Assembly (NCBI GenBank): GCA_964348725.1
Contig: CAYGDG010000005.1
Span: 1-62,770, forward strand
From: an uncultured Candidatus Saccharibacteria bacterium
Lineage (GTDB): Bacteria; Patescibacteriota; Minisyncoccia; Phycocordibacterales; UBA9973
Direction: 5' to 3'
DNA: 62,770 nt
Part shown: positions 1 to 62,770 of the stretch, one piece after another
Layout of the letters: each line of letters begins with the position of its first letter
Numbering within the stretch: position 1 is the first letter of the stretch
Program-made: the position numbers and the translations under genes
The notes under the pieces: model-generated
What the model was told of the DNA's origin: nothing
What the model saw: only the letters and a program-made list of their open reading frames with translations
Databases searched by the model: none

Positions 1-525
<525 letters not shown>

Positions 526-808
526 AAGAAATTTACAAATCACAATTTACTTCCGGCATAATAGGCCGGAAGGTAAGTCCTCAAAAAAACTTTTAGTCGG
601 ACCGCTCCGACATCGAAGATTTTGAGAACTTGTTCTGTCTGGGTGAAAAGACCCTATGTCTATTCCCGACAGCCTTTAATTTTCAAGTTTCATTCCGTCC
701 TGATTTTACAAAACAAAAACCGCCTTTCGGGCGGTCCAACAGACAATAAACGTCCGTTAAACCCGCCGTTTTTGCTTGTTTCTTGTTATTGTCATACTGA
801 TAGGTTAG

Positions 809-837
809 ATACTATACGAAAGCGAAATCAATGTCAA
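809..837 (-). promoter_or_regulatory. sigma70 promoter for the 23S transcript
   Basis: TTGACA-17 bp-TAGTAT on the minus strand, ~285 nt upstream of the 23S 5' end. Confidence 0.8.
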
Positions 838-864
838 GCGGGAGCATATTTCACTTCTTTACGC

Positions 865-1221
865 TTAATTTCCAGGAGTGCATTGAGTCCATTCTGGTTT
901 TCCCGTCCATCCACATCCTCCATGCCACTGGCGTTCACATTTTGCATTTTTCATACACACCGTAGCATATATAGCGCACTGTGGAAAAGAACCACCTTTG
1001 CTAATGTCATAACAGCTACCAGTGCACATATCAATTCCACAACCACCACTTACGACACTCTCATCTTTTGAAACAACTTCGGGCTTTGTATCTTTCTGCT
1101 CTTGCTTTGGTGTTTCTTTTTTTTGAGTTCTCGCCTGCTTTTCCGCATACAGACCTATTCCGCCGACAGCAACGAGGATGAGGATTATTAGTATTGGTGC
1201 GAAGCCGCGGTTTATTTTCAT
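865..1221 (-). CDS. Membrane-anchored protein with prepilin-like leader and C-terminal eight-cysteine cluster
   Basis: MKINRG|FAPILIILILV hydrophobic N-terminus; 8 Cys in GGCGIDMC...KCERQ..GGCGW....QC. Confidence 0.75.
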   Translation of the reverse strand: MKINRGFAPILIILILVAVGGIGLYAEKQARTQKKETPKQEQKDTKPEVVSKDESVVSGGCGIDMCTGSCYDISKGGSFPQCAIYATVCMKNAKCERQWHGGCGWTGKPEWTQCTPGN

Positions 1222-1237
1222 ATGCGATAATTATACC

Positions 1238-1513
1238 CTATTTCCTTTTCTTTTTATATGCCTTACTCCGGTGGTCAATGTAACGGATGATGAGCATATA
1301 TTTCTCCCATGCAACATTGTAAAAAATCCTATAATCTCCTACCCGGAGCTTGAAATAATTCCTATATTCCCCCGTCAGAAAAGTCGGAAAAATTCCGCTG
1401 AAATTTTCCGAGAACCATTCCAATTTTTCTAAGATTCTGCGCCGAGCGGACTTTTCCAAAGAAGCAAAATCTTTTTCAGCCTCAGTCGTAAATTCTACGC
1501 GCCATTTTTGCAT
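1238..1513 (-). CDS. RelE/ParE family toxin
   Basis: WRVEFTTEAEKDF...FKLRVGDYRIFY motif, 91 aa. Confidence 0.9.
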   Translation of the reverse strand: MQKWRVEFTTEAEKDFASLEKSARRRILEKLEWFSENFSGIFPTFLTGEYRNYFKLRVGDYRIFYNVAWEKYMLIIRYIDHRSKAYKKKRK

Positions 1514-1516
1514 AGA

Positions 1517-1702
1517 TTAGATATATTTCCTTTTGAGCTGGCTAAGAGAAATGGTCTTCCCTGTTTTAGAAGCAGACAATCTTTTTTGTGCTTTAGATGT
1601 CAATTCAAGACCGAAATCAGGATCGCTGAAAACATCAGAAATAGCCCTTGAAACAAGAGCTTTCACTTGGGTATTTATTTTTTTTATTTCCAAAGTGGTC
1701 AT
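1517..1702 (-). CDS. Putative antitoxin paired with RelE
   Basis: 61 aa from MTTLEIKK, SDPDFGLEL motif, ends 3 bp before the toxin start; TATAAT 6 nt upstream of ATG. Confidence 0.7.
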   Translation of the reverse strand: MTTLEIKKINTQVKALVSRAISDVFSDPDFGLELTSKAQKRLSASKTGKTISLSQLKRKYI

Positions 1703-1709
1703 ATTTATA

Positions 1710-1892
1710 TTATAGCACAAAAAATAGGTTTTGTGTAAAGCAGCCCTGCAGATTCCAGCGAAGGCAATGCCTCCAATATAATTCCTGCGTGGCGGCATGG
1801 CCTTCCCGCGCCAGTTCAGGGTTCTTGATGGTTTCAATCACCAGCTGTTTATTTATTTTCCTTTGCACCAGCTTTGCCACCGCATACCCTAT
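1710..1892 (-). pseudogene. Probable remnant of a DUF4258-like small toxin gene
   Basis: Open frame YAVAKLVQRKINKQLVIETIKNPELAREG....ELY resembles the DUF4258 N-terminus; no proper start, and resemblance is lost after ~40 codons. Confidence 0.4.
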
Positions 1893-2980
1893 TCAAAAAC
1901 CACAGAATGTTTCTCCTTGTGAGTATTCAAATAATAATCAAGAGTGCTTGAGTCTCCATCCCATTTATAATCTATGCCGTAAGAAGTCAGAACTTTTTTC
2001 GTCTTATTCTCTTTGAAATCGTGAACATATAATTCTTGTTTGTAACTATGTGTGCCATATGGGATAAAAACATATCCCGCGTAAGCCATATATCTACCGT
2101 TACTACTAAACCTAGGGGAATCTGTTGTACCCTCCCCATAATAAAATTCATCGATTTTTTCTGTATTAATATCTACGATCAAAATACTGTTTCGTGGCTC
2201 ATCTTCGTCACGAGAGCCCGGATTAACATATAACTTTTGACCATCGGAAGAGGCGCTCATGATAAAAGAAAAATCTGAAAAATTAGAAGCATTATTTTTT
2301 ATTGTTTTGTATACGGAACCATCTCCTTTTTCAAGAGAAATAATCAGATTCGGATCTTGGAACTCTTGAGTCATAAATTCAGGGTCAGGCACCATTCGCG
2401 CCCTCAGATCGGTACCTGGAATTGAAACAGAGGGCTCATTTAAAGGACCTGGCGCTATATATATTTGTGAACGAAAAGAATTATAAGTGGCTGAATCTGC
2501 AGGGTAGACTTGAAGATACACGGAGGAATACATTTCATCTTTTTTCGGCTTACAATCTGCCTCCGCAATACCATGGCAAGCATATTTATAGTGAGAATTA
2601 ATTAATACATTTGCCAAAAACTTTTTATTGGTGAAGTACATAAGCGAATCCACCCAGATCTTTTCGCCTTCTACTTTATTAGAAGCCCAATTCTCTTTCT
2701 GGAAATACACGGTTATGATTTGAGAAATATCCGCTGTATCAGGAATATACGAATAGCCACGGAAGTCGCAATATATTTTCCCTGCATTAACATCCTTCAT
2801 GCTGTCCTTGCTTGGATTTTTTTCAAACGGAATATCTAAAATATTTTCAAAATCTTTGCGCATATTCTCACACACAACAGCAGGATCAGGATTGGCTGAT
2901 GCAGAATACATGGATGCCAAAGCCGCACTCAATAATAAAACTGCGGCAATTGCGATTGAAATCTTTGCACCTGTTTTCAT
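1889..2980 (-). CDS. Secreted/anchored protein with C-terminal TolB/PD40-like repeat
   Basis: N-terminal hydrophobic segment; SPRFSSNGRYMAY motif. Confidence 0.65.
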   Translation of the reverse strand: MKTGAKISIAIAAVLLLSAALASMYSASANPDPAVVCENMRKDFENILDIPFEKNPSKDSMKDVNAGKIYCDFRGYSYIPDTADISQIITVYFQKENWASNKVEGEKIWVDSLMYFTNKKFLANVLINSHYKYACHGIAEADCKPKKDEMYSSVYLQVYPADSATYNSFRSQIYIAPGPLNEPSVSIPGTDLRARMVPDPEFMTQEFQDPNLIISLEKGDGSVYKTIKNNASNFSDFSFIMSASSDGQKLYVNPGSRDEDEPRNSILIVDINTEKIDEFYYGEGTTDSPRFSSNGRYMAYAGYVFIPYGTHSYKQELYVHDFKENKTKKVLTSYGIDYKWDGDSSTLDYYLNTHKEKHSVVFE

Positions 2981-3026
2981 ATGCGATAATTATACCCTCC
3001 CCTGCGGGAAAGTCTACCTCTCCCCG

Positions 3027-3090
3027 CCCCGCCGAAGGCGGGGCTTCCCCTCTCCATTTCAATAAAATGGAGAGGGGTCAGGGGTGAGGT
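3027..3090. repeat. REP-like palindromes (GCCCCGCCGAAGGCGGGGC and CCCCTCTCC...GGAGAGGGG, family D)
   Basis: Hairpins seen directly; related copies at 8341, 15859, 16241, 16379, 16450, 17153, 17207, 21421, 27670. Confidence 0.8.
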
Positions 3091-3632
3091 TATTTCGTCC
3101 TAAATCCTATTCCCTTCTTAGGCTCGTTGCCTTTCATAATGAGCTGCTTCAATACATCAAATACTTGCCGGAGCTGAGTGTCATATTTCTTTTCCATCCG
3201 TTCTATTTTCTGGCGCAGCTTCGTGTTGGTCGCGAGCAGCTCGCGTATCTTCGTGAACGTGCGGATAATCTGGATATTCACCTGTATCGCCCGCTCGCTG
3301 TTCAAGACACTTGAAAGCATGGCTACGCCTTGCTCGGTGAAGACATATGGAAGATATTTAATATTTTTACCTTGTTTCAAGGTGCCAAATTGGTACCTTG
3401 AACTTGAGGTCACAGTTTGTGACATCAAGTTTTCAGATTCTGATTTTGTAAGTTGAAACATAAAATCTTTTGGGAAACGCGCGAGGTTCCTTTTCACCGC
3501 TCTGTTGAGTGCTTTAGTCTCCACCCCATACAGTTCCGCCAAATCCCTATCCAGCATAACCTTCTTCCCTCTTATTAATAAAATACCATTTACTATGCGC
3601 TCACTCGGAAACAATATAATTTCTTTTTCCAT
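3090..3632 (-). CDS. ORF6N domain DNA-binding protein
   Basis: IRGKKVMLDRDLAELYGVETKALNRAVKRN..RFPKDFMFQL and PYVFTEQGVAMLSSVL. Confidence 0.9.
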   Translation of the reverse strand: MEKEIILFPSERIVNGILLIRGKKVMLDRDLAELYGVETKALNRAVKRNLARFPKDFMFQLTKSESENLMSQTVTSSSRYQFGTLKQGKNIKYLPYVFTEQGVAMLSSVLNSERAIQVNIQIIRTFTKIRELLATNTKLRQKIERMEKKYDTQLRQVFDVLKQLIMKGNEPKKGIGFRTK

Positions 3633-3673
3633 GCAGAAATCATACTCATACCGGATAAAGATTTCCTAAAGAA

Positions 3674-4303
3674 TTACTCCTCCTTCTTATGAAACACCGT
3701 GAAGTAGCGCTCAAAGAGCATACTGCCGGCAAGGGCGAGGAAGAGGAGCGCGGCGTAGATGAGCAGGAACTCAGTCAGATTGAGGGAAAATTGCCGAAGA
3801 GCGCCGAGAATGAAGATGAAGTACCAACTCACGATAGATACGCCGCCAGAGGCGAAAGCGATGCGGTGCAGGCTGTGGAGCTCCCCTTTTTTGTGCACGT
3901 GCGGCAAATTGAAGGATATTTTTGAAAGGCGCGGCGAGATGTATGCGTTCAGCAGGATGCCATTTGCAATGAGCACGCCGATGGCGATGACTTTTGAAAT
4001 AAATTTTGCCGAATCACTCAGCCGTGCCGCCTCCGGCAGATAGAGCATAAAGCCGGAGAGGATGAGCGCGCCAAGCGCTATCCAGATGACATGTGAAAGC
4101 GCACGGGCGATGCCGGCTTCATCTTCTGATATTTTATAATCGCGCAGGAAGCGGAAAAAAAGCACGTCAGTAACCGTAGCAGCGCCCACACCCACGGCGG
4201 CGGCAAGCATGTGCGCGATGACGATGACGCTCCTGTGCTCTATTAAAAATTGCATTACTGATTCCACTATATCCATTAAATCATACTTCCCTTTCCCGCG
4301 CAA
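3674..4303 (-). CDS. Multi-pass membrane protein of unknown function (start uncertain)
   Basis: About 5 hydrophobic helices; HMLAAAVGVGAATVTD motif. Confidence 0.75.
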   Translation of the reverse strand: MRGKGKYDLMDIVESVMQFLIEHRSVIVIAHMLAAAVGVGAATVTDVLFFRFLRDYKISEDEAGIARALSHVIWIALGALILSGFMLYLPEAARLSDSAKFISKVIAIGVLIANGILLNAYISPRLSKISFNLPHVHKKGELHSLHRIAFASGGVSIVSWYFIFILGALRQFSLNLTEFLLIYAALLFLALAGSMLFERYFTVFHKKEE

Positions 4304-4357
4304 AAAACAAAAAGCGCCGAAGCGCTCTTTGTTTAAAATTCAGAAAATTATTTCTGA

Positions 4358-5053
4358 TTATTGGCGATGAGACATGTCTTCACCGAGCTTGCTGATGAAG
4401 CGGGACGCATGGTCCTTGCCGCCGAGGCCGAACGCCAAAGCGCCAGCTACTGCGAACATGCCGATGATACCTGCAAAGAGTATCTGCATATAAGCTGCAG
4501 CTACGCCGAGCTGGCCGAGAGCGATGATGAAAGCGAAAACCCACACAGCATACTTGGCGATAGTGCCGAGCATATTTGCAGAGCGGAGATTCATAGCTTT
4601 GCTACCCGCAGTCACCGCGCGAGAAAGCGCTTCAGCTACGATGGTAGCGATGATGAGGATGAGGGCTGCCACGATAACTCTCGGGAGGAAAATAAGTACA
4701 TCTTCGCGGAGGAAGGTGGACACATAGTTCAGGCCGACGAGAGAAAGGGATGGAAGAAGGAAAATAACGATAACGAACCACTTCACAATCTGCCCTATAA
4801 AGTAGCCGCTGTTCAAGTTCATACCGGCGCGGCGAAGGAGATCGTCCATGCCGATGCTCTGGAAGAGCTTGTCCACTTTGAGCGCGCTGACGACGTGCTC
4901 AAAAGCGCGAGCAACCAAATTACCCAATACCCAGCCGATGACGAAGAGCACGATAGCGAGGATAAGGCGCGGAGCAAACTGGATAAAGCCCCACCACAGT
5001 TCCTGGAGGGATGCGTTGAATACGTCGCCCCAAGTAATCCAAATATTATTCAT
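4358..5053 (-). CDS. MscS-associated TM-helix repeat protein (CmpX-like)
   Basis: FAPRLILAIVLFVIGW and FLPRVIVAALILI repeats; ALAFGLGG end. Confidence 0.8.
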   Translation of the reverse strand: MNNIWITWGDVFNASLQELWWGFIQFAPRLILAIVLFVIGWVLGNLVARAFEHVVSALKVDKLFQSIGMDDLLRRAGMNLNSGYFIGQIVKWFVIVIFLLPSLSLVGLNYVSTFLREDVLIFLPRVIVAALILIIATIVAEALSRAVTAGSKAMNLRSANMLGTIAKYAVWVFAFIIALGQLGVAAAYMQILFAGIIGMFAVAGALAFGLGGKDHASRFISKLGEDMSHRQ

Positions 5054-5123
5054 ATTTATTATTAAAAATTAAGCTAATTATTGATAAAAACTTTAAAGTT
5101 CGACCTTGTAAAGTTCTGGCATT

Positions 5124-5167
5124 ATTATATCAATTTCCTAGCTCTTTTTGAGGAGATGTGTGGATAA
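5124..5167 (-). promoter_or_regulatory. Promoter with DnaA-type box (TTATCCACA-29 bp-TATAAT)
   Basis: Box at 5159-5167 lies inside the upstream gene's 3' end; -10 at 5124-5129. Confidence 0.65.
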
Positions 5168-5719
5168 CTCTTTATGCTGTAATACCACTTCATGAGGAAA
5201 ATCCAATATATCCCGCACGAGCTTGTCGTACATATTGAGCCTATAAATGAAGTCTTTTGTCTCGAAATCCGCATAGGTCAGTTCCGCTCCTGTGTCAGCT
5301 TCCAGCTTCTTTATTCCCTCTTCGATCTTGCTCTTTTTCAGTCTATCTCCCACAATGAGAAGATCTACTCTGCTTTCCTTATTTTTGATGAATACGCCGG
5401 AAATAACCAGCAATTTTACCCGCCCGGCTTTTTTGAATACTTCGCTTATGCCCTCTTTGTTAAAAGCTTCGGTGTGAGTCAAGATCGCTTCGAATTCGGA
5501 TGCGTATTTGAAGGAAGGATTAAAAGCATGACCTTCACTGCGTTTCTTTATAAAGCCTGCGGCGGAAAGGATCTTGAGTTCCGCACGCGCGGCAGCGGAA
5601 GAAACTCGGCTGCGATTGGTCACTTCCTTGCCAGAGAAGACTTTGCTGCGATTCAGCATAAAGAGGCGCATTATCTTCACGCGCGCCGGCGAACCTAATA
5701 CTTTTCCCAAGATTTCCAT
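5138..5719 (-). CDS. Winged-helix protein with C-terminal nucleotidyltransferase-like domain
   Basis: GSPARVKIMRLF N-terminal HTH; SG.F......VDLLIVGD motif; start refined to MEILG. Confidence 0.7.
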   Translation of the reverse strand: MEILGKVLGSPARVKIMRLFMLNRSKVFSGKEVTNRSRVSSAAARAELKILSAAGFIKKRSEGHAFNPSFKYASEFEAILTHTEAFNKEGISEVFKKAGRVKLLVISGVFIKNKESRVDLLIVGDRLKKSKIEEGIKKLEADTGAELTYADFETKDFIYRLNMYDKLVRDILDFPHEVVLQHKELSTHLLKKS

Positions 5720-5752
5720 ATCGGGGCTATTATACAACAATTAAAATTGTAC

Positions 5753-5792
5753 GCAACAAAAAACCCCGACGTACGTCGGGGTTTTTTGTTGC
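5753..5792. terminator. Bidirectional intrinsic terminator downstream of rplL
   Basis: Perfect 40-bp palindrome GCAACAAAAAACCCCGACGT|ACGTCGGGGTTTTTTGTTGC. Confidence 0.85.
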
Positions 5793-5894
5793 GCAAGAAT
5801 ATTATTTCAATTCTACCTGGCCACACATAAATTTCTGCTGAAATTTTGCGCAGCCCCCGCCTCAGCGCCGTCGCGCTTCCGGCTCAAAGTTGAG

Positions 5895-6260
5895 CTATTT
5901 AAGCTCAACTTTGCCTCCTGCTTCTTCGATCTTCTTCTTCATTTCTTCAGCTTCGGCTTTCTTCATACCGTCCTTGAGTTTTACCGGAGCGCCGTCCACG
6001 AGGTCTTTCGCTTCCTTAAGTCCGAGAGCGAGCGCTTCCTTGATGACTTTCATCACCGCGATCTTCTGCTCACCAGCGGATGCGAGGTGCACTTCAAATG
6101 CATCCTTTTCCTCTGCCGCTGGGCCTGCTGCTGCAGGACCTGCTGCTGCGACTGCCGCAGCGGATACTCCGAACTTTTCTTCTATAGCCTTCACCAAGTC
6201 GTTGAGTTCAAGGACTGATGCGCTTTCCAAGTCTGCCATAAATGCGTCAAATTTTGCCAT
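5895..6260 (-). CDS. rplL: 50S ribosomal protein L7/L12
   Basis: [22 protein letters not shown]; [14 protein letters not shown]; GGKVELK. Confidence 0.98.
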
Positions 6261-6300
6261 AATAATTTATTGTTATTTTTATAAGTTAATAATTTTTCTT

Positions 6301-6780
6301 CTACTTCTTTTTTGATACTTCGGAAACTGCGATAGCCAAGCGCTGTATCGGGCTCTTGAGCAAGAATGCAATCTTGGACAAAAGAACTTCACGGCTCGGG
6401 ATGGTGGCGATTTCCATCATCTTTTCGCCTTGCACGAATTTTCCTTCAAAGATACCGCCGAGAATCTTGAGCATTCCCTTGTGGGTCTTCTCAAAATTAT
6501 AGACTTCTCTTGCTGGCGCGATCTCATCCGTGGAATACGCGATGGCTACTTCTCCGGAAAGATCCGGGATCTCACCTTCCGCTTTTCCTGCGAGCGCGCG
6601 CTTTAAGAGCGTCTTTCGGGACACGGTGTATGATACGCCGTTGTTACGAAGATCCCTCCGTAGATTCGTCGCTTCGCCTGCCGGCAAGCCGTGGAAATTT
6701 ACGAAGACCAAAGTCTCCGCTCCGTCCACTGCCTTGGACAGGTCTTTTACTATTTCTTCTTTTCTTGATTTTAATAGCAT
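6301..6780 (-). CDS. rplJ: 50S ribosomal protein L10
   Basis: FVNFHGL...LRRDLR...VSRKTLLKRAL; IPSREVLLSKI; adjacent to rplL; start refined to MLLKSRK. Confidence 0.95.
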   Translation of the reverse strand: MLLKSRKEEIVKDLSKAVDGAETLVFVNFHGLPAGEATNLRRDLRNNGVSYTVSRKTLLKRALAGKAEGEIPDLSGEVAIAYSTDEIAPAREVYNFEKTHKGMLKILGGIFEGKFVQGEKMMEIATIPSREVLLSKIAFLLKSPIQRLAIAVSEVSKKK

Positions 6781-6799
6781 GTTGTTTTGTTTAAAATAA

Positions 6800-6880
6800 A
6801 AAACGGCCTTGCAGCCGCAAAAATACCGTTCGACCACTGAGTAGGATTTAAAGGTATGCCCAACCTACTTTCTTTGCGGT
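6800..6880 (-). promoter_or_regulatory. L10 leader-like autoregulatory RNA with attenuator hairpin
   Basis: AAAGAAAGTAGG...TAAATCCTACTCAGTGG resembles the L10-binding kink-turn motif; followed by CGGC-TGCAA-GGCCG and a U tract; promoter TTGCAA-17-TATGAT upstream. Confidence 0.7.
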
Positions 6881-6898
6881 ATGTGTATCATAGCACGA

Positions 6899-7054
6899 TT
6901 ATTCTGTGCTTGCAACTGCTCCCTCCTGCGGACCCCAGATGAGGGATTGCGCATCGCTGTCATCAAAATACGAAGAGAGGAATATGCCGAGAAGCCCCAA
7001 CCCTATCATGATTGAAAATACTGTCAGAACTTTCCAAAAATGCTTCGTAACCAT
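6899..7054 (-). CDS. Small single-pass membrane protein (51 aa, below the ORF-track cutoff)
   Basis: MVTKHFWKVLTVFSIMIGLGLLGIFLSSYF...; TATAAT 7 nt upstream of ATG. Confidence 0.65.
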   Translation of the reverse strand: MVTKHFWKVLTVFSIMIGLGLLGIFLSSYFDDSDAQSLIWGPQEGAVASTE

Positions 7055-7107
7055 GTAAGTAATTATACCATACATTCATGCCACCCCGCGGAAGTGTTTT
7101 TAATAAC

Positions 7108-7155
7108 ATGCCAAGAACAAAAAATCCCCTTACGGGGATTTTTTGTTCTTGGCAT
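7108..7155. terminator. Intrinsic terminator T2 (copy a)
   Basis: 22-bp perfect arms around TTAC; core AAAAATCCCCTTACGGGGATTTTT repeated at 8376-8409. Confidence 0.85.
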
Positions 7156-7637
7156 TATTTCTGAATCAGAATCGTAGCCACATTCTGCGAGGAATCGCAG
7201 TCTATGAGCCATGTGGCCGGCACCGTAGAGCTTGAAAGCTTTACGATTTTGAAACCATAGCCCTTGATAGTGAATGTACTGCCGAGCTTCACAGTGCGAG
7301 TAACGGCAGAACGATTGTCTACCATGATGCTTGAGCCATTCTTGAAGGTCGCGGCATTCGGATGCGCTTGGCATACAGTATCCAACTGTATCCTTCTGTC
7401 CTTATACAATACCAAGGCCTCCTTGTAAGAAAGAAGCTTTGCAGGAGCAGTGGCGGCGGCTGGGGCGTTCACACTGCCTTCAGTCGTATCTTCCACGGAT
7501 TCCACTTCAGCCTGTTCTTCAGAGGATGGCTCACTTATTTTCGGTTCATCCTTCTTGTTAGCTGACCAGATTACAATTGCGAGTACAAGCACGAGGGCGG
7601 CTACGATGGCGATGACAGTGCTCTTATTTTTTTCCAT
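7155..7637 (-). CDS. Membrane-anchored hypothetical protein, beta-rich C-terminal domain
   Basis: TM helix at residues ~8-24, acidic linker. Confidence 0.75.
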   Translation of the reverse strand: MEKNKSTVIAIVAALVLVLAIVIWSANKKDEPKISEPSSEEQAEVESVEDTTEGSVNAPAAATAPAKLLSYKEALVLYKDRRIQLDTVCQAHPNAATFKNGSSIMVDNRSAVTRTVKLGSTFTIKGYGFKIVKLSSSTVPATWLIDCDSSQNVATILIQK

Positions 7638-7746
7638 ATATTTTTCTTTTTCCTCTTAGGGCATTTGGTTGATAATACTTAGTATAGCACACATACCAGG
7701 CAACAAATCAAAAACCACCCCTCATAGTCCATCGCTGATGATGGAC

Positions 7747-7783
7747 TTTTGGAAAGCTTTGACAGCTTTCAGGGTAGCATTGC
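7747..7783 (-). repeat. 37-bp fragment of a peptidoglycan-binding-domain coding sequence (copy 1)
   Basis: TTTTGGAAAGCTTTGACAGCTTTCAGGGTAGCATTGC identical within copies at 8438-8608 and 9315-9485. Confidence 0.9.
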
Positions 7784-7810
7784 TTCCGCGAGGACTGTCC
7801 TTGCGGAAGC
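7782..7810. repeat. REP-like palindrome family A (AGG-ACAGT-CCT core)
   Basis: GCTTCCGCGAGG-ACTGT-CCTTGCGGAAGC. Confidence 0.85.
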
Positions 7811-7921
7811 ACTTGCGAGAGTTGCGAGAACAGTTGACTTCTTTCCTTCTATTGCTGTACTAAAAATGTGCTTGTGGGGCGCCAGCCCTATTCGGCTAAT
7901 ACATAAGCCGAAGGCAAGCAT

Positions 7922-7957
7922 AAGAAAAAATCCGCCTTCTAAGGCGGATTTTTTCTT
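7922..7957. terminator. Intrinsic terminator T1 (copy a)
   Basis: AAAAAATCCGCCTT-CT-AAGGCGGATTTTTT; related copy at 9234-9260. Confidence 0.8.
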
Positions 7958-7990
7958 TAATCTTCTTCGGGATTACCTTTCATGGTAGAG

Positions 7991-8021
7991 TGCTTGCGCA
8001 AGGACAGTCCTTGCGCAAGCA
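7991..8021. repeat. REP-like palindrome family A
   Basis: TGCTTGCGCAAGG-ACAGT-CCTTGCGCAAGCA, 13-bp arms. Confidence 0.9.
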
Positions 8022-8022
8022 A

Positions 8023-8304
8023 TTAAACTACCAAAGGAACTCCAAAAACCTTTGTTTCTAAAGTTTCAATTCTTTTATCATGATTATCCATAACTACTTG
8101 GGTCAAATCATCTATTTTTCCATTAGTTTTATCAAAATTTTCCCGAGTTTCAAGCTTAAAATCCCGCAAATTAGTTTTGACTTGTTCTAAATCAACCTTG
8201 GTAGCCATAGTAGTATCTTCTACACGTGAAAGTCTTTCCTCCACACGGGTGAAACCATTATTTATGGCTTCTAAGAGTTCTATATTTGTTATTTCCTCTT
8301 TCAT
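8023..8304 (-). CDS. Coiled-coil hypothetical protein
   Basis: MKEEITNIELLEAINNGF...MATKVDL...HDKRIETLE; TATACT 7 nt upstream of ATG. Confidence 0.7.
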   Translation of the reverse strand: MKEEITNIELLEAINNGFTRVEERLSRVEDTTMATKVDLEQVKTNLRDFKLETRENFDKTNGKIDDLTQVVMDNHDKRIETLETKVFGVPLVV

Positions 8305-8375
8305 ATTTATAAGTATATCAAACTCTGTTTTCTTTGCAAACCTCACCCCTGCCCTCTCCTGAAAAGGAGAGGGTG

Positions 8376-8409
8376 AAAACAAAAATCCCCTTACGGGGAT
8401 TTTTGTTTT
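8376..8409. terminator. Intrinsic terminator T2 (copy b)
   Basis: Same core as 7108-7155. Confidence 0.8.
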
Positions 8410-8437
8410 TGTGGAATTACCACATGAGAGGACAGAT

Positions 8438-8647
8438 TTACATCCCCATCAGCTTCGCGCGGGATTTTGATCCGAAGATGCCGTCCGCCGTGAGGCCTTT
8501 TGCTTTTTGGAAAGCTTTGACAGCTTTCAGGGTAGCATTGCCGAAGATAGTGGTTTCCATGCCTGGAGATCCTGCTCCGCTTACGGAGACAGTAAATCCT
8601 GCGGCATTCAGCATCTTTTGCATGCATTTCACCTGCTCATTCTTCAC
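8438..8647 (-). pseudogene. Stand-alone peptidoglycan-binding domain (copy 2); small gene or fragment
   Basis: VKCMQKMLN..G......GSPGMET..FGNATLKAVKAFQK..GL.ADGIFG.KSRA, paralogous to the S-layer N-terminus; no signal peptide. Confidence 0.6.
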
Positions 8648-8683
8648 GCCTTCAGAGCATCCTGCGACAGAACATGCTTCAAG

Positions 8684-9007
8684 TTAAAACTTGTATAATT
8701 TATTCCAAACTGAAACTGTCTGCTTTTTATCGCCAATAGAAAGAACCCCAAGCTGTCTTTGTAAATCTGCTTTTCTTAAAGTGGCAACTTTTGCCAATCT
8801 CACCCACGAATCAAGCAATAATCCCGATTGTTTCCAATTTTTAATTTTAGTATCTCCTTTGCCAGTCCGCTCAGCGCTTGTTATCGGCGCAAGCACAATA
8901 TCATCATCTCCAATATCCAGAACGACAAGAGCTGGGCGTTTTTTCTTATTCCCGTCTGTTTGATGAAAAGTAGCGAAAACAATATCGCCAAATTTATATT
9001 TGGTCAT
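8684..9007 (-). CDS. PemK/MazF family toxin
   Basis: YKFGDIV...F.QTDG.KKKRPALVV...DIVLAPITS; start refined to MTKYKF. Confidence 0.9.
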   Translation of the reverse strand: MTKYKFGDIVFATFHQTDGNKKKRPALVVLDIGDDDIVLAPITSAERTGKGDTKIKNWKQSGLLLDSWVRLAKVATLRKADLQRQLGVLSIGDKKQTVSVWNKLYKF

Positions 9008-9185
9008 AAATTTCGTCAGATTTACTGTAAGATTTAAAAAACTTATCTTTAGCGGCTCTTTTCCATAAATGTTCGTCATCTTCAACCATCTTTAAGTGCT
9101 TCAAAAGACTCTCGTACTGCAAGCGAGGGACGAGCATGAGGTCTTTTTCTTTTATTAGATTGTGGGGAATTGTTATCGTGGTCAT
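8994..9185 (-). CDS. Putative antitoxin paired with PemK
   Basis: 63 aa, overlaps the toxin start by 14 nt; TATAAT 6 nt upstream of ATG. Confidence 0.7.
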   Translation of the reverse strand: MTTITIPHNLIKEKDLMLVPRLQYESLLKHLKMVEDDEHLWKRAAKDKFFKSYSKSDEIYDQI

Positions 9186-9233
9186 ACGTTCATTATACCA
9201 AACACTCTATTTTTCTGCAAATTCTAGAAGTAG

Positions 9234-9260
9234 CAAAAATCCGCCTTCCGGCGGATTTTG
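9234..9260. terminator. Intrinsic terminator T1 (copy b)
   Basis: AAAAATCCGCC-TTCC-GGCGGATTTT. Confidence 0.75.
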
Positions 9261-9314
9261 TGCTTTATTTGATTTTATTCCTAGCAACTAGAACCTAGCC
9301 GCTAGAAACTAATC

Positions 9315-9485
9315 TTACATCCCCATCAGCTTCGCGCGGGACTTTGATCCGAAGATGCCGTCCGCGGTGAGGCCTTTTGCTTTTTGGAAAGCTTTGACAG
9401 CTTTCAGGGTAGCATTGCCGAAGAGAGTGGTTTCCATGCCTGGAGATCCGGCTCCACTTACGGAGACAGTAAATCCTGCGGCATT
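9315..9485 (-). pseudogene. 5'-truncated peptidoglycan-binding-domain fragment (copy 3)
   Basis: 171 bp, 5 mismatches versus 8438-8608, no start codon, capped by a family A palindrome. Confidence 0.8.
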
Positions 9486-9515
9486 GCTTCCGCAAGGACA
9501 GTCCTTGCGGAAGCA
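9485..9515. repeat. REP-like palindrome family A
   Basis: TGCTTCCGCAAGG-ACAGT-CCTTGCGGAAGCA. Confidence 0.9.
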
Positions 9516-9526
9516 GGAAATTAAGA

Positions 9527-11056
9527 TTACATTTCCAGCATGACGTTCATCTTTGCGCGAGACTTTGCGCCGAAGATGCCGTCAGCTTTGAGGCCGTTCT
9601 CTTTCTGGAAGAGTTTGATAGCGGCTTCGGTCTTTCCACCCCACTTGCCGTCAACGACGAGCAGCTTAGAAAGCTTCATAGCAAGGACTTTATTCAAGGC
9701 CTCCTGCAAGTGCATGACATTCGCTTTTGAACTTTTCTTAGTGACAGTCATAGTGATTACAGATACTGAACCGTCTGAATCGATAACAGTGACAGTAGGA
9801 ATAGTCGGGGTACCAGTCACTACTAGCTGCGCCAATGCGTCAGCAGTAACAGGAATTGAATTGATCGTCAGACCCGGATTAGCAGTGGTAGTTGTTGTAT
9901 TTGTAGTAGTCGTAGTTACGGTAGTACCGGTAGTAGAAGCATCCTCCACTGGATTTGAACCTACAACTGGAGTTCCTATGGTAGTAAATGTCCAGGAAAA
10001 AGGCATGCCGTACAAGCTATTTAAACCAGCTGCTGCATCCGTAGCAGCTGAAATTGTCGCTGTATATGTCTCATGATGAGGGAATGAGCTGTGTGCTAAA
10101 CTTACGGTCTTATCACCATTTGACCATGTGGGAGTGTAAGTAACTACAGGACTTGTGGCGAATGTGAGCGAACCAGTCGTCATTGGTTCAGAGAAAATGA
10201 CAGAAAGCGCACTTGTCCTGCTTATTCCTTTCGCAGTATCTGTAGGGGTAAGCGTGACAGCTATCGGTAGAGCGGAGTCAGCCAACGTCAGAGAAGACTT
10301 TGTAGGCACATCATTCAATGCTCCGTCTTCCAAACCATTGCCAGGCTGGGTGTAGGTGACTACAGGCAATGTAGCACCACCGGTAGTGTTTACCGTACCT
10401 GGGGTAGCCAAAGTTATAGTAAATGTAGAGGTGCCGTTTGTGGCGCAAGAGTCAGATGCGTTACGAGCGATTACTACAGTACCTGCAGTGTTTACTGTCA
10501 TGTCCACGTTACCAGTATATGCTGTACAAACCATACCGGTATCAGCAGTAGTCGTATATATTATGCGGTCTACAGCACCGTTATTGTTGTTGTCAGTAAA
10601 TACTCCAGTGAGGATGACTGGGGCCGCTCCGTCTGTAATAGACTGAGAAGCTTTTGCAGTCATTACCCCAGAAGTCAAAGTAACGCTTCCTGCTGTTCCT
10701 ACGTTTGCATAACTAATGATTGGAGCAGTAGATCCTCCAGTTTCATTAGCATCAGCAGTGACTAGAATATCAAGGTTGGTATCAGAACCAGTGCAGCTGA
10801 GACCAGTAATAGCTACATTAATGGAGCCTGCTGTGTTTACGGTCCAGTCCCCTGCTTCATATGCACAAGCTGTGACATTTTCATCCATCACCCAGCGAAT
10901 TTTTTCAACAGTCCCGTTTGTGTTTGCATCCAAATATGCTTTAGTAACAATTGTGTTAGCTGCATGCACTTTGTTCACGGAAACTAAACCGAATGAAGCG
11001 AACGCCAAAGCGAAGACGAACGCTACTATGGAAACATTTTTGAAATATAATTTCAT
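9527..11056 (-). CDS. Secreted surface protein: two D-x-N-x-N-G repeats, Ig-like (Big_5-type) domain, Thr linker, C-terminal peptidoglycan-binding domain
   Basis: Signal peptide; DANTNG and DNNNNG repeats; FSEPM...FSWTFTT; DGKWGGKTEAAIKLFQKENGLKADGIFG. Confidence 0.8.
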   Translation of the reverse strand: MKLYFKNVSIVAFVFALAFASFGLVSVNKVHAANTIVTKAYLDANTNGTVEKIRWVMDENVTACAYEAGDWTVNTAGSINVAITGLSCTGSDTNLDILVTADANETGGSTAPIISYANVGTAGSVTLTSGVMTAKASQSITDGAAPVILTGVFTDNNNNGAVDRIIYTTTADTGMVCTAYTGNVDMTVNTAGTVVIARNASDSCATNGTSTFTITLATPGTVNTTGGATLPVVTYTQPGNGLEDGALNDVPTKSSLTLADSALPIAVTLTPTDTAKGISRTSALSVIFSEPMTTGSLTFATSPVVTYTPTWSNGDKTVSLAHSSFPHHETYTATISAATDAAAGLNSLYGMPFSWTFTTIGTPVVGSNPVEDASTTGTTVTTTTTNTTTTTANPGLTINSIPVTADALAQLVVTGTPTIPTVTVIDSDGSVSVITMTVTKKSSKANVMHLQEALNKVLAMKLSKLLVVDGKWGGKTEAAIKLFQKENGLKADGIFGAKSRAKMNVMLEM

Positions 11057-11116
11057 ATTTTATAATTAAAACTAATAAATAATAAGACCTTAAGCGCTTA
11101 TAGTAAGAGCATAGAT

Positions 11117-11160
11117 ATTATAACAAATACAGCACTGTAAGCCCACTTAATTGTGGATAA
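11117..11160 (-). promoter_or_regulatory. Promoter with DnaA-type box (TTATCCACA-29 bp-TATAAT)
   Basis: Box 11152-11160, -10 at 11117-11122. Confidence 0.7.
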
Positions 11161-11182
11161 CCCTGTACTGCGCCTTACAACA

Positions 11183-11212
11183 CAAAAACCACCCGAAAGG
11201 GGTGGTTTTTGT
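11183..11212. terminator. Terminator after the S-layer-like gene
   Basis: AAAAACCACCC-GAAA-GGGGTGGTTTTTG. Confidence 0.8.
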
Positions 11213-11254
11213 TGCGTTTTATAGTTCCGCTAAACTTAGCTCATTCTCTAAGAA

Positions 11255-14200
11255 TTAGAGAGCTGAGAAAGAAGCGTTGACTGGAAGACCGCTCGTAGGA
11301 AGACCAGTGATGGTATCCTGAGTGTCTCCGTCTACATTTCCGTCATAACCGAGATCAGTCTCAGCTACGCTGTAGTCTATATCACCCAAAGCGGCAACAC
11401 CGAACGCTACGTTGTCCCCAGTAGCAACTGTGCCAGCTGAGAGATAGACCGTAATGTACTTGTATGAACCGCCGGAGATGGTAAAGCTTGAATCAAGAGA
11501 ACCGAAGTCTACGACGTTTGCTGAGTTATCAGTTCCATCGTTGTCAACCAAGGTGCTCAAGTAAGTGTTACCGTTCTCGTTGGATGAGTAGAGATTGTAA
11601 GTCCAGTCTGTAGCGGTGTGTGCACCGTTATCAGAAAGCTTTACATCTGTGATCGTGACCGCAGCAGAGCCGTAGTTCATGATCTTGAAGCGTGCAAGCT
11701 GAGTACCAGCAGCAACTGTAAGAGATGTATCAGCAGTAGGATATGTTCCTACTACGTTTACATCAAACGGTACGATGTTGGTAACAACACCGTTGTTGTT
11801 TACGACTGCGCCAGCGTAAGCTGGAGCGGAAGCTGTGGTAACACCCTTAGCTATAAGGTCAGTACCGTCAGAGCTGAGGGTCATAGAGAAGCTATCACCA
11901 AGAGTAGCGATACCTGGGCTCTGAACATCAGCTTTTGTGTATACATTCACTGGAGTGTTTGGAGAAACCGTCATACCGGAAGGCAGGAGGTTGTCCGCGC
12001 TAGTCCAAGTGTAGGTGCATACGTTAGATGTGCAGCTTGCAAACTGCGGAGCAGTTGCAAAAAGCGTCATTGTGCCATTACCAGACTGAGCATAGAGCTC
12101 AATATTAGCGAGATCAGTTACCTTGAGAGTACCAGTTGCAACTACACCAGTAGTGGTAGAAGTTGAAGAGATATCACCCGTAGTGTTATCAGTGAAAGCA
12201 ACAGCAGCAGCAGCAACAGCGGCGTGCGTAGCGATCACATTAGCGCCAGTGCCAGAGAAAGCAATGTTTCCGTTAGCATCATTAGCGCCAGTGATAGCTC
12301 TCATCGCAGTAGCGATCAAAGCAGCAGTGTTGTTTGTTGTCCTATTGATTTCAGCAGCATCATCAGAGCAGTCTGAATCTTCAGAACCAGTTGTGGTTTC
12401 GAATTCGATTACACACTGGCCGATGGTTACATCTTCTTCGTCAGCAGGGACAGCGCCTACAGCAACAGTTCTAGTAGCGCGAATACCTGCGTTCGCGATA
12501 GCTTTCAAAGTCAAAGTAGTGACCTTCTGAGCCTCGTACTGTGAGTTAAGTCTGAAAGCAAAAGCAGTAACATCCTGAGAACCAATGTTTACGTTACGAG
12601 CTACAGAAGGGGTAGCATTTGTACCAGACAAGACTGAGCTTGTGAGGGTACCAGCAGCTACTACAGTCATAGCCTGTCCGGATCCAGTACCGACCTGGTT
12701 TGCCAGAGTGATGCTGTTTCCAGTATCCTTACCAGTCGCAGTAACATTCTCGTCAGCGATCTTGAAAGTGTGTGATACTCCTGTTGCGGAAATCACATCT
12801 CCATAGAGCTTGAGGGTTACTGGGGTGGTGCGGGTTACGTATACTGGGTTGCTCAAGTTGAAAGTAACAGTGTTTGCGTTAACAGATGTTGAAGAAGTAG
12901 TGGTAAGAACATTACCAGTTGCATCCTTCAATGTGAGGTTTGCAATACCAGAGTAGTCAACACCGGAACCGAGAGTGTCGGTTACAGTAATGCTAGAGAT
13001 GCGTACATCTTCACCAGAAGAAGTAGCGTCAAACTGGAAGTTTGCAAGCTCTACTCCGTTCGTGCCTGCAACTACAGAAGTAGCGACAGGGGTAGAAAGA
13101 GTAGTTACATTTATCTTAGCAGACTGTACAGCACGAGTGTATCCATCAATAGCACTGACTGAAGGGTCGGTGATATCGTTGGTAAGCAAGCGCTTTACAG
13201 AAGTGATGTCAAAATCATTTACGAAGTAAGAGTCGGAGCTGGTAGCAGAAGAGCTAACATCAGCGACTACTTCGATAGTGTTTTCAGCACCAGCGTTCAA
13301 GATCGGATATGAAGACAGTGAGCGGCTAGAAGCAGTACCAGCAGCTGGGAAGTTAGTGGTATTTGCTGCTGCGCTGAATACGATAGCGCCGTTCACCTTT
13401 ACATATACAGTACCAGTCAAGTTGACTGATCCTGCATTCTGATCAAGACCGAAAGAAATTGCACGGAGTTCCATGCTCTCTCCTATAGGCTTTGCGATGT
13501 ACTTCGCAAGCACAACGCCAGTTGCTCCTGGAGTTACTGCAGTTGAGGAAGAATCAGAAGCGCGAGTGAATACAAATGAACCGGAAGCAACAGTGACTTT
13601 GTTGTACACAGAAGTCGTGTCACCGATAGGGAACGTTGTATCAATTGCGCCAGCGGCAGTAGGGAGAAGTCCTGCGCTAGTGGTTACGCCACGAACATCA
13701 ATATCATAGTCATTGTAAACTACAAACTGGATCGTGCGAGATGCGCCAGCGACGATTTTAGCTCTGACCCAGAAATCCTTAGTCTGACCTTTTGTGATCG
13801 AGTAAGGAGCAGTGAGTACGAACTGTACGTTCTGGCCGTTTGGCTGTGCGGTTGCAAGGATATTGCCTGCTGAATCAACAAGTTGTACGTCCTTGTAATC
13901 GGTAGCGGAAGCATTTCCGTTGTTCCAAAGAGTCAAGCCGTAGAGCTTAACATCTTCGTTGCTGGAAGTTTCCTGGATGCGGAATTTTGAAATGTCCTGA
14001 GAAGCGTTTGCATCAGCATTCAAGCTTGCGCCTGTGGAGTTAACAGGAAGCACGTCTACAGTCACAGTAGCGACTGAGTTTGTTCCGTTAACTATGCTCA
14101 TCTGATTACCAACAATTGGGAAGCTGCTGGTAACAGTACCACCAGAAACCATAACATCGGTAGCAGAATTTACATTGAAGCCAACTGTTCCAGTGTCAGT

Positions 14201-14983
14201 ACCGCTGAGGTTAACTTTAACCCAAACAGTCTGAGTAGTACCAGCAGCAACCACGATAGGATCGGTGACAAAAGTCATCGTCGCTACACCGTTAGCTCCG
14301 AGGGAGGTAACAACGTTTCCATGGCGCACACCAGAACCGTCATATACGGAGACACCGGAAATATTGGTGTTTGCGTAATAGCCAGTCTTGGTGAGGTTAA
14401 GACCAGTGATGTTAACAGAACCAGTTGTGCCATTAGCAATGCTAAGAGCAAGAACAGGATTGTTAGCAGTCTTGGTAGCAACTACAGCTGAAGCTGGATT
14501 GGAAGAGCTTAAAGCTACGGTAACCATACCAGTTACTGGAACAGTCGTGCCGTTAGGAGCCATTGAGCAATTGCTTGCCAATGTCATACCGTTAGGGCAG
14601 AGGCTACCTGGGGTCGCTGGATTAGCGACTACAGTACCAGCAGCTACGAGAGCAGCGCGGGACTTTGCTCCAAAGATGCCGTCAGCAACGAGGCTGTTTG
14701 CAGCTTGGAAAGTCTTCACGGCAGCCAATGTTGCATTGCCGAAGTAAGTGGTCTCCTTACCAGCGGAGCCGGCACCAGTGCCGTCTACGTTGTAACCTTT
14801 TTCGTTAAGCATCTCTTGGAGACACTTAACTTCTGAATTCTTCATACCTTTTTTCAAGAAGGTCATGGAGAAAGATGCGCAGCTTGCAGCGTTAGCTGTA
14901 TTTGCGAGAGCGAAAGCTCCGACAAACATAACTGCGAGCATCATCACTCCAAGGAGGAATTTTGATGTAAATGAATTACTCAT
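11255..14983 (-). CDS. Large S-layer-like surface protein with N-terminal peptidoglycan-binding domain
   Basis: Signal peptide; EVKCLQEMLN...FGNATLAAVKTFQ...DGIFG; repeated Thr/Ser/Ala-rich beta-sandwich modules. Confidence 0.85.
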   Translation of the reverse strand: MSNSFTSKFLLGVMMLAVMFVGAFALANTANAASCASFSMTFLKKGMKNSEVKCLQEMLNEKGYNVDGTGAGSAGKETTYFGNATLAAVKTFQAANSLVADGIFGAKSRAALVAAGTVVANPATPGSLCPNGMTLASNCSMAPNGTTVPVTGMVTVALSSSNPASAVVATKTANNPVLALSIANGTTGSVNITGLNLTKTGYYANTNISGVSVYDGSGVRHGNVVTSLGANGVATMTFVTDPIVVAAGTTQTVWVKVNLSGTDTGTVGFNVNSATDVMVSGGTVTSSFPIVGNQMSIVNGTNSVATVTVDVLPVNSTGASLNADANASQDISKFRIQETSSNEDVKLYGLTLWNNGNASATDYKDVQLVDSAGNILATAQPNGQNVQFVLTAPYSITKGQTKDFWVRAKIVAGASRTIQFVVYNDYDIDVRGVTTSAGLLPTAAGAIDTTFPIGDTTSVYNKVTVASGSFVFTRASDSSSTAVTPGATGVVLAKYIAKPIGESMELRAISFGLDQNAGSVNLTGTVYVKVNGAIVFSAAANTTNFPAAGTASSRSLSSYPILNAGAENTIEVVADVSSSATSSDSYFVNDFDITSVKRLLTNDITDPSVSAIDGYTRAVQSAKINVTTLSTPVATSVVAGTNGVELANFQFDATSSGEDVRISSITVTDTLGSGVDYSGIANLTLKDATGNVLTTTSSTSVNANTVTFNLSNPVYVTRTTPVTLKLYGDVISATGVSHTFKIADENVTATGKDTGNSITLANQVGTGSGQAMTVVAAGTLTSSVLSGTNATPSVARNVNIGSQDVTAFAFRLNSQYEAQKVTTLTLKAIANAGIRATRTVAVGAVPADEEDVTIGQCVIEFETTTGSEDSDCSDDAAEINRTTNNTAALIATAMRAITGANDANGNIAFSGTGANVIATHAAVAAAAVAFTDNTTGDISSTSTTTGVVATGTLKVTDLANIELYAQSGNGTMTLFATAPQFASCTSNVCTYTWTSADNLLPSGMTVSPNTPVNVYTKADVQSPGIATLGDSFSMTLSSDGTDLIAKGVTTASAPAYAGAVVNNNGVVTNIVPFDVNVVGTYPTADTSLTVAAGTQLARFKIMNYGSAAVTITDVKLSDNGAHTATDWTYNLYSSNENGNTYLSTLVDNDGTDNSANVVDFGSLDSSFTISGGSYKYITVYLSAGTVATGDNVAFGVAALGDIDYSVAETDLGYDGNVDGDTQDTITGLPTSGLPVNASFSAL

Positions 14984-15231
14984 AATTATTATTAATTTGC
15001 ATGCGCGTTAATTTGTTAGTTTCGACGTGCGCCGGTTTGTAATCCGGTGCACAACTAAGTTGCGCATATTTTATCAATCATCCCCTTTTTAATAAGAGAT
15101 GATTAGATATCTAAAATCTACTAATCGTTGAACACAAAAAACTATTTTATTTTCAACGATCATGCCCGCCGAAGGCGGACAAGTGTACGGCGAAACGCGA
15201 AAAAAAATTCGCGCCTTCCGAACACAGCTCC

Positions 15232-15276
15232 ATTATAATATGCCTGTAAATAACAGGGCAAATATAATGTGGATAA
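15232..15276 (-). promoter_or_regulatory. Promoter with DnaA-type box (TTATCCACA-30 bp-TATAAT) and ~240-nt leader
   Basis: Box 15268-15276, -10 at 15232-15237. Confidence 0.7.
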
Positions 15277-15472
15277 CTCATGCTTTTCAGCACGATTTAC
15301 CTGAAGCCTATATTCGCATATTTCAGGCGCAAATGCAACCTGTACAAATAGGAAGACTTCACTATATATAACGTATCAAAAGGAGGTATATTTCAGGTTT
15401 TTTACCGCACCACAGATTGTCTACTTTGCCAAGAAATAGCGGCTCCCCGCCACAGGCGGGCAGGCACCGCTT

Positions 15473-16342
15473 CTACCTGTCCTTTATAAAATATTTACTC
15501 CATCTTTTTTCCCCAACTTTTTTTAATAAACCATTTTGCACCATGGAGGCCAGCTCGCGCTGGAGGGTTTTCTCCCCGCAATTCGCGAGCGTGCCCTCCG
15601 CGGCAAGGCGGATGTCTGATATGGTAGCGCTTTTCTTCCCCTCCACGGCGGGCGAGTCTTTTATGATTTTCAAGATTTCATTTCGGCGATCTTTCTTTAG
15701 GACATCAAAATCAGATGTCCGTGAGGCAAGACCTAGCATGCTAGGTCTTGCCTCACCTGTTTTGTCTTTTATTTTGTCCGAGATGGCTTTCATAAGTGTG
15801 CCGCCTCTTTGTACGCCGATGCGCATGTTTCCCTCTTCTGGGGTGGCTCGGTGAAGAACCTCACCCCTGCCCCTCTCCTTATTAAGGAGAGGGGGAAAAT
15901 CCTCCACCTCCCCCTTTGGGTACTCCTCAAGAGGAGAATTAAAATCCAAAAACCCCTCCAAAGAAAACTCATGTTTTGGCTGGATTAATTTTTCAAATTC
16001 ACACGCCAAGATAGTGCGATTCATGTCTGAAATCATGCCCATGGTGCCGGCTATGTCCAAGAGCGCGATGATCGCATGAAACTTGGAAGTTGGACTTCCA
16101 CTTGGAAGTCCAACTTCCAAGTTTGTGTCCGATAGGACATCCGTACCAAGAGAACGCAGTTTCAGCCTTATAGGTTCAGTATTGTCCATTATGTCCGTTA
16201 CCATGTAGAGCGCAGTTATAAGCTTTTTAAGCTTTTCGGACCCCTCCCTTCGCCCTCCCCTTACTAAGGGGAGGGTTGGGGTGGGGTACACATTGTCCGA
16301 GAGATTTTTTGCGTTGTGTTCGCCGTTATTCATGAAGTCCAT
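15473..16342 (-). CDS. Hypothetical protein with C-terminal winged helix, carrying several in-frame palindromic insertions
   Basis: KLKKLITALYMVTD N-terminal domain; RRNEILKII...EKTLQRELASMV..GLLKKVGEKRWSKY wHTH. Confidence 0.8.
   Translation of the reverse strand: MDFMNNGEHNAKNLSDNVYPTPTLPLVRGGRREGSEKLKKLITALYMVTDIMDNTEPIRLKLRSLGTDVLSDTNLEVGLPSGSPTSKFHAIIALLDIAGTMGMISDMNRTILACEFEKLIQPKHEFSLEGFLDFNSPLEEYPKGEVEDFPPLLNKERGRGEVLHRATPEEGNMRIGVQRGGTLMKAISDKIKDKTGEARPSMLGLASRTSDFDVLKKDRRNEILKIIKDSPAVEGKKSATISDIRLAAEGTLANCGEKTLQRELASMVQNGLLKKVGEKRWSKYFIKDR
15721..15756. repeat. REP-like palindrome family B (AGG-CAAGA-CCT dimer), in frame
   Basis: Perfect 36-bp palindrome GTGAGGCAAGACCTAGCA|TGCTAGGTCTTGCCTCAC. 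Confidence 0.9.
16079..16124. repeat. REP-like palindrome family C (GGAAG-TCCAA-CTTCC dimer), in frame
   Basis: 22-bp perfect arms with a 2-nt centre. Confidence 0.9.
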
Positions 16343-16378
16343 TATATATAGGACAGGTAAAATAGCAAGCTGAATTTT

Positions 16379-16500
16379 TTCCCCTCCTTGAGTAAGGAGG
16401 GGTGGCTTTTGTAATCAAAAGCCGGGGTGGTAATTCTGCATTCAAATCACCACCTCGCCCGACAAGTCGGGCACTCCTCCTCGGAAAGGAGGAGAGGAAA
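16379..16500. repeat. Inverted pair of family D composite elements between divergent genes
   Basis: CCCCTCCTT..AAGGAGGGG-TGGCTTTT..AAAAGCCGGGGTGGT and CACCACCTCGCCCGAC..GTCGGGCACTCCTCCT..AGGAGGAG. Confidence 0.75.
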
Positions 16501-16533
16501 ACGCATAACAAATTTTTATGATAAAATACTCCC

Positions 16534-18786
16534 ATGTCAAAGAAAGAAAAATCTTCTACAAAAGAATCTAAGCGAGATACAAAAAAACCAAGCAACCTGA
16601 AAACCGAAACAAAGCACGGCATCGCGGCCGTCATATTTTTCGTGCTCGCTTTATTCTTATTCATGGCGGCATTCGGCATAGCGGGAACGGGAGGAAAGTT
16701 CGTATATACAAATTTATATTTCTTGCTCGGCTGGGGTTATGTGCTCTTGCCGGTGCTGTGCATTTTGCTCGGCATTTCTTTTGTGAAAAGCGAGCGCCCG
16801 AATATCGGACTGACCCGCACGCTCTCCGGCGCACTGTTCCTTTTCTCCGGCCTCGGCATCATACAAATAGCATCCGGCTTTCCGGAAACATCCGGCGGCG
16901 CGGGCGGATTTCTCGGCGAAGTAGCCGCTTCGCCGCTCGTATATTTATTTGATATGTATGCCGGCATTATCCTACTCGGCGCGCTCCTCATTATCTCGCT
17001 CCTCGTCATGTTTGACGCAAAGCCAGCGCTCATTCCATTCTTCAAAAATCTCTGGGAAGGCGCGGCGGAAAATAAGAAAAAACTGGATGAAAAATTGGAA
17101 GCCCTCGGCGAAGAGGATGAATACGAAATAACAGGAGTGGAAACGGAGGGTGCTCCCCCTGCGAAGGGGGAGATGCCGAAGGCAGAGGGGGTGAAAGAAA
17201 CAAAAGCACCCCTCCGCTCCGGCAAGCCGGAGCACCTCCCCTTAGCAGGGGAGGAAACCGAAGAAATGCCGATAAAGAAGCGCAAGCACAAAGAAGGCGA
17301 TTATGTTCCCCCGCCGCTCAATTTACTTGAAGAAGATTCGGGTAAGCCGAATACTGGTGATGTGAAAGCGAATGCGAATATCATCAAGCGCACTTTGGCA
17401 AACTTCGGCATTGAAGTAGAAATGGATGAAATCACCGTCGGCCCTTCCATCACTCGCTATGCATTAAAGCCGGCCGAAGGCGTGAAGCTCTCCCGCATTG
17501 TGGGCTTACAAAGTGACCTCGCCCTCGCCCTCGCCGCTCATCCCCTCCGCATTGAAGCTCCTATCCCGGGCAAATCATTGGTAGGTATTGAAATTCCAAA
17601 TAAAACAAAATCAACCGTCGGCCTCGCTACGCTCCTCGGTGATCCAAACTTCCAGAATTCCCCGAATCCCCTTACCATCGCCCTCGGCCGCGGCATTTCC
17701 GGCAAAGCTTCCTTTGGTAACTTGGCTAAAATGCCGCACGCCCTCATCGCGGGAACGACAGGCTCCGGAAAATCCGTTACTATTCACTCTGTCATTACTT
17801 CCCTGCTCTATAGAAATGGTCCGGATGAGCTGAAATTTATCATGGTGGACCCGAAGCGCGTGGAACTTACGCTATATAACAAGATTCCACACCTTTTGAC
17901 CCCTGTCATTACTGAAGCAAAGAAAACTATCCTTGCTCTCAAATGGGCGGCAAAAGAAATGGATCGCCGCTATGATATCTTGCAGGAAGAATCCGTGCGC
18001 GATATCACTTCGTATCATGAAGTGATTGCAAAAGGAGGAAAGAAAATGAAAAAGAATGCCGACGGCACTGAGACTGAAGTAGAACCAGACCGCATGCCGT
18101 ATATCGTCATTATTATAGACGAGCTCGCTGACATCATGATCGCCTACCCGCGCGAACTGGAAAGCGCTATTGTACGCCTGGCTCAAATGTCCCGCGCTGT
18201 GGGCATACACCTTATATTGTCTACCCAGCGTCCGGAAGTGAATGTCATCACTGGCCTCATCAAGGCGAACGTGCCGGCTCGCGTCGCCCTGAAAGTATCT
18301 TCCCAAATAGATTCGCGCACTATATTAGATGCCGGCGGCGCAGAAAAATTGCTCGGTCAGGGAGACATGCTCTATTCTTCGGGCCAAGCCCAGCCGGAGC
18401 GCTTGCAGTCAGCCTACATTACAGAAACAGAAGTGAAGAAAGTCGTAAAATATCTTGCTGATGCGTACAGAGATGAAATTAGCGATGAGATAAATATGAC
18501 TGCCGGCGGCCTCTCGGCTGACAAGAGCATTTTTGAAAGCACATTGGATGATGAAGATGGTGAAGACGATGACGAAATGTATGAAGAAGCGAGGCAGACG
18601 GTCATAGAAGCCGGCAAAGCATCCACTTCATTCCTCCAGCGCAAATTAAAACTCGGCTATGCTCGTGCCGCTCGCCTGATGGATATCCTTGAAGAGCGCG
18701 GCGTCATCGGCCCCGGCGACGGCGCCAAGCCGCGTGAAGTATTGGAGCGAATTGACCGTACGGAAACCGGTGAAAATATAATGTAA
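16534..18786 (+). CDS. ftsK: DNA translocase FtsK/SpoIIIE
   Basis: N-terminal TM helices, IAGTTGSGKS Walker A, IIIDELAD, STQRP, gamma domain ASTSFLQRKLKLGYARAARLMD. Confidence 0.97.
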   Translation: MSKKEKSSTKESKRDTKKPSNLKTETKHGIAAVIFFVLALFLFMAAFGIAGTGGKFVYTNLYFLLGWGYVLLPVLCILLGISFVKSERPNIGLTRTLSGALFLFSGLGIIQIASGFPETSGGAGGFLGEVAASPLVYLFDMYAGIILLGALLIISLLVMFDAKPALIPFFKNLWEGAAENKKKLDEKLEALGEEDEYEITGVETEGAPPAKGEMPKAEGVKETKAPLRSGKPEHLPLAGEETEEMPIKKRKHKEGDYVPPPLNLLEEDSGKPNTGDVKANANIIKRTLANFGIEVEMDEITVGPSITRYALKPAEGVKLSRIVGLQSDLALALAAHPLRIEAPIPGKSLVGIEIPNKTKSTVGLATLLGDPNFQNSPNPLTIALGRGISGKASFGNLAKMPHALIAGTTGSGKSVTIHSVITSLLYRNGPDELKFIMVDPKRVELTLYNKIPHLLTPVITEAKKTILALKWAAKEMDRRYDILQEESVRDITSYHEVIAKGGKKMKKNADGTETEVEPDRMPYIVIIIDELADIMIAYPRELESAIVRLAQMSRAVGIHLILSTQRPEVNVITGLIKANVPARVALKVSSQIDSRTILDAGGAEKLLGQGDMLYSSGQAQPERLQSAYITETEVKKVVKYLADAYRDEISDEINMTAGGLSADKSIFESTLDDEDGEDDDEMYEEARQTVIEAGKASTSFLQRKLKLGYARAARLMDILEERGVIGPGDGAKPREVLERIDRTETGENIM

Positions 18787-18789
18787 CCA

Positions 18790-18826
18790 GAGGCAAGACC
18801 TCCCGTGTGAGGTCTTGCCTCACACA
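18790..18826. repeat. REP-like palindrome family B
   Basis: GAGGCAAGACCTC-CCGTGT-GAGGTCTTGCCTC immediately after the ftsK stop. Confidence 0.85.
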
Positions 18827-18829
18827 AAC

Positions 18830-19246
18830 ATGAATCAAGACGCAAAGAAAGCATTCAAAATAATCGGCGTAATCCTCCTTTTTCTGCTCATCGCTGTATA
18901 CGCTTTCTTCCGCTCGCGCGAGCTCATTTTCGGCGTACAAATCAAAGATGTGAATATTACGGACGGCGCCACATATACAGAAAGCATCGTGCATGTGACC
19001 GGCCGGGCCAAAAATGCTTTAAAATTAACCTTGGATGGACGAGAAATATCCATAGATCAAGAGGGAAATTTTGACGAGACAATCGCCCTGCTTTCAGGGT
19101 ATAATATCATAGCCATAGAAGCTCTCGATAAGTTCGGGCATGTCGATATTAAAAATTATCAGTTAATGTATGAAGCAGAAGTTAGTTTTCCGAACGGTCT
19201 GGCCCCGACTACTGTCGGGGAAAACCGAGGACCTGAGGAAAATTAA
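18830..19246 (+). CDS. Membrane-anchored Ig-like (glucodextranase domain B-like) protein
   Basis: TM helix then VTGRAKNA..LTLDGREISIDQEGNF.ETIALLSGYNII.IEA.DKFG; start refined to MNQDAKK. Confidence 0.75.
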   Translation: MNQDAKKAFKIIGVILLFLLIAVYAFFRSRELIFGVQIKDVNITDGATYTESIVHVTGRAKNALKLTLDGREISIDQEGNFDETIALLSGYNIIAIEALDKFGHVDIKNYQLMYEAEVSFPNGLAPTTVGENRGPEEN

Positions 19247-19261
19247 CTTCTGCGAAACAAT

Positions 19262-20317
19262 ATGAAAGCAAAAAAAGAAAAAGTATTAAAAAGCGTCGGC
19301 AATAAAGCGATAGAAGATACTATCCGCTCTATTCAGACGAAATTCGGCGAAGGCTCCATCATGAAGCTCGGCGATTCACCGAAAGTTGATATCAACGTCA
19401 TCCCCACCGGCTCCATCGGTTTGGATATGGCACTCGGCGTCGGCGGCCTTCCCCGCGGACGCGTCATAGAAATATTCGGCCCTGAATCTTCAGGAAAAAC
19501 GACGCTCACCCTACACGTCATCGCTGAAGCGCAGAAAAAAGGCGGCATCTGCGCCTTCATAGATGCCGAACATGCCATGGATCCCGAATACGCCAAAAAA
19601 CTCGGCGTGAAAATAGAAGACTTGCTCATCTCCCAGCCGGACACCGGCGAGCAGGGGCTTGAAATCTGTGACTCCCTCGTGCGCTCGGGAAAAATTGACG
19701 TCATCGTCATAGACTCCGTGGCCGCCCTCACTCCGAAAGACGAAATAGAAGGCGACATGGGCGCGCACCATGTGGGCAAACAGGCTCGCCTCATGAGCCA
19801 GGCGCTCAGGAAGCTCACTGCCATCGTCGCCCGCACCAAGACCGTCGTCATTTTCATAAACCAGATCCGCATGCAGATCGGCGTGATGTTCGGCAATCCG
19901 GAAACGACAACCGGCGGCAAGGCGCTGAAATTTTACACCTCCGTGCGCTTGGACATCCGCCGCATCGCGTCCATCAAGAAAGGCGAAGAGACCGTCGGCG
20001 CGCGCACCCGCGTGAAAGTGGTAAAGAACAAAGTGGCCTCCCCTTTCAAGCAGACGGAATTTGATATCATCTACGGCGAAGGTATTTCCCGCGAAGGCGA
20101 GCTCATGGCTCTCGGCGAGAAGCTCGGCCTGGTAGAAAAATCCGGCGCGTCGTATTCATACAAAGGCAAAGACGGCAAAGTACCGATGGGCCGCGGCTAT
20201 GACGCCACCCGCACTTGGCTTCGCGAGAACTCAAAGGTCTCCAAAGAAATAGAAAAAGAAGTCCGTAAAAGCTTCGGCTCCATCCAGCCCGCCGCTCCGG
20301 TGAATGAAGAGGAATAA
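19262..20317 (+). CDS. recA: Recombinase RecA
   Basis: [31 protein letters not shown]. Confidence 0.99.
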
Positions 20318-20327
20318 ATAAGTCTTG

Positions 20328-20356
20328 AAAAATCCTGCTTAAAGCAGGATTTTTCT
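20328..20356. terminator. Terminator after recA
   Basis: AAAATCCTGCTT-A-AAGCAGGATTTT. Confidence 0.75.
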
Positions 20357-20417
20357 TACTCTTATGGATTTTATTAAGAAAAAATGATATAGTGATAAAA
20401 ACTAATATATATCTGCC

Positions 20418-20768
20418 ATGGAACACAAACCGGAAAATAGAACTGAAAAACAGCAAGTGGTAGATTTTATTATAGACCACTTGAAAAAGAACAGCAGTAA
20501 AAACATTCAGGAAGAAAAAGTGGTATTTGCCGCCGATCCTGAAAGAACTTTTGATGCGTACCTCGTTGTTGATAAATATCCTAAAGGAATGGTATTAGTT
20601 GAAAACAGGGATATTAAATCTTATAAGAACGTGGAGGAACTTTTCACTCCCCAGGAACTTAAAAATGCGATGCTCGCGGCAGAAGAAAAGTTTGGTCAAT
20701 TTACTGTCAAAAAAAATGTTTTGGGATTTCCTGAGATTTTGAACGGGGGGAAACAAAACTTAAATTAA
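20418..20768 (+). CDS. Hypothetical protein
   Basis: 116-aa ORF filling an otherwise AT-rich gap. Confidence 0.55.
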   Translation: MEHKPENRTEKQQVVDFIIDHLKKNSSKNIQEEKVVFAADPERTFDAYLVVDKYPKGMVLVENRDIKSYKNVEELFTPQELKNAMLAAEEKFGQFTVKKNVLGFPEILNGGKQNLN

Positions 20769-20838
20769 TCCTGTACTGATAGCAAGGTACGGGATTTTTA
20801 TTTGCCTAAAAACGATTTTCTGCTAATATATAGGAATT

Positions 20839-21420
20839 ATGGCACAATTAGAATACAGCGAAATACGAGGCGGAAAAATTATCATTCATGGCGACGAGCC
20901 TTGCGAGGTTGTAGACAGCCACGTGGCGAGAACCCAGCAGAGGAAGCCGCAAAACCAGGTAAAGCTCAAGAGCCTCATCTCCGGCAAGGTCTTCCCCGCC
21001 ACCTATCACGTCTCCGACAAGGCGGACGAAGCGGATATCTCCAAGCGCGAAGTAAAATTTCTTTTCCATAATAAAGGCGAGTATTGGTTCTGCTCCCCTA
21101 CCGATCCTGCAGACAGATTCAAGCTTGACGAAGCACTCCTCGGCAACACCGTAAAATTTCTGAAAGCGAACGAGGTAGTCTCCGCCCTCATCTGGACGGA
21201 CGATGAAGACGAAGAAAAAACCATCGGCCTGAAGCTTCCAATCAAGATGCAATTTAAAGTAAAAGAAGCTCCTCCAGCCGTCCGCGGCGACACCTCCAAA
21301 GGCGGAAACAAACTCATCGTCCTTGAAAACGGCGCGACTATCACCACTCCGATGTTCATCAACGAAGGTGATACTGTGATCATTAATACTGAGACGAATG
21401 AATACGTAGAGAGAGCGTAA
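20839..21420 (+). CDS. efp: Elongation factor P
   Basis: FLFHNKGEYWF, LPIKMQFKVKEAPPAVRGDT, PMFINEGDTVIINTETNEYVER. Confidence 0.93.
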   Translation: MAQLEYSEIRGGKIIIHGDEPCEVVDSHVARTQQRKPQNQVKLKSLISGKVFPATYHVSDKADEADISKREVKFLFHNKGEYWFCSPTDPADRFKLDEALLGNTVKFLKANEVVSALIWTDDEDEEKTIGLKLPIKMQFKVKEAPPAVRGDTSKGGNKLIVLENGATITTPMFINEGDTVIINTETNEYVERA

Positions 21421-21471
21421 CGCCCCACCCCTGACCCCTCCCCATTTTTTATAAAAATAGAGAGGGGAAAT

Positions 21472-21507
21472 AAAAAAAAATCCCCGAACTTACCGTTCGG
21501 GGATTTT
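21472..21507. terminator. Bidirectional terminator between efp and the collagen gene
   Basis: AAAAAAAAATCCCCGAAC-TTACC-GTTCGGGGATTTT. Confidence 0.8.
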
Positions 21508-21523
21508 ACATTTGGAGATTTTT

Positions 21524-24500
21524 TTACTTTCTCTTAAGCTCTTCAATCTCCTTTTGAAGTGCTTCGATCATCTTCTGCTGTTCCTGCATGGCTTTCACCA
21601 TCGGCACAACAAATTCCGCGTAGCGCAATCCGTAGAAATCATTCTCATTCTTCGGAGCATCTACTCCGCTAAAATCATAACCGATTTCTTTGGCTGTTTG
21701 TTCTACCTCCTGCGCGATGAATCCGGATTGAAGGATTGCTCCTTTCAATTTTTCCGAATCTTTCAAGCGCAAGCTGTCCGGCGTACCCAGCTCCCTCGCA
21801 ATGGCATCCATATCAAGGTGATATGTCACCGGTCGTAGTTTCGTGATGAATTCCAAACCTGGCACTTCTGCTTTGATGTCCTTTTTAAAACGAACATCAG
21901 AAACATTCGTCCAGTTTGCGAATCCTCCGATTGAGGAAACAGATGCATCGCCCAAACGAATTTGGTCGCTGGCTGTGATATCAGTGTAGGCACCAAGAGC
22001 AGTGGAGTTGGAATAATTAGTCCCAAAAGGAAATGCCGAAGTTCCTAACGCTGTGTTAAATAAACCAGTCGTATTATTCTGAAGCGCAGCCCATCCGATT
22101 CCGGTGTTGTAACTACCAGTAGTATTACTAGATAAAGCATCATAACCAGAGGCAGTATTTCCATCTCCTGATAAATTACTACTCAATGAATTAAATCCAT
22201 TAGCGGTATTATTTGAACCAGTTGTATTTGAAAACATTGCCAAACATCCATTAACAGAATTAGTCTGTCCGCTTGTATTATTATACAAAGCAGAAGTTCC
22301 AACACCAATGTTGAAACCCCCATCAATATTTTGCCACAAAGAATATGCTCCATTAGCAACATTTCCGCCACCGGTTGTGTTGGAATTAAGTGCTAGATAT
22401 CCAGCCGATACATTAAATGTTCCGTCTGTGTTAGATCCCAGAGCAGCAAAACCTGTGGCAGTATTAAAGTTTCCAATAGTATTAGATACCAATGCTGAAA
22501 CCCCCAAAGCAGTGTTGCAAAATCCAGTAGTATTACTCATAAGTGCTTGATTACCCACTGCTGTATTAGAAGCACCGGTAGTGTTCGCAAATAGTGCAGT
22601 AGAACCAACAGCGGTATTCCAGTTTCCCGTTGTGTTTGAATAAATTGCTTTCCATCCAATACCTGTATTATAACCACCTGTGGTATTTGAATAAAGCGCT
22701 TCATTTCCAAAACCAGAATTGGCATTTCCACTTGTATTGGAATAAAGTGATCCGGAACCAAATGCAGATTCTCCGCTTCCATCTATATTAGAATAGAGTG
22801 AAAGAAACCCAACAGAAACATTATTAGCCCCTATTGTATTTGAAGCCGAAGATCCACTTCCTAGTGCAGTATTCTGACTGCCTGTACTGTTTTGATTAAG
22901 AGCATTACTTCCTATTGCGGTATTTTCAAACCCTGTAGTGTTGTTCATAAGAGACCAACGACCAACAGCTGTATTCCCCCAACCAGAAGTATTTTGCATT
23001 CCAGCAAGAGCACCAATAAAAACACTGGTACCACCATTAGAAGGATTCTCATTTTCACCAGCAAGTGCGCCGATGTAAATAGCGTCGTTACTATTGGTAG
23101 GAACAAATTGTCCTTTAGTCGTAATACTCCAACGAACAGAATTATTAGTTCGGAAATCAATCGGTTGATTGTCTATCGTTCCAATGAAGTTCGTACCTGA
23201 AGTCGTTCCAGAATTTCCAAAAAGTCCCCAGGCATTTTCTGCTCCATCGGCACCAGTTGCACCAGTTTGACCTGTTGCACCGTTTGCGCCATCTAGTCCA
23301 TCAATGCCATCGACACCATCAGTTCCATTAATACCAGCTAAACCCGTATTTCCTGTAGAACCAGTTGGGCCCGTCGCACCGTTTATTCCAGCAGAACCTG
23401 TGGCTCCAGTATTTCCTTGCGCGCCTGTTGAACCATCAAGACCGTTGGTTCCGTTTACACCAGTTGCACCAGTATTACCCGTTGCACCAGTGACGCCGTT
23501 TGTGCCATTTGTCCCAGGAGTTCCCGTCGCGCCGGTGTTACCATTCACTCCGTTAATTCCGTCAGTTCCGTTCACGCCCGCAATTCCTTGCGCGCCTGTT
23601 GAACCAGTGGAACCATTCAGACCATCAACGCCATTCGTACCGTCCATTCCCGGAATTCCAGTCGCTCCAGTGTTACCCGTCGCTCCGTCTATTCCAGCAG
23701 AACCAGTCGGACCAGTAGCTCCGACAGAACCTGTAGCTCCAGTTTCACCTGTGCTTCCATTTGCTCCATCTGAACCATTGATTCCATTGTTGCCAGTTGC
23801 ACCAGTAATACCATCTAGTCCATTAGTACCATTTAATCCAGCCACACCATCAGTACCATTTGTTCCGTCAGTCCCCGAAGGTCCGGTCGGTCCCATTGCG
23901 CCGTTCGTGCCGTTCAATCCATCAATGCCATTTAATCCTGCGGTACCTGTAGCTCCGGTATTACCCATCGCTCCGTTTAATCCAGCAGAACCAGTTACAC
24001 CAGTATTTCCTGTTGCACCATTTATACCAGCAAGACCATCTGAACCATTCAGTCCATTTGCTCCTGTCGGTCCAATGCCACCGTTTGTACCATTCATACC
24101 ATTATTGCCAGTCGGACCTTGCGATCCATTTACACCAGCTACTCCGGTATTTCCTGTAGCGCCAGTTGTGCCATTAGTCCCGTTAATGCCCGCAATTCCT
24201 GTTAATCCAATTGGACCAACATTTCCTTGCAAACCAATTGCGCCTTGCGAACCAGTTGCACCAGTATTTCCATTTATACCATTGACGCCATTTGCGCCGG
24301 TTGGACCTGTAACACCAGTAGAACCATTTACTCCATTCACACCATTTGAACCAGTCGGTCCGGGTGTTCCGGGAGTTCCTGAACTTTCAGCATACAAAGC
24401 ATATGGAACAGAAACAAACTGAACAATTCCTAAAAGGAAATAACTTCCAGTGCCGAAAAAATCGATTTCAACTTGAAACCATTTTTCTCCCTGACTCCAT

Positions 24501-24784
24501 ACAATAGAAGAAAAATCTCCAGTAACTGGAGATCCCATTCCTATTTGTACAGTAAATAATCCGTACTGATTTGTGACTACACTGTGTTTTTCTGAATATA
24601 TGATATTTCCCGAAGGAGATACATCTCTTATACTCATCAAAATTTCAACAGTTTGATAATAAAACACTGTGCCGGAAGATGTTCTAGCGACAGCTTGATA
24701 ATTGATAGCCTGTGGTGCTTGCGCCTGTACAGAATTGATAACGATGCAAAGCATCAATGCGAGAGAAGAGATGATTGTTTTCAT
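21524..24784 (-). CDS. Collagen-like surface protein with NTAxG repeats and C-terminal peptidase S74 (intramolecular chaperone) domain
   Basis: APQAINYQAVAR...SVPYALYA head; ~125 GXY triplets (23240-24379); NTAVG..AL..NTTG repeats; SDVRFKKDI...GFIAQEV...LRYAEFVVPMVKAMQE. Confidence 0.9.
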   Translation of the reverse strand: MKTIISSLALMLCIVINSVQAQAPQAINYQAVARTSSGTVFYYQTVEILMSIRDVSPSGNIIYSEKHSVVTNQYGLFTVQIGMGSPVTGDFSSIVWSQGEKWFQVEIDFFGTGSYFLLGIVQFVSVPYALYAESSGTPGTPGPTGSNGVNGVNGSTGVTGPTGANGVNGINGNTGATGSQGAIGLQGNVGPIGLTGIAGINGTNGTTGATGNTGVAGVNGSQGPTGNNGMNGTNGGIGPTGANGLNGSDGLAGINGATGNTGVTGSAGLNGAMGNTGATGTAGLNGIDGLNGTNGAMGPTGPSGTDGTNGTDGVAGLNGTNGLDGITGATGNNGINGSDGANGSTGETGATGSVGATGPTGSAGIDGATGNTGATGIPGMDGTNGVDGLNGSTGSTGAQGIAGVNGTDGINGVNGNTGATGTPGTNGTNGVTGATGNTGATGVNGTNGLDGSTGAQGNTGATGSAGINGATGPTGSTGNTGLAGINGTDGVDGIDGLDGANGATGQTGATGADGAENAWGLFGNSGTTSGTNFIGTIDNQPIDFRTNNSVRWSITTKGQFVPTNSNDAIYIGALAGENENPSNGGTSVFIGALAGMQNTSGWGNTAVGRWSLMNNTTGFENTAIGSNALNQNSTGSQNTALGSGSSASNTIGANNVSVGFLSLYSNIDGSGESAFGSGSLYSNTSGNANSGFGNEALYSNTTGGYNTGIGWKAIYSNTTGNWNTAVGSTALFANTTGASNTAVGNQALMSNTTGFCNTALGVSALVSNTIGNFNTATGFAALGSNTDGTFNVSAGYLALNSNTTGGGNVANGAYSLWQNIDGGFNIGVGTSALYNNTSGQTNSVNGCLAMFSNTTGSNNTANGFNSLSSNLSGDGNTASGYDALSSNTTGSYNTGIGWAALQNNTTGLFNTALGTSAFPFGTNYSNSTALGAYTDITASDQIRLGDASVSSIGGFANWTNVSDVRFKKDIKAEVPGLEFITKLRPVTYHLDMDAIARELGTPDSLRLKDSEKLKGAILQSGFIAQEVEQTAKEIGYDFSGVDAPKNENDFYGLRYAEFVVPMVKAMQEQQKMIEALQKEIEELKRK

Positions 24785-24948
24785 GTGTATTGAGTTTAGT
24801 GGTTTTTGTAAAGTTAGTTATCCCACATTTCCATGCGTTGGAAATTAAAGATAACTAACCTTATGCAAGCCAAAAAACCCTTATTTCAATGAGCAAAATA
24901 CGCCTAAAATACTATCACAAAAAGTGATTTGTGTCAAATTTTTTAAAA

Positions 24949-26262
24949 TTAGATTGAGACCGGCTGAGAGCCCAGGAAATTCGAGAAATTCTTTGTGAAA
25001 TATGCCCAGTCGGATGCGAGGAATTTGCTTACAGCTTCGTTTACAGCCGCGCGATTGTCTTCAGGATTATTTTTCATATATGCTTCCATTTCGCCGTTTT
25101 TAGAAGACATGTACAGCATGCCGTATACTCCCTCCCCACCGGATTCGCCGTTTATGATGAGGACCTTTTCTTCTACCTGGCTCAAGAGTGAAACGATGAC
25201 GTTCTTATCAAGTTCAGCCTTTACGGAAGCGGCAGTGGCTTCGCCTTTTGGCATTGTGCCATCCTTGGTCTCAACCAGAAGCATAGCTGACTCAAAAGGC
25301 ATCATACGCGCATCACCATTTACAGCCGCGCTTTCTCCATCTTCAGTCTGAACATTCTGCTGTGATTGCTGAAGTGCATCCATTCCTTTTTGGCGAGCGA
25401 CACTCAAAGATGTCAGCACAATGCCGGCCAGAATTCCGATCGGGATAAGAGTAATAAAAGCGATAATAAGCCACTTTAACCAGCCATTTAATTTCATTTT
25501 GAAATTACCAAAATTGTCTTTCATCGCAACATACATTGTCGTAAGGAAAGTAAGCAAGAACAACCATATAGGAGCATTAAGCACATATTGGACGAGCTGA
25601 TAAGAAAGATTTTCATCATTGAGATCAACACCAAAAATGAAGACACTTGCAAGTAGAATCGGTATAGAGATAAGTGCCGGTATAAGCGCCGCACCCATAA
25701 AGTAGAAAAATACTTTCCATTTGTTGCCGTAAGTCAGCTCCCAGCTCCTTTTCAAAGCACTCATGCCTTTTTTGTCTTCAAAGAAGAGCGTTTGTAGAGA
25801 AAAAACCCAGCCATACATATATTTATACAGGGCGATGAACCCGATAAACATAAAGGGAATTATAAAAAGCCCTATAATATCTATTTTTACACCTGCAAGG
25901 GTAAGAATTCCCAAAATGATAAGCGGTATGCCTACCCACTTTAACATCTGCCATAAAAGCATGCCGATGAATACCAGCCCAACCCACATCATCTGCCAGA
26001 ATTTGCTGAAATATATTTTGAAAGATCCAGCAAATGGATTGCTTTCTCCTTTCAGTTTCCTGCCAGCCACTATCACGACATACGAAAAAGCAAATGCATT
26101 AATAAGAGGTATCGCTAACGCTATTAAAAGCAAAATAGTAGAAAGTACTTGGTCTTTAAACAAAGACTTTATTACTCCCCAGCTTTGCGACAAAACAGAA
26201 CGAAAAGTGATAAGCTTCTCCGTTCCAGCACCTGATTCTTGTATATTTTCCATAGGCTTCAT
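24949..26262 (-). CDS. Multi-pass membrane protein with internal pilin-like helix and soluble C-terminal domain (start uncertain)
   Basis: About 7 TM segments, then IGILAGIVLTSLSVARQKG. Confidence 0.7.
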   Translation of the reverse strand: MKPMENIQESGAGTEKLITFRSVLSQSWGVIKSLFKDQVLSTILLLIALAIPLINAFAFSYVVIVAGRKLKGESNPFAGSFKIYFSKFWQMMWVGLVFIGMLLWQMLKWVGIPLIILGILTLAGVKIDIIGLFIIPFMFIGFIALYKYMYGWVFSLQTLFFEDKKGMSALKRSWELTYGNKWKVFFYFMGAALIPALISIPILLASVFIFGVDLNDENLSYQLVQYVLNAPIWLFLLTFLTTMYVAMKDNFGNFKMKLNGWLKWLIIAFITLIPIGILAGIVLTSLSVARQKGMDALQQSQQNVQTEDGESAAVNGDARMMPFESAMLLVETKDGTMPKGEATAASVKAELDKNVIVSLLSQVEEKVLIINGESGGEGVYGMLYMSSKNGEMEAYMKNNPEDNRAAVNEAVSKFLASDWAYFTKNFSNFLGSQPVSI

Positions 26263-26325
26263 TGTATTTGATTTACCTAAAAAAGGCAACAAAAAAACCT
26301 CCCGAAGGAGGCTTTTTTATATGGC

Positions 26326-26526
26326 TTATTTAGCTACGAAAGGCAGAAGTCCAAAGAAACGGGCGCGCTTGACCGCGAGGGTGAGCTGGCGCTGATTCTT
26401 GGAAGTGGTGCCGGAGCGCTTGTGGCTCACGATCTTGCCGCTCTGGTTCAAAAACTTCTTCAGGATTTCTACATCCTTATAGTCTATGTGTTTTATGTTG
26501 TTTGCTGAAAAGTAATCTTGTTTCAT
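26326..26526 (-). CDS. rpsR: 30S ribosomal protein S18
   Basis: [17 protein letters not shown]...SGT..KNQR....AVKRARF.GLLP. Confidence 0.97.
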
Positions 26527-26546
26527 ATATTTTTAATTAATGGCGA

Positions 26547-27005
26547 TTAAAACGGAATGTCTTCTGGGTTGATGTCTTCTTCCGGATACTCTATGCTATC
26601 TACTTCTTCGAGGCTCTGCGGGCTGTTTGCTGTGCCGTTTGATGCAGGCGCTCCTCCTGTTCCTGCACCTGTTCCCGTACCTCTTGGTCCAAATTGCGTG
26701 CGGTCGGCGACTATCTCGGTGCGGTATTTTTTATTGCCGTCCTTATCATCCCAGCTCCTTGTCTGCATCCGACCTTCCACCAGCATGGATGAGCCCTTTT
26801 TCATATACTGGGCGACTGTTTCCGCTTGGCGTCCGAACACCACGACATTGTGGTAGTCCGCGCTCTCCTGCTTTGCACCGTTCTTGTCTTTCCAGACGCG
26901 ATTGGTAGCGAGAGAGAACGAACACACCTTGATTCCCGAAGGAAGGGCGCGCAGTTCAGGGTCGCGGGTGAGGTTTCCTATTACAATTGCTTTGTTTAGA
27001 TACAT
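26547..27005 (-). CDS. ssb: Single-stranded DNA-binding protein
   Basis: NKAIVIGNLTRDPE, VEGRMQTRSW, acidic tail EDIPF. Confidence 0.98.
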   Translation of the reverse strand: MYLNKAIVIGNLTRDPELRALPSGIKVCSFSLATNRVWKDKNGAKQESADYHNVVVFGRQAETVAQYMKKGSSMLVEGRMQTRSWDDKDGNKKYRTEIVADRTQFGPRGTGTGAGTGGAPASNGTANSPQSLEEVDSIEYPEEDINPEDIPF

Positions 27006-27052
27006 GTTTTATTTTTTGGGGGCTGATTTCGCGAACCTCAATTATTTTTAAT

Positions 27053-27547
27053 TTAAGCTGCCACCATCGCTTCTATTTCCTGGTCTATCTCTTCTTTGTT
27101 TATCGGGGCTTCCGGAGCATCGCCTTCTTTCTTGGCGCTTGGAGAACGGCGGCGCATGTCAGGGCGGGTAAAGCGCTTGGTAGCCACGGTGTTCTCCTTC
27201 ACGGTCTTCATAGTGAGGAAGCGGAGCACCTCTGGATCAAGATCAAGCTTCTTCTTAATCTCGCCCACTTTTGCCGGATCCATCTCAAATTTCATCCAGC
27301 CAAAGTATGCCGTCTCAAATGTGTGGCGCACGTTCTGGAGCACTTTAACCATCGGATAGGCGAGGCCCATCATGTGAGGCATCTCGTCCGAGATAGCCGT
27401 GCCGCCGAGAGAGGCTACGAGTTCTTTCATATTGCCGTATACAGCCGGGAGATTTTCCTCGGTTACGGTCGGAAGGAGAAGATAGCCGACTTCGTATATT
27501 CTCGGTTCTGCTCCCTCTATGTCTACATTATTTTCTTCGTTTTGCAT
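27053..27547 (-). CDS. rpsF: 30S ribosomal protein S6
   Basis: YEVGYLL.P, LAYPM, AYFGWMKF, EVLRFL; rpsF-ssb-rpsR order. Confidence 0.93.
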   Translation of the reverse strand: MQNEENNVDIEGAEPRIYEVGYLLLPTVTEENLPAVYGNMKELVASLGGTAISDEMPHMMGLAYPMVKVLQNVRHTFETAYFGWMKFEMDPAKVGEIKKKLDLDPEVLRFLTMKTVKENTVATKRFTRPDMRRRSPSAKKEGDAPEAPINKEEIDQEIEAMVAA

Positions 27548-27720
27548 TTTTTTGCTTAAAAACCCTTATATTTCTTTATAAAATCTCATTATGGACCTGT
27601 GTGAACCGGAGTCAGAGCCGGCTCAAATGAGATGTTTTGATAGTAGCAAAAATAGGCGGGGATGTAAACCCCTACCCGTCCTCCCCCTTACTAAGGGGGA
27701 GGTGCCGAAGGCGGAGGGGG

Positions 27721-28560
27721 TCAGATTCCGAAAACTCGGCGCGCATTGGCGATGATTGCCGCCGCCACTTCCTCTTCGGGCAAATTCTTTATCTCGGCGA
27801 TTTTTTTCACCACTTCCCGCACATATGCCGGCTCGTTTCGCTTGCCGCGATATGGCACAGGCGTAATATACGGCGAATCAGTTTCGCTCATGATCATATG
27901 CAGGGGCGTCTGTCGTACTACTTCATCATAGTCGTGCGTGAACGTAATGACGCCAGTGAAAGAAAGCGTGAAGCCAAAATCAATGAAGCATTTCGCATCT
28001 TCCAGTGTACCGGCAAAGAAATGCACATCGCCTTTTACTTTTGCGTGAGTTTTTAAAATTTCTAAAGAATCTGTGTATGCGTTTGATTCTTTATTCTCGG
28101 GATTATTTCTTATGTGCAACATGAGGGGCTTCCCTGCTTCATTCGCAATTTCTATTTGCTCAATAAAAGCCTGCTTTTGCTTTTCTATAGATTCCGGTTC
28201 AAGGCGATAATAGTCCAAACCGCATTCGCCGATGCCGACTACTTTTGGATCGCGAAGCATTTCCCTGTATTTTTCCTTATCAAAAATTTCCCCTCGAGAA
28301 GTAAATTCCGCTCCGCCTTCGCCGAGTTCTTTTGTGTCATGGTACGATGCGCCAGTATGTATCGGGTGCAGGCCTACGATGGCGTACACGCCTTCCGGAT
28401 ATTTGTGCGCCAAGTCTATCGCCGCATGCGAAGTGTCCGCCTGCGTGCCCACATTGATGACCCAGGTATCATTCTCCAGCGCACGCGCAACCACCGCTTC
28501 CCGATCCTCGTCAAAAGCTTTGAAATTCACATGGCTGTGTATGTCTATGTATTTAGGCAT
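27721..28560 (-). CDS. tatD: TatD family DNase
   Basis: IDIHSH, VGIGECGLDYY, HFFAG, SETDSPY, RGKRNEP. Confidence 0.95.
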   Translation of the reverse strand: MPKYIDIHSHVNFKAFDEDREAVVARALENDTWVINVGTQADTSHAAIDLAHKYPEGVYAIVGLHPIHTGASYHDTKELGEGGAEFTSRGEIFDKEKYREMLRDPKVVGIGECGLDYYRLEPESIEKQKQAFIEQIEIANEAGKPLMLHIRNNPENKESNAYTDSLEILKTHAKVKGDVHFFAGTLEDAKCFIDFGFTLSFTGVITFTHDYDEVVRQTPLHMIMSETDSPYITPVPYRGKRNEPAYVREVVKKIAEIKNLPEEEVAAAIIANARRVFGI

Positions 28561-30011
28561 TAGTCTTTTCGCAAAAACAGCGCCTCTTCCGGCTTTTTAT
28601 TTGATTTTGCAATGGCCATCATTTTTCGGCTCGTTTCTGGTAAGGCGGGTGCGAGCATTTGGCCGATATTGTGGAGTTTGATGACGAGGTCTTTAATAAT
28701 TTCTTTCGCGGCGACAGAATCGGTCTTAACGAGCTTGAATGGTTCTTTCTTTTGGATAAGTTCGTCGAGTTCTGTGACGTGCTGAAAAACTAGAGTCATT
28801 GCTTCTTGAATATTGAAATTTTCCATCGCTACAAGTGCCGGCGCCCAGTCTTCAGTCAAAGTCATATCCGGAATTTCCACTGCCTGCTCGAGATTCGTCT
28901 CGGCCATTTTCATGATACGGCTGGTGAGATTACCGAGCCCGTTTGCTAATTTAGCATTATATGATTCCTTGAAGCGTTCGAGTGTAAACGGCGAGTCTTC
29001 AAAAGAAGACACTTCGGAAAGCAGGAAAAAGCGCAGAGCTTCTGTGCCGTATTCAGCCACGACATCATAGGGATTTATGACATTGCCGATGGACTTGGAC
29101 ATCTTGATGCCGCCTTCACCGGTGATGAAACCATTTATGATAATCTGCTGAGAATTCGGCAAGCCAGCAGCCAGGAGCATCGCCTGCCACATAGCAGACT
29201 GCTGCCGCAAATTATCCTTGCCGCAGTATTGCGTCGGCGTGCCGTGTATCCAGAACTTTTCAAAGTTCTCGTTATTTTCCGGCCAGCCGAGAGTGGAAAT
29301 ATAATTTACCAAAGCATCAAACCATACATACATCACATGCTCGGCATCATCCGGCACGGGCACACCCCAAGACATTTTGGATTTCAAACGGGAAATGGAA
29401 AAATCTTCAAGTCCCGAAGAAACGAATGACTTTATTTCATTGAAGCGGAAATCCGGAATTACAAAAGAAGGATTTTTTTCATATACGTCGAGCAGCGGCT
29501 GCTGGAAAGCGGAGAATTTAAAAAAATAATTCTCTTCGTCGATGAGTTCGAGCGCTCGGCCGGGATGGATGGGGCACTCCCCTTGTTCATCGAGTTCGGA
29601 ATCGGTCTTATTCAGTTCGCAACCGACGCAATATTTGGATTGATATGTTTTTTTATAGATATAACCGTTCTCTTTGCAGCGCTTCCAAAATTCCTGCGCT
29701 GCGCGAAGGTGATGCTCGTCCGTCGTGCGGATAAAATGCACATCATCCGATATGCCGAGCAGATCTTTCAAGCCGCGGAATTTTTCCGCATATGCGTCCA
29801 CATATGCCTGTACATCTTTGTCTTCTTTTGCTGCCGCGTCGAAAAGCTTTTGTCCGTGCTCATCCGTACCGGTATTGAAAAAAACTTCATAGCCCTGCAG
29901 TTTCTTGGCACGCGCGATCACATCCGCACGGATTATTTCCATAGCAAAGCCTACATGTGGCTCGGCATTTACATACGGCAACGTGGTAGTGATGTAAAAA
30001 TTCTTTTTCAT
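28560..30011 (-). CDS. metG: Methionine-tRNA ligase (short form)
   Basis: YVNAEPHVGF, TGTDEHGQK, YVWFDAL, KMSKS. Confidence 0.97.
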   Translation of the reverse strand: MKKNFYITTTLPYVNAEPHVGFAMEIIRADVIARAKKLQGYEVFFNTGTDEHGQKLFDAAAKEDKDVQAYVDAYAEKFRGLKDLLGISDDVHFIRTTDEHHLRAAQEFWKRCKENGYIYKKTYQSKYCVGCELNKTDSELDEQGECPIHPGRALELIDEENYFFKFSAFQQPLLDVYEKNPSFVIPDFRFNEIKSFVSSGLEDFSISRLKSKMSWGVPVPDDAEHVMYVWFDALVNYISTLGWPENNENFEKFWIHGTPTQYCGKDNLRQQSAMWQAMLLAAGLPNSQQIIINGFITGEGGIKMSKSIGNVINPYDVVAEYGTEALRFFLLSEVSSFEDSPFTLERFKESYNAKLANGLGNLTSRIMKMAETNLEQAVEIPDMTLTEDWAPALVAMENFNIQEAMTLVFQHVTELDELIQKKEPFKLVKTDSVAAKEIIKDLVIKLHNIGQMLAPALPETSRKMMAIAKSNKKPEEALFLRKD

Positions 30012-30023
30012 TTACGTATGCAT

Positions 30024-31091
30024 TTATTTATTACCGCGGGCAAAGATCTTATCTTTCTCGAGGTCATTGATAAATTCCATGATGGCGACAGCACCCGGCA
30101 CGGCGAGGATGAGTCCCCATACGCCGGCCAGCTCCGCGCCTACCAGCACGGCCAGGATGACAACAAGCGGTGAGAGGCCCACCACGCGCTTCACGATAAG
30201 CGGATTCAAGAGATACACTTCAAATTGATGGATGATGACATACGCGCCGAAGACCATGAGCGAATCCGAGAGACCGCCAGAAAGATACGCAAAGGCCACT
30301 GCCGGCACCATAGCGATGACCACACCGTATGGCACTATTTCAAGCAGGCCGGTGATGATCGCGAGGAGCAATGCGTACTGGATGCCGAGGAGCGAAAGCG
30401 TAAGGTATGTAAGGATAGCGACGAGAAGGCCCACGAGCATCTGCCCTTTTATCCAAAGGGCGATCTTGCGGCGGGAACGCTCCCACAGGGATACGGCATA
30501 GTCCTCGTGCTTCTGTGGCAAAATAATGCGTAGGAAATTTTCGATGCCGCGCTCCTGGATGGAAAGGTAGAAAGAAATGATGACGATCATCATCACATTA
30601 AAGAGCGAGCCGAAAGCGGCGGACAGCGTCTGGAAGAATCCGCCGGAAAGGTTCGCGATGAATGCTTTGGAAGTGGCCAGGAGTTCTGGAATTGAAAATC
30701 CGTGGGCCAAGCTGTTTACGATATCTTTGGCACCGGAGAAGGCATCGCTCTGAAAATAATTCAGGAAGCCGGCATCCGGAAAATACGTGGAAATGGCAGC
30801 AGAGAAATTATAGACTTCCGTGATGAGAAGCGGCGCGAAGAGATAAAATAGTCCGGCCAGGACGGAGAGCGAGATGAAATACATCAGCACCACGGCCATC
30901 ACTCGACCAATACCTATTTTCTTCAGGCGAGTGACTGCTGATTCGATGAAGGAGGCAATAACGATAGAAGTCAAAATAACCAATACTAGATCACGCAATA
31001 CCCAGACGAGAAAAATTCCCAGACCGACGAGAAATGTCCGGAATATCGTGCCGGTCGTTATGGAAATGGAAGTTATGGACTTTTCAGGCAT
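30024..31091 (-). CDS. AI-2E family transporter
   Basis: Multi-TM; EIVPY.G, HQFE..LLNPLIV....GLSP, GLILAVP. Confidence 0.9.
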   Translation of the reverse strand: MPEKSITSISITTGTIFRTFLVGLGIFLVWVLRDLVLVILTSIVIASFIESAVTRLKKIGIGRVMAVVLMYFISLSVLAGLFYLFAPLLITEVYNFSAAISTYFPDAGFLNYFQSDAFSGAKDIVNSLAHGFSIPELLATSKAFIANLSGGFFQTLSAAFGSLFNVMMIVIISFYLSIQERGIENFLRIILPQKHEDYAVSLWERSRRKIALWIKGQMLVGLLVAILTYLTLSLLGIQYALLLAIITGLLEIVPYGVVIAMVPAVAFAYLSGGLSDSLMVFGAYVIIHQFEVYLLNPLIVKRVVGLSPLVVILAVLVGAELAGVWGLILAVPGAVAIMEFINDLEKDKIFARGNK

Positions 31092-31118
31092 ACCGAGAGT
31101 ATATCAATAAAAGCCTTT

Positions 31119-32390
31119 TTATTCCAGCTTTAAAATAGGCAAGAATTCTTCTTTTTTCTTAAATGGGCCGATCAGGGAAAGATTCAGCTTGCCGTCTTGA
31201 AAGATCTCTGCGGCGATTTTTTGTATATCTTTAGCTTTAATCTTGCGGATATTCTCGGCTTTCTTTTCCGGCGTCGTGATCTTCTCGCGCAGTACCGCCT
31301 GTCCCCCGTAAAAATTCGCCACATCGTCCGTAGCCTCCAGACCCATCTTCATATTGCCGATGATGAGTTCTTTCACTTTATTGAGTTCTTTTTCCGGCAC
31401 CGCTTCGTCAACGAGGCGTTTGCATTCTTTCAAAATTGCGGTGATGACTTCCTTTACGCGCTTATTATCAACGCCGGAAGATATCTGCAGGAATCCATGA
31501 TCAGTATAGGAATCCGGCGCGGAGCGCACGTAATAGCACACACCCATTTCTTCGCGCAGCTTATGGAAAAGTCTGGAGCTCATTCCAGCGCCGAGCACAG
31601 CTGCCAACACCGTAAGCGCGCCATTCCTTTTGTCATGCACATCATACGCGCGGAAACCGAGGACGAAATGCGTCTGATCCGTCTTTTTAAATTTAATAAG
31701 GGCCGCGGGGGCGGACTGCTTGTCGATGGTCTTTTTCTTGCCGGCTTTCTTGGCTTTCTTGGTCTTGGCAAAAGTTTTATTCACTTCGCGCATCACTTCC
31801 CCTGCGCTCACCGGGCCTGCCACCACCACAATCGTCGCTTCTGGAACATAGTGCGCTTTTTTGTAATCGATAAAATCCTTGCGCTCCATCTTTCGAATAT
31901 TCTCGCGCGGACCGGCAATGTTCCAACCGGCCGGCTGATCTCCGTAGAGTAATTCCATCATCAAATCCTGCACATGGCGCGGCGGCGTGTCTTCATACAT
32001 ATTTATTTCTTCGATGATGACGCCTTTTTCTTTGTGCATTTCAAGCTCCGGGAAAGTGGAATTTAAATAAATATCAGAGACGACATCAAATATCTTTTTG
32101 AAATGCTTCGCGTCTGATTTCGCGTAATAACCCGTGTATTCCTGCCCGGTAAAAGCATTGTATTGCGCGCCGAGGCCGTCCAGCTCGCCGGAAATATCCC
32201 CCGCCGTCGGGCGCTTTACGGTGCCTTTGAAGCACATATGCTCCAAGAAATGCGAGAGGCCATTTATCTTTTTCGTCTCATATTTCGAACCGGTTTCCAC
32301 CAGCACCAAGACGGTCGCCGTCGGATTGCCTTTCATCGGGATATGGATAACACGCAAACCATTCTTCAGTTTTTTCTGAGTAAATTGCAT
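31119..32390 (-). CDS. M16 family zinc peptidase
   Basis: GLSHFLEHMCFKGT (HXXEH); NAFTGQEYT; SSRLFHKLRE. Confidence 0.95.
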   Translation of the reverse strand: MQFTQKKLKNGLRVIHIPMKGNPTATVLVLVETGSKYETKKINGLSHFLEHMCFKGTVKRPTAGDISGELDGLGAQYNAFTGQEYTGYYAKSDAKHFKKIFDVVSDIYLNSTFPELEMHKEKGVIIEEINMYEDTPPRHVQDLMMELLYGDQPAGWNIAGPRENIRKMERKDFIDYKKAHYVPEATIVVVAGPVSAGEVMREVNKTFAKTKKAKKAGKKKTIDKQSAPAALIKFKKTDQTHFVLGFRAYDVHDKRNGALTVLAAVLGAGMSSRLFHKLREEMGVCYYVRSAPDSYTDHGFLQISSGVDNKRVKEVITAILKECKRLVDEAVPEKELNKVKELIIGNMKMGLEATDDVANFYGGQAVLREKITTPEKKAENIRKIKAKDIQKIAAEIFQDGKLNLSLIGPFKKKEEFLPILKLE

Positions 32391-32410
32391 ATTTTTTAGT
32401 ATATCATTTT

Positions 32411-33739
32411 TTAGCTCATTCGGCTGTGGATGTAGTCGGAGAGTGCGGAGAGCTTTACTCTCTCTTGTGCGCCAGTGTCACGATCGCGCACGGTAACGGT
32501 ATCTAAAAGCTCAGGCTTCTCACCGAGGGTGTCGAAATCAACTACGATACAAAATGGCGTGCCTATTTCGTCCTGGCGGCGGTAGCGTTTGCCAATGTTG
32601 CCATTGTCATCATACGCGATATTACCGAATTCTTTTTTCAGCGCAGCGAAAATTTCCTCTGCTTTCGCGACGAGTTCGTGCTTATTCTTCAGGAGTGGTG
32701 ATACGCAAGCAAGTACGGGCGCGATATTCGGCTTCAGTTTGAGGAATGCGCGTACTTCACCTCCCGCCTCGGCGGGTAAATCTTCAGAGTAGGCGGACAG
32801 AAGCACTGCCAGGAAGGCGCGGTCTGCACCAAATGATGGCTCGATGACGTGCGGAGTCATTTTTGTTTTTGCTTCTTCATCTACATATTCGAGCTTGTGA
32901 TTTTTAAGATCAAAATCTCCACGGTAAGCCAATCCGAAAAGTTCCTTGCGTCCAAATGGGAATTCAAATTCAAAATCCACCGTACGCTTGGAGTAATGCG
33001 CCAGGTCTTCGGGTGCGATGTCCACGGCATGCACTTTTTTCATGTCGATGCCGACACTTTCCATCCATTCGCTCATCTCTTGCTGCCAGAACTCAAATGT
33101 CTTTTCCCATTCTTCCGGGCGGATGAAATATTCTATTTCCATCTGCTCGAATTCACGGGAACGGAAAATAAAATCGCGCGGCGTGATTTCATTCCTGAAT
33201 GCCTTGCCTATCTGCGCCATACCGAATGGGAGCTTTGGATGGTATGCGTCCACCGTATTTTTAAAATTCACAAATATGCCCTGTGCCGTCTCCGGGCGGA
33301 GATATGAAATAGCGGAAGAATCTTCCGAAGCGCCCACTTTCGTCTGGAACATCATGTTGAATTGCTGCGCTGCAGAAAGTTTACCGCCGCAATCAGCGCA
33401 TTTCGTTTTGTCTTCCAGCTGATCAGCGCGAAAACGATGCTTACACTTCTCGCATTCCACCATCGGATCGGCGAAATTTTCCACATGTCCGGCTGCCTGC
33501 CATACTTCCTGCCTCATGAGAATTGCCGCGCGGATGGCATACATATCGGTGCGCTCGGAGACGAAGCGCTTCCACCACGAATTTTTGATGTTATGCAGGA
33601 GCTCCCCGCCCAAGTGGCCGTAGTCGAATGTACCTGCCAAACCGCCGTAAATTTCCGAACCTTGAAATACAAAGCCGCGGCGCTTGCAGAGCGACACTAT
33701 TTTTTCCATTAAATTATCTTCTGTTTTTTCTTTTGACAT
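32411..33739 (-). CDS. glyQS: Glycine-tRNA ligase, alpha2 (GlyQS) type
   Basis: YLRPETAQGIF, GKAFRNEITPR, REFEQMEIEYF, IGKRYRRQDEIGTP. Confidence 0.97.
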   Translation of the reverse strand: MSKEKTEDNLMEKIVSLCKRRGFVFQGSEIYGGLAGTFDYGHLGGELLHNIKNSWWKRFVSERTDMYAIRAAILMRQEVWQAAGHVENFADPMVECEKCKHRFRADQLEDKTKCADCGGKLSAAQQFNMMFQTKVGASEDSSAISYLRPETAQGIFVNFKNTVDAYHPKLPFGMAQIGKAFRNEITPRDFIFRSREFEQMEIEYFIRPEEWEKTFEFWQQEMSEWMESVGIDMKKVHAVDIAPEDLAHYSKRTVDFEFEFPFGRKELFGLAYRGDFDLKNHKLEYVDEEAKTKMTPHVIEPSFGADRAFLAVLLSAYSEDLPAEAGGEVRAFLKLKPNIAPVLACVSPLLKNKHELVAKAEEIFAALKKEFGNIAYDDNGNIGKRYRRQDEIGTPFCIVVDFDTLGEKPELLDTVTVRDRDTGAQERVKLSALSDYIHSRMS

Positions 33740-33745
33740 AGATTC

Positions 33746-35695
33746 TTATTCAGCCACGCGCTCCCCTGTGCCTAAGGGGAAGGCCGGATCGCTCGAGAGC
33801 CTGGTGCTCAAAGAGGTCTTATTGACCCGTACATTCACATTAGCAAAATCATCGTGTCCGGTCAAAACGGCATCATTGATGATGACCGGCGCCGAACCGA
33901 GCTGCGAGAGGGACGGCTTGAATGCTATCTGGAAAGAAACTTCTCTGTCCGCGCCGGAAAGTCCGGTGCCTTTCGGAATACCGCCCACCTTCCAGGTTAT
34001 TTCCTTTGTGGAAGAATTATAGGTTAGGTCTTCCTGCGGCGGCGAGATAGGGCCGACGAAGCGCATCCATGGCGGCAATGTCGCGCGGACCTGTGCGTTG
34101 GATACATTGTTCGCCGTATTTGAAAGTGTCCAAGTCACCGTGTACGTGGTTTCCTGCTCTACTTTCGGCGGGATGGGTCCGGTATTCGCGAACGGTCCGG
34201 AATAGTACAGAGCTTTGGCGGCCAAGCCGAGCTCAGAAATAATACGGATGATCTTTGTTTCGGAATTCGTCAGTTTCTTGACCGAGTTGCCTTCGAGCGG
34301 CTCCGCGCCTTCTATGGATACTTCTATGCCGATAGCCGGAGTTTCCAACAGACCGGAAGATGAGAAGAGCGCGTTTGGAGAAAGAGAGAATCCCACAGAG
34401 CCGGCATCTCCCGGTTCTATTTCCATAAAAGCCGGATTGCTGTTCTTGTCCCAGATGAGCGTGTTTTCGTTTGAATTATAGAAACCTTGTTCTGCTTGTA
34501 TGGATTTCCGATTCACGGCATTGCCGGAAATTTTCGCGCGGATGACCACGTTTGATAGCTTGGTATTGAGATTGTTTGCCCAGCGTATCTCGCCCTGAAT
34601 CGGCGTGCGGGTATCACTGGCATATTCGCGGGCATACTGTCCGTTTATATATAATTTAGCTTCAATGAAGGGCTTCTGGATCACCACGGTATGCGAGAGC
34701 GAGTTGAATACGACACCGATGGAAGACTTGTCGTTGTCTGACTGCGTGCCGCTCCAGATGTGAAAAGTTTTTTCTTCGCCGTCGGAAACATCCACCATCT
34801 TACCGATCACAGAAATGGTACGCTCGGCACCAGGAACGAGGTCACCCAGGTTCCAGACATTGTTCCCGAGCGACGGTGACGGCTTGGCCGAGACAAATTG
34901 AAAGCCCACCGGATAATCCACTTTCAGTAATATTTTTGAAGCTGCCTTTGTGGCATTCAGGGAAGTCTTGATATCAAAAGCGATTTCCTGATTCGGGCTT
35001 GCCTCCGTCGGCGCATTGACGGAAATATTTATCGGCGCGGAACTGATAGTCACTTGGTAAGCTTTTTCTTTTACGAAGATCGCATTCGAGCCTTCCACGC
35101 GATATTCGAGGGTGATGCGGATGGGCCGGATACTGCCTTGCTCGCCGAAAAGAGTGATCTTCATGTTTTCATTGCGTACGCCGCCGGACGGAATGGATCC
35201 GAGCGATTCGCGAAAACGCTCCGTCTCATTCGAGAGATCGCCCGAAGAGCTCTTCGGGTATTCGATGACCAGGTCAGCTAGCTCGAGAGCGGAATTGTTC
35301 CTGTTCGTTATTTCTACTTGCAGCGGCAGCTCTTCCCCGCCGGCCGTGAAGGCGTTGCCGAGGACGGCGATGTCGATATTGTCATTCGAAACGGTATTGC
35401 CGCCCGCGAAGAACATATATGCGGCGAATGCGAGCGCCAAGGCAAAAAAAACTATCGAGAATATAAAAAATTTCTTGAACATCGAAGTCTTCATGTAAAA
35501 TTTCTCTTCCGTATTTACCTTTTCTTCTTTCTGCCAGGCGGTCGGGACATTTTTTTTCACGAAATGAGTGAAGCCTTCTCTGCGAACTCCGCCGCTGGCG
35601 AAAGTCTTACTGGAAAGCTTCGTCTTCATCTGATCAAGACCCGTCAATTTCTCCCGCTCCATCTCTTTTTCAATATCTTTTTCTTCCGAAGCCAT
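33746..35695 (-). CDS. Membrane-anchored protein with multiple Ig-like/DUF11-like domains
   Basis: Single TM near the N-terminus, beta-rich body, TGPIPPKVEQETTYTVTW motif. Confidence 0.7.
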   Translation of the reverse strand: MASEEKDIEKEMEREKLTGLDQMKTKLSSKTFASGGVRREGFTHFVKKNVPTAWQKEEKVNTEEKFYMKTSMFKKFFIFSIVFFALALAFAAYMFFAGGNTVSNDNIDIAVLGNAFTAGGEELPLQVEITNRNNSALELADLVIEYPKSSSGDLSNETERFRESLGSIPSGGVRNENMKITLFGEQGSIRPIRITLEYRVEGSNAIFVKEKAYQVTISSAPINISVNAPTEASPNQEIAFDIKTSLNATKAASKILLKVDYPVGFQFVSAKPSPSLGNNVWNLGDLVPGAERTISVIGKMVDVSDGEEKTFHIWSGTQSDNDKSSIGVVFNSLSHTVVIQKPFIEAKLYINGQYAREYASDTRTPIQGEIRWANNLNTKLSNVVIRAKISGNAVNRKSIQAEQGFYNSNENTLIWDKNSNPAFMEIEPGDAGSVGFSLSPNALFSSSGLLETPAIGIEVSIEGAEPLEGNSVKKLTNSETKIIRIISELGLAAKALYYSGPFANTGPIPPKVEQETTYTVTWTLSNTANNVSNAQVRATLPPWMRFVGPISPPQEDLTYNSSTKEITWKVGGIPKGTGLSGADREVSFQIAFKPSLSQLGSAPVIINDAVLTGHDDFANVNVRVNKTSLSTRLSSDPAFPLGTGERVAE

Positions 35696-35713
35696 GTATC
35701 GATTATATCACAT

Positions 35714-36298
35714 TTACAGGTTCGTTTCGCGGAGCGCGCGGTTTATTTCCGTCAGCATTTTTGCCCGATGTTCTCCCGCCTCTATCAAGAGCTCGCCGGA
35801 GAGCGGTGAGCGCACAAGGCTGCTCAAAGCTTCGCTTTCACCCACATAGCCGAGGTGATTGAGGATGCGCAGCACGATGACAGCTTCCGCATTCGATAGA
35901 TTCTGCTTCTCTTCAGCAGTTTTTTCTAATACAGCAAAACCTTCCTTCACCGCATCAAAAAGTTCCGGATTCGCCTCTTCACCCGCCAGAAGCCGGCGAA
36001 GCAATCGTGAAATGCCAGAAACTATCGGCAGAAGTGCGAAATTCCTCACTAAACCATCGAGCTCGCTGGTCTTGCTCGCGCTCGTCAGCCGCCAGAAATC
36101 CTTGCCGCGCACCAAGTCCGCCCGAATATATGAATAGTCCTGCAGCACGAAGCGCAACTTGCTCTGCATCTTGCGCACGCCCTGCGCACTGGCCGCGATC
36201 ATCCCCAGCTCGCGCGTGAAAATGAAATAATACTTCCCCGCCTCGCCGAAATTATTGCTGCCCAATATAATCCCTTCGGTGTGATAAATGTGGTGCAT
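35714..36298 (-). CDS. recO: DNA repair protein RecO (short form)
   Basis: TEGIIL, FTRELGMI.A.AQGVRK..SKLR. Confidence 0.85.
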   Translation of the reverse strand: MHHIYHTEGIILGSNNFGEAGKYYFIFTRELGMIAASAQGVRKMQSKLRFVLQDYSYIRADLVRGKDFWRLTSASKTSELDGLVRNFALLPIVSGISRLLRRLLAGEEANPELFDAVKEGFAVLEKTAEEKQNLSNAEAVIVLRILNHLGYVGESEALSSLVRSPLSGELLIEAGEHRAKMLTEINRALRETNL

Positions 36299-36864
36299 TA
36301 TATTATCGCTTCTTCCAAAAGTTCCGGAAATTTATCCGTTTTCATATCTTCATAGCAGAAATGTCCGTAATCTTTGAATTCGTTTATTTTCAAATCTTTG
36401 ATTTTATTTTTTAGGATTTCTACTGTATCTTGCACTTCTTGCATATCATTTGTAGATACGAACATCGTAACACCTGCGGTTTTAGCTGCTAAATCACTAT
36501 CAATTTCAAAATCAAACATTCCTGTGTTCAAAGATTTATCGGGGTCTATCCACGGTGCGACTAAAACTACCTTGCCGACTTTGATATTATGTTCGCTCAA
36601 ATATCGCACGATAAAACCTGCACCACACGAGTGGCCGATGAGGATAGTTTCCTCATCTAAAGGAAATCTTTCAAAAGTTCCTTTCCACGCCTCATATTCC
36701 GGCTCGTATGGCACGGGCATTTCCGGCGTCTGCGCGAGAATATCTTTTAGCAACAATTGCTTTTGTATCCACGGCAGCCAATGGAAATTAGAAGAAGCCG
36801 GTCGGACCGGATCATAGTATTCATCCTTTGTCGGCATTCCGTGGATAATTATCGCTGTTTTCAT
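36298..36864 (-). CDS. RBBP9/YdeN family alpha/beta hydrolase
   Basis: IIHG, GHSCG nucleophile elbow, GHF. Confidence 0.88.
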   Translation of the reverse strand: MKTAIIIHGMPTKDEYYDPVRPASSNFHWLPWIQKQLLLKDILAQTPEMPVPYEPEYEAWKGTFERFPLDEETILIGHSCGAGFIVRYLSEHNIKVGKVVLVAPWIDPDKSLNTGMFDFEIDSDLAAKTAGVTMFVSTNDMQEVQDTVEILKNKIKDLKINEFKDYGHFCYEDMKTDKFPELLEEAII

Positions 36865-36868
36865 TCCC

Positions 36869-37513
36869 CTATTTTAGCACGAAGTTCTGGAGCTCTGAAA
36901 TTATTGGTTGTATTGTCTCGTCAGTGATATCTTCCGGCTGTATTTTACATTTACTAAATATCTGCTTTTCAATTTGGGTAAAAAGATTGTAAGAATTTTC
37001 CGCATACTCTTCGCTTATTCTCTTGTCTCTGTTTTTCCACTCAGTCACCCGTTCTCGTAATCCGAGGACGCCTTTAGGGCCTACACGGAAGTCCACGTAT
37101 TTGCAAATTAAAATATCAGCATTCAGGCTAGAATCGCTTTTCTCTATCATTTTAGTAGTAATCGCTTCCACAAGCTCAAAAGTTTTACCATCAATTCCTA
37201 ATTCTTTCACTATCGCAAAAGTTGCCAAGTGGTCATCTGTACCGTATTTTTCGATAAATTCTTTCTGGATGCCTTGCCAGTATTCGAATCCTTGCTGTGC
37301 AAAAAATTCAGGGAAGTAATTTTTTGTATATTCCAAGTCGAACTTCACTATATTGCCCATGTCGTGCAACAAGCATGCTTCTATAATATTTTCTTTCGGT
37401 AAAGGTTCGTCAAAATTATCACAGACCGTAGCAGCTACGGCAGCTACGCGCAGCATATGCTCGCGGAGCTGGGGCATTATTTTATATGTATCATATATTT
37501 CTTGAATTTTCAT
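36869..37513 (-). CDS. HD domain protein
   Basis: HMLRVA, LLHDMG, YVDFRV. Confidence 0.85.
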   Translation of the reverse strand: MKIQEIYDTYKIMPQLREHMLRVAAVAATVCDNFDEPLPKENIIEACLLHDMGNIVKFDLEYTKNYFPEFFAQQGFEYWQGIQKEFIEKYGTDDHLATFAIVKELGIDGKTFELVEAITTKMIEKSDSSLNADILICKYVDFRVGPKGVLGLRERVTEWKNRDKRISEEYAENSYNLFTQIEKQIFSKCKIQPEDITDETIQPIISELQNFVLK

Positions 37514-40500
37514 TATTTTTCTATCTTTATTTCTTCGCCATCCGCGTAAGCGATCCCGGAGATTCCGGCGGATTTTTTGAAATCGTTTTCAAATTTTGAA
37601 ATGATGTCTTTCATTTTTGTCGGAATGGTAATTTTTACGACATCTCCCGGATTGAGCCCTTCTGTCTTTCGTAAATCCTGCACTGTGCGTACGAATTCAC
37701 GATATTCGCCTTCTTCTTTGAGTTCGGGGGTAAGGGTGGTATCGAGCAATACTTCAGCTTCTATGCCCGCATCTTCGGAGACAGTTTTCACATTCAGCTC
37801 GTCTTTCAATATTTCGGAATATTCGCCGGAAAGCTGCCAGCTCTTCACCTTCAATCCGGCGAGCGGCTGGCGCACGGGGATGCCCGCTTTCTGTCTTTCT
37901 TTCAATGCGGCGGAAACAGTCTCGCGCGTCATTCTCATATTCTCAAGAATGTCGGAATGTTCTTTTACCTCTATCTGCATCCAATCGGAAAGATGCACGC
38001 TCTGGGCATCGCCTTCGTGGCATAGACGCAGCCAGATATCTTCAGCGGAAAATGGGGCAAAGGGGGCGAGGAGTTTTGAAATATTTTTCAGCACGAAATA
38101 TAAAGTTTGTTTTGCATCGGCATCGCCGTCTTTGATTCTCTCGCGGCTGCGGCGCAAATACCAGGTGGAAAGATCGCCGATGAGGTCACGAATAGCGCGA
38201 GCGGGTTCAAGCGGCTTGTATTCATCTAAATTTTTTTCAGTGAAGGTGACGGTCTCTTCCAATCTCGCCAAGATCCACGCGTCCAGCACATTTTTTGATG
38301 CCGGTCGGTCATTATTTTCCAGATTCTTGTCGCGGTACAGCTCATAGAATGCGAGCACATTGTACAGCAAGCCGAATACTTGGCGATGCAGTTCAAGTAC
38401 AGTTTTTTCATCAAAATTTTTAGACTCACCCGGCTGGTTTACGGAATACATCCAAAGACGAATTGTGTCCGCGCCATATTTTTCAAACATCATCCAAGGG
38501 TCTACTACATTACCTTTTGATTTACTCATTTTTTGCCCTTTCTCATCTAAAATATGCCCGAGGCAAATGACATTTTTATATGCGAAATTCGCTTTGTCGG
38601 AAAGCAGATTCGCTACCGCGTGCAGAGTATAAAACCAGCCACGCGTCTGATCTATCGCCTCAGAAATATAATCTGCTTTAGCTGGAGAAAAATCCATTGT
38701 CTCGCCAAGCATATGATCTTGCGCATACGGCATAGCACCCGAATCAAACCACACATCCATCACCTCGCTCGTGCGCGTCATTTTTTCTCCATTATCTTCC
38801 AACTCCACCGTATCGATATATGGCTTGTGAAAATCCAATTCAAAATTTTTATTGTGCGGAAGTGGTGTAAAATCTAATTCTTTTATTTCTGCATTTTTGA
38901 AATAATGATAATCTTTTTTATCACGAATTAAATTCAAGGATTCTTCGGCTGTAAAACCCGCAGCTCCGGTAAACAAAAGCCATGCTGGTCCGCCATGAGT
39001 GACAAATAAAATATTTTTATCTTTATATTTTTCTTCTATTTCATACAAAAATGCTGTCATGCGATTTTTAACATCTTGATATGATTCATCTTTTTCTATA
39101 TGTTTATTAAAATTCTCTACCGTCTTTGTGTGGTACGCATGATACTCTTCCCAGCTTTTACCGTCAAAAGAATACGCGCCCATCTCTCGCAATCTTTCAT
39201 CTATGATTACACTGTCTTTGGCTAAACCGATTTTTTCTCGTACAATTTCAGCAGTCTCTTGGGTGCGAGTAAAATCAGAAACAAAAATCAAATCTATTTT
39301 TTTATCTTTCAAACTTTCAGCAGAATTTTCTACTTGTTTTTTTCCTTCTTCATCCAAATGCCATTTACCAGAAGGAAGCGAGCAAATAATATTTTTTACA
39401 TTGGCTTCTGTTTCTCCATGTCGCATCACAAAATACTTATTTCTAGACTTTTTGGTATATTTTTTCAAATCTGAAAGTGATGCAATTACTTTGTGTTCGC
39501 CATTTTCTTTTTGCCATACTGGAAGCGGAGTTCCCCAATATCTATCTCGGGAAATCGCCCAGTCTTTGATACCATCCAACCATTCTCCAAAACGACCATC
39601 TTTTATATGTTCTGGCTCCCAGTTTATTTCTTTATTTCCAGCGAGAAGTTGTTCACGAAGCGCGCTCATGCGGAAATACCATGATGTGCGAGCGTAATAA
39701 ATAAGCGGTGTATCACAACGCCAACAATGCGGATAGCTATGCAGATAATTTTCTTTCTTACACAGAAGCCCGCGTTTTGTAAGATCATCTACTATATCCA
39801 CTGCCAAAGTCGGCTTGCCATTTTCGTCCACTTCTTTCACATATCGCCCTTCCAAAAAGTCTGTGCCTGCAACAAATTTCCCCTCTTCGCTCACAGTATG
39901 AAATTTTGGTAAACCAATTTTTGTACCGAGCTCAAAGTCATCCGCACCGTACATCACCGCCGTGTGCACGATGCCCGTGCCGTCCGTCGTATTCACAAAA
40001 TCCGCCACATACACTTTATATGCTTTTTCGAGGTCGCCTGTATAATTTTCTTTCAAGAATGGGTACAGCGGTTCATATTGCATACCTACCATTTCCGAAC
40101 CTTTGTGTGTAGCGATGATCTCGTACTCTCCTTCGATGACCGAAAGCCGATCTTTCGCCAGCACTAATATTTCACTTCCCATTTTTATTTCCACATATTC
40201 TATATCCGCCCCTACCGCCAAAGCCACATTGCCCGGCAACGTCCACGGCGTGGTCGTCCACGCAAGGAAATAGGCGTCAGGAAAACCGACAATCTTAAAT
40301 TTCACATATACCGACAAATCTTTTACATCTTTGTATGCACCGGGCTGAGAAAGTTCGTGCGAGGACAATGCTGTGCCGCAACGCGTGCACCAAGGAAGCA
40401 CTTTGAAATCTTTATATAAATGCCCGCGTTCATTCGCTTTACCGATCACTCCCCAAAGTGCTTCGATATATTTATTTTCATAAGTGATATACGCATTATC

Positions 40501-40941
40501 CATATCCGTCCAATATCCCATCCTCTTGCGCATCTTCATCCACTCTTCTTTGTATTTCCAAACGCTCTCCTTGCATTTCTGATTAAAAAGCTCCACGCCG
40601 TATGTCTCAATATCTTTTTTTGATTTCAAGCCAAGTTCTTTTTCCACCTGAAGTTCCACCGGCAAACCGTGCGTATCCCAACCGGCTTTGCGGGGCACGT
40701 GAAAACCCTGCATTGTCTTATAGCGAGGAATCGCGTCTTTGAAAGATTGCGGCTCTACGTGATGCAAACCAGGCATACCGTTCGCCGTCGGCGGACCATC
40801 ATAAAAAATAAAATCTTTTTTACCTTTATTTTTAGCGAGGGATTTCTCAAAAATTTTATTCTCCTTCCAAAATTCCAGAACCCGCTCTTCGCGCAGAGCG
40901 CTTTCACTTTTTATTTCTTTTTTTTCTGTATTATCTTCCAT
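37513..40941 (-). CDS. ileS: Isoleucine-tRNA ligase (type 2) with inserted histidine-phosphatase domain
   Basis: DGPPTANGMPGLHH, GWDTHGLPVE, KMSKS; insert RHGE...DFTRTQET...THGG at ~38870-39445. Confidence 0.96.
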   Translation of the reverse strand: MEDNTEKKEIKSESALREERVLEFWKENKIFEKSLAKNKGKKDFIFYDGPPTANGMPGLHHVEPQSFKDAIPRYKTMQGFHVPRKAGWDTHGLPVELQVEKELGLKSKKDIETYGVELFNQKCKESVWKYKEEWMKMRKRMGYWTDMDNAYITYENKYIEALWGVIGKANERGHLYKDFKVLPWCTRCGTALSSHELSQPGAYKDVKDLSVYVKFKIVGFPDAYFLAWTTTPWTLPGNVALAVGADIEYVEIKMGSEILVLAKDRLSVIEGEYEIIATHKGSEMVGMQYEPLYPFLKENYTGDLEKAYKVYVADFVNTTDGTGIVHTAVMYGADDFELGTKIGLPKFHTVSEEGKFVAGTDFLEGRYVKEVDENGKPTLAVDIVDDLTKRGLLCKKENYLHSYPHCWRCDTPLIYYARTSWYFRMSALREQLLAGNKEINWEPEHIKDGRFGEWLDGIKDWAISRDRYWGTPLPVWQKENGEHKVIASLSDLKKYTKKSRNKYFVMRHGETEANVKNIICSLPSGKWHLDEEGKKQVENSAESLKDKKIDLIFVSDFTRTQETAEIVREKIGLAKDSVIIDERLREMGAYSFDGKSWEEYHAYHTKTVENFNKHIEKDESYQDVKNRMTAFLYEIEEKYKDKNILFVTHGGPAWLLFTGAAGFTAEESLNLIRDKKDYHYFKNAEIKELDFTPLPHNKNFELDFHKPYIDTVELEDNGEKMTRTSEVMDVWFDSGAMPYAQDHMLGETMDFSPAKADYISEAIDQTRGWFYTLHAVANLLSDKANFAYKNVICLGHILDEKGQKMSKSKGNVVDPWMMFEKYGADTIRLWMYSVNQPGESKNFDEKTVLELHRQVFGLLYNVLAFYELYRDKNLENNDRPASKNVLDAWILARLEETVTFTEKNLDEYKPLEPARAIRDLIGDLSTWYLRRSRERIKDGDADAKQTLYFVLKNISKLLAPFAPFSAEDIWLRLCHEGDAQSVHLSDWMQIEVKEHSDILENMRMTRETVSAALKERQKAGIPVRQPLAGLKVKSWQLSGEYSEILKDELNVKTVSEDAGIEAEVLLDTTLTPELKEEGEYREFVRTVQDLRKTEGLNPGDVVKITIPTKMKDIISKFENDFKKSAGISGIAYADGEEIKIEK

Positions 40942-40961
40942 AATTTTTATTATCTACTATA

Positions 40962-41140
40962 TAAAATAAAAAACCCGTCCCCGTAAAACAATTAAATAAT
41001 TGCTCTACAAGGACGAGTTTCCCCGTGGTACCACCTTGCTTTTTACCCGCCTGTGGCGGGACTTCTCATTTACTGGGCTCTACTTCCCTTTCGGGTTTCT
41101 TCCCAAAGCTCCGGGGTGATAGCCCCTTCATCGCTTATGT
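40962..41140 (-). promoter_or_regulatory. T-box riboswitch (Ile, AUC specifier) with intrinsic terminator
   Basis: GGGGCT-ATC-ACCCCG stem I; GGAAGAA/AGTAGAGCCCAGTA stem II/IIA; T-box AAGGTGGTACCACGG (41021-41037); 21-bp terminator stem plus U tract. Confidence 0.88.
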
Positions 41141-41219
41141 TCATATTACTAAAATCTTCAAAATTAGGCAAATGAAATCCCCGGACCGAAATCCGGGGAT
41201 TTTTTCTCTAATTAAGTAA

Positions 41220-41936
41220 TTACAAAGCCTGAACAGTACTCCATTCAATGCGGCCTGCAGAAACTTCCTGAACAGCTTCTCCTCGGCGAAAGATTCTTGC
41301 ACCACCTTTACCTATTAAGGTAACTTGGGACGATTCTTTCCTGACCAAAAGACTTGTCCCTTCCCGCAAAGCAATTATCGGGGTCCAGTTCTCCTGATGA
41401 AATTCATTGAGGCGTTGCTCCCGTGTCTCTCCTTTGTGGGTTGATTTAGGGTCCGGGTCCTGGTAATGCGGATTAATTTGAAATGGGACTAGGGACAGCG
41501 CGCGAAAACCCTGAGGGGGTACCATGATAGGCATATCGTTTGTAGTCATGATAGTCGGACCCGCAATATTGGTACCCGCGCTTGAGCCGATGTATTTCGT
41601 TCCACTGGCCACTAATTCCTGAATCATTCCAAAATAGTCTCCTTGTTGTAAGTTTGTCAGAAGCCGGAAAGTATTGCCGCCTCCGACAAATATTGCCTTT
41701 TCACCATAAGGAATCCTGTCTGCTCTATGCAATCCAATTACCTGGATGTTAAGTGAGGCAAAAAAGGTTTGGACTTGCTCAGTGTAAGAATCCCATTCGC
41801 TTTTCTCTTTTGCAAATGGGACAAAGGTTATTTTTTCAATGCCATCAAGAAAGGACTTAAGTGTTCCTTTCATGTGTTCAAGATACCCGCTTCCGTGCAC
41901 GAAGGAGCTGGAGATAAGGAGGATGTTTTCTTTCAT
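41220..41936 (-). CDS. pepE: Dipeptidase E (peptidase S51)
   Basis: VGGGNTFRLL, IGSSAG, PFQINPHY, GETREQRL.EF. Confidence 0.95.
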   Translation of the reverse strand: MKENILLISSSFVHGSGYLEHMKGTLKSFLDGIEKITFVPFAKEKSEWDSYTEQVQTFFASLNIQVIGLHRADRIPYGEKAIFVGGGNTFRLLTNLQQGDYFGMIQELVASGTKYIGSSAGTNIAGPTIMTTNDMPIMVPPQGFRALSLVPFQINPHYQDPDPKSTHKGETREQRLNEFHQENWTPIIALREGTSLLVRKESSQVTLIGKGGARIFRRGEAVQEVSAGRIEWSTVQAL

Positions 41937-42014
41937 CTTTGTTAGTTTAAGTATTGTTTTGAAAAAGATTTTTACAGCAAAACAATACCACGAAGAGGGA
42001 GAATCTGCAACAGG

Positions 42015-43745
42015 CTACATTCTCTCCGGCATTTTGATGCCGAGGAGGTGAAGACCGGACTGCATCCTGCGAAGAAATGCTTCGGTGAGCGCGAGGTAAT
42101 ACGCAGAAGATTTTTCTTCGCTGATTATTTGGGTGTTACCGTAAAAGGAATTGAATTCGGACGCGAGGGCGGTGAGGTATGTGGTGATATGATGCGGCTC
42201 AAGTTCTTCGTATGCGTGAAGGACGACTTCCGGGAAGCGGTACAGGATTTTTTCTAAATTAGAAACAGTTTCCGGCACTTCGGAAATTTCTTTTTTCGCT
42301 CCGGCTTTGGCGAGCACAGATTTCGCGCGGGTGGCGGAGTATTGGAGATACGGACCGGAATCCCCTTCAAAGGAAATAGACTTCTCAAAATCAAATACAA
42401 TATCCGAACCCATCGCCGATCGGAGGATGGAATATTTGAGGGCGGCTACACCGACAGCTTCAGACACTTCTTTCTTTTGTGCGTCAGAAAAATCTCTGTC
42501 TTTTATTTTCTCCTGGATCATCTCCATAGAATCGCGGAGGAGTGACTCTCCGGTGACGACATTCCCCTTTCGGGAAGACATCTTACCAGAGGCGAGGCGC
42601 ATCATACCGTGCGTGATATGCTTCATCCGGCTTTCGTATTCGGGGTGGATGAGCGAAAGCGCCTTGGCGACCACTTTCATATATTCCGCCTGCTCCACGG
42701 CGGTAGTGACGATGGAGATATCTGGATTTTCTTTTTCAAATTTCGTGACGGTAAGCCCGATTTCTTTCGTCTCATATGTCGGCAAGCCCTGGGAATTGAT
42801 GAATACGCGGGTGTGCAATTTTGGATCATACTTCTCTCCTCTAAAAATTATCGCGGCGCCTGCCCCGTAGGAAGTACTCTTTCCTTCGGGGTCTGATTCT
42901 TCAAATACTTTACCTAAATTCTCGCGTACTATCTTTTCGCCGATAGGTGCCATCACACTTTCAAAGAAATAGTGATCAAATTTTGTGCCGAGGAGCGCAT
43001 AGATTTCTTCAAAGGCTTCCAGCGTCGCCTTTTTGCCCCAGTCATAAATCTGATTCACCATCGCATCACTCCGGTCATATATTTTTTTATTGAAAGCTTC
43101 TATTTCCTTTTTTGCTTCCGGGTCATTATCATATGCGTCCGAGCCTTTCGCATAGCACTCACCAATATATTGCGCAATGACGGATGCAGATGCGCTTTCG
43201 TCTGCCGGAGCGCCGGCTTTGTACATACCGTACATCGCCTTTGCCACGTGCGGGCCGACATCGCCCTGATAATTCGCGCGCACGGTTTTTGCCCCAGAGA
43301 ATTCCACGATCCTGGAAATGGATTCGCCGATGGCATTGCTCATCAGGTGGCCGATGTGGAATGGCTTGAAAGGGTTCGGCTGGGTGTATTCCACCATCAC
43401 CTTTTTTCCGGCAAGCATTTCATTCTTGCCCCAGTTGTCGCCTTTATTTAAAATGTCTTTAACAGATTCTGCGAAAAATTCTCGTGTTAAGTAGAAATTT
43501 ATAAAGCCTGCCCCGGCGACTTCTATTTTCATTATTTCCTGTGCAGAATTTTTTTGTAATTCATTCACCATCTTCTCCGCCAGTTCTTTCGGATTCATTT
43601 TCTCGCGCTTGGCGAGCACCATAGCCACATTCGTGGAATAGTCCCCATTCTTCAAATCCTCCGGATGCTCCACAGTAAAATTCGCCTCGGCGATACCGAG
43701 ATTTTTGAGTGCTTCGTTAATTAAAATTTTTATTTTTTGTTCCAT
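42015..43745 (-). CDS. argS: Arginine-tRNA ligase
   Basis: VEYTQPNPFKPFHIGHL, KMSSRKG, FEGDSGPYLQY; start refined to MEQKIK. Confidence 0.97.
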   Translation of the reverse strand: MEQKIKILINEALKNLGIAEANFTVEHPEDLKNGDYSTNVAMVLAKREKMNPKELAEKMVNELQKNSAQEIMKIEVAGAGFINFYLTREFFAESVKDILNKGDNWGKNEMLAGKKVMVEYTQPNPFKPFHIGHLMSNAIGESISRIVEFSGAKTVRANYQGDVGPHVAKAMYGMYKAGAPADESASASVIAQYIGECYAKGSDAYDNDPEAKKEIEAFNKKIYDRSDAMVNQIYDWGKKATLEAFEEIYALLGTKFDHYFFESVMAPIGEKIVRENLGKVFEESDPEGKSTSYGAGAAIIFRGEKYDPKLHTRVFINSQGLPTYETKEIGLTVTKFEKENPDISIVTTAVEQAEYMKVVAKALSLIHPEYESRMKHITHGMMRLASGKMSSRKGNVVTGESLLRDSMEMIQEKIKDRDFSDAQKKEVSEAVGVAALKYSILRSAMGSDIVFDFEKSISFEGDSGPYLQYSATRAKSVLAKAGAKKEISEVPETVSNLEKILYRFPEVVLHAYEELEPHHITTYLTALASEFNSFYGNTQIISEEKSSAYYLALTEAFLRRMQSGLHLLGIKMPERM

Positions 43746-43746
43746 A

Positions 43747-44172
43747 TTACTTATGCCCCGTGCTTCCTTCTCTGCCTGCACCGCGAACCGTATCAGAAAG
43801 CTCGTCTGCTTCTACAATATCACAATGCTCAAACTTTTGTATGAGCATCTGCGCGACCTTGTGCCCTTTTTCTATCACAAAATCTTTATCCGACAAATTT
43901 TTTAAAGTTATGACTATTTCACCCCGATAGCACGCATCATATACTCCGCCCATTACTTTCAAGCCATTTTTGCAAGCAATACTGCTCTTGTCCCACAAAA
44001 GTCCGGCATATCCTTCCGGAATTTCTATCGCCACACCAGTACATACTTGGGCCTGCATACCTACCGTAAAATGTACGGTCTCATTCGCATAAAAATCCAT
44101 CCCCGCATCGCCCGGATGCCCGTGCGTCGGCAGCTTTGCGTCTTCGTGCAGTTTTTTAACTTTGAGTTTCAT
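43747..44172 (-). CDS. dut: dUTP diphosphatase
   Basis: GDAGMDF, GGVYDACYRGE, AQMLIQ, RG.G..GSTG; start refined to MKLKVKK overlapping the tmk stop. Confidence 0.93.
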   Translation of the reverse strand: MKLKVKKLHEDAKLPTHGHPGDAGMDFYANETVHFTVGMQAQVCTGVAIEIPEGYAGLLWDKSSIACKNGLKVMGGVYDACYRGEIVITLKNLSDKDFVIEKGHKVAQMLIQKFEHCDIVEADELSDTVRGAGREGSTGHK

Positions 44173-44861
44173 TATTTTAAAATCTTTTTTACTTGTGTAT
44201 ACACTTCTGTATGAATATCTTCGCGCGTGCGCAGAGCATTCTTCTCTACGCATTCTATCTTCACCCAGTTCTTCTGCGTCTTCGCGAGCCAGAGGGCGGA
44301 CTTGCGCGCATTTTCCAGATGCGACTTATCTTTTTCGTGCACATCTTTTTTCTTGCCGAGGTAGCCGCGTGCCTGGTTCTTGTTCCGTTCATTGATGAGC
44401 TTCAGCACCATCGACGTCGGCACAGAGAGGAAAAATACTGCATCCGGCTTCGGGATCTTGAACACTTCATATTCCATTTCGGCGAGCCATTTCATAAATT
44501 CCTCGCGCTTCTTTGTATTCGCTATCTTGCCGCCCTGATGAATCTGATTCGCGCTGGCGTAGCGGTTCGCGATGACTATCGTGCCGGCATTCAGCCATCC
44601 TTGCATCTTTTTGCTTGATTCAAATCTATCTGCCGCGTACAAAACTGAAGCAATCTTCGGATGCACTTTCACGAAATTATAATATTGCTCCGAAAGGCAA
44701 TGCCCGATAAATTTACCGAAGAAGTTTTCATAATATTCGGGAAAGTCCACGACTTTCACTTTCTTGCCGTCTTTCTTCAATCTCTTTATCAGCAAATCCA
44801 CCTGGGTAGCCTTTCCGCTGCCATCCGTGCCGTCTATTACGATGAGTTTGCCTTTTTTCAT
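44172..44861 (-). CDS. tmk: Thymidylate kinase
   Basis: IDGTDGSGKATQ, YAADR, ANRY..AN..HQG, DVHE. Confidence 0.9.
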   Translation of the reverse strand: MKKGKLIVIDGTDGSGKATQVDLLIKRLKKDGKKVKVVDFPEYYENFFGKFIGHCLSEQYYNFVKVHPKIASVLYAADRFESSKKMQGWLNAGTIVIANRYASANQIHQGGKIANTKKREEFMKWLAEMEYEVFKIPKPDAVFFLSVPTSMVLKLINERNKNQARGYLGKKKDVHEKDKSHLENARKSALWLAKTQKNWVKIECVEKNALRTREDIHTEVYTQVKKILK

Positions 44862-44862
44862 A

Positions 44863-45402
44863 TTATATAAATTTATTTAGATATTCAGTAAGTATTTTTT
44901 CATAATTATCTTCCGGACGTATAGTAATATCTGCATACTTTTTGACTTCTTCTATTTCTTTTTCTGTCCCGTGGTGGTTTACTTTGAGAAATTCTTCAAA
45001 ACTTTTTACTTCATCGCCTTCCTTGTGCCTCTGATAATACCTATCATAAAGTATCTTATCTTCAACGTCCATATAAATCAAAATACTTTTTTCACTTATC
45101 TCTTTTATAAAATCGATTCCCGCAAGGTGACGAATGCTGTCAAAAATAATATAATCCTGTTCCCCTTGAGAGAAGGCAATATTCTGAAAAAATAATTGTG
45201 GATCTTTGTCGACAAATTTCTGCCCTAAGTCCTGCAAGCTGATCCTGTCTGCAGGTAAGTTATTTGATGCGCAATATTTCCGCAGGAAATCCCCCGATGA
45301 AACATAGGGAATTTTATACTTATCAGCGATAAAATGCGCAATTGTTGATTTTCCTGAACTTATTTTACCTGAAACTCCTATAAAAAGCTTGATTTTCTTC
45401 AT
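44863..45402 (-). CDS. P-loop nucleoside/nucleotide kinase-like protein
   Basis: GKISSGKSTIA, SSGDFLR, DSIRH; start 2 nt after the ASCH stop. Confidence 0.8.
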   Translation of the reverse strand: MKKIKLFIGVSGKISSGKSTIAHFIADKYKIPYVSSGDFLRKYCASNNLPADRISLQDLGQKFVDKDPQLFFQNIAFSQGEQDYIIFDSIRHLAGIDFIKEISEKSILIYMDVEDKILYDRYYQRHKEGDEVKSFEEFLKVNHHGTEKEIEEVKKYADITIRPEDNYEKILTEYLNKFI

Positions 45403-45404
45403 AA

Positions 45405-45812
45405 TTATTTTAATACTCTCCACCCACTACGGCCAGGAGCAGATCTGACAATAGGATTTTTATGGCTAATTTCCCCTATCCATATAAATGTAGCATATTT
45501 TGCAGAAACTCTTTTCTTCCAAAAATCGGGGTTGACATCCGCGCAAATAAGGCGGGAATATTTCTTTTTCAATTCTTCTAAAATTATCTTATTTTTTATT
45601 TCAACAAATCGGACTTTTTGTACGATAAATGATCCTATGATTTTCCCTCCGGAGCGCTTTATGAGAACTAAATCATTCTTTACCACTTTGCCATATGGAG
45701 CGATCCTATTTTTTGAAAATCTGGAATCTACTTTCTTTTTTCCATTCAAGACAAGGGTTAGGAAAGGTTCAGAAAAAATTGCAAGGTGAACTTTTGATGT
45801 TGGAATGCTCAT
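45405..45812 (-). CDS. ASCH domain protein
   Basis: HLAIF.EPFL.LVLNGKKKVDSRF....PYGKV...D.VLIK. Confidence 0.8.
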   Translation of the reverse strand: MSIPTSKVHLAIFSEPFLTLVLNGKKKVDSRFSKNRIAPYGKVVKNDLVLIKRSGGKIIGSFIVQKVRFVEIKNKIILEELKKKYSRLICADVNPDFWKKRVSAKYATFIWIGEISHKNPIVRSAPGRSGWRVLK

Positions 45813-45829
45813 TGATTGTTGATTAGATA

Positions 45830-46249
45830 TTATTTTTCGATCTTCAAAAGTTCCTCAAAAATTGCTGGCAATTCTTCTGCTATTTTATAATTTATGACTT
45901 TAAGATTTTTGTTTCCCGCTATCATTGCCGAGTTTCTATGAGATGCTCCTTCCCGATACAAACAAAATATTTTTTTACCTATCGCCTCAGCATAGCCTAT
46001 TTCATAACCAACACCGATACTCGGTGTGCTTACTTCCGCCACAATATAATCGGCACTCTTAAGCCAATCCATGTCTCGTTCGAAAATATATTCTTCAGTC
46101 GGGCCATCATCACCCAGAGCGCTTAATGTTTTATCTCCAATGTGCTCGGTAAGAACCTGCCCATGTTTACCTAGCATTTGTATAATTTCAAAATACAATT
46201 CTTTGTCATCTCTTCCTCCCCGTATTGATCCCGCAAAGTAGATTTTCAT
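45830..46249 (-). CDS. Nucleoside 2-deoxyribosyltransferase / DNPH1(Rcl)-like N-glycosidase
   Basis: KIYFAGSIRGGR, IFERD..WL, AEVSTPSIGVGYEIG, SAMIAG. Confidence 0.9.
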   Translation of the reverse strand: MKIYFAGSIRGGRDDKELYFEIIQMLGKHGQVLTEHIGDKTLSALGDDGPTEEYIFERDMDWLKSADYIVAEVSTPSIGVGYEIGYAEAIGKKIFCLYREGASHRNSAMIAGNKNLKVINYKIAEELPAIFEELLKIEK

Positions 46250-46251
46250 AG

Positions 46252-46842
46252 TTATTTCATTTTTAACTCCTTCTTGTTTTCACCACCAAAAATCTGCTTA
46301 TAAATTTCCGGTCTCATTTTTTCCAAATATGCGACCGGCTTAAGAGGCAATTTCACTTCTTGCATACCGAATGTATTGATGAAATCTAAAATCTTTTTAT
46401 TTGCTTCCGGAATTTGGTCCCTTTCAGAAACTTGTAACTCAATATCGAGTTTTTTCATGCCGAAATCAGTTTCATCGAAATCGAGGATGAACCCCTCTTT
46501 ATGATATTTTTTCCGATCAGTTAAGATCTTGCCCAGAATTTGAAGTTCTTGAGAAGAAAAATCTTGAAAATTTTGGTAAGTTTCATATCCCAAGGATTTT
46601 AATATCTGATTTTCATCGACAATTTCTTCAGCAGCTTCATCGTCCCCCGAGGAAGGCAGGTATATTTTTAATTCCCAGCTATTATCGCGATTTCGCAAGT
46701 ACATACCTTTCTTAGCGAACTCAAAAGAAGGGGTATCGTAATAAACATCCACAACTTCTTTATGAGAAATTAAAGTTGCGCCTTCAAGAAGTTTTTTATT
46801 CTGTTCTTCTGTCGGCTGAAATTTTTTTTCTACTTCAATCAT
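46252..46842 (-). CDS. CYTH domain protein
   Basis: IEVEKKF (EXEXK), D.YYD, YLR.R, ELK. Confidence 0.88.
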   Translation of the reverse strand: MIEVEKKFQPTEEQNKKLLEGATLISHKEVVDVYYDTPSFEFAKKGMYLRNRDNSWELKIYLPSSGDDEAAEEIVDENQILKSLGYETYQNFQDFSSQELQILGKILTDRKKYHKEGFILDFDETDFGMKKLDIELQVSERDQIPEANKKILDFINTFGMQEVKLPLKPVAYLEKMRPEIYKQIFGGENKKELKMK

Positions 46843-46851
46843 AAATTTATT

Positions 46852-47340
46852 TTAGGAAGATAATTCCTTAAGGGCATTTTTTGCATAAAAAAGTATAGAC
46901 TCCGAAATACCATAATCATTCTTATCAAGTTCCTCATTGGTAAACCATTTCCATTCATTTGAAATATCCGATGCATCTTCCGGCATGACGGCATCGCTAT
47001 CCGAAGTGGCAAAATATATCAAGCTTATATGCTTATGCGTATCGTTTATCCTATGAATATTGCTGTACCACGGCGGAACAAGCTCAGTATATTCATTTTC
47101 CGGATTATTAGATGTTGGCATTTTTCGCGATGGAATGAGCACTACCTCCAATCCGACTTCTTCTTTCACTTCCCTCAATGCTGCTTGATCCGGGGTTTCA
47201 TCAAGTTCAATATGCCCGCCAACAGCGAGCCATTTATGATACTTTTCATGCTTACGAATAAGCACTTTGTTTTTGTGGACAATAAATACATCTACTGTGA
47301 AATCAATTTTTTCGTGTATGTGGGGCATTTCTTTATACAA
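46852..47340 (-). CDS. NUDIX hydrolase
   Basis: GGHIELDETPDQAALREVKEEVG Nudix box. Confidence 0.93.
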   Translation of the reverse strand: MYKEMPHIHEKIDFTVDVFIVHKNKVLIRKHEKYHKWLAVGGHIELDETPDQAALREVKEEVGLEVVLIPSRKMPTSNNPENEYTELVPPWYSNIHRINDTHKHISLIYFATSDSDAVMPEDASDISNEWKWFTNEELDKNDYGISESILFYAKNALKELSS

Positions 47341-48577
47341 ACTCTTCTGGTATCGGAAACTTCGCCGCGAGGGATTTTATTTTTTCTTTTATTTCGGCTT
47401 TCTTTGCGACATCGTCTTTATTCTTTAAAGTTTCCACCAGGAGCTCGGCGACGAGGGCGCAGTCGGCTTCTTTGAATCCGCGCGTGGTGATGGCCGGCGT
47501 GCCGAAGCGGATGCCGGAGGGATCTAATGGTTTGCGAGTGTCATTTGCGATGGAATTCATATTAAGGGTGATGCCCACTTCGTCCAGCACCGTCTGCGCT
47601 TCTTTGCCAGGAACTCCCAGAGAGCCGAAGACATCGGCAAGTATCAAGTGATTATCCGTACCGCCGCCGATCATGCGGATATTGTGCTTGTGCATCACTT
47701 CTTCCATCGCTTTGGCATTTTTCAAAATCTGCGTGGCGTACTCTTTATATTGCGGTGTCATCGCTTCGCCGAAAGCGACTGCTTTCGCCGCGATAGTGTG
47801 CATGTGCGGGCCGCCTTGAATGCCGGGGAAAATCGCTTTGTCTATTTTCTTCGCAATTTCTTCGCTTTCGCGAGTCAAAATCATTCCACCGCGCGGACCG
47901 CGTAAGGTCTTGTGTGTCGTCGTTGTAATAATATCAAAGCCGTCATCAAACGGATTGCGCGCTACTCCGGCCGCAATGAGCCCGGCGATGTGCGCCATGT
48001 CCGCCATCGTAATGGCGCCCACTTCTTTGGCGATGTCTACGAATTTTTTGTAATCAAGTGTACGCGAATATGCAGAAAATCCTGCCAAAATTATTTTCGG
48101 TTTGTGTTCGAGGGCCATCGCGCGCAAATTTTCATAATCTATCTCCCCCGTCTCTGGGTCTTTCATCTTATAGGTGACGAATTTGTAAATTTTCGCCGGC
48201 AAGGTCATCGGGTGGCCATGCGTGAGGTGCCCGCCGTGAGAGAGGTCCATGCCGAGCACGGTTTCGCCGGGCTGGAGCAGTGCGGCATACACGGCGAGGT
48301 TTGCCGGCGCACCGGAGTGCGGCTGGACATTGGCAAATTTTGCTTTGAAAAGTTCACAAGCGCGAGATATTGCGAGGCGTTCTACTTCATCCGTAAATTC
48401 CTGCCCGCCATAATAGCGGCGACCGGGATAGCCCTCGGAGTATTTGTTCGTAAATATAGAGCCGTTCGCTTCCAGCACGCTGGCCGAGACATAGTTTTCT
48501 GAAGGAATGAGTTCCAATCCTTCTGCTTGGCGCTTTGCTTCCGCTCTGATAAGTTCAGCTATTTTTTGGTCTTGCAT
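47333..48577 (-). CDS. glyA: Serine hydroxymethyltransferase
   Basis: LIPSENY, NKYSEGYPG.RYYGG, TTTHKTLRGPRGG. Confidence 0.98.
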   Translation of the reverse strand: MQDQKIAELIRAEAKRQAEGLELIPSENYVSASVLEANGSIFTNKYSEGYPGRRYYGGQEFTDEVERLAISRACELFKAKFANVQPHSGAPANLAVYAALLQPGETVLGMDLSHGGHLTHGHPMTLPAKIYKFVTYKMKDPETGEIDYENLRAMALEHKPKIILAGFSAYSRTLDYKKFVDIAKEVGAITMADMAHIAGLIAAGVARNPFDDGFDIITTTTHKTLRGPRGGMILTRESEEIAKKIDKAIFPGIQGGPHMHTIAAKAVAFGEAMTPQYKEYATQILKNAKAMEEVMHKHNIRMIGGGTDNHLILADVFGSLGVPGKEAQTVLDEVGITLNMNSIANDTRKPLDPSGIRFGTPAITTRGFKEADCALVAELLVETLKNKDDVAKKAEIKEKIKSLAAKFPIPEEFV

Positions 48578-48602
48578 TCGCCTATTTTAACACATACAGT
48601 AT

Positions 48603-49472
48603 TTAGCGCAAAAAGCGGAATGTCTCGGCCCGCCCGTCAGATTTCATAATGATCGTGCCAAGCAGATCCGTCCGAAACATCTGCGCACCGGCAGTTTTTA
48701 AAGTATCTAAAGTTTCTTTGTGCGGATGCCCGTATGAATTGTCTTTGCCAAGGGAGATAGCGGCAAATTCCGGCGCCACGGCTTTCACAAATTCCGGCGA
48801 GGACGATGTGCGCGAGCCGTGATGCCCGACTTTCAAAATATCACTCCGCAATTTTTCCGGCGCATTCTCCGCGAGCACGATTTTTTCTGTAATGCTGGTC
48901 GTATCGCCGGCGAGCATCACGCTTGTCTCCCCGTACACCAGGCGCATCATCACCGAGCCGTCATTTGTACTCCAGTCGCCGACATTCCTATCTGGAAATA
49001 ATATTTCAATATATGCGCCGCCGCCGAGGTCAATCTTCATTCCCCTTCTTGCCAGCAAGTTCGGAATATTTTTGCGCGTGATTTCTTTTTTCAGATCCGT
49101 AAATACAGACGAATCATTCCATGTGCCCGGCTCAATAACTGCGCCGACTTTGTAATTTTTAAAGACATCCAAAAATCCCGCCATATGGTCGGCATCGGGA
49201 TTCGTAATGATTACCATATCAATCTTCCGGTCATAAAAAGGCATCAGGCGTGGCAGTTGGCTTAAAACTTTTTTCGCCGGGCCGCCATCCACCAATATTT
49301 GCGTGCCCGTGGGCGACTCTATGAAAAGCGCATCCCCTTGCCCCACATCCAGCACGGCGAATGTCAGCCGGCGATGGGAATTTTGCCAGTCCTGCCGGAT
49401 AATAAAAACAGTGCAGATAAGCAACACGAGCGAGAGAATGAGTAGATAATTTTTCCGCCACCTGTTCGGCAT
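48603..49472 (-). CDS. ComEC/Rec2 metallo-beta-lactamase domain protein
   Basis: LDVGQGDA, TNPDADH, KVGHHGS, NSYGHPH. Confidence 0.92.
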   Translation of the reverse strand: MPNRWRKNYLLILSLVLLICTVFIIRQDWQNSHRRLTFAVLDVGQGDALFIESPTGTQILVDGGPAKKVLSQLPRLMPFYDRKIDMVIITNPDADHMAGFLDVFKNYKVGAVIEPGTWNDSSVFTDLKKEITRKNIPNLLARRGMKIDLGGGAYIEILFPDRNVGDWSTNDGSVMMRLVYGETSVMLAGDTTSITEKIVLAENAPEKLRSDILKVGHHGSRTSSSPEFVKAVAPEFAAISLGKDNSYGHPHKETLDTLKTAGAQMFRTDLLGTIIMKSDGRAETFRFLR

Positions 49473-49486
49473 GCTATAATAGTAGC

Positions 49487-50077
49487 ATGAACAAGTTTGA
49501 AGAAAAGAAATTCAATATCCCTGAATTACAGGGTATTTCAAAGAAAAATATAGAAGAACACCTAAAGCTCTATGCGGGCTATGTAAAAAATGTAAATCTT
49601 ATCATAGAAAAAATGGCTGTTTTAGATAGTGAAAAAGACGCATATATCGTGGGTGAGCTTTTCCGCCGTTTTTCTTTTGAATACAACGGCATGCGAAATC
49701 ATGAAATTTATTTTTCTAGTTTAGAAAATGGAGCAAAAGCATTTAATGGAGAAAGTGAGCTCGGTAAAAGACTTTTGGAATTGTTTGGAACTTTTGAAAA
49801 ATTTATTTCGGAATTTACAAATCTCGCACTCACTCGCGGCGTCGGCTGGGCAGTATTGTGGTATGACAAAAAAGAAAAAAGATTTTTGGCATCGTGGGTG
49901 GACGAACAGCACCTCGGCCAATTAAACGGTTGCGAAATGATCCTCGCTCTTGATATGTGGGAGCATGCTTTCGTCTATGACTATCCTACTTCTGAAAAGA
50001 AAAAATACGTAAAAAGTTTTTTTGAAAATCTAAACTGGGAGAAAATAGAAGAAAATTTTATTGAAACTATAAAGTAA
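49487..50077 (+). CDS. Fe/Mn superoxide dismutase family protein
   Basis: EEH..LY.GYV, NHEIYF, GWAVL, DMWEHA. Confidence 0.88.
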   Translation: MNKFEEKKFNIPELQGISKKNIEEHLKLYAGYVKNVNLIIEKMAVLDSEKDAYIVGELFRRFSFEYNGMRNHEIYFSSLENGAKAFNGESELGKRLLELFGTFEKFISEFTNLALTRGVGWAVLWYDKKEKRFLASWVDEQHLGQLNGCEMILALDMWEHAFVYDYPTSEKKKYVKSFFENLNWEKIEENFIETIK

Positions 50078-50120
50078 AAAACGGAGTGATCAACTCCGTT
50101 TTCTTTAAATAAGCAATTCT

Positions 50121-50342
50121 TCAATCCAATAGCAAGGGTCGTGTATAGAGTAATTGCTGAGACCTTCTCAGCTTTATTTTTGCTGCAATATCCAAAGGTT
50201 TTAATTCCTTATAAATTTGCGCAAAGGTTTTCCTTGTTTCTTCTTTTGAGAAACATTGCATCTTCCCTTGTTTATTCAATTCGTTAAGTTGATCTTTGTA
50301 TTCTTGTTCGGATCTTTGAAGATTCTTTAGATTTGAAGCCAT
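50121..50342 (-). CDS. Hypothetical protein
   Basis: 73 aa with strong AGGAGG ribosome-binding site. Confidence 0.55.
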   Translation of the reverse strand: MASNLKNLQRSEQEYKDQLNELNKQGKMQCFSKEETRKTFAQIYKELKPLDIAAKIKLRRSQQLLYTRPLLLD

Positions 50343-50556
50343 GTTTTTTCCTCCTATTATTTATGAAATTTAAAAAACAAAATTTAACTAATCAAATAAT
50401 ATCATTATTTGATTCCAAAATCAATTTGGAAAAACTTCGGACTAGCTAGCCATAGACGCTTTTTTGAGAATGTGAACTGGGGTGTTGCTGAAGAGAATTT
50501 TCTACAAGCAAAAAAATAAAAAACCCACATCGGGGTTTTTTATTTTTTTGCTTCTT

Positions 50557-50871
50557 TTAGAAAGCTCCAATATTCTTCAACAGAAGAATGAAGAACTCAG
50601 AAATGTCCGCCTTTGGATCATTGATAGTGGAATTATTCTTTGGAACAATATCTTTATCAAGAGTTGCTGCCGCAACATCGCAAGTCTTATCTATATACCA
50701 GCCGTTATTTCCGCAGCGTAGACCCTGCAGGCAAGATCCCGAAGCATACCATGTTTCATTTGGAGTACCGGCATATGCTACACAGTATTGCATCGCTTTT
50801 GCTTCACTAAAGAAACCACAGAAAGCGACAAAGACAAATAAGGTAGCAAACACATAAGATATTTTTTTCAT
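50557..50871 (-). CDS. Small secreted Cys-containing hypothetical protein
   Basis: Signal peptide from MKKISY; 4 Cys in the mature region. Confidence 0.6.
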   Translation of the reverse strand: MKKISYVFATLFVFVAFCGFFSEAKAMQYCVAYAGTPNETWYASGSCLQGLRCGNNGWYIDKTCDVAAATLDKDIVPKNNSTINDPKADISEFFILLLKNIGAF

Positions 50872-50993
50872 AAATTTAGTCCTCTTATAATAATTGATAA
50901 TTGGAACTCTTACTAGAAACCATATCATGTGGCGGAGAAATGGCAAGTTGACTTTTACGACAAAAGTGATAATATAAAAATAAAAAATAGCAA

Positions 50994-51470
50994 ATGAAAA
51001 CTTTGAAAACCTTATTGTTCGCTTTCCTTGCTGTATGCGGGATGGCGAGCGCCCAGACCTCTGGGTACGACATTAAAGACCTGAGCGATGAAATAGAGAT
51101 CTTCATCCCTCAAGGAACTTCAATCCAGAGCGTACTGGCTCTGGATGAAAATGAGAAAATTCTCATAGACACAGTCTATGTGGATGGTGAATTTTTTGGA
51201 GTGCTTTGGCCGTTCGGGGCAGAAATATTTTCTGAAAAAACAACAGAGGATAGATGGATGCGTTTACCAGCATCCCTGACCGAGGAGACCAAGTTTGAAT
51301 TCATAAATATATTCTATGCTTTGGTGTTTTATTATAAGACCACCGGCATAAAGCTTTATGAATCTCAGAAGATTAACACGATCTTCTGGACAAACAAAGG
51401 TGAGCAACATGCAAAGCTCTATTTTCCCCCAGATAACGAAAGCTTGCTGTGCATCGGAAAACTGGATTAA
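50994..51470 (+). CDS. Secreted hypothetical protein
   Basis: Signal peptide MKTLKTLLFAFLAVCGMASA|Q. Confidence 0.65.
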   Translation: MKTLKTLLFAFLAVCGMASAQTSGYDIKDLSDEIEIFIPQGTSIQSVLALDENEKILIDTVYVDGEFFGVLWPFGAEIFSEKTTEDRWMRLPASLTEETKFEFINIFYALVFYYKTTGIKLYESQKINTIFWTNKGEQHAKLYFPPDNESLLCIGKLD

Positions 51471-51631
51471 AAATCCAGTGATTAGAAATAAAACGGAACA
51501 CCGAGTTCCGTTTTTTTATTTTCCTAAAATCAACTTACTTCTGAAAAGAAAAAATATATAGGAGCATTTTTTGAAAAATAAAAATCCCTCATATCTCAGA
51601 GGGATTTTTTTGATTGCACAATAGTTACTTA

Positions 51632-52129
51632 TTACTTCTGCAAACGCAATACGGTACGAGGACCTTTACGTTTACCTGGATCGCTGCAAATATAATGCCA
51701 TTCTTCAGTAATAAAATGATAGTGGACACTTACTGAACGCACAATACCATCATAACATCTAAGGTAGCCAATAGTGGTATTGTTGCCATCCCTTCTTGCT
51801 GTTTTGTTGGGAATTGGAGGGTCAGTAAGATTGATAGCTACCCAGAGAATTTCCTCTTTCGTCATGTTGCCACGCAAAGGATCAATGCTGAGTTTCAACA
51901 TTATATCTTTATCTTCAGTATCATCGGAATACAAATGCTGTTCAAAAGACATCTTGGGCACTCCAGCAAAAGGTTCAGTGATATCCAGTAAATACTTCTT
52001 GAAATTCAGACGAGTTGGAACCTTTTCCAAAAACCTTAGTTCTTCGTTTGAAAAATTCTTCAAGGGGTAGAAACTTTCTGTTAGCTCTTTTACGACAACT
52101 AACGAACTTGAAATCTGTTTAGTGGGCAT
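51632..52129 (-). CDS. Hypothetical protein
   Basis: 165 aa with AGGAGG ribosome-binding site and a downstream terminator. Confidence 0.6.
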   Translation of the reverse strand: MPTKQISSSLVVVKELTESFYPLKNFSNEELRFLEKVPTRLNFKKYLLDITEPFAGVPKMSFEQHLYSDDTEDKDIMLKLSIDPLRGNMTKEEILWVAINLTDPPIPNKTARRDGNNTTIGYLRCYDGIVRSVSVHYHFITEEWHYICSDPGKRKGPRTVLRLQK

Positions 52130-52186
52130 ATTATCCTCCTTTTTTTATGAAGTTTACAAAAATTTGATTACTTAATTTATACTATA

Positions 52187-53656
52187 TCATTCCGGAAAAA
52201 TCAACTTTTTAATACTGTCTCCGAACAGCTTATACACAAACCACACATAGATACCGAGCGTCAGCATCAGCGGGAAATTTGGTATGGCGAATGCCGCAAA
52301 GGGTAGGCCGGAGAAGAAATCAATGGCGAATAATTCGTAATGGAGCAGGAGGAACGAAATCTTGCCGAGGAGGAGGGAAAGGAAAGAAGAAACGAAGCCA
52401 GCGAAGCCTGAAAGAAAGCCGAATATCATCGTGAGTGGGATAAATGGCAGGACGGCGATGTTTGCGGGCAAGGCGACGAGCGAGAGATTCCCCATTTTGT
52501 ACAAAATAAATGGCAGGACAAAAATGTATGCGGCGAAAGTGACAGAAATAATGTCCCGCAGGAAATGCCATTTGATAAATTGAAAATATTTTTCCGTGCG
52601 CGGCGCGAGGTATATGACGGCGACAGTAGCGATGAATGACAACTGGAAAGACACATCAAATGCCAACACAAACGGATTGAAAATAATCATCACGATACCC
52701 GCGAGGAGTAATGCCCTGCCCACATCATAATTCCTGCCCGTTTGCCGAGCTATTAAGGCGAGTGTCGCCATTATCCCTGCCCGGACTGCGGTAGATTGCC
52801 CACCAGCCATAATCACAAAAAGAAAAATTCCCACAATTCCCGCCCAAATTCCCATATTGCGAGGAAGCCAAGAAAATAATTTCATTATCCACTCGGCGAT
52901 GATGGTGACATTGTAGCCAGAGAGCGCCACGATGTGTATCGTACCCGTGTCTATGAATTTCTGCCGCATCTCCTGACTGAATGATGCCCGCTCGCCGAGG
53001 ATCAGCCCACCCATGAGCAAGCTCTCCGGCTCGGGAATGGCGAAGTTTACCTTGTCCATAAATTTGTTTTTGGCAAAAAAGAGGGCGCGCTTTATGGGAT
53101 TGCCATTGCCGCGCGAAATGATTTCAATATCCGGATAGCTCGCGATATATCTAATACCGTCCTTCCGCAGATAGTTCACATAATCAAATTCCTTACCGGT
53201 ATCGGTCAAAAAGTTCTCCGGCTTTTCAAGTTTTCCGGAAAATTTTATTTCATCGCCATATTTATATTCCCTGCCGAGGGCTACCGTCGCCAACACTTCT
53301 GTTTTTTCTTTACCCGCACGGATTTCAATATTTAATTTCTGATTATTTTCTCTCCTGTCCGGTTCATCCACCAACATGCCAGTAAATTCTGTTTTCTGCC
53401 CGACTTTTGATTCAAAAACTTGTGGCGCCGGTTTGTCCGCAAGATGAAATCGGAAAATTCCGAGTGATAATGCCAGCACCGCGCAGGAAAGAATGATACC
53501 CCATTTGTTTTTTGAAATCAGTGCAAAGAAAAATAATAAGAAAAAAGAAATAGCGCCCAGAGCAAGCGCCGTGAAGATATCTATGGAGAAAAATGAGCGC
53601 AACAATACGCCGAGCGCGAAACCAAAGCAAGAAAAATAAAAAATCCTATCCCGCAT
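52187..53656 (-). CDS. comEC: ComEC competence channel (DUF4131/OB plus Competence domain)
   Basis: GTIHIVALSGYNV, SAVRAGIM, SFQLSF.AT, ANI.VLP. Confidence 0.93.
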   Translation of the reverse strand: MRDRIFYFSCFGFALGVLLRSFFSIDIFTALALGAISFFLLFFFALISKNKWGIILSCAVLALSLGIFRFHLADKPAPQVFESKVGQKTEFTGMLVDEPDRRENNQKLNIEIRAGKEKTEVLATVALGREYKYGDEIKFSGKLEKPENFLTDTGKEFDYVNYLRKDGIRYIASYPDIEIISRGNGNPIKRALFFAKNKFMDKVNFAIPEPESLLMGGLILGERASFSQEMRQKFIDTGTIHIVALSGYNVTIIAEWIMKLFSWLPRNMGIWAGIVGIFLFVIMAGGQSTAVRAGIMATLALIARQTGRNYDVGRALLLAGIVMIIFNPFVLAFDVSFQLSFIATVAVIYLAPRTEKYFQFIKWHFLRDIISVTFAAYIFVLPFILYKMGNLSLVALPANIAVLPFIPLTMIFGFLSGFAGFVSSFLSLLLGKISFLLLHYELFAIDFFSGLPFAAFAIPNFPLMLTLGIYVWFVYKLFGDSIKKLIFPE

Positions 53657-54128
53657 AGCTCGCGAGCTCTGCCGGCATATTGTCGGCGAAGCTCGTGGCT
53701 ATCTGGTCTGCTCGTTCATTATGAATAATTCCTGAATGCCCTGCTACATAAGTCCACTTCGGCTTCAATTCTTGAGTTAAGGCGTGCAGTTCTTCCCATA
53801 GTTCCTTATTCACCACCGGCTTCTTCGCCGCATTCCGCCAGCCATTTTTCATCCAGCCGTGGATCCATTCCGTAATTCCAATAATCACATATTTTGAATC
53901 GCTGAAAATCTCCACCTGCGTTAGGTCTTGCCTAACGCACTTCTGCTGAAGGTATTTCAAAGCACCGATAGGCGCAGAAAGCTCCATCTGATTATTCGTC
54001 GCCTTTTCCGCCCCGCCGCCTATCTCCTGCACCTTCCCCTCGCCGAAAATAATGACCGCGCCCCATCCCGCCGGACCCGGATTCCCCCTCGCCGCCCCGT
54101 CGGTATAAATGATTATCTTTTCTGACAT
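53646..54128 (-). CDS. rnhA: Ribonuclease HI
   Basis: YTDGAARGNPGPAGWG, TNNQMEL, SDSKYV, AGHSG...NERAD. Confidence 0.96.
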   Translation of the reverse strand: MSEKIIIYTDGAARGNPGPAGWGAVIIFGEGKVQEIGGGAEKATNNQMELSAPIGALKYLQQKCVRQDLTQVEIFSDSKYVIIGITEWIHGWMKNGWRNAAKKPVVNKELWEELHALTQELKPKWTYVAGHSGIIHNERADQIATSFADNMPAELASYAG

Positions 54129-54174
54129 CCGAGCATTATATCAGAAAAGCCAGCCATATAAAAAAGCAGCCTCG

Positions 54175-54777
54175 TTATTCACGAGGCTGTAATGTTTTAC
54201 GAAAGAAAAATATAATTCCCCCGTCCAGAACTATTGCTCCAAAAATATCCAGCAAATAATGCTGCTTTGTGGTCAGTGTGGAAATAATTATCGCCAACGA
54301 CCAGAGCCAGACCAGAATGACAGATGCTCTACTTGCACCTTTGACACCAAGTTGATAGCAGGTGCCGAAGAGCAGCGCTACCGCCACATGAAGCGAAGGC
54401 AGGCAATTCGCAGGCGTATCCAGCGTCCGGAACATATCCATCAATATATTTTGTTCTGAATAACATTCCCTCGGATATGCCGTCGGGAACGAAATAAAAA
54501 ACATAATATGCAACGACACGATGATTCCTAGTATTGAAAAGATACTCGGAAAAATAGAGCGGTGCACTTTAGAAAAAAGGAACGTCCCTTGCATGAATAC
54601 AGACAGATAAATTAAAATCGTCCATGGTAGGAAAGGAATGTTCTCTTCTCCAAAAATAAATGGGAGAGTGGTATGCATTGCGGAAATATGATTTACCGCC
54701 AAGTACGGCAGGTAGAAAATTACGAGGATGCTTATCATTAGCACCCATCTTTCGGATTGAGTGATAATTTTTCGCAT
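54175..54777 (-). CDS. PAP2/AUR1-like membrane phosphoesterase or lipid phosphotransferase
   Basis: PTAYPR, CLPSLHV, TKQHYLLD. Confidence 0.8.
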   Translation of the reverse strand: MRKIITQSERWVLMISILVIFYLPYLAVNHISAMHTTLPFIFGEENIPFLPWTILIYLSVFMQGTFLFSKVHRSIFPSIFSILGIIVSLHIMFFISFPTAYPRECYSEQNILMDMFRTLDTPANCLPSLHVAVALLFGTCYQLGVKGASRASVILVWLWSLAIIISTLTTKQHYLLDIFGAIVLDGGIIFFFRKTLQPRE

Positions 54778-54851
54778 GTTGTATATTTTAGAAGTAGTTT
54801 TTAAATGAAAGGATTTCTAAAAGAATAGCACTTTTATAAGTAAAAGTCAAG

Positions 54852-56519
54852 TTAGACTACATCCGTTATTCGCAATCGCAATTCCACCCTGCCGGCAAAA
54901 CGGGAAAGGTCAAAGGTGGCAAGGAGATTTATAGGAAGACCTTCGGCAATCGGAGCGGAAAAGGATTCCGGACCGGCGAAGAATGAAACGGCCTTGCCTT
55001 TACCGGTGGCATCCGAAAGCAGGAGTTCAATGTGCTCAGTGGCTTTGCCGAATTTTTTTATTTTTTCTACCTTTACGCCTTCAAAGAGGAAGACGGGCTT
55101 CGGGTTGCCTTCGCCGAAGGGGGCGAGCTTTTCCAGCTCGCTGTAATTCCGCAAGTTCACATCCGCCAGATTTATTTTCGCATCATAGGCGGCATTTTTT
55201 TCTTTCACTTTCTTCTCGGCTTTCATAAATGAGGCGGACAAGGCATCTTCAAGGAAATGTATCTTGTCATTATGCACAGAAAATCCGCCCGCGCCTTCGT
55301 GCCCGCCGAATGCGGAAAAGTGCTCACTGCTCGCGGTCATGAGTTCCACTACGGACACTGTGCCATCCGAGCGACACGAGCCTTTGATGATGTCATTCTC
55401 ATCCCTGCCCCACACGAAAGCGGGCTTTTTGTATGTGTCGGTGATTTTGCCGGCGACCAATCCCAAGACGCCGATGCGCCACGCGGGATTGCCAATGACG
55501 ATAACTTCGCGCATTTCCTCCACCGGACTACTGCTAAATTTTTTATTCACTTCGCGCATAATACCTGCCACCATCAGCTTGCGCTCGTCATTGATGTCTG
55601 ACAGATGCTCCGCCAATGCTCCCGCTTCACTATCTTCTTTTGCAGACAAGAGCTCAAATGCGCGGCGCGGATCGCTCATCCGTGAAGCGGCATTGAGCCG
55701 CGGGGTGAGCATATAGCCGATATCATCCTCGGAAAGGAATTTCTGGTCTATCTTTGCTTTGGCGAGAAGTTTCTGAAGGCCGGGACGCGGTGATTTGCGG
55801 AGTACCTTCATTCCAAAGTGCGCGATGGCACGATTCTCGCCAAGGAGCGGCACCATATCCGAAAGTGTAGCAAGCCCTGCCATATCCAAGAGCCACTTTT
55901 CCGCGCCTTCTTTTATCTTGAAATATTCTCCGTATTTTTTGATAAAGCCCTGCGCTAATTTAAATGCCACGCCCGCACCACAGAGCATCTTCTCCACATA
56001 TTCATCGCACTTGGGATTCAAAATAGCATACGCGCGCGGCAATATTGCCGGCGGGAGGTGATGGTCTGTAATGATGACATCCATCCCGAGCACTTCCGCC
56101 TGCGCCACTTCGGCAACAGCGGTAATTCCCAAATCAATAGTGATGATGAGTTTCACATCATTTTTCGCAAATTCTTGTATGGCCGCGAGGTTCAAGCCGT
56201 ACCCTTCGGAATTCCTTTGCGGAATGTATACTTCAACTTGCCCGCCGTGGAGGGAATTTTCATAGCCGCAGAGCTTGAATAAGTCCGACAGAATGACCGC
56301 GCCCGGAATACCATCACAGTCATAGTCAGCAAAAATCAGTATTTTTTCTTTGGCTTCCATCGCCTCAAAAATCCGTACGCAGGATTTTTCCATATCGCGC
56401 ATGAGGAATGGGTCATGAAAATCGCGCTCATAGCTCGGCACGAGGAATGCTTCACGCATATCGGCGGAAATTCCCCTCTTTTCCAGCAAATTATTCAATA
56501 AATCCGAGCTATTTCCCAT
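54852..56519 (-). CDS. recJ: Single-stranded DNA exonuclease RecJ
   Basis: DYDCDG, ITDHH, DMVPL, PRLNAASR, GGHEGAGG, PFGEGNP. Confidence 0.95.
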   Translation of the reverse strand: MGNSSDLLNNLLEKRGISADMREAFLVPSYERDFHDPFLMRDMEKSCVRIFEAMEAKEKILIFADYDCDGIPGAVILSDLFKLCGYENSLHGGQVEVYIPQRNSEGYGLNLAAIQEFAKNDVKLIITIDLGITAVAEVAQAEVLGMDVIITDHHLPPAILPRAYAILNPKCDEYVEKMLCGAGVAFKLAQGFIKKYGEYFKIKEGAEKWLLDMAGLATLSDMVPLLGENRAIAHFGMKVLRKSPRPGLQKLLAKAKIDQKFLSEDDIGYMLTPRLNAASRMSDPRRAFELLSAKEDSEAGALAEHLSDINDERKLMVAGIMREVNKKFSSSPVEEMREVIVIGNPAWRIGVLGLVAGKITDTYKKPAFVWGRDENDIIKGSCRSDGTVSVVELMTASSEHFSAFGGHEGAGGFSVHNDKIHFLEDALSASFMKAEKKVKEKNAAYDAKINLADVNLRNYSELEKLAPFGEGNPKPVFLFEGVKVEKIKKFGKATEHIELLLSDATGKGKAVSFFAGPESFSAPIAEGLPINLLATFDLSRFAGRVELRLRITDVV

Positions 56520-56554
56520 AAAGCAGATTCTAACATATATGCTAGAATATAAAT

Positions 56555-56986
56555 ATGAATGAAAGCACCCAGCCAGGCGATTGTATTTTCTGTAAGATTA
56601 TAAAAGGCGAACTGCCCTCTTCAAAAATCTACGAGGACGAAAAAACCCTCGCATTCCTGGACATCGCTCCGGTAAATCAAGGACACGCATTGATAATACC
56701 CAAAGAGCATTTCCCAAATATCTATGAAACGCCGGACGAAGTCATCGCCGAGATGATGAAAGTAGCCAAAAAAGTTTCCCACGCAGTAAAAGACGCCGTA
56801 CGCGCCGATGGCGTGAATGTGACGATGAATAACAACCACGCCGCCGGACAAATCGTCTTCCACGCGCACATCCATGTCATCCCCCGCTTCACAAATGACG
56901 GCTTTGAACTCTGGTATGGTAAGCATCCTTATAAGGATGGAGAAAAAGATACTATGGCGGAGAAAATAAAAACTGAGATTAAATAG
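56555..56986 (+). CDS. HIT family nucleotide hydrolase
   Basis: CIFCKII, HAHIHVIPR. Confidence 0.95.
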   Translation: MNESTQPGDCIFCKIIKGELPSSKIYEDEKTLAFLDIAPVNQGHALIIPKEHFPNIYETPDEVIAEMMKVAKKVSHAVKDAVRADGVNVTMNNNHAAGQIVFHAHIHVIPRFTNDGFELWYGKHPYKDGEKDTMAEKIKTEIK

Positions 56987-57051
56987 ACATATTTAAAAAA
57001 ATGAACCTTTGACTTAAAAAATCAAAGGTTCTAAATTACAGTCCAAACCAC

Positions 57052-57408
57052 TTAGGATGCATGCCCGAAGAATCTATCGTATGCATTTAAATCAGGACGG
57101 TAGGTGGGCCTGCCATACACTCCGCCGCTGTTAATGGATAAGTCTGCTGCAGAAGTTGAATAATCAATAATTAAGAAAGAAAGGTGCGCATTTGATGCAG
57201 GCATCTTATTTTCCTGTAAATCATTCTTCAATTCCTCAAGGTTTATTCTCAAAAAGTTTTTTGCTTCTACTTCAGGAATCGGGTCTTTGATTCTTTGTAA
57301 ATAGTGTTCAATTTTTCTCATCCATCTTGTCTTTAAAAGACTTTCAGGGGTTTTTGGGGTTTTTGCTTCAAAATCGGGGTTCTGATTTTTGTTTTTTGAT
57401 GAGCTCAT
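57052..57408 (-). CDS. Hypothetical protein
   Basis: 118-aa ORF converging on HIT with a shared terminator at ~57003-57031. Confidence 0.5.
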   Translation of the reverse strand: MSSSKNKNQNPDFEAKTPKTPESLLKTRWMRKIEHYLQRIKDPIPEVEAKNFLRINLEELKNDLQENKMPASNAHLSFLIIDYSTSAADLSINSGGVYGRPTYRPDLNAYDRFFGHAS

Positions 57409-57485
57409 AATTGCAGGTTTTAATTTTATTGTATTTTAACACAAAAAAAACAATAAAGCAACATATCATGTACTGAGGCTAATAT

Positions 57486-58568
57486 TTATTTCAGCGCTTT
57501 AATCCCCGGCAAAGTACCGTTCGCAAGAAAATCCAGCGTCGCACCGCCGCCGGTGGAGACGAAGGTGAATTTTTTTTCCATTTTCATTTCGGAGATGAGC
57601 GCCACGGTGTCTCCCCCACCGATAATGCTTTCGGCTTTTGATTTTGCTATCAATTTTAATACTTCTTTCGTCGCTCCTCCGCCTCCTGATTCATATTTCC
57701 CAAGCGGACCGTTCCAAAGGATGAGCTTCGCTTTCTTGATATATTCGGCGAGCAGTTTTATTGATATTTTACCGACATCCAAAATCATTTCATCTTTAGT
57801 AACTTGGTCTGCCCCTTTTGTTAGGAATTCTGCTATCGCTGAGTTTTTAGCGTTTTCATTTTTTACTACTACATCTGTCGGCAAAATAAGTTTTTTATTC
57901 TTAATTATTTTTTCTATACCGTAATTATTGCCGTCTACGAGCGATTTGCCTACTTCATATCCTTTAGCTTTGAGGAAATCATTCAGGAGTGCGCCGCCGA
58001 TGAAAACATTATCGGCAGTTTTCAAATATTTCTTGATGAGCGGCATCTTGGTGGAGAATTTCGCTCCGCCGAGGATGAAGAGGAATGGATGTTTTGGTTT
58101 CAGCGCCTTGGAAAGGTTCTTGATTTCTTCCGCTAGCTGGAAGCCTGCATAGCTCGGCAGGTATTTCGGTATGCCCACGACTGATGCGTGTGCGCGGTGT
58201 GATACGGAAAAAGCGTCATTCACGTAGATGTCGCCAAGTCTGGCTAATTCTTTTGCAAAAGCCGGGTCATTTTTTTCTTCGCCCGGAAATTTCCGGATAT
58301 TTTCGTAAAAAGTGATATCTGACTTCTTATATTTTGAAATTTTAAAGAAGCGTTCTATCACAGGCTGTAGACTGGCACTGCCGTCTTTGCCTAAATGCGC
58401 GAGCAGAATGATCTTCGCGCCTTTTTTGTGCAAAAAATCTATCGTTTGCATTCCGGCGCGGATGCGGAAGTCATCTTCAACCTTGCCGTCTTTAATAGGC
58501 ACATTGAAATCCACGCGGATAAGCGCAGTTTTGCCTTTTATGTTTTTGATTTCTTTTATGCCGCGCAT
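57486..58568 (-). CDS. pgk: Phosphoglycerate kinase
   Basis: RVDFNVP, NDAFSVSHRAH, GGAKF, WNGPLG, STGGGA. Confidence 0.96.
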   Translation of the reverse strand: MRGIKEIKNIKGKTALIRVDFNVPIKDGKVEDDFRIRAGMQTIDFLHKKGAKIILLAHLGKDGSASLQPVIERFFKISKYKKSDITFYENIRKFPGEEKNDPAFAKELARLGDIYVNDAFSVSHRAHASVVGIPKYLPSYAGFQLAEEIKNLSKALKPKHPFLFILGGAKFSTKMPLIKKYLKTADNVFIGGALLNDFLKAKGYEVGKSLVDGNNYGIEKIIKNKKLILPTDVVVKNENAKNSAIAEFLTKGADQVTKDEMILDVGKISIKLLAEYIKKAKLILWNGPLGKYESGGGGATKEVLKLIAKSKAESIIGGGDTVALISEMKMEKKFTFVSTGGGATLDFLANGTLPGIKALK

Positions 58569-59281
58569 AGGTCGTAAATTTTTGAAAACTTTTTCGGGTC
58601 AAGCGATGCCCTGCCGAGAAGGAAACCGTCCGCTCCGGCGGCGAGGAAACCTGCATCATTCTTTTCGTCCACCGATGCTCCATAGATTACTTTCACTTCT
58701 TTTGTTTCTTTGATGCTGAATTTATCTGCCAATACTTTGCGGATGAAAATACTCATTTCACGAAATTCCTCAGCCGTAGCCGCACGAGGAGCGTCCTTGC
58801 CGATAGCCCACACAGGCTCATATGCGATGATGATTTTTGAAATGGAATTTTTGGAAACGCTGGCAAGGCATTCTTCTATCTGCTTTTTCACCACGCCGAG
58901 GTATTCGTGATTCTCATCACGCACTTCTTCGCCGACGCATAAAATAGGAGCAAGTCCGGCTACGAGCGAGGCACGGACTTTTTTATTTACGATTTCATTA
59001 CTGTCATTTTTGGAACGCTTCTCGGAATGCCCTAAAATTACATATTTTGCGCCGATGTTTGCGAGCATTTCAGCGGACACTTCCCCGGTATATGCGCCGC
59101 TCTGTTCAAAGTACGCATCCTGCGCACCGAGCTTGGCTTTCTTTATACTCTTTTTGACAGCAGAGAGATATGTAAAAGGCACACACAAAATCACGCCCTT
59201 CTGATCAGTGGCCTTTGCGAGCTTCACCGCTTCTTTCTCGGAAAGCGGATTCATTTTCCAGTTTGCAATAATTATGTTCAT
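58556..59281 (-). CDS. tpiA: Triosephosphate isomerase
   Basis: ANWKMN, GHSEKR, AYEPVWAIG. Confidence 0.96.
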   Translation of the reverse strand: MNIIIANWKMNPLSEKEAVKLAKATDQKGVILCVPFTYLSAVKKSIKKAKLGAQDAYFEQSGAYTGEVSAEMLANIGAKYVILGHSEKRSKNDSNEIVNKKVRASLVAGLAPILCVGEEVRDENHEYLGVVKKQIEECLASVSKNSISKIIIAYEPVWAIGKDAPRAATAEEFREMSIFIRKVLADKFSIKETKEVKVIYGASVDEKNDAGFLAAGADGFLLGRASLDPKKFSKIYDLCAA

Positions 59282-59377
59282 ATTCCTCAGAATTACTTTT
59301 GCTCAGTCGCTCGGTTCTCCTCGCCTTCGGCTCGGCCACTCCTTCTCAAAAGCAAATTCCTCGGAATATTATACGCT

Positions 59378-60616
59378 TTATCGTATTTCTTTCCAAGTTT
59401 TCACATTCCATCCGCCGGAAGGTCCGGAGGAGAATGACGTATTCGCCAAGCCGGAGAGATAGTTCACTTCGGCGCTGTTATCTATGATGATGGTCTTGCC
59501 CACGACTTCATTGAGCTCGGCGTTGTTGTTTAAGTGCACCGTGCCGTTCTGAGCATTGATGATGACGGCGCCAACATTGTTATCCACTTCCACCGCATTC
59601 GGCGAACCAGCGCATCCTGTGGGGCAGGTGCTGGTGACTACTACCATGACAAAGCTATTCGCACTGCCCGAGCCGGTGAAGTCCGCATTGTTTGAAAAGT
59701 CCGCCGTGCCGTCTATGATGATGATGCCACCGCTCGTGCCATATGACGGGCTCAAAGAAACATGTACACCATTTGAAGTAGTAACATTACCTGTCACATG
59801 TATCGTGCCGGTAATCGTCATATTTGAATTTATCGTGAGGTTGCCATTTATTTTTTTTGGACCAAACGAGCCGCCGCCGGTAAAAGTATAATTACCGGAA
59901 ATTGTGCCGCCAAGTGCGGCGTCCGCTTTCCAATTCGTGATCATCTCATCGGTGAGCGGCATACCGACAGCCGGCGCATCACCTTGCGAAGTGTTGCAAG
60001 ATTTATTGTTACCCGAACCGGTCTGACAATAGAGCGTGCCTTGTATTGTGGAATTCGTGACCGTGCGCGCCCAGGCATTGCCGGTGCCGCTCTGCCCAAT
60101 ATCTATATTATTTATCGTGCCTGCGCCCGCGGCAAATGCCGAGCCGGTAATTTCCGCGCCGTTTGAGCCGGTAATGTTGCCATTTGAATATACATTACCC
60201 ACGACAGTGGCATTGCCGAGCTGAAATCCTCCCGTACCCGCTTGGATGCCGTAGCTAAAAGCGATGCCCGTGCCAGTGGAAAGGACGAGCTGATTTTTTC
60301 GCTGGCGGCTCGCAACATCACCAGAGGAAGAAATTGTTTTTTCATTGTAGCCCGAATCCGTAATGGTGGTAGTAGCCGTGGAGCCATTCAAAGTGATGTT
60401 GGTAGATGCACCGATGGGTTTGGCATTGCTCAATCTATAGTATGCGTCCTCCACGCCGGATTCAGCGAGGAAAAAACTCTGGCGCGAACGCACCAAGTCG
60501 CCGGAAATCTTGAATTCACGCACGGATGGACCGACGAGCCCAGCGATGATGGCGAGCGAAATGAACAAAAAGAAAACGACGGAGATGAGCATGGCCGCGC
60601 CGGTATTTGTTTTCAT
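59378..60616 (-). CDS. PilX-like minor pilin / pilus tip protein
   Basis: G|AAMLISVVFF, QSFFLAESGVEDA..RL; beta-rich C-terminus; start refined to MKTNTG. Confidence 0.8.
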   Translation of the reverse strand: MKTNTGAAMLISVVFFLFISLAIIAGLVGPSVREFKISGDLVRSRQSFFLAESGVEDAYYRLSNAKPIGASTNITLNGSTATTTITDSGYNEKTISSSGDVASRQRKNQLVLSTGTGIAFSYGIQAGTGGFQLGNATVVGNVYSNGNITGSNGAEITGSAFAAGAGTINNIDIGQSGTGNAWARTVTNSTIQGTLYCQTGSGNNKSCNTSQGDAPAVGMPLTDEMITNWKADAALGGTISGNYTFTGGGSFGPKKINGNLTINSNMTITGTIHVTGNVTTSNGVHVSLSPSYGTSGGIIIIDGTADFSNNADFTGSGSANSFVMVVVTSTCPTGCAGSPNAVEVDNNVGAVIINAQNGTVHLNNNAELNEVVGKTIIIDNSAEVNYLSGLANTSFSSGPSGGWNVKTWKEIR

Positions 60617-60644
60617 CTTATGTTTTCTAAAATAATTTTGCATA

Positions 60645-61151
60645 TTAAATTCCGTAATCACCCCTCAAGACGACAGTGTCATAAAAGCTCTCCGTGCGAG
60701 TGATGCCGCCACGGGAATTCTGCGCTGTGAAGGAAACTTTCACGGCCTTGCCTTTGGCAGTGGTGATTTCAGTAAATAACAATGCGGTGATGGGTGAATT
60801 CGGCGTATTCATATTGCCCACCAGGGCGTCATTGTCATACAGCTCTATATTCGTGCCAGAGAGGGTGAAGCGGATGGTCTTGGCCGTGCCGGCTTCGTCC
60901 TTTGTATCCAGCTTCAAGCTCGTGGCGCTGATAGTGTTAATAGCATTCGCCTGGCGTATCTCGCGGCTCATGCGCTCCATGATGGCAGAATTCTGCATGA
61001 GCTCGGCGCTGGCCGCCGCAGTGCTATATGATTTCCCCATGGCGACAATGGCACTGATGACGGCCATGGAAAGGATGGCGAAAAGAGCGATGTAAAAAAT
61101 TGTCTCCAGTACTGCATAACCGCCCTGTTTGTTTTTAGTAAATTTTTTCAT
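60645..61151 (-). CDS. PilW/PulJ-like minor pilin
   Basis: GG|YAVLETIFY, MERMSREIR.A; start refined to MKKFTK. Confidence 0.8.
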   Translation of the reverse strand: MKKFTKNKQGGYAVLETIFYIALFAILSMAVISAIVAMGKSYSTAAASAELMQNSAIMERMSREIRQANAINTISATSLKLDTKDEAGTAKTIRFTLSGTNIELYDNDALVGNMNTPNSPITALLFTEITTAKGKAVKVSFTAQNSRGGITRTESFYDTVVLRGDYGI

Positions 61152-61239
61152 CCCGTTAGAAATAGGAAATGCTTTGCATTTCCGTCCGTTTAATTTTGTA
61201 AATTTATTATTCATAACTTTTTGATTTCTAACGGGATCA

Positions 61240-61716
61240 TTAAAAAATATCAGTTATATAAAAAGATAAAGTTTTTGAATGTGCCGTACCGCCCTCCGTC
61301 CAAGACACCGTGACTGTCGCCAGGCGCGTGCCGGCATCATTTGAACCGGAGCCCACATCCCCTGTCGTCGCATTCCGATTCACAGCAGAAAGGACGACTG
61401 TACGGGTGAAAATGCCGACTTGGTTTGCCGTAGCCGAGAGCGTCCAGGTGCCGCCGGTGAAAAGCGGATAGTATGTCGTGCCAGCGGTGAGGCCGGAAAT
61501 GTTCGTCCAATTATTATCGCGTAATATGCGCACCGCTTCGGCACCTTCTTCCAGGAGAAATGCCGCCTGTGAGGTGTGTAATGATTGCCGAGAAACAGAA
61601 ATAGATTTCTGGGTTACTGCCATGGCTGCTAAAACAGACGCAGTGATGATAGATGCCGCGACGAGTACTTCTACCATCAGGAAGCCCGCATTTTGTTTTT
61701 TAAAAAATTTAAACAT
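61240..61716 (-). CDS. PilV-like minor pilin
   Basis: G|FLMVEVLVA, QAAFLLEEG.EAVR, VTVSW. Confidence 0.85.
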   Translation of the reverse strand: MFKFFKKQNAGFLMVEVLVAASIITASVLAAMAVTQKSISVSRQSLHTSQAAFLLEEGAEAVRILRDNNWTNISGLTAGTTYYPLFTGGTWTLSATANQVGIFTRTVVLSAVNRNATTGDVGSGSNDAGTRLATVTVSWTEGGTAHSKTLSFYITDIF

Positions 61717-61729
61717 ATTAATTCATTCT

Positions 61730-62176
61730 TTAATTCATACTTGCCGCGCCGGTGGCATTTATAGTAACAGTCTTCGTAACAGAAGAAACGCTGACGACGA
61801 CCGTACCCGTCTTATTCGGCGCACCAGTCAGGCGATTGAAATACACATCGCTTCCGCCACCGGAAAGGGTGATGGTGGAAATAGTAGCCGGCGAAGCAAT
61901 TAAAATATTTTCATTGTTCGCATCCACGGCAGAATATACTGTGCCCTTAAAAATTACTACTTTGTCCGACTGAAAATGCACGCCGTATTCGGAAGAATTC
62001 ACGGAAGCCAAAGTCTGCGAGCGGGCTTTATCCAACGCCGACAGCACATCACTCGTGGCACTCTTCAACACCGCCCGCTGACGCATCGTAGAAAAAGAAG
62101 GCATAACGACGAGCGCGATAATGCCTATCACAGCAATGACGACGAGCATTTCTATTAAAGTGAACCCCTTTTGCAT
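61730..62176 (-). CDS. FimT/GspH-like minor pilin
   Basis: KG|FTLIEMLVVIAVIG prepilin N-methylation motif; ARSQTL. Confidence 0.9.
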   Translation of the reverse strand: MQKGFTLIEMLVVIAVIGIIALVVMPSFSTMRQRAVLKSATSDVLSALDKARSQTLASVNSSEYGVHFQSDKVVIFKGTVYSAVDANNENILIASPATISTITLSGGGSDVYFNRLTGAPNKTGTVVVSVSSVTKTVTINATGAASMN

Positions 62177-62218
62177 TGGTTATATTTTAGCACAAAAAAA
62201 GAACACCAGGCCCTTTAT

Positions 62219-62305
62219 TTGACTTCAACTGGCGTTTTGCTATAATTAAAGTACACAGTGGCTTCGGCCTCCGAGAAAGCCCCCGCAAGGGGGCTTTCGA
62301 TTTTT
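62219..62305 (+). ncRNA. Candidate ~55-nt small RNA with its own promoter and terminator
   Basis: TTGACT-16-TATAAT (extended TG), GGC-TTCG-GCC hairpin, 10-bp GAAAGCCCCC-GCAA-GGGGGCTTTC stem and T5; no ORF between promoter and terminator. Confidence 0.5.
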
Positions 62306-62687
62306 ATAGAAGATCTTTCAATTTCTTTCTCAAGATATCAAATTCCTCCTGCTTCACCATTCCTATTTTTCTCAATAATCTTTTCTTATCCAATACTTTT
62401 ATTTGGTCAAGCAGGGCATATCCTGAAACGGCTTCATGAACTATGAGCGATTGGAATTTGTCCATCCTTTTTTTAGTACTCAAAGGAACTGCCAGAAAAG
62501 TATCGCTGCTCAGTACGGAATACACCACTATCGGCCTTTCAAAATTATCGCCTCTGCCATCCTGCTCGCGGCCTATGTTCACGCCAAAAGCCGCCCACCA
62601 GATTTCTCTGTCGTGGCATAATTTCCTCGTATCATCAGCGTTAGTGATTTTTTTCTTTTCGTTCCATCTATCAAAATCCTTTTGCAT
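62304..62687 (-). CDS. PemK/MazF-like toxin
   Basis: KDFDRWNEKK, REIWW..FGVNIG.EQDG...FERP..V, VPLST, LDQIKVLDKKRL; start refined. Confidence 0.85.
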   Translation of the reverse strand: MQKDFDRWNEKKKITNADDTRKLCHDREIWWAAFGVNIGREQDGRGDNFERPIVVYSVLSSDTFLAVPLSTKKRMDKFQSLIVHEAVSGYALLDQIKVLDKKRLLRKIGMVKQEEFDILRKKLKDLL

Positions 62688-62770
62688 AAGCATCAGGACA
62701 TCGGAGCGTCTCGGTATTAGTATTTTATAACATTCAGGACACATGTCCAACACCGGAATACACCCCACCC

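Follow-up and report, generated by a model that had tools for sequence, protein, structure and literature searches.

Short hairpin-forming repeats translated in frame within housekeeping genes of a Candidatus Nomurabacteria genome

The repeats and their hosts

The window, that is, the whole stretch of 62,770 nucleotides that we analyzed, belongs to the ~0.96-Mb genome of a member of Candidatus Nomurabacteria (Patescibacteria) and encompasses five Pfam-identified housekeeping genes in which hairpin-forming sequences are translated, namely, those for FtsK (16534-18786, plus strand) and, all on the minus strand, class II GlyRS (32411-33739), ArgRS (42015-43781), RNase HI (53646-54128) and RecJ (54852-56519). 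The five hairpin sequences that the first-pass annotation had reported in these genes are indeed there, in frame, and translation yields the peptides it listed: APPAKGEMPKAEGV and APLRSGKPEHLPLAGEE in the FtsK linker (elements a and b, respectively), LPAEAG in GlyRS, DPEGKSTSYGA in ArgRS, CVRQDLTQ in RNase HI and SLHGGQ in RecJ. Both the window and the entire genome host several families of short, dispersed, hairpin-forming repeats. The earlier description of these as REP-like DNA captures their nature as mobile hairpin repeats but not their diversity, given that the window holds not one family but four different kinds of element: a triplex-type repeat, a GC palindrome, the AGG-TCTTG-CCT hairpin and a bulged hairpin. 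Five repeat copies lie inside a single 289-aa ORF without a Pfam hit (15473..16342, minus strand), namely, a member of the CCCGCC family (15639-15656), a perfect 36-nt palindrome of family B (15721-15756), a family A hairpin with a GGGTGAGGTTCT tail (15855-15894), a 46-nt palindrome (16079-16124) and a family D-like hairpin (16253-16275).

The FtsK linker carries two elements of family D which, like family A, comprises triplex-type repeats of about 40-48 nt, similar to PIT/TMECO, in which a hairpin is joined to a mirror tail; the hairpin folding of both families is computed, and the triplex name refers to the order of the blocks. Element a (17153..17193, plus strand) consists of the hairpin CTCCCCCT-gcga-AGGGGGAG, the mini-hairpin TGCC-gaa-GGCA and the purine mirror tail GAGGGGGTG, and element b (17207..17254, minus strand), which is inverted relative to element a, of CCTCCCCT-gcta-AGGGGAGG, the nested 18-nt hairpin GCTCCGGC-tt-GCCGGAGC and the tail GGAGGGGTG. 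Further copies of element a were detected within the genes for an RluA-type pseudouridine synthase (contig C13, 8432-8457; 26/26) and RecG (C10, 2550-2569), at C1 117138-117157 and, in the window, in an intergenic family D copy (27680..27721, plus strand; 29 nt, 93%) that reads CCTCCCCCTTA-c-TAAGGGGGAGG, tgccgaaggc and GGAGGGGGT; element b matches C13 8364-8385 at 21 of 22 positions. On the plus strand at 3047..3093, also between genes, lies an element of the triplex type that resembles family A and reads CCCCTCTCCATTT-caata-AAATGGAGAGGGG followed by tcag and GGGTGAGGTTAT. Comparable C-rich/G-rich hairpins are present in the FtsK linkers of five relatives (G006, G007, G008, G009 and G014), but most relatives lack them.

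The GC palindrome CCCGCC-NN-GGCGGG, 18-20 nt in length, is present in GlyRS, RecJ and at least 16 other housekeeping genes, the hosts including GAPDH, ATP synthase gamma, MetAP, MiaA, TopoI, Dus, UvrD, the CCA-adding enzyme (two copies), ThrRS, UvrB, IF-2, GrpE, DnaK, CysRS and Mur ligase. There are 26 genomic sites of this family, with shared flanks; at least 18 are in Pfam-identified housekeeping genes and 25 of the 26 are in coding sequences (used in the frames 14:10:1), although, the gene calls being crude longest ORFs, some of the copies outside annotated hosts may be intergenic. The GlyRS copy, TTA-CCCGCC-ga-GGCGGG (32760..32780, minus strand; read as DLPAEAG), lies in the linker that precedes the anticodon-binding domain; this unit is identical at 23 of 23 positions to C9 32424-32446 in the DnaK gene (kDLPAEAGgs), and near-identical units are found in GrpE, CysRS, ThrRS, UvrD, TopoI and the CCA-adding enzyme. 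The RecJ copy is an 18-nt in-frame insert, TCCCTCCACGGCGGGCAA (56238..56255, minus strand; SLHGGQ), with one mismatch to the family motif, and the previously reported match between 56237-56254, as the reverse complement, and the copy at 15639-15656 holds at 17 of 18 bases.

The RNase HI hairpin, TGCGTTAGG-tcttg-CCTAACGCA (53917..53939, minus strand), encodes CVRQDLTQ in the loop between helix A and strand D and belongs to a class that combines a variable stem with AGG-TCTTG-CCT. It matches C1 96161-96174 at 14 of 14 positions, and ArgRS of a different species (P0010/P0049) contains a match to it at 19 of 19 nucleotides that is read in the same frame (VRQDLT). Its loop and closing pairs are shared with hairpins that flank a gene of the PF01797 family (IS200-like Y1 transposase, RAYT) on contig C12. 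This gene (23421-24074; score of 36 bits, cut-off 23) is bracketed by TGTGAGG-TCTTG-CCTCACA hairpins at 23378-23396 and 24068-24090, and the same hairpin comprises an intergenic family B copy directly downstream of ftsK (18790..18825; GAGGCAAGACCTC..GTGTGAGG-tcttg-CCTCACAC). The genome encodes three PF01797 proteins, and 23 of 31 relatives encode up to 11 each. Only the AGG-TCTTG-CCT class has a RAYT gene with the cognate hairpin on both sides; next to the three RAYT genes of this genome, no hairpin of the CCCGCC family, of family D or of the ArgRS type was found. No GTAG/CGTC end tag was seen at the RAYT-flanking hairpins or in the CCCGCC family, and the sole GTAG lies within the ArgRS hairpin, where it is part of the stem (CCCC-GTAG-GAA).

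When all crudely called coding sequences were shuffled by synonymous codons, far fewer stems and CCCGCC-NN-GGCGGG copies were obtained, so chance is excluded as the source of either. Coding sequences contain 56 perfect stems of at least 10 bp, compared to 8.6+-2.6 in the shuffles, and 24 of at least 12 bp, compared to 0.47; the palindrome, with at most one mismatch, is present in 25 copies, compared to 3.96+-1.9 (maximum 9) in 100 shuffles. Altogether, at least 20 housekeeping genes with translated hairpins were identified in the genome.

Gain, loss and reuse of insertion sites

Alignment of the host proteins with 27-120 relatives revealed lineage-specific gains of 11 amino acids in ArgRS, 6 in RecJ and 3 in GlyRS, the extra residues being missing in 26-28 relatives, in agreement with the earlier claim that repeated hairpin DNA had been inserted into loops of essential proteins; the RNase HI site is a hypervariable loop and the FtsK site a variable linker. 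The loop placement likewise holds up. In the AF2 model of ArgRS, which is otherwise of high confidence, the insert forms the tip of a beta-hairpin with pLDDT <50, and the inserts in RecJ (missing in 27 relatives) and RNase HI fall in gaps of the alignment with solved structures (8y30 in the case of RecJ). At the position of SLHGGQ, RecJ of one relative, G025, contains an insert of its own, 9 aa long.

The ArgRS insert is the most informative case. It is a 33-nt in-frame sequence, CCCGAAGGAAAGAGTACTTCCTACGGGGCAGGC (42858..42890, minus strand), that adds PEGKSTSYGAG between ESD and (G)AI.F, is missing in 26 + 74 species-level relatives, and is predicted to fold into the bulged hairpin CCCCG-a-AGGAA / TTCCT-a-CGGGG. 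The first-pass annotation had assigned it to the repeat families of the window, which proved incorrect: there is no second copy in its own genome, and its relatives are in other genomes. A stretch of 35 nt, GACCCCGAAGGAAAGAGTACTTCCTACGGGGCAGG, recurs identically in Fpg of a congener (G215), the ArgRS of which appears to lack the insert (61% identity, 1716 compared to 1764 matched bases), whereas Fpg of the genome under study lacks the element; a variant of the hairpin is found in GatC of another family.

Of 120 ArgRS homologues, 21 carry an insert at this same D|G codon boundary, of the PEGK type in 5, the PT type in 15 and another type in one, amounting to two or three types of hairpin. The presence or absence of an insert carries almost no phylogenetic signal (16 changes by Fitch parsimony, compared to a mean of 19.7 for shuffled labels among the 120 homologues). 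The 5' flanks at seven insertion sites end in GA or AA (TCAGA, TCTGA, TCCGA, AGTGA, CTTGA, ATTAA), a number of sites too small to reveal a fixed tetra- or pentanucleotide of the kind that precedes IS200/IS605-type insertions. Between hosts in which the remaining DNA is 73% and 68% identical, 31 of the 33 insert nucleotides are the same, with 11 of 11 and 10 of 11 third positions unchanged.

Two strains provide a filled and an empty allele. Outside the insert, the ArgRS proteins P0032 and P0070 are identical at all 567 residues, and their DNA (99.9% identical) differs by 3 mismatches in 2337 nt and a single 33-nt gap, located at the codon boundary that is filled in the window, the alleles reading gatgaatctga-(33 nt)-tgg without duplication of the flank. 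The pair is compatible with insertion or with precise excision. The absence of a target-site duplication is the pattern of IS200/IS605-type elements, and insertion without target duplication fits the HUH/Y1 chemistry of IS200/IS605. The pair lends substance to the view of the first annotation that the process is ongoing; for the insert in the window itself, a recent origin cannot be demonstrated, given that it is shared with homologues that are 78% and 69% identical.

These observations bear on three alternative explanations. Under the first, palindromes would arise in situ, in fast-evolving loops, by local template switching during replication or correction of quasi-palindromes, without insertion from elsewhere. 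The RNase HI loop, which holds five unrelated hairpins in five relatives, is compatible with such an origin, as are GlyRS, where the gain is no more than 9 nt and the gained TTACCCGCC approximates the complement of the sequence that follows, and the variation of loop length in all relatives. By contrast, the hairpins in ArgRS and RecJ have both arms within the inserted block, identical sequences of 19-35 nt occur in unrelated genes of other species, the 26 copies of the CCCGCC family have common flanks, and the two strains differ by a clean 33-nt block unrelated to its flanks. For ArgRS, RecJ and FtsK, in-situ genesis is largely refuted, and as a general explanation we consider it quite improbable.

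Alternatively, each insert could have had a single origin, followed by gene conversion of short segments of ArgRS, RecJ and the like among related lineages, so that a patchy distribution would result without new transposition. The near lack of phylogenetic signal, the conservation of the insert beyond that of the host gene, and the homology offered by the highly conserved flanks FxESD / GAIVFH would all be expected. Homologous recombination does not account, however, for the finding of the ArgRS element in Fpg and GatC, for the hairpin that RNase HI has in common with an ArgRS, or for the two or three types of insert, unrelated to each other, that share a boundary; in addition, host genes that differ by 25-35% in DNA are poor substrates, and the codons that flank the ArgRS insert are divergent between insert-bearing lineages. 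This scenario seems highly improbable.

The third possibility is that the hairpins are functional and kept in place as mRNA pause, processing or stability signals or as protein-binding sites, which would account for hairpins at one codon boundary in many lineages and for nucleotide conservation beyond the host gene. Indeed, nucleotide identity of the insert is 94% at a host-gene identity of 68-73%, with third positions nearly invariant, different hairpins reuse the same boundary, and the use of frames by the CCCGCC family is non-random. Nevertheless, some 80% of ArgRS orthologues are hairpin-free, as are, for RecJ, GlyRS and RNase HI, most relatives; presence differs between two near-identical strains; the same element resides in unrelated genes; and no Rfam family matches the hairpins. 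We regard retention for such a function as improbable.

Relationship to known repeat systems

Repeats that are read in frame within genes are not without precedent. Rickettsia conorii RPE-4 and RPE-6 and the GTAG-/CGTC-tagged REPs of Opitutus terrae are stem-loops of 20-40 nt, often dimeric, that are read in frame in genes of tRNA synthetases and of proteins for DNA repair and replication; modular and loop regions are believed to accommodate them (Di Nocera et al. 2013, PMC3733652). The repeats described here share these traits but differ in that they occur in Patescibacteria, show no sign of the end tag, include units down to 18 nt, comprise a family with 25 of 26 copies coding, reuse a codon boundary, and show a filled/empty pair at the strain level. 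RPE-1-type elements (Ogata et al., reviewed in PMC10969869), which likewise reside in a variety of unrelated housekeeping genes in a reduced genome, are about 100-150 bp long and encode a conserved peptide of 30-50 aa that is predicted to fit the protein fold. In-frame palindromic repeats at fold-compatible loop positions of functional ORFs are found here as well, but the elements are of 18-48 nt (6-16 aa), belong to several unrelated families, at least one of which is tied to a RAYT gene, and reside in Candidatus Nomurabacteria rather than Rickettsia.

As in REP/REPIN-RAYT systems (REPtrons; PMC2817692, PMC3116915, PMC3337134), a PF01797 gene is bracketed by its own hairpin, which also has dispersed copies. 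Unlike the high-copy, predominantly extragenic REPs of classical systems, the families here have few copies (1-26 each), most of them intragenic; the stem differs from copy to copy, the loop and its closing pairs being invariant, and three of the four kinds of element in the window have no flanking RAYT.

The TMECO consensus is CCCTCNCCC-N3-6-GGGNGAGGG-N3-GGGNGAGGG; these elements are reported to be always intergenic in E. coli K-12, and formation of an intramolecular triplex was demonstrated by CD and NMR (PMC4666352). Families A and D follow PIT/BoxC/TMECO in the order of their blocks, and inverted pairs occur in both systems. Family A, CCCCTCTCCTTA-a-TAAGGAGAGGGG-cag-GGGTGAGGTT, follows the scheme of a C-rich block, a 3-6 nt loop, a G-rich block, a 3 nt loop and a second G-rich mirror; in family D, including the FtsK copies, the second loop is long (12-19 nt) and is itself a hairpin, and the likeness is one of sequence blocks. 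In contrast to TMECO, the motifs are translated here, inside FtsK, RecG, pseudouridine synthase and other proteins. We found no paper linking Patescibacteria to intragenic repeats of this kind; the system is, apparently, an unpublished, miniature counterpart of Rickettsia's coding palindromes.

Proposed mechanism and implications

The reading that we favor, with a probability of about 0.78, is that the hairpins are real, very small, non-autonomous elements, mobile or copy-converted, that are filtered by selection into permissive loops. Copies would land in, or get copied into, coding DNA without target duplication, and selection would purge those that break the frame, add stop codons or hit structured parts of essential proteins. 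The remaining copies are in frame, with lengths that are multiples of three and peptides rich in P, G, A, E, S and K, in a few permissive surface loops and linkers, and the same loops would for this reason be filled repeatedly by different hairpins, the recurrence stemming mainly from selection rather than targeting. The mover could be a RAYT-type enzyme or, for the families without a flanking RAYT, another enzyme. In GlyRS and RNase HI, a unit of 18-23 nt is accompanied by a net gain of only 3 aa, so these loops look partly overwritten rather than purely lengthened, and replacement or conversion fits better than simple insertion.

A more far-reaching possibility, which we put forward tentatively and consider the less probable outcome, is that in Nomurabacteria, and probably in Patescibacteria at large, the smallest known mobile cassettes (18-33 nt, with lengths divisible by three and no stop codon in the frames that are used) undergo high-turnover, site-selective copying or replacement driven by a RAYT-like or other enzyme, with clean gain and loss at precise codon boundaries, rather than random insertion and selection alone. 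It is the combination of boundary reuse, near-identical hairpins across hosts diverged by 25-35% and clean gain and loss that would point to such a mechanism.

Intragenic REPs and RPEs are already known, but here they are pervasive in a genome of ~1 Mb that has hardly any DNA to spare. Our literature search found no paper on repeated hits at one codon boundary of an essential enzyme by different hairpins, on a filled/empty pair of near-identical strains without target duplication, or on hairpin nucleotides conserved far beyond the host gene. With these data, the mechanism by which such minute repeats, of the hairpin and triplex types, spread can be put to the test, given that the substrates are defined and there are enzymes to serve as candidates. 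For annotators and phylogeneticists, the caution is that indels in marker genes of Patescibacteria can represent mobile DNA without phylogenetic signal. For the organisms themselves, translated hairpins steadily supply reduced genomes with novel peptides in protein loops.

Four kinds of hairpin element in coding sequence

The window, which constitutes contig C5 in its entirety, belongs to a draft MAG of 957 kb in 26 contigs (G000), in which open reading frames were called crudely as the longest ORFs and the key host genes were verified by Pfam. The hosts named in the first-pass annotation agree with Pfam, which identifies FtsK, class II GlyRS, ArgRS, RNase HI and RecJ, and the palindromes quoted there proved accurate in sequence, position and translated peptide, as did the match of the RecJ 18-mer to the reverse complement of 15639-15656 (17 of 18 bases). 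Rfam and tRNA scans gave no match at the hairpins, and the tRNA scan detected no tRNA gene in the 62.8 kb. A 23S rRNA gene on the minus strand is truncated by the contig start, positions 1-525 containing its 5' portion. Several small contigs of the assembly (C15, C19-C21 and C23-C26) have a G+C content of 55-68%, compared with about 45% in the large contigs, and may represent either bin contamination or mobile or foreign DNA.

Where the first-pass annotation spoke of REP-like DNA, the hosts in the window carry four kinds of element rather than one. The FtsK element consists of a hairpin, CTCCCCCT-gcga-AGGGGGAG, a short spacer hairpin and a purine tail, GAGGGGGTG, in mirror symmetry to the 3' arm; in the other FtsK copy, which is inverted, an 18-nt hairpin is nested in the spacer. 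Further copies of this type (family D) were taken from BLAST matches and inspected directly; one is located at 27680-27721, and others lie within the genes for a pseudouridine synthase and RecG and on contig C1. Family A, with about 16 copies, is commoner than the FtsK type, and its blocks follow one another in the same way, CCCCTCTCCTTA-a-TAAGGAGAGGGG-nnn-GGGTGAGGTTCT. Both families are built like the PIT/BoxC/TMECO intrastrand-triplex motif; however, TMECO is reported to be always intergenic in E. coli K-12, whereas here such elements lie inside FtsK and other proteins.

The GlyRS and RecJ elements are members of a second kind, the CCCGCC-NN-GGCGGG family, which has 26 genomic sites and two flank types, one reading DLPA(V/E/G)AG and the other PARRGG. 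Its hosts include GAPDH, ATP synthase gamma, MetAP, MiaA, topoisomerase I, Dus, UvrD, the CCA-adding enzyme (twice), ThrRS, UvrB, IF-2, GrpE, DnaK, CysRS and a Mur ligase, and the units in GlyRS and DnaK are identical at 23 of 23 positions. The RNase HI hairpin, TGCGTTAGG-tcttg-CCTAACGCA, belongs to a class in which AGG-TCTTG-CCT is constant while the stem varies (GTGTG, (A)CTTGG and TGCGTT were observed). The version with the GTGTG stem stands on both sides of an IS200-like Y1 transposase (RAYT) gene on contig C12, and a copy at 18790-18825 lies directly downstream of ftsK. Because Walker-A GKT codons confound the 9-mer core of family B, GGTCTTGCC, this core was counted only where a hairpin also forms. 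Finally, a search of the G000 genome for a second copy of the ArgRS hairpin found none.

Two further regions of the window are rich in such structures. The 289-aa ORF at 15473-16342 on the minus strand, which has no Pfam match and the C-terminus of which resembles a winged-helix domain, contains five different repeat copies. The CCCGCC family contributes one member, family B a palindrome of 36 nt and family A an element complete with its tail; the other two are a perfect palindrome of 46 nt and a hairpin similar to family D. The ORF could be a genuine gene full of repeats or else a repeat "graveyard" that is open by chance. In a gene-poor region with many terminator-like hairpins, a palindrome family of the form TGCTTCCGCAAGGAC-a-GTCCTTGCGGAAGCA occupies 7781-7811, 7991-8021 and 9485-9515, with additional copies on C1 (34831-34855) and C14.

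The abundance of palindromes was compared with a control in which synonymous codons were shuffled inside each crude ORF, so that the protein and the codon usage of each were preserved; the first-pass annotation had listed such a control among the outcomes that could refute it. The real palindromes far exceed the shuffles: perfect stems of at least 10 bp in coding sequence number 56 against 8.6±2.6, and those of at least 12 bp, 24 against 0.47. For CCCGCC-NN-GGCGGG with at most one mismatch, 25 coding copies were found against 3.96±1.9 (maximum of 9 in 100 shuffles), and these copies are distributed over the three frames as 14:10:1 (chi-square p = 0.005). This family-specific control was used in preference to cross-matching of 14-mers common to at least three genes (168 real against 24±5 shuffled), which is noisy since the hairpin families account for only about 27 of the 168.

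Intragenic REPs and the RPEs of Rickettsia are documented, also in repair genes and tRNA synthetases, so this kind of phenomenon is already known. Our literature search found no paper tying Patescibacteria, CPR or Parcubacteria to REPs, RAYTs or in-frame palindromes.

Placement in loops and distribution among relatives

Each host gene was compared with its counterparts in 26-28 genomes from its genus and order. The 11 extra ArgRS residues, PEGKSTSYGAG between ESD and GAI.F, and the RecJ residues SLHGGQ were present in G000 only, in agreement with the proposal of insertions into loops of essential enzymes. In codon alignments, the 33-nt ArgRS and 18-nt RecJ inserts are clean blocks with both hairpin arms inside. 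An in-situ template-switch origin of the ArgRS, RecJ and FtsK hairpins was rejected. GlyRS carries three additional residues (SED-LPA-EAGGE). The hairpin loop of RNase HI, six residues longer than in the E. coli enzyme, varies in length in almost all relatives and accommodates a different hairpin in each of G000, G011, G014, G015 and G018, that of G018 being a family A element with a GGGTGAGGT tail. Relatives G025 and G014 have inserts of their own at the RecJ site and in the GlyRS linker, respectively. The FtsK linker is not alignable, and C-rich/G-rich hairpins of the same type are found in the linkers of only five other relatives.

Structural comparison supports the loop placement. In an AlphaFold2 model of ArgRS (45 sequences; mean pLDDT 89.2, pTM 0.89), residues 297-307 lie between the strands formed by 293-295 and 311-314, and pLDDT drops below 50 at 300-306, so that the insert is predicted to be a floppy extension at the tip of a beta-hairpin. 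The residues added in RecJ and RNase HI correspond to gaps when compared with solved structures. A second ArgRS loop, some 12 residues upstream of the ESD site, bears the lineage-specific inserts AVSSPHSRR, LIDAPDSKM and DKPDS in the congeners G008, G018 and G010.

The ArgRS element and its site

Despite its single copy in G000, the ArgRS element is mobile. When its pattern was searched for in 301 genomes of the order, three other genomes matched. In the congener G215, an identical stretch of 35 nt resides in frame within Fpg/MutM, where it is read as in ArgRS (peptide DPEGKSTSYGAG); the Fpg of G000 is without it. The G215 ArgRS, which shares only 61% identity with the G000 enzyme and matches over fewer bases, appears to lack the insert. 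GatC of G088, which belongs to a different family, contains a variant (NPEGKQISYGAG) that retains both the stems and the mismatched position. In this small protein (locus L155), the PEGK-type hairpin is directly followed by an unrelated one, GCCCCCACACCAAAAATTTTGGTGTGGGGGC.

The site itself, the boundary between D and G in ESD-GAI.F, is reused. Among 77 further species-level relatives, three contain another 11-residue insert, of the PTPEQAQNGQR type, exactly at this boundary, and the four insert-bearers are dispersed on the tree, the sister of each lacking an insert. Of the 120 best homologues from a collection of 5.8 billion proteins, 21 have an insert here (5 PEGK-type, 15 PT-type and 1 other). 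Parsimony requires 16 changes, and shuffled labels require 19.7 on average; the presence of an insert thus carries almost no phylogenetic signal, and a single ancestral insert followed by vertical descent is rejected by the trees.

The homologues P0032 and P0070 are identical in all 567 shared residues, the insert being the sole difference. Their DNA differs by 3 mismatches in 2337 nt and one 33-nt gap, ...gatgaatctga[CCCTACTCCTGAGCAGGCTCAGAACGGGCAACG]tgg..., the flanks of which show no duplication; this filled/empty polymorphism fits gain and loss alike. The same holds for the PEGK type in a second pair, P0010/P0049 (97% identical), from another Nomurabacteria species (loci L269/L270). In the N-terminal domain of the ArgRS of this pair, amino acids 64-71 (IVRQDLTM) are encoded by ATCGTTAGGCAAGACCTAACGAT, a sequence that agrees with the RNase HI hairpin of G000 in reading frame and in 19 of 19 nucleotides.

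The first-pass annotation described insertion as ongoing, for which the P0032/P0070 pair speaks; the G000 ArgRS insert, however, is not demonstrably recent because homologues with 78% and 69% identity share it. In these, 31 of the 33 bases are identical, with third positions almost invariant, whereas the remainder of each gene agrees with the G000 sequence at 73% and 68%, and the codon is the same for only half of the conserved residues. The ArgRS hairpin has therefore been either kept constant or copied again.

Possible routes of spread

A RAYT-like enzyme is a candidate for the mover of the hairpins. G000 encodes three Y1/HUH (RAYT-like) genes, and relatives with genomes of 0.4-0.9 Mb up to 11 each; one of the three in G000 is enclosed by the hairpin class present in RNase HI. 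No flanking RAYT was found in G000 for the CCCGCC family, family D or the ArgRS hairpin. A second RAYT-like gene (C3, 49641-50300, within the region 49608-50334) has TGTCCAGGCCCGGCCTGGACA on both sides, with an extra copy of this palindrome at 50119-50137, within its own reading frame.

A site-selective mechanism of copying or replacement would be compatible with the exact reuse of one boundary, the equal length of unrelated inserts and the conservation of their nucleotides, and we would give it roughly one chance in three. Most probably, the short hairpin repeats, which form families, lie in loops, recur as identical copies in unrelated genes and distinguish the filled from the empty member of an ArgRS pair, are copied to new sites without target duplication. 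Selection would then spare only copies that are in frame and free of stop codons, in the small number of loops able to accept additional flexible residues, and the same loops would thus be filled again and again.

Follow-up and report, generated by a model that had tools for sequence, protein, structure and literature searches.

The leader directly upstream of ileS, on the minus strand at 41136-40963 of the window (the whole 62,770-nucleotide stretch of DNA that was analysed), is probably a T-box riboswitch that senses tRNA-Ile and regulates ileS through attenuation of transcription. We put the probability of this reading at about 0.8. Judged by its sequence, the leader joins a class III sensor to a transcription terminator, a combination shared by the whole CPR family to which it belongs. 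The sequence-only reading of this DNA had proposed an ultrashort stem I with an Ile AUC codon in its terminal loop, stem II/IIA motifs, and a T-box followed by a 21-bp stem and a U tract. All the motifs that it quoted were found on the minus strand at the positions it gave. The features of the locus are listed below in the order of transcription.

41220-41936: pepE-like gene (PepE), the neighbour upstream of the ileS leader.
About 41172-41200, minus strand: separate terminator hairpin of the upstream pepE-like gene, read from the sequence.
41143-41148, minus strand: candidate -10 hexamer TAATAT, with a weak -35 TTGCCT 17 nt upstream.
41134-41108, minus strand: stem I, GCGAUGAAGGGG-CUAUCA-CCCCGGAGC, from the Rfam alignment and covariation.
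41120-41118, minus strand: specifier AUC (Ile), followed by a conserved purine, A, at 41117.
41106-41073, minus strand: stem II, a nested pairing backed by covariation.
41061-41072, minus strand: purine-rich conserved linker UAAAUGAGAAGU of 12 nt, which occupies the place that the stem IIA/B pseudoknot (F box) has in other T-boxes.
41060-41042, minus strand: hairpin at the stem III position, CCCGCC-ACA-GGCGGG plus UAAA, with a 6-bp stem at 41060-41046; located by folding and as a copy of a repeat family.
41038-41008, minus strand: T-box/antiterminator, CAAGG[UGGUACC]ACGGG-GAAA-CUCGU-CCUUG, from the Rfam alignment.
41019-40972, minus strand: terminator hairpin of 22 bp, from folding, a terminator scan and covariation.
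40973-40963, minus strand: U tract UUUUUUAUUUU (U6AU4), directly after the hairpin, from the sequence and the terminator scan.
37513-40941, minus strand: ileS, the gene predicted to be regulated, an ORF of 1142 aa (TIGR00392, 856 bits).

The intergenic interval between the pepE-like gene and ileS comprises 280 bases, in which the pepE terminator comes first and the structured leader follows. Since the pepE-like gene has a terminator hairpin of its own, ileS and its leader would form their own transcription unit. A consensus scan found no promoter above threshold at the ileS leader. Relatives have TAnnnT or extended -10 boxes at the same distance as the candidate TAATAT, and the ileS transcript would begin a few nucleotides before the K-turn. 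The ATG of ileS is at 40941; the gene starts 26 nt past the first U run, and about 30 nt lie between the end of the terminator hairpin and the start codon. The gene encodes the sole IleRS of the genome, as tblastn against the 957-kb, 26-contig assembly found no second ileS. A second T-box was likewise not found in the genome, either with the Rfam model or with a purpose-built covariance model. The IleRS carries a complete His_Phos_1 domain in its catalytic body (residues 504-670, window 38932-39432 on the minus strand; 118 bits) in which the RHG motif is kept, and tblastn found this histidine-phosphatase insert in 53 related CPR ileS loci.

A scan of the window at the Rfam gathering thresholds reported no T-box; the 5' end of a 23S rRNA was its only match. 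This rRNA end lies at the window edge (1-525, minus strand), with no tRNA spacer upstream. In an E-value scan of the region 40850-41300, a covariance-model search of the kind that the sequence-only reading had named as a check, RF00230 matched 41006-41140 of the minus strand at 49.6 bits (E = 5e-10), which is below the curated gathering threshold of 93 bits. The match was aligned across the whole model, with 76 positions of the distal stem I replaced by 6 nt, and the score falls below the threshold because the distal stem I is missing. As a control, the leader from a Clostridia MAG (L071), which encodes one of the nearest non-CPR IleRS (about 50% identity), proved to be an ordinary full-length T-box (126.9 bits). 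Among the genomes of 61 relatives, 23 contained a sub-threshold RF00230 match and none reached the Rfam cut-off.

The nearest IleRS genes belong to Paceibacteria/Nomurabacteria MAGs (Patescibacteria/CPR), and the same leader was present at about 30 of 55 such ileS loci. We built a covariance model from 15 leaders with deduced structure and searched 83 sources. This model found 55 leaders in Paceibacteria loci, 53 of them distinct; about 40 Paceibacteria ileS leaders have this design. In the alignment, which was fitted to the covariance model, 93.5% of the cells held standard pairs, compared with 36-51% when the partners were slid by 1-3 columns. Both sides had changed in 20 of the 24 pairs, including all stem I pairs, the K-turn base pairs and the stem II helices. 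The survey of CPR ileS leaders that had also been proposed as a check was answered in the affirmative: 53 related leaders are built in the same way, and each helix shows covariation. Across the phylum, the purpose-built model detected such leaders in 51 of 401 sampled genomes and 41 of 319 genera. Mapped on the IleRS tree, gain or loss of the T-box occurred at least 12 times, and there were at least 5 changes in IIA/B and at least 10 in stem III.

Leaders of the same design precede other synthetase genes in relatives, and specifier and bulge change together with the gene. The aspS leaders have GAC or AAC as specifier and UGGC as bulge, and the thrS leaders have ACC and UGGA. Short-stem terminator-type leaders were seen at aspS in L084, L085, L087, L091, L097, L099 and L105 and at thrS in L094, L096, L101, L102, L106 and L107. 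The apparent specifier of the aspS leaders L087, L099 and L105 is AAC (Asn), not GAC; these three might monitor tRNA-Asn for a non-discriminating AspRS.

Some ileS genes of relatives have no T-box. These genes share a block, (T)TTTATGTTAAAATCAGCCAATAATGGCTGAAAA, which has the look of an extended -10 box and lies about 12 nt before the start codon (L005, L015-L017, L023, L027, L029, L031, L033, L038-L040, L042, L043, L046, L048, L050 and L053); it looks as though their leader is very short or absent. In the 'same genus' genomes L082, L090 and L095, the same leader stands before another form of IleRS (PPFATG...HYGH, about 42% identical), which points to replacement of the synthetase gene behind a leader that was kept, or else to movement of the leader.

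Stem I consists of a K-turn (GC, a GAU bulge, and G.A and A.G pairs), a 4-bp helix GGGG/CCCC and a 6-nt apical loop, CUAUCA. It has no distal T-loop platform (IDTM), no AG bulge and no distal loop. All four helix pairs and both base pairs showed compensatory changes among the 53 leaders, with 96-98% of the cells paired, and A17, U18, C19 and A20 did not vary among the 15 seed sequences. The anticodon of tRNA-Ile(GAU) fits the specifier AUC, as does the downstream gene, ileS. The ultrashort stem I with an Ile AUC in its terminal loop was therefore borne out by the sequence, the Rfam alignment and the covariation across the 53 leaders.

Stem II, UUGGG[AAGAA]CCC-GAAA-GGG[AAGUAGAG]CCCAG, is a helix interrupted by an S-turn of the AGUA/GAA type. 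Its lower helix is UUGGG/CCCAG, its S-turn internal loop is 5'-AAGAA / 5'-AGUAGAG, and its upper helix is CCC-GAAA-GGG. The lower helix was paired in 97% of the cells and the upper in 95%, with 13-21 double changes per pair, and the residues GAA and UA(GA) were invariant or nearly so in the 15-sequence seed. Of the 'stem II/IIA motifs' that had been proposed, stem II with its S-turn stands and stem IIA/B is absent. A 'stem IIA' drawn from the MFE fold and the Rfam alignment, in which UUUGGG pairs with CCCGAA and GGG...CCC stands separately, was rejected because relatives cannot form it while the nested stem II covaries. In the nested pairing, the GGG...CCC that had been drawn as 'stem IIA' is the closing helix of stem II.

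The T-box sequence (GGUGGUACC / GGUGGUACCACG / AAGGUGGUACCACG) presents a 7-nt bulge, UGGUACC, at 41033-41027. The antiterminator is formed by helix A1 (CAAGG/CCUUG) and helix A2 (ACGGG-GAAA-CUCGU), with a folding energy of -8.4 kcal/mol. A1 was paired in 98.5% of the cells and A2 in 93%, and compensatory changes were seen. The genome has two genes for tRNA-Ile(GAU), which lie on contigs of 130 kb and 2.5 kb. The discriminator of either tRNA is A73, complementary to the last U of UGGU (U107), so that UGGU faces the tRNA end ACCA. Contig C18 (2.5 kb, of higher G+C) carries a canonical tRNA-Ile/tRNA-Ala pair. Several small contigs, with a G+C content of 55-68% where the others have about 45%, are possible contaminants.

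The terminator stem comprises 22 bp, or 26 when the A-U pairs with the U tract are counted. Its folding energy is -29 kcal/mol, and -33 kcal/mol with the extra A-U pairs (z = -10.3 against shuffles). The '21-bp stem and U tract' of the sequence-only reading thus stands as a hairpin followed by a U tract, with the length of the stem corrected. In a plain MAFFT alignment of 32 Ile leaders, which was not fitted to structure, the terminator helix was 94.9% paired, compared with about 42% when slid, and 13 of the 22 pairs showed compensatory changes. The strand CUCGUCCUUG is at once the 3' strand of the antiterminator and the 5' arm of the terminator. The proposal that the terminator strand pairs with the T-box as an antiterminator is supported in that CUCGUCCUUG is common to both helices and both covary. 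Since the two structures share this strand, they should be mutually exclusive with 'off' as the default state; the terminator is favoured by about 20 kcal/mol over the antiterminator, as in classic T-boxes. In each of the 53 distinct leaders, the antiterminator's 3' strand doubles as the 5' arm of a hairpin of -18 to -33 kcal/mol, with a T run directly behind it.

We considered whether the switch could act on translation, like the actinobacterial class III elements, with the hairpin as a sequestrator that bars the ribosome from ileS. The sensor half is of a type described mostly for translational control (PMC10482949, PMC7583486), and only about 30 nt separate the end of the hairpin from the AUG. 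However, neither the 3' arm of the hairpin nor its surroundings hold an SD-like sequence. The spacer from the hairpin to the AUG in this leader, AUUUUAUAUAGUAGAUAAUAAAAAUU, is SD-free, and no Shine-Dalgarno sequence was found in or near the hairpin or in the AT-rich spacers of the 53 leaders. These spacers are mostly 4-50 nt long, but in several relatives the hairpin stands 100-280 nt from the start codon. The U tract, which is needed for intrinsic termination and useless for sequestration, follows the stem in 53 of 53 leaders. A conserved U tract together with a variable distance to the start codon fits intrinsic termination rather than the masking of a ribosome site, so SD sequestration was rejected and we regard control at translation as very unlikely. 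Transcriptional attenuation, as the sequence-only reading had proposed, is probably correct, as evidenced by the U tract in all 53 leaders, the absence of an SD, the shared strand and the matching tRNA.

The attenuation reading is weakened by the lack of both the elbow platform and the IIA/B pseudoknot, and also by the sub-threshold Rfam score and the weakly predicted promoter. Transcriptional T-boxes are argued on kinetic grounds to need an elbow-binding platform for timely capture of the tRNA (PMC7583486), which counts against attenuation here. In the class III T-box of N. farcinica, deletion of the IIA/B pseudoknot cut the tRNA affinity more than 1000-fold (PMC10482949, PMC10651847). The pseudoknot is absent from our leader, in which the 12-nt linker alone stands between stem II and the stem III hairpin. 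In relatives with IIA/B, a CGGG-UAAG-CCCG-UUAUAGC hairpin lies just 5' of the conserved UAAUGAGAAG, after stem II. This F-box hairpin is present in 19 relatives; our leader does not have it, nor do about 21 of 40 Ile leaders, and in 14 leaders stem III is missing too. On inspecting the alignments, we saw nothing that would make up for the lack of the pseudoknot, be it a stem I-II junction of greater length or a linker that covaries with another part.

The leader could be a decaying or constitutive element without useful tRNA binding, whose terminator only fixes a low level of ileS transcription. This would agree with the absence of the IDTM and IIA/B, both of which are reported to be essential (PMC10482949), with the patchy occurrence of the T-box among relatives (at least those 12 gains or losses on the IleRS tree) and with the repeat copy inside the leader. 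It is at odds with the AUCA specifier, the S-turn residues, the linker and the T-box bulge, which are invariant or nearly so, and with helices that stay paired through compensatory changes down to about 60% IleRS identity. The roughly 21 of 40 Ile leaders without IIA/B are equally conserved, and an unregulated terminator of -29 kcal/mol before a single essential gene would be costly. We consider decay improbable. The same two absences could instead mean that a helper, either a protein that binds the K-turn or the hairpin or a CPR-specific feature of the tRNA, replaces the platform and the pseudoknot. The known accelerating and organising elements are both missing, K-turn-binding proteins may assist T-boxes according to a review (PMC7583486), and one GC hairpin family recurs at several positions of these leaders. 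But no candidate protein was identified, the hairpin is missing from most members of the family, and ileS is the only conserved part of the locus, so the chance of such a helper appears very small.

Under the attenuation reading, the switch would work as follows. Transcription would begin a few bases before 41136. The nascent RNA would fold into the K-turn, the 4-bp stem I displaying AUC-A in its apical loop, and stem II with its S-turn; stems I and II would grip tRNA-Ile(GAU) by its anticodon stem-loop, in the manner of class III (Nocardia/Mycobacterium type), with no contact to the elbow. If the tRNA is uncharged, its ACCA end would pair with UGGU in the bulge and stabilise the weak antiterminator, and the polymerase would enter ileS. 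If the tRNA is charged or absent, the 22-bp terminator would form and transcription would end at the U tract, 26 nt short of the start codon. We infer tRNA binding, charge discrimination and actual termination from this architecture.

The hairpin at the stem III position belongs, at the level of sequence, to a family of mini-hairpin repeats in this genome. The sequence-only reading had regarded it as one of the short repeats, and the counts agree: the pattern CCCGCC-N2-5-GGCGGG, with a 3' tag [TC]A[AG][AG] (YARR), has 24 copies over all contigs, against at most 2 for any other all-GC 6-mer stem. The tag is found on 19 of the 24 copies (5.8% expected). Among the 47 hairpins with an all-GC 6-bp stem (contigs of about 43-47% G+C), 23 are CCCGCC...GGCGGG and the other stems account for at most 2 each. 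The pattern occurs four times in the window (3028, 15446, 32763 and 41046) against 0.11 expected, and also at 15165 with one mismatch. The genomes of seven relatives hold only 0-3 copies. Two GC hairpins lie in the intergenic stretch 14984-15472 (489 bp), which contains no convincing ORF; the Rfam scan of 14950-15500 gave no match at E <= 0.1.

Taking the 19-nt unit CCCGCCACAGGCGGGUAAA out of the leader leaves a linker identical to that of L088 and L100, two leaders without stem III (GAGAAGU|AAGCAAGG), and the nearest relatives, L002 and L004, do not have the hairpin; both observations favour an insertion. Against a recent insertion, L047 carries a comparable hairpin at this site although its genome lacks the repeat family, and UAAA usually follows stem III as a spacer in these T-boxes. 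A stem III of the CCGCC/GGCGG kind is found in many relatives, also in genomes without a repeat expansion, so the copy at stem III may be ancestral; alternatively, it may have been inserted and co-opted. The simpler view, in which stem III is just ancestral and CCCGCC hairpins are generic, was dropped after the stem counts (23 against at most 2).

Like hairpins were found in 5 of the 53 relatives' leaders against 0.07 expected, at four different positions. The CCGCC/GGCGG hairpins of L049, L014, L090 and L044 occur at the stem I apex or specifier loop, the stem I-II junction, the stem II apex and stem III; in L049 the hairpin is inside the specifier loop. The hairpins of this kind in relatives' leaders give the impression of modules plugged into loops that tolerate them.

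The T-box is the textbook example of one RNA reading another. In reviews, a long stem I is linked to fast co-transcriptional capture and a short stem I to slow, reversible translational control, and the CPR leaders break this pairing. We lean towards the view that Patescibacteria contain lineage-wide, unannotated minimal T-boxes in which the terminator decision is made by the anticodon clamp alone, without the platform, and in about half of the ileS leaders without IIA/B. If these are indeed RNA-only switches, the accepted reasons for the platform (fast capture) and for the pseudoknot (pre-organising stems I and II) need revision, and the smallest natural T-box aptamer would be about 65 nt. 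The leaders occur in many genera of a large, little-studied phylum, before single-copy essential synthetase genes, and were missed by the Rfam threshold. They allow the need for the elbow platform and for the IIA/B pseudoknot to be tested on a natural example, supply engineers with a tRNA-sensing module of very small size, and give a first handle on the sensing of amino-acid starvation in CPR bacteria, where regulation is almost unknown. The stem III hairpin further indicates that a genomic mini-repeat can sit within a predicted riboswitch.

Structures of class III ileS T-boxes are available from Nocardia farcinica (PDB 6UFM) and Mycobacterium tuberculosis (PDB 6UFG). The short-stem ileS T-boxes of this class were reportedly first described in Actinobacteria by Sherwood, Grundy and Henkin in 2015, who reportedly call 'many' of the leaders translational. 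Among the papers searched, none linked T-boxes with CPR or Patescibacteria. In the four-class scheme, class III has a short stem I without elbow platform, the specifier in a 5-6-nt apical loop and a required stem II, and classes III and IV 'mostly regulate translation initiation' (PMC10482949). The statement of the sequence-only reading that actinobacterial ileS T-boxes act on translation agrees with a review (PMC7583486) and is softened to 'mostly' in another paper (PMC10482949). Given this 'mostly' and the 'many' of 2015, the combination of a short stem with a terminator is perhaps not wholly unprecedented. The short-stem model of TBDB was built on Actinobacteria only (PMC7778990).

When compared by descriptions, our leader and the actinobacterial class III ileS elements share the K-turn, the platform-less short stem I, AUC plus a purine in a 5-6-nt apical loop, the S-turn of stem II, the T-box bulge, helices A1 and A2, and the regulated gene. 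They differ in output, which is a terminator with a U tract here and a Shine-Dalgarno sequestrator there. In contrast to the N. farcinica element, the leader has no IIA/B pseudoknot, and its host belongs to the Patescibacteria rather than the Actinobacteria.

With class I (Bacillus subtilis tyrS type, the RF00230 seed), the leader shares the competition between terminator and antiterminator, UGGN-NCCA pairing, the K-turn, the stem II S-turn, a hairpin at the stem III position and the control of an aminoacyl-tRNA synthetase gene. However, its stem I has 27 nt instead of about 90, it has no specifier internal loop, AG bulge, distal loop or IIA/B pseudoknot, and its score is below the family threshold. 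The stem III hairpin itself resembles REP-like mini-hairpin repeats in being a short GC palindrome with a short 3' tag that occurs between and within genes. Class II glyQS is likewise a naturally reduced transcriptional T-box without IIA/B, but the reduction is the reverse of that seen here: glyQS keeps the long stem I and the elbow platform and has no stem II, whereas our leader keeps stem II and has neither the long stem I nor the platform.

Follow-up and report, generated by a model that had tools for sequence, protein, structure and literature searches.

A conserved small RNA convergent with an N-extended MazF/PemK toxin gene is a candidate RNA antitoxin in Patescibacteria

MazF/PemK proteins are the textbook toxins of type II toxin-antitoxin systems, and annotation pipelines name all of them 'type II toxin-antitoxin system toxin'; an RNA antidote has barely been described for this classic family. 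RNA antitoxins are better known from two other classes of system. In type III systems (ToxIN, AbiQ/antiQ, CptIN and TenpIN), the toxin is an endoribonuclease with a Kid/MazF-like fold, its partner is a small structured RNA, and a protein antitoxin is lacking; the RNA, expected in excess, is a toxin-processed array of tandem direct repeats encoded in the same direction as the toxin gene, upstream of it and with a terminator in between. ToxN, which has such a fold, is inhibited by ToxI RNA. In the 3'-overlapping type I systems (txpA/RatA, bsrG/SR4 and yonT/SR6 of Bacillus subtilis; pAD1 par), the two genes converge, the antitoxin RNA comes from the stronger promoter and reaches to or into the toxin gene's 3' end, and RNase III is available, with a bidirectional terminator shared between the two genes in pAD1 par (fst RNA I/RNA II). 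Type I toxins are typically small hydrophobic peptides, with SymE and RalR among the exceptions.

Homologues of the toxin reported here occur in an identical layout, with unrelated sequence, on plasmids pVir (Campylobacter), of Nitratiruptor and of Helicobacter suis. The toxin homologue of pVir (old tags pVir0047/0048) has 36.5% identity to our toxin over 88% of the query, shares the N-terminal FDEWNxxKK and has no annotated protein antitoxin. Five nucleotides from its stop codon lies the end of CJpv3, a hairpin-rich 77-nt RNA under a strong convergent promoter (minus strand, 31119..31043), detected both in dRNA-seq and on a Northern blot (Dugar 2013, PMC3656092, Table S12). The plasmid also encodes CjrA, a validated antisense RNA antitoxin described as type I (PMC10470494, PMC7826846). 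The covariance model that we built for the RNA described below (model R1) has no real match on pVir, and the Campylobacter RNA is therefore analogous in layout and not detectably homologous; it also belongs to another phylum, and is carried by a plasmid whereas ours is chromosomal. Going by position, CjrA is possibly the same RNA as CJpv3 and its toxin possibly the PemK homologue; the cjrA RNA antitoxin of Campylobacter jejuni 81-176 pVir is reportedly the subject of a paper by Shen et al. from 2016 (Mol Microbiol 101:909).

The window analysed here is a stretch of 62,770 nt from an uncultured Candidatus Saccharibacteria bacterium, at one end of which a predicted small RNA (sRNA) and a gene for an N-extended MazF/PemK toxin converge (Table 1). 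We argue that the locus is probably a toxin-antitoxin-like module, self-contained in its two genes and about 0.55 kb in size, with the RNA of ~53 nt as antitoxin.

Table 1. Features of the convergent RNA-toxin locus, in window coordinates
Feature	Position	Strand	Details
sRNA promoter	62219..62246	+	-35 TTGACT 62219-62224, 16-nt spacer, extended -10 TGcTATAAT 62238-62246
Predicted ~53-nt sRNA (variant A)	62253..62305	+	5' tail ACACAGU, hairpin 1, linker, terminator hairpin, GAUUUUU tail
Hairpin 1	62260..62269	+	GGC-UUCG-GCC
Single-stranded linker	62270..62274	+	UCCGA (part of CUCCGAG motif); nearly invariant in alignment A6
Terminator hairpin	62275..62298	+	GAAAGCCCCC-GCAA-GGGGGCUUUC; 10-bp stem, GCAA cap; then G-A and U tract 62299-62305
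N-extended MazF/PemK toxin gene, 127 aa	62304..62687	-	PF02452; alternative start 62693 gives 129 aa
Toxin promoter-like site	62749..62722	-	TGGACA-16-TAAAAT; within 62688..62749

The sRNA would be transcribed from a promoter that matches the consensus at 11 of 12 positions and has an extended -10 (TG). It is the top promoter-like site within 55000-62770, and the whole genome of 0.96 Mb, both strands counted, has just 15 sites with at least 11/12 matches plus TG. With its 5' end set 7 nt past the -10 and its 3' end set from the U tract, the 53-nt RNA is predicted to fold at -25.2 kcal/mol (z = -3.2) into the two hairpins that a first-pass annotation of the window had described; the near-consensus promoter, the UUCG hairpin and the GCAA-capped 10-bp terminator named there were all recovered base for base. 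The terminator is the first-ranked in a terminator scan, and the GA...GA flanking its stem could form tandem G.A pairs. Its U tract does overlap the toxin stop codon, as had been noticed: the T run at 62301-62305 meets TAA at 62304-62306 on the minus strand, an overlap with the toxin ORF of 2-3 nt. On the toxin-strand side the terminator hairpin is followed by UUUCUC. Covariance models of Rfam 15 gave no relevant match at E <= 10 in this region of the window, none at E <= 1 at six variant-A loci and none at E <= 0.1 at twelve variant-B loci and pVir; only sub-threshold chance matches were returned (rnk leader, Phe leader and the like), indicating that the sRNA is not a known RNA family. A pemK motif attributed to Weinberg and colleagues (2017) is said to be an RNA family counted among those of Rfam 15; the main text of that paper holds no discussion of it.

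The first-pass identification of the toxin as a PemK protein was borne out by a match to PF02452 (PemK_toxin) of 47.2 bits (cut-off 23.1, E = 2.8e-12), accompanied by a weak match to NCBIfam MazF. In its AlphaFold model (pLDDT 80), the protein has a canonical MazF fold (the MazF/Kid SH3-like barrel) with an added N-terminal helix (residues 3-19) that carries KDFDxWNxxKK, and the best Foldseek matches to this model are MazF-mt1 and the MazF proteins of E. coli, S. aureus and B. subtilis (probability 1.00, TM about 0.65-0.8). Residues R53, P54 and P70 are invariant among 30 homologues and L71 is nearly so. Judging by eye, the Arg of the ERP motif and the Ser/Thr of PLST (S72-T73) may correspond to R29 and T52 of E. 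coli MazF. The toxin has the family and the fold of the MazEF/PemIK (Kis-Kid) systems, with Arg and Ser/Thr positions that look catalytic, and differs from them in its extra helix and in being, by prediction, monocistronic and usually leaderless. At this locus, the promoter-like site predicts a 5' UTR of ~30 nt without a Shine-Dalgarno sequence; at most of the homologous loci just 5-8 nt separate the -10 box from the start codon, suggesting leaderless toxin mRNAs. None of the PADLOC defence models gave a match.

Promoter and sRNA are conserved in six genomes of the same genus, where TTGAC(T/A) and TAnnnT are kept at identical spacing. Model R1, which scores 77 bits on the window's sRNA, detects the RNA across the order; the order-wide tally, 354/401 genomes, is too high because generic terminators also score, at about 20-35 bits, and we relied only on hits of at least 43 bits or at the expected position. 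Covariation supports the predicted structure: among 35 homologues, 96.9% of cells are paired and double-sided changes occur in 9 of 13 pairs, a result matched by none of 500 shuffles. Compensatory changes affect 8 of the 10 pairs of the terminator hairpin, and hairpin 1 is swapped to GCC-GAAA-GGC in 7/35 homologues. In the majority form of the RNA (variant B), hairpin 1 is often GCC-UUCG-GGC, and the last sRNA hairpin lies within the last toxin codons with A and U tracts on either side, suggesting that it is a shared bidirectional terminator. The best-conserved part of the RNA consists of the 5' tail, hairpin 1 and the linker, all beyond the stretch with which a toxin mRNA that terminates properly could pair. 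A second, tandem copy of the sRNA is present at a few loci only (L029, L031). A peptide reading of the RNA (plus-strand ORF 62258-62446) was considered and rejected, as the frame varies among homologues and the changes in the hairpins are compensatory.

The sRNA and the toxin are found together in otherwise unrelated surroundings. A toxin of the same subfamily converges on the sRNA at a fixed distance in 32 of 36 sRNA loci, and a convergent promoter with hairpin 1 is present at 70 of the 80 best toxin-homologue loci, and at 28 of the 80 the narrow model R1 also has a match, precisely where one is expected. Flanking genes are wholly different from locus to locus, and three or four sRNA copies have no adjoining toxin (L015, L016, L037). 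Altogether the pairing recurs in about 100 related loci, and the retention of promoter, both hairpins and position in more than 100 other loci places the arrangement far beyond chance. From this recurrence, the antidote that the MazF/PemK toxin seems to lack is most likely the RNA. The first-pass annotation had proposed to look for co-occurrence of the RNA motif with KDFDxWN-type toxins, and its idea of an RNA-antitoxin module, unusual in that the two genes converge, is strengthened by the joint movement of RNA and PemK subfamily between contexts and by the covarying structure. Its other suggestion, that the RNA might be the detached leader of such a module, was dropped, as the RNA comes with a conserved promoter of its own, on the opposite strand.

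Within this 0.96-Mb genome alone there are four N-extended toxin modules, each with its own convergent sRNA. The hairpin stems of the other three sRNAs differ from those described here, and the CCGAG linker is shared with the paralogues encoded on contigs C4 and C3. In contrast, the one PemK without the N-terminal extension (8684-9010 in the window) has no sRNA and is overlapped by an upstream 63-aa ORF, making the pair at 8684-9185 a true PemIK-type example beside which the present locus can be read. RNase III is encoded in the genome. The module described here sits within a type IV pilus operon.

No adjacent, co-transcribed protein antitoxin, such as would mark a type II system, is present at this locus. 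The 83 nt upstream of the toxin contain no separate ORF, as already seen in the first-pass annotation, and hold the toxin's own promoter-like site. The window stops there because the contig ends, and the frame upstream of the toxin ATG is open to that end, which would leave room for an antitoxin encoded beyond it. A longer public contig (L040) shows instead an unrelated gene for a 197-aa protein of unknown function, 207 nt upstream of the toxin and parted from it by an intrinsic terminator (at about 3815-3850 of L040) and a spacer of about 130 nt. The cognate antitoxin ORF just past the window's end, which the first-pass annotation had named as grounds for refutation, is thus absent. An unrecognised protein antitoxin is conceivable in principle, whether a small unannotated ORF, the 197-aa protein or a MazE-like protein acting in trans, with the RNA incidental; the 63-aa partner of the canonical PemK has no Pfam match, so such antitoxins exist. 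However, no ORF is common to the 550 nt upstream of the toxin in the 29 loci with a placeable toxin start, the flanks differ, the MazE domain (PF04014) finds nothing over cut-off in the genome, and the sRNA is the sole element that is always with the toxin, all of which makes this explanation highly improbable. A linked sRNA could also be something other than an antitoxin, for example an insulator or terminator unit, a cofactor or guide of the toxin, or a trans-acting regulator that travels as cargo of the same mobile unit. That RNA and toxin occur together does not by itself tell the sign of their interaction, the variant-B hairpin terminates both strands, and insulation from neighbours would matter in a type IV pilus operon. 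Yet a terminator needs neither a near-consensus promoter nor a 5' hairpin and conserved linker; transcription of the sRNA halts before the toxin ORF, which suggests that the product matters and not the act of transcription; and an uninhibited MazF with catalytic-looking motifs would be hard to maintain, here in four copies. Promoter strength also fits an antidote made in excess, the sRNA promoters being nearer to the consensus than those of the toxins (9.65 vs 8.1 of 12, p = 3e-4). We consider a role other than antitoxin unlikely, while seeing less still to recommend a protein antitoxin elsewhere.

If the RNA is the antitoxin, it could act on the toxin mRNA or on the toxin itself. In an antisense, type I-like mechanism, the toxin gene would have its own promoter and give a monocistronic mRNA, leaderless in most relatives, and the RNA would start from its stronger, near-consensus convergent promoter and end in the hairpin next to, or overlapping, the toxin stop codon. 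The RNA would then pair with the 3' end of the toxin mRNA at the shared terminator hairpin and, where toxin transcripts run on past it, along the entire sRNA region; RNase III would cut the duplex, and with the protective 3' hairpin lost, less toxin would be made, as happens in type I systems with a 3' overlap. Of the mechanisms considered we find this one the likeliest, plausible but somewhat short of probable. The convergent genes, the RNA reaching to or into the toxin gene's 3' end and, in variant B, a shared terminator like that of pAD1 par are all as in those systems, and the stronger sRNA promoter, the presence of RNase III and the shared terminator are consistent with toxin-antitoxin logic. 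The geometry of convergent genes abutting at the stop codon is kept across phyla while sequence is not, pointing to complementarity rather than to a shared protein-binding motif, and the pVir antitoxin has been described as antisense. On the other hand, our toxin is a soluble MazF ribonuclease of 127 aa and not a membrane peptide under 60 aa, and the overlap with its ORF is so small that antisense action here would require read-through of the hairpin on the toxin strand. The tetraloops of the RNA (UUCG or GNRA) take the place of the U-turn loops of type I antitoxins and are poor starting points for loop-loop pairing. Pairing of cognate sRNA with the toxin 5' end was no better than non-cognate pairing (p = 0.11) by a crude method that ignores intramolecular structure. 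Since complementarity in cis needs no conservation of sequence, antisense pairing alone also leaves the conserved 5' domain unexplained; this non-overlapping domain may bind the toxin protein in addition or instead.

Direct binding would resemble type III inhibition, with the folded sRNA blocking the RNA-binding groove of the MazF dimer, either as a pseudo-substrate or via the N-terminal basic helix, and with the convergent position explained by inheritance of the gene order and by the economy of sharing one terminator. This would account for the retention of the 5' domain (ACAAGU/ACACAGU tail, hairpin 1, UCG/CCGAG linker) among toxins that have drifted apart to about 40% identity, for its location in variant B beyond the toxin's terminator, and for the linker common to three paralogous sRNAs of one genome with differing stems. 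Tandem second copies of the sRNA would lack antisense complementarity to the toxin mRNA, orphan sRNAs exist, the tetraloops are unsuited to kissing interactions, and the N-terminal helix is confined to the sRNA-linked subfamily, being absent from the window's PemK with a protein partner. The parallel with type III systems drawn in the first-pass annotation holds as an analogy, in that a Kid/MazF-like endoribonuclease is again combined with a small structured RNA, expected in excess, and no protein antitoxin. It does not extend to class membership: the RNA lies downstream and convergent, it forms one unit, has a promoter and a terminator of its own and shows no sign of being processed, a search of L040 3700-4700 for tandem repeats found none, and the toxin matches PF02452 and, in structure, MazF rather than ToxN. 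A common binding motif would moreover allow cross-neutralisation among the four modules in one cell. We regard inhibition by direct binding as possible and rather unlikely.

Were direct binding nevertheless correct, the single-copy, two-hairpin RNA would bind a genuine MazF, and the modules would form a large, unclassified kind of toxin-antitoxin system without MazE, repeat array or processing, a prospect that we hold to be doubtful; the subfamily-specific N-terminal helix would then be the RNA-docking element of a system common in CPR/Patescibacteria and reaching plasmids of Campylobacterota. More broadly, if the N-extended subfamily is controlled by sRNAs instead of MazE, many 'orphan' MazF genes would not be orphans, and at least 567 relatives are found in species-representative genomes by one peptide pattern alone. 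The sRNAs would constitute an abundant, unannotated family in CPR bacteria, in which characterised regulatory RNAs are almost absent, and a single toxin family would cross the boundary between types I, II and III.

The toxin gene at the end of the window faces, on the opposite strand, a predicted small RNA (sRNA) gene that converges on it and has its own promoter and terminator (see table). The sRNA promoter matches 11 of 12 sigma-70 consensus positions in addition to its extended -10 and is the top such site within 55000-62770; only 15 sites of this quality occur in the whole 0.96-Mb genome, both strands counted. The promoter, the transcription start and the 3' end were all predicted from sequence. 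The resulting 53-mer folds into precisely the two-hairpin form (-25.2 kcal/mol, z = -3.2), and its T run overlaps the TAA stop codon of the toxin (62304-62306). Sequence and folding checks thereby bore out every detail of the first-pass annotation, which had described the promoter, hairpins, terminator, overlap of U tract and stop codon, and convergent PemK gene. As the unit lies on the + strand and heads away from the pilin gene to its left, it would transcribe nothing but itself.

Coordinates of the sRNA-toxin module, its neighbours and its paralogues (C3, C4 and C8 are other contigs of the same genome)
Feature	Position	Strand	Remarks
sRNA promoter, -35 TTGACT	62219-62224	+	16-nt spacer to -10
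sRNA promoter, extended -10 TGcTATAAT	ending 62246	+	
Predicted sRNA start	~62253	+	7 bases past -10
sRNA 5' tail ACACAGU	from ~62253	+	
Hairpin 1, GGC-UUCG-GCC	62260-62269	+	
sRNA linker UCCGA	between hairpin 1 and terminator hairpin	+	
Terminator hairpin	62275-62298	+	10 bp, GCAA loop
sRNA 3' tail GAUUUUU	after terminator hairpin	+	
Toxin ORF	62304-62687	-	PF02452 PemK_toxin, E = 2.8e-12
Pilin gene	61730-62176	-	left of sRNA unit, own promoter
Paralogue toxin	C4:8003-8383	+	sRNA on - strand just downstream; variant A
Paralogue toxin	C3:81060-81446	+	sRNA on - strand just downstream; variant A
Paralogue toxin	C8:12908-13315	+	sRNA on - strand just downstream; variant B
PemK without N-terminal extension	8684-9010	-	PF02452, 3.7e-12
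63-aa ORF overlapping and upstream of non-extended PemK	8994-9185	-	no Pfam match; TATAAT box before ORF

A DNA search of 60 relatives recovered the stretch from -10 box to U tract in six genomes of the same genus, and across the oriented same-genus loci both promoter boxes (-35 and -10), the linker and the two hairpins all align, with compensatory hairpin changes (GCC-GAAA-GGC, GGCC-AUUA-GGCC, GCUCCC/GGGAGC). We built a covariance model, R1, on seven same-genus sequences and searched it against 401 genomes of the order, using only matches of ≥43 bits because the order-wide tally contains many ordinary terminators at 20-35 bits. Across the 35 full-length matches, 96.9% of cells were paired and 9 of 13 pairs showed both-sided changes, values approached by none of 500 column shuffles and by no slid structure. 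On these comparative grounds the predicted sRNA is a conserved gene and not a coincidence. No Rfam family matched the window region, six variant-A loci, twelve variant-B loci or the Campylobacter plasmid pVir.

The sRNA of the window belongs to variant A, which comprises hairpin 1, a CCGAG linker and the terminator in a total of about 52 nt. Variant B, the majority form, is longer (~85 nt) and runs ACAAGU, hairpin 1, UCG, a short, GC-rich hairpin 2 with a GNRA loop, an A-rich stretch and hairpin 3, whose 8-bp stem lies within the final toxin codons. With an A tract ahead of it and a U tract behind wherever sequence reached that far, hairpin 3 would serve as terminator for both transcripts, sRNA and toxin. 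Second sRNA-like copies are found at three loci: at L029 (1425-1473) and L031 (1406-1468) the copy precedes the main sRNA gene by ~80 nt, and at L117 (1039-1101) it lies on the far side of the toxin. Within the genome of the window, tblastn found three further N-extended toxin paralogues, each accompanied by a convergent promoter and two-hairpin RNA of its own, for a total of four modules in 0.96 Mb. The C4 and C3 sRNAs differ in hairpin 1 (GUUCC-CUUUGC-GGAAC and GGAC-GUAA-GUCC, respectively) and in their terminator stems, and share an identical CCGAG linker.

Co-occurrence of the RNA motif with KDFDxWN-type PemK genes, a check proposed in the first-pass annotation for its candidate RNA-antitoxin module, held from both sides. 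A PemK gene beginning M-x-KDFDxWN converges on the sRNA in 6/6 same-genus loci, with flanks (secreted repeat proteins, a MazG-like gene, PilO-like genes, DNA polymerase III alpha, a tRNA-modification enzyme) that are wholly different from locus to locus. From the sRNA side, tblastn detected in 32 of 36 oriented loci an opposite-strand toxin whose end lies at the sRNA terminator; of the other four, L015, L016 and L037 look like orphan sRNAs and L020 gave a doubtful match. In the reverse direction, a single toxin peptide pattern retrieved at least 567 relatives from species-representative genomes. Nearly all of the 80 best are Patescibacteria (Paceibacteria/Parcubacteria lineages), accompanied by single MAGs under the labels Bacteroidia, Rickettsiales, Nanoarchaeota, Sulfuricurvum and Hyphomicrobiaceae, which may reflect binning errors. 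At 70 of these 80 loci, a simple pattern search located an opposite-strand promoter (TTGnnn-15..19-TAnnnT) downstream of the toxin, with hairpin 1 following 8-15 nt on; R1, narrow by design, matched at exactly the expected place in 28. One Patescibacteria MAG carries a group I intron (L105 1786-2081, - strand; Rfam RF00028, 72 bits) ~200 nt from its module.

The AlphaFold model of the toxin (pLDDT 80) is a MazF barrel with, ahead of it, a helix of lower confidence (residues 3-19) that bears KDFDxWNxxKK, and its closest PDB folds are MazF-mt1 and the MazF proteins of E. coli, S. aureus and B. subtilis, not ToxN. R53, P54 and P70 are invariant among homologues, and L71 nearly so; they frame ERP and PLST motifs, which, judged by eye, would match catalytic R29/T52 of E. 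coli MazF. At most loci the toxin start codon comes 5-8 nt after an extended -10 (TGnTAAAAT-like), predicting a monocistronic, leaderless mRNA. The window toxin departs from this norm with a 5' UTR of ~30 nt, in which 62700-62715 (- strand) reads ACCGAGACGCUCCGAU, a same-sense likeness to the sRNA CUCCGAGA linker that occurs in the window locus only and could be an sRNA-copy remnant or a shared recognition motif. The -35 box of the toxin promoter is overlapped by an inverted repeat, GGACA-ca-TGTCC (62737-62748), which may be an operator and did not turn up at the other loci inspected. The pilin promoter (62177-62192, - strand) stands back-to-back with that of the sRNA, and its extended -10, TGcTAAAAT, is only 8 nt ahead of the ATG, without a Shine-Dalgarno sequence, such that the pilin mRNA also looks leaderless or nearly so.

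The window contig stops at 62770, and the first-pass annotation had called the toxin apparently orphan while advising a look beyond that end for an antitoxin ORF. An identical toxin on a 172,890-nt public contig supplied the missing sequence: upstream lie pilB, pilC, a 197-aa gene assigned to no family, then an intrinsic terminator (GAACCC...GGGGGTTC and a T run), a spacer of ~130 nt and the toxin promoter that the window also contains, leaving only terminator, spacer and the 197-aa gene where an antitoxin was sought. Gene order there (L040, 1-8390) is pilB, pilC, the 197-aa gene and its terminator, the module and four pilin-like genes, which places the module as an insertion within a type IV pilus operon. 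No upstream ORF of ≥35 aa within 550 nt of the toxin was common to any two of 29 start-placed loci, and no MazE domain match exceeded the cut-off in the genome. The non-extended PemK has no convergent sRNA and, with its overlapping 63-aa ORF, forms an ordinary type II-looking pair, an internal control against the sRNA-linked toxins.

Toxin homologues of 35-37% identity occur on Campylobacter, Helicobacter and Nitratiruptor plasmids. Downstream of the homologue on C. jejuni 81-176 pVir (30634-31038), there is an opposite-strand TTGATT-17-TGaTATAAT promoter together with a hairpin that abuts the stop codon, and this convergent unit is exactly CJpv3, a Northern-detected sRNA of 77 nt (- strand, 31119..31043; Dugar et al. 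2013, PMC3656092, Table S12). Nitratiruptor and Helicobacter suis plasmids have the same layout with unrelated sequences. CjrA is a validated antisense RNA antitoxin of pVir (PMC10470494, PMC7826846); it may be identical to CJpv3. The CJpv3 region is 92-93% conserved on small toxin-less Campylobacter plasmids (3.8-5.2 kb; NC_004997.1, NZ_CP084081.1 and others), which, together with reported cjrA matches that lack a toxin, would fit that identity; such plasmids may be antitoxin-only (anti-addiction) elements.

The economical reading is that the sRNA is the antidote of the toxin. We consider this probable because no other partner of this potentially lethal ribonuclease is invariant, because the sRNA has the stronger (predicted) promoter and because a homologous unit lies on pVir, for which an RNA antitoxin has been validated. 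By crude scores, sRNA promoters matched the consensus at a mean of 9.65 of 12 positions vs 8.1 for toxin promoters (p = 3e-4). As to mechanism, we tentatively favour a type I-like one, in which the sRNA would act antisense at the 3' end that it shares with the toxin mRNA, given that the convergent, stop-codon-abutting geometry persists from phylum to phylum without conservation of the sequence, that in variant B both transcripts share one bidirectional terminator, that stems have diversified between paralogues of one genome and that the genome encodes RNase III. Pairing of the sRNA with the toxin 5' end gave no cognate-specific signal in a comparison that ignores intramolecular structure. Direct, type III-like binding of the toxin protein seems somewhat less likely; it would accord with the best conserved part of the sRNA being that which would not pair with terminated toxin mRNA, with its tetraloops, with the second sRNA copy in some loci and with an N-terminal helix confined to sRNA-linked toxins. 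Antisense action and direct binding are not mutually exclusive.

Lacking the protein antitoxin that defines type II, the module falls outside that class, and with no repeat array and a different position for the RNA it lacks the defining feature of type III; its likeness to type I is limited to geometry, as its toxin is not a small membrane peptide. By analogy, the candidate module would work like known RNA-antitoxin systems, and among documented systems the CJpv3/PemK pair of pVir comes closest to it.
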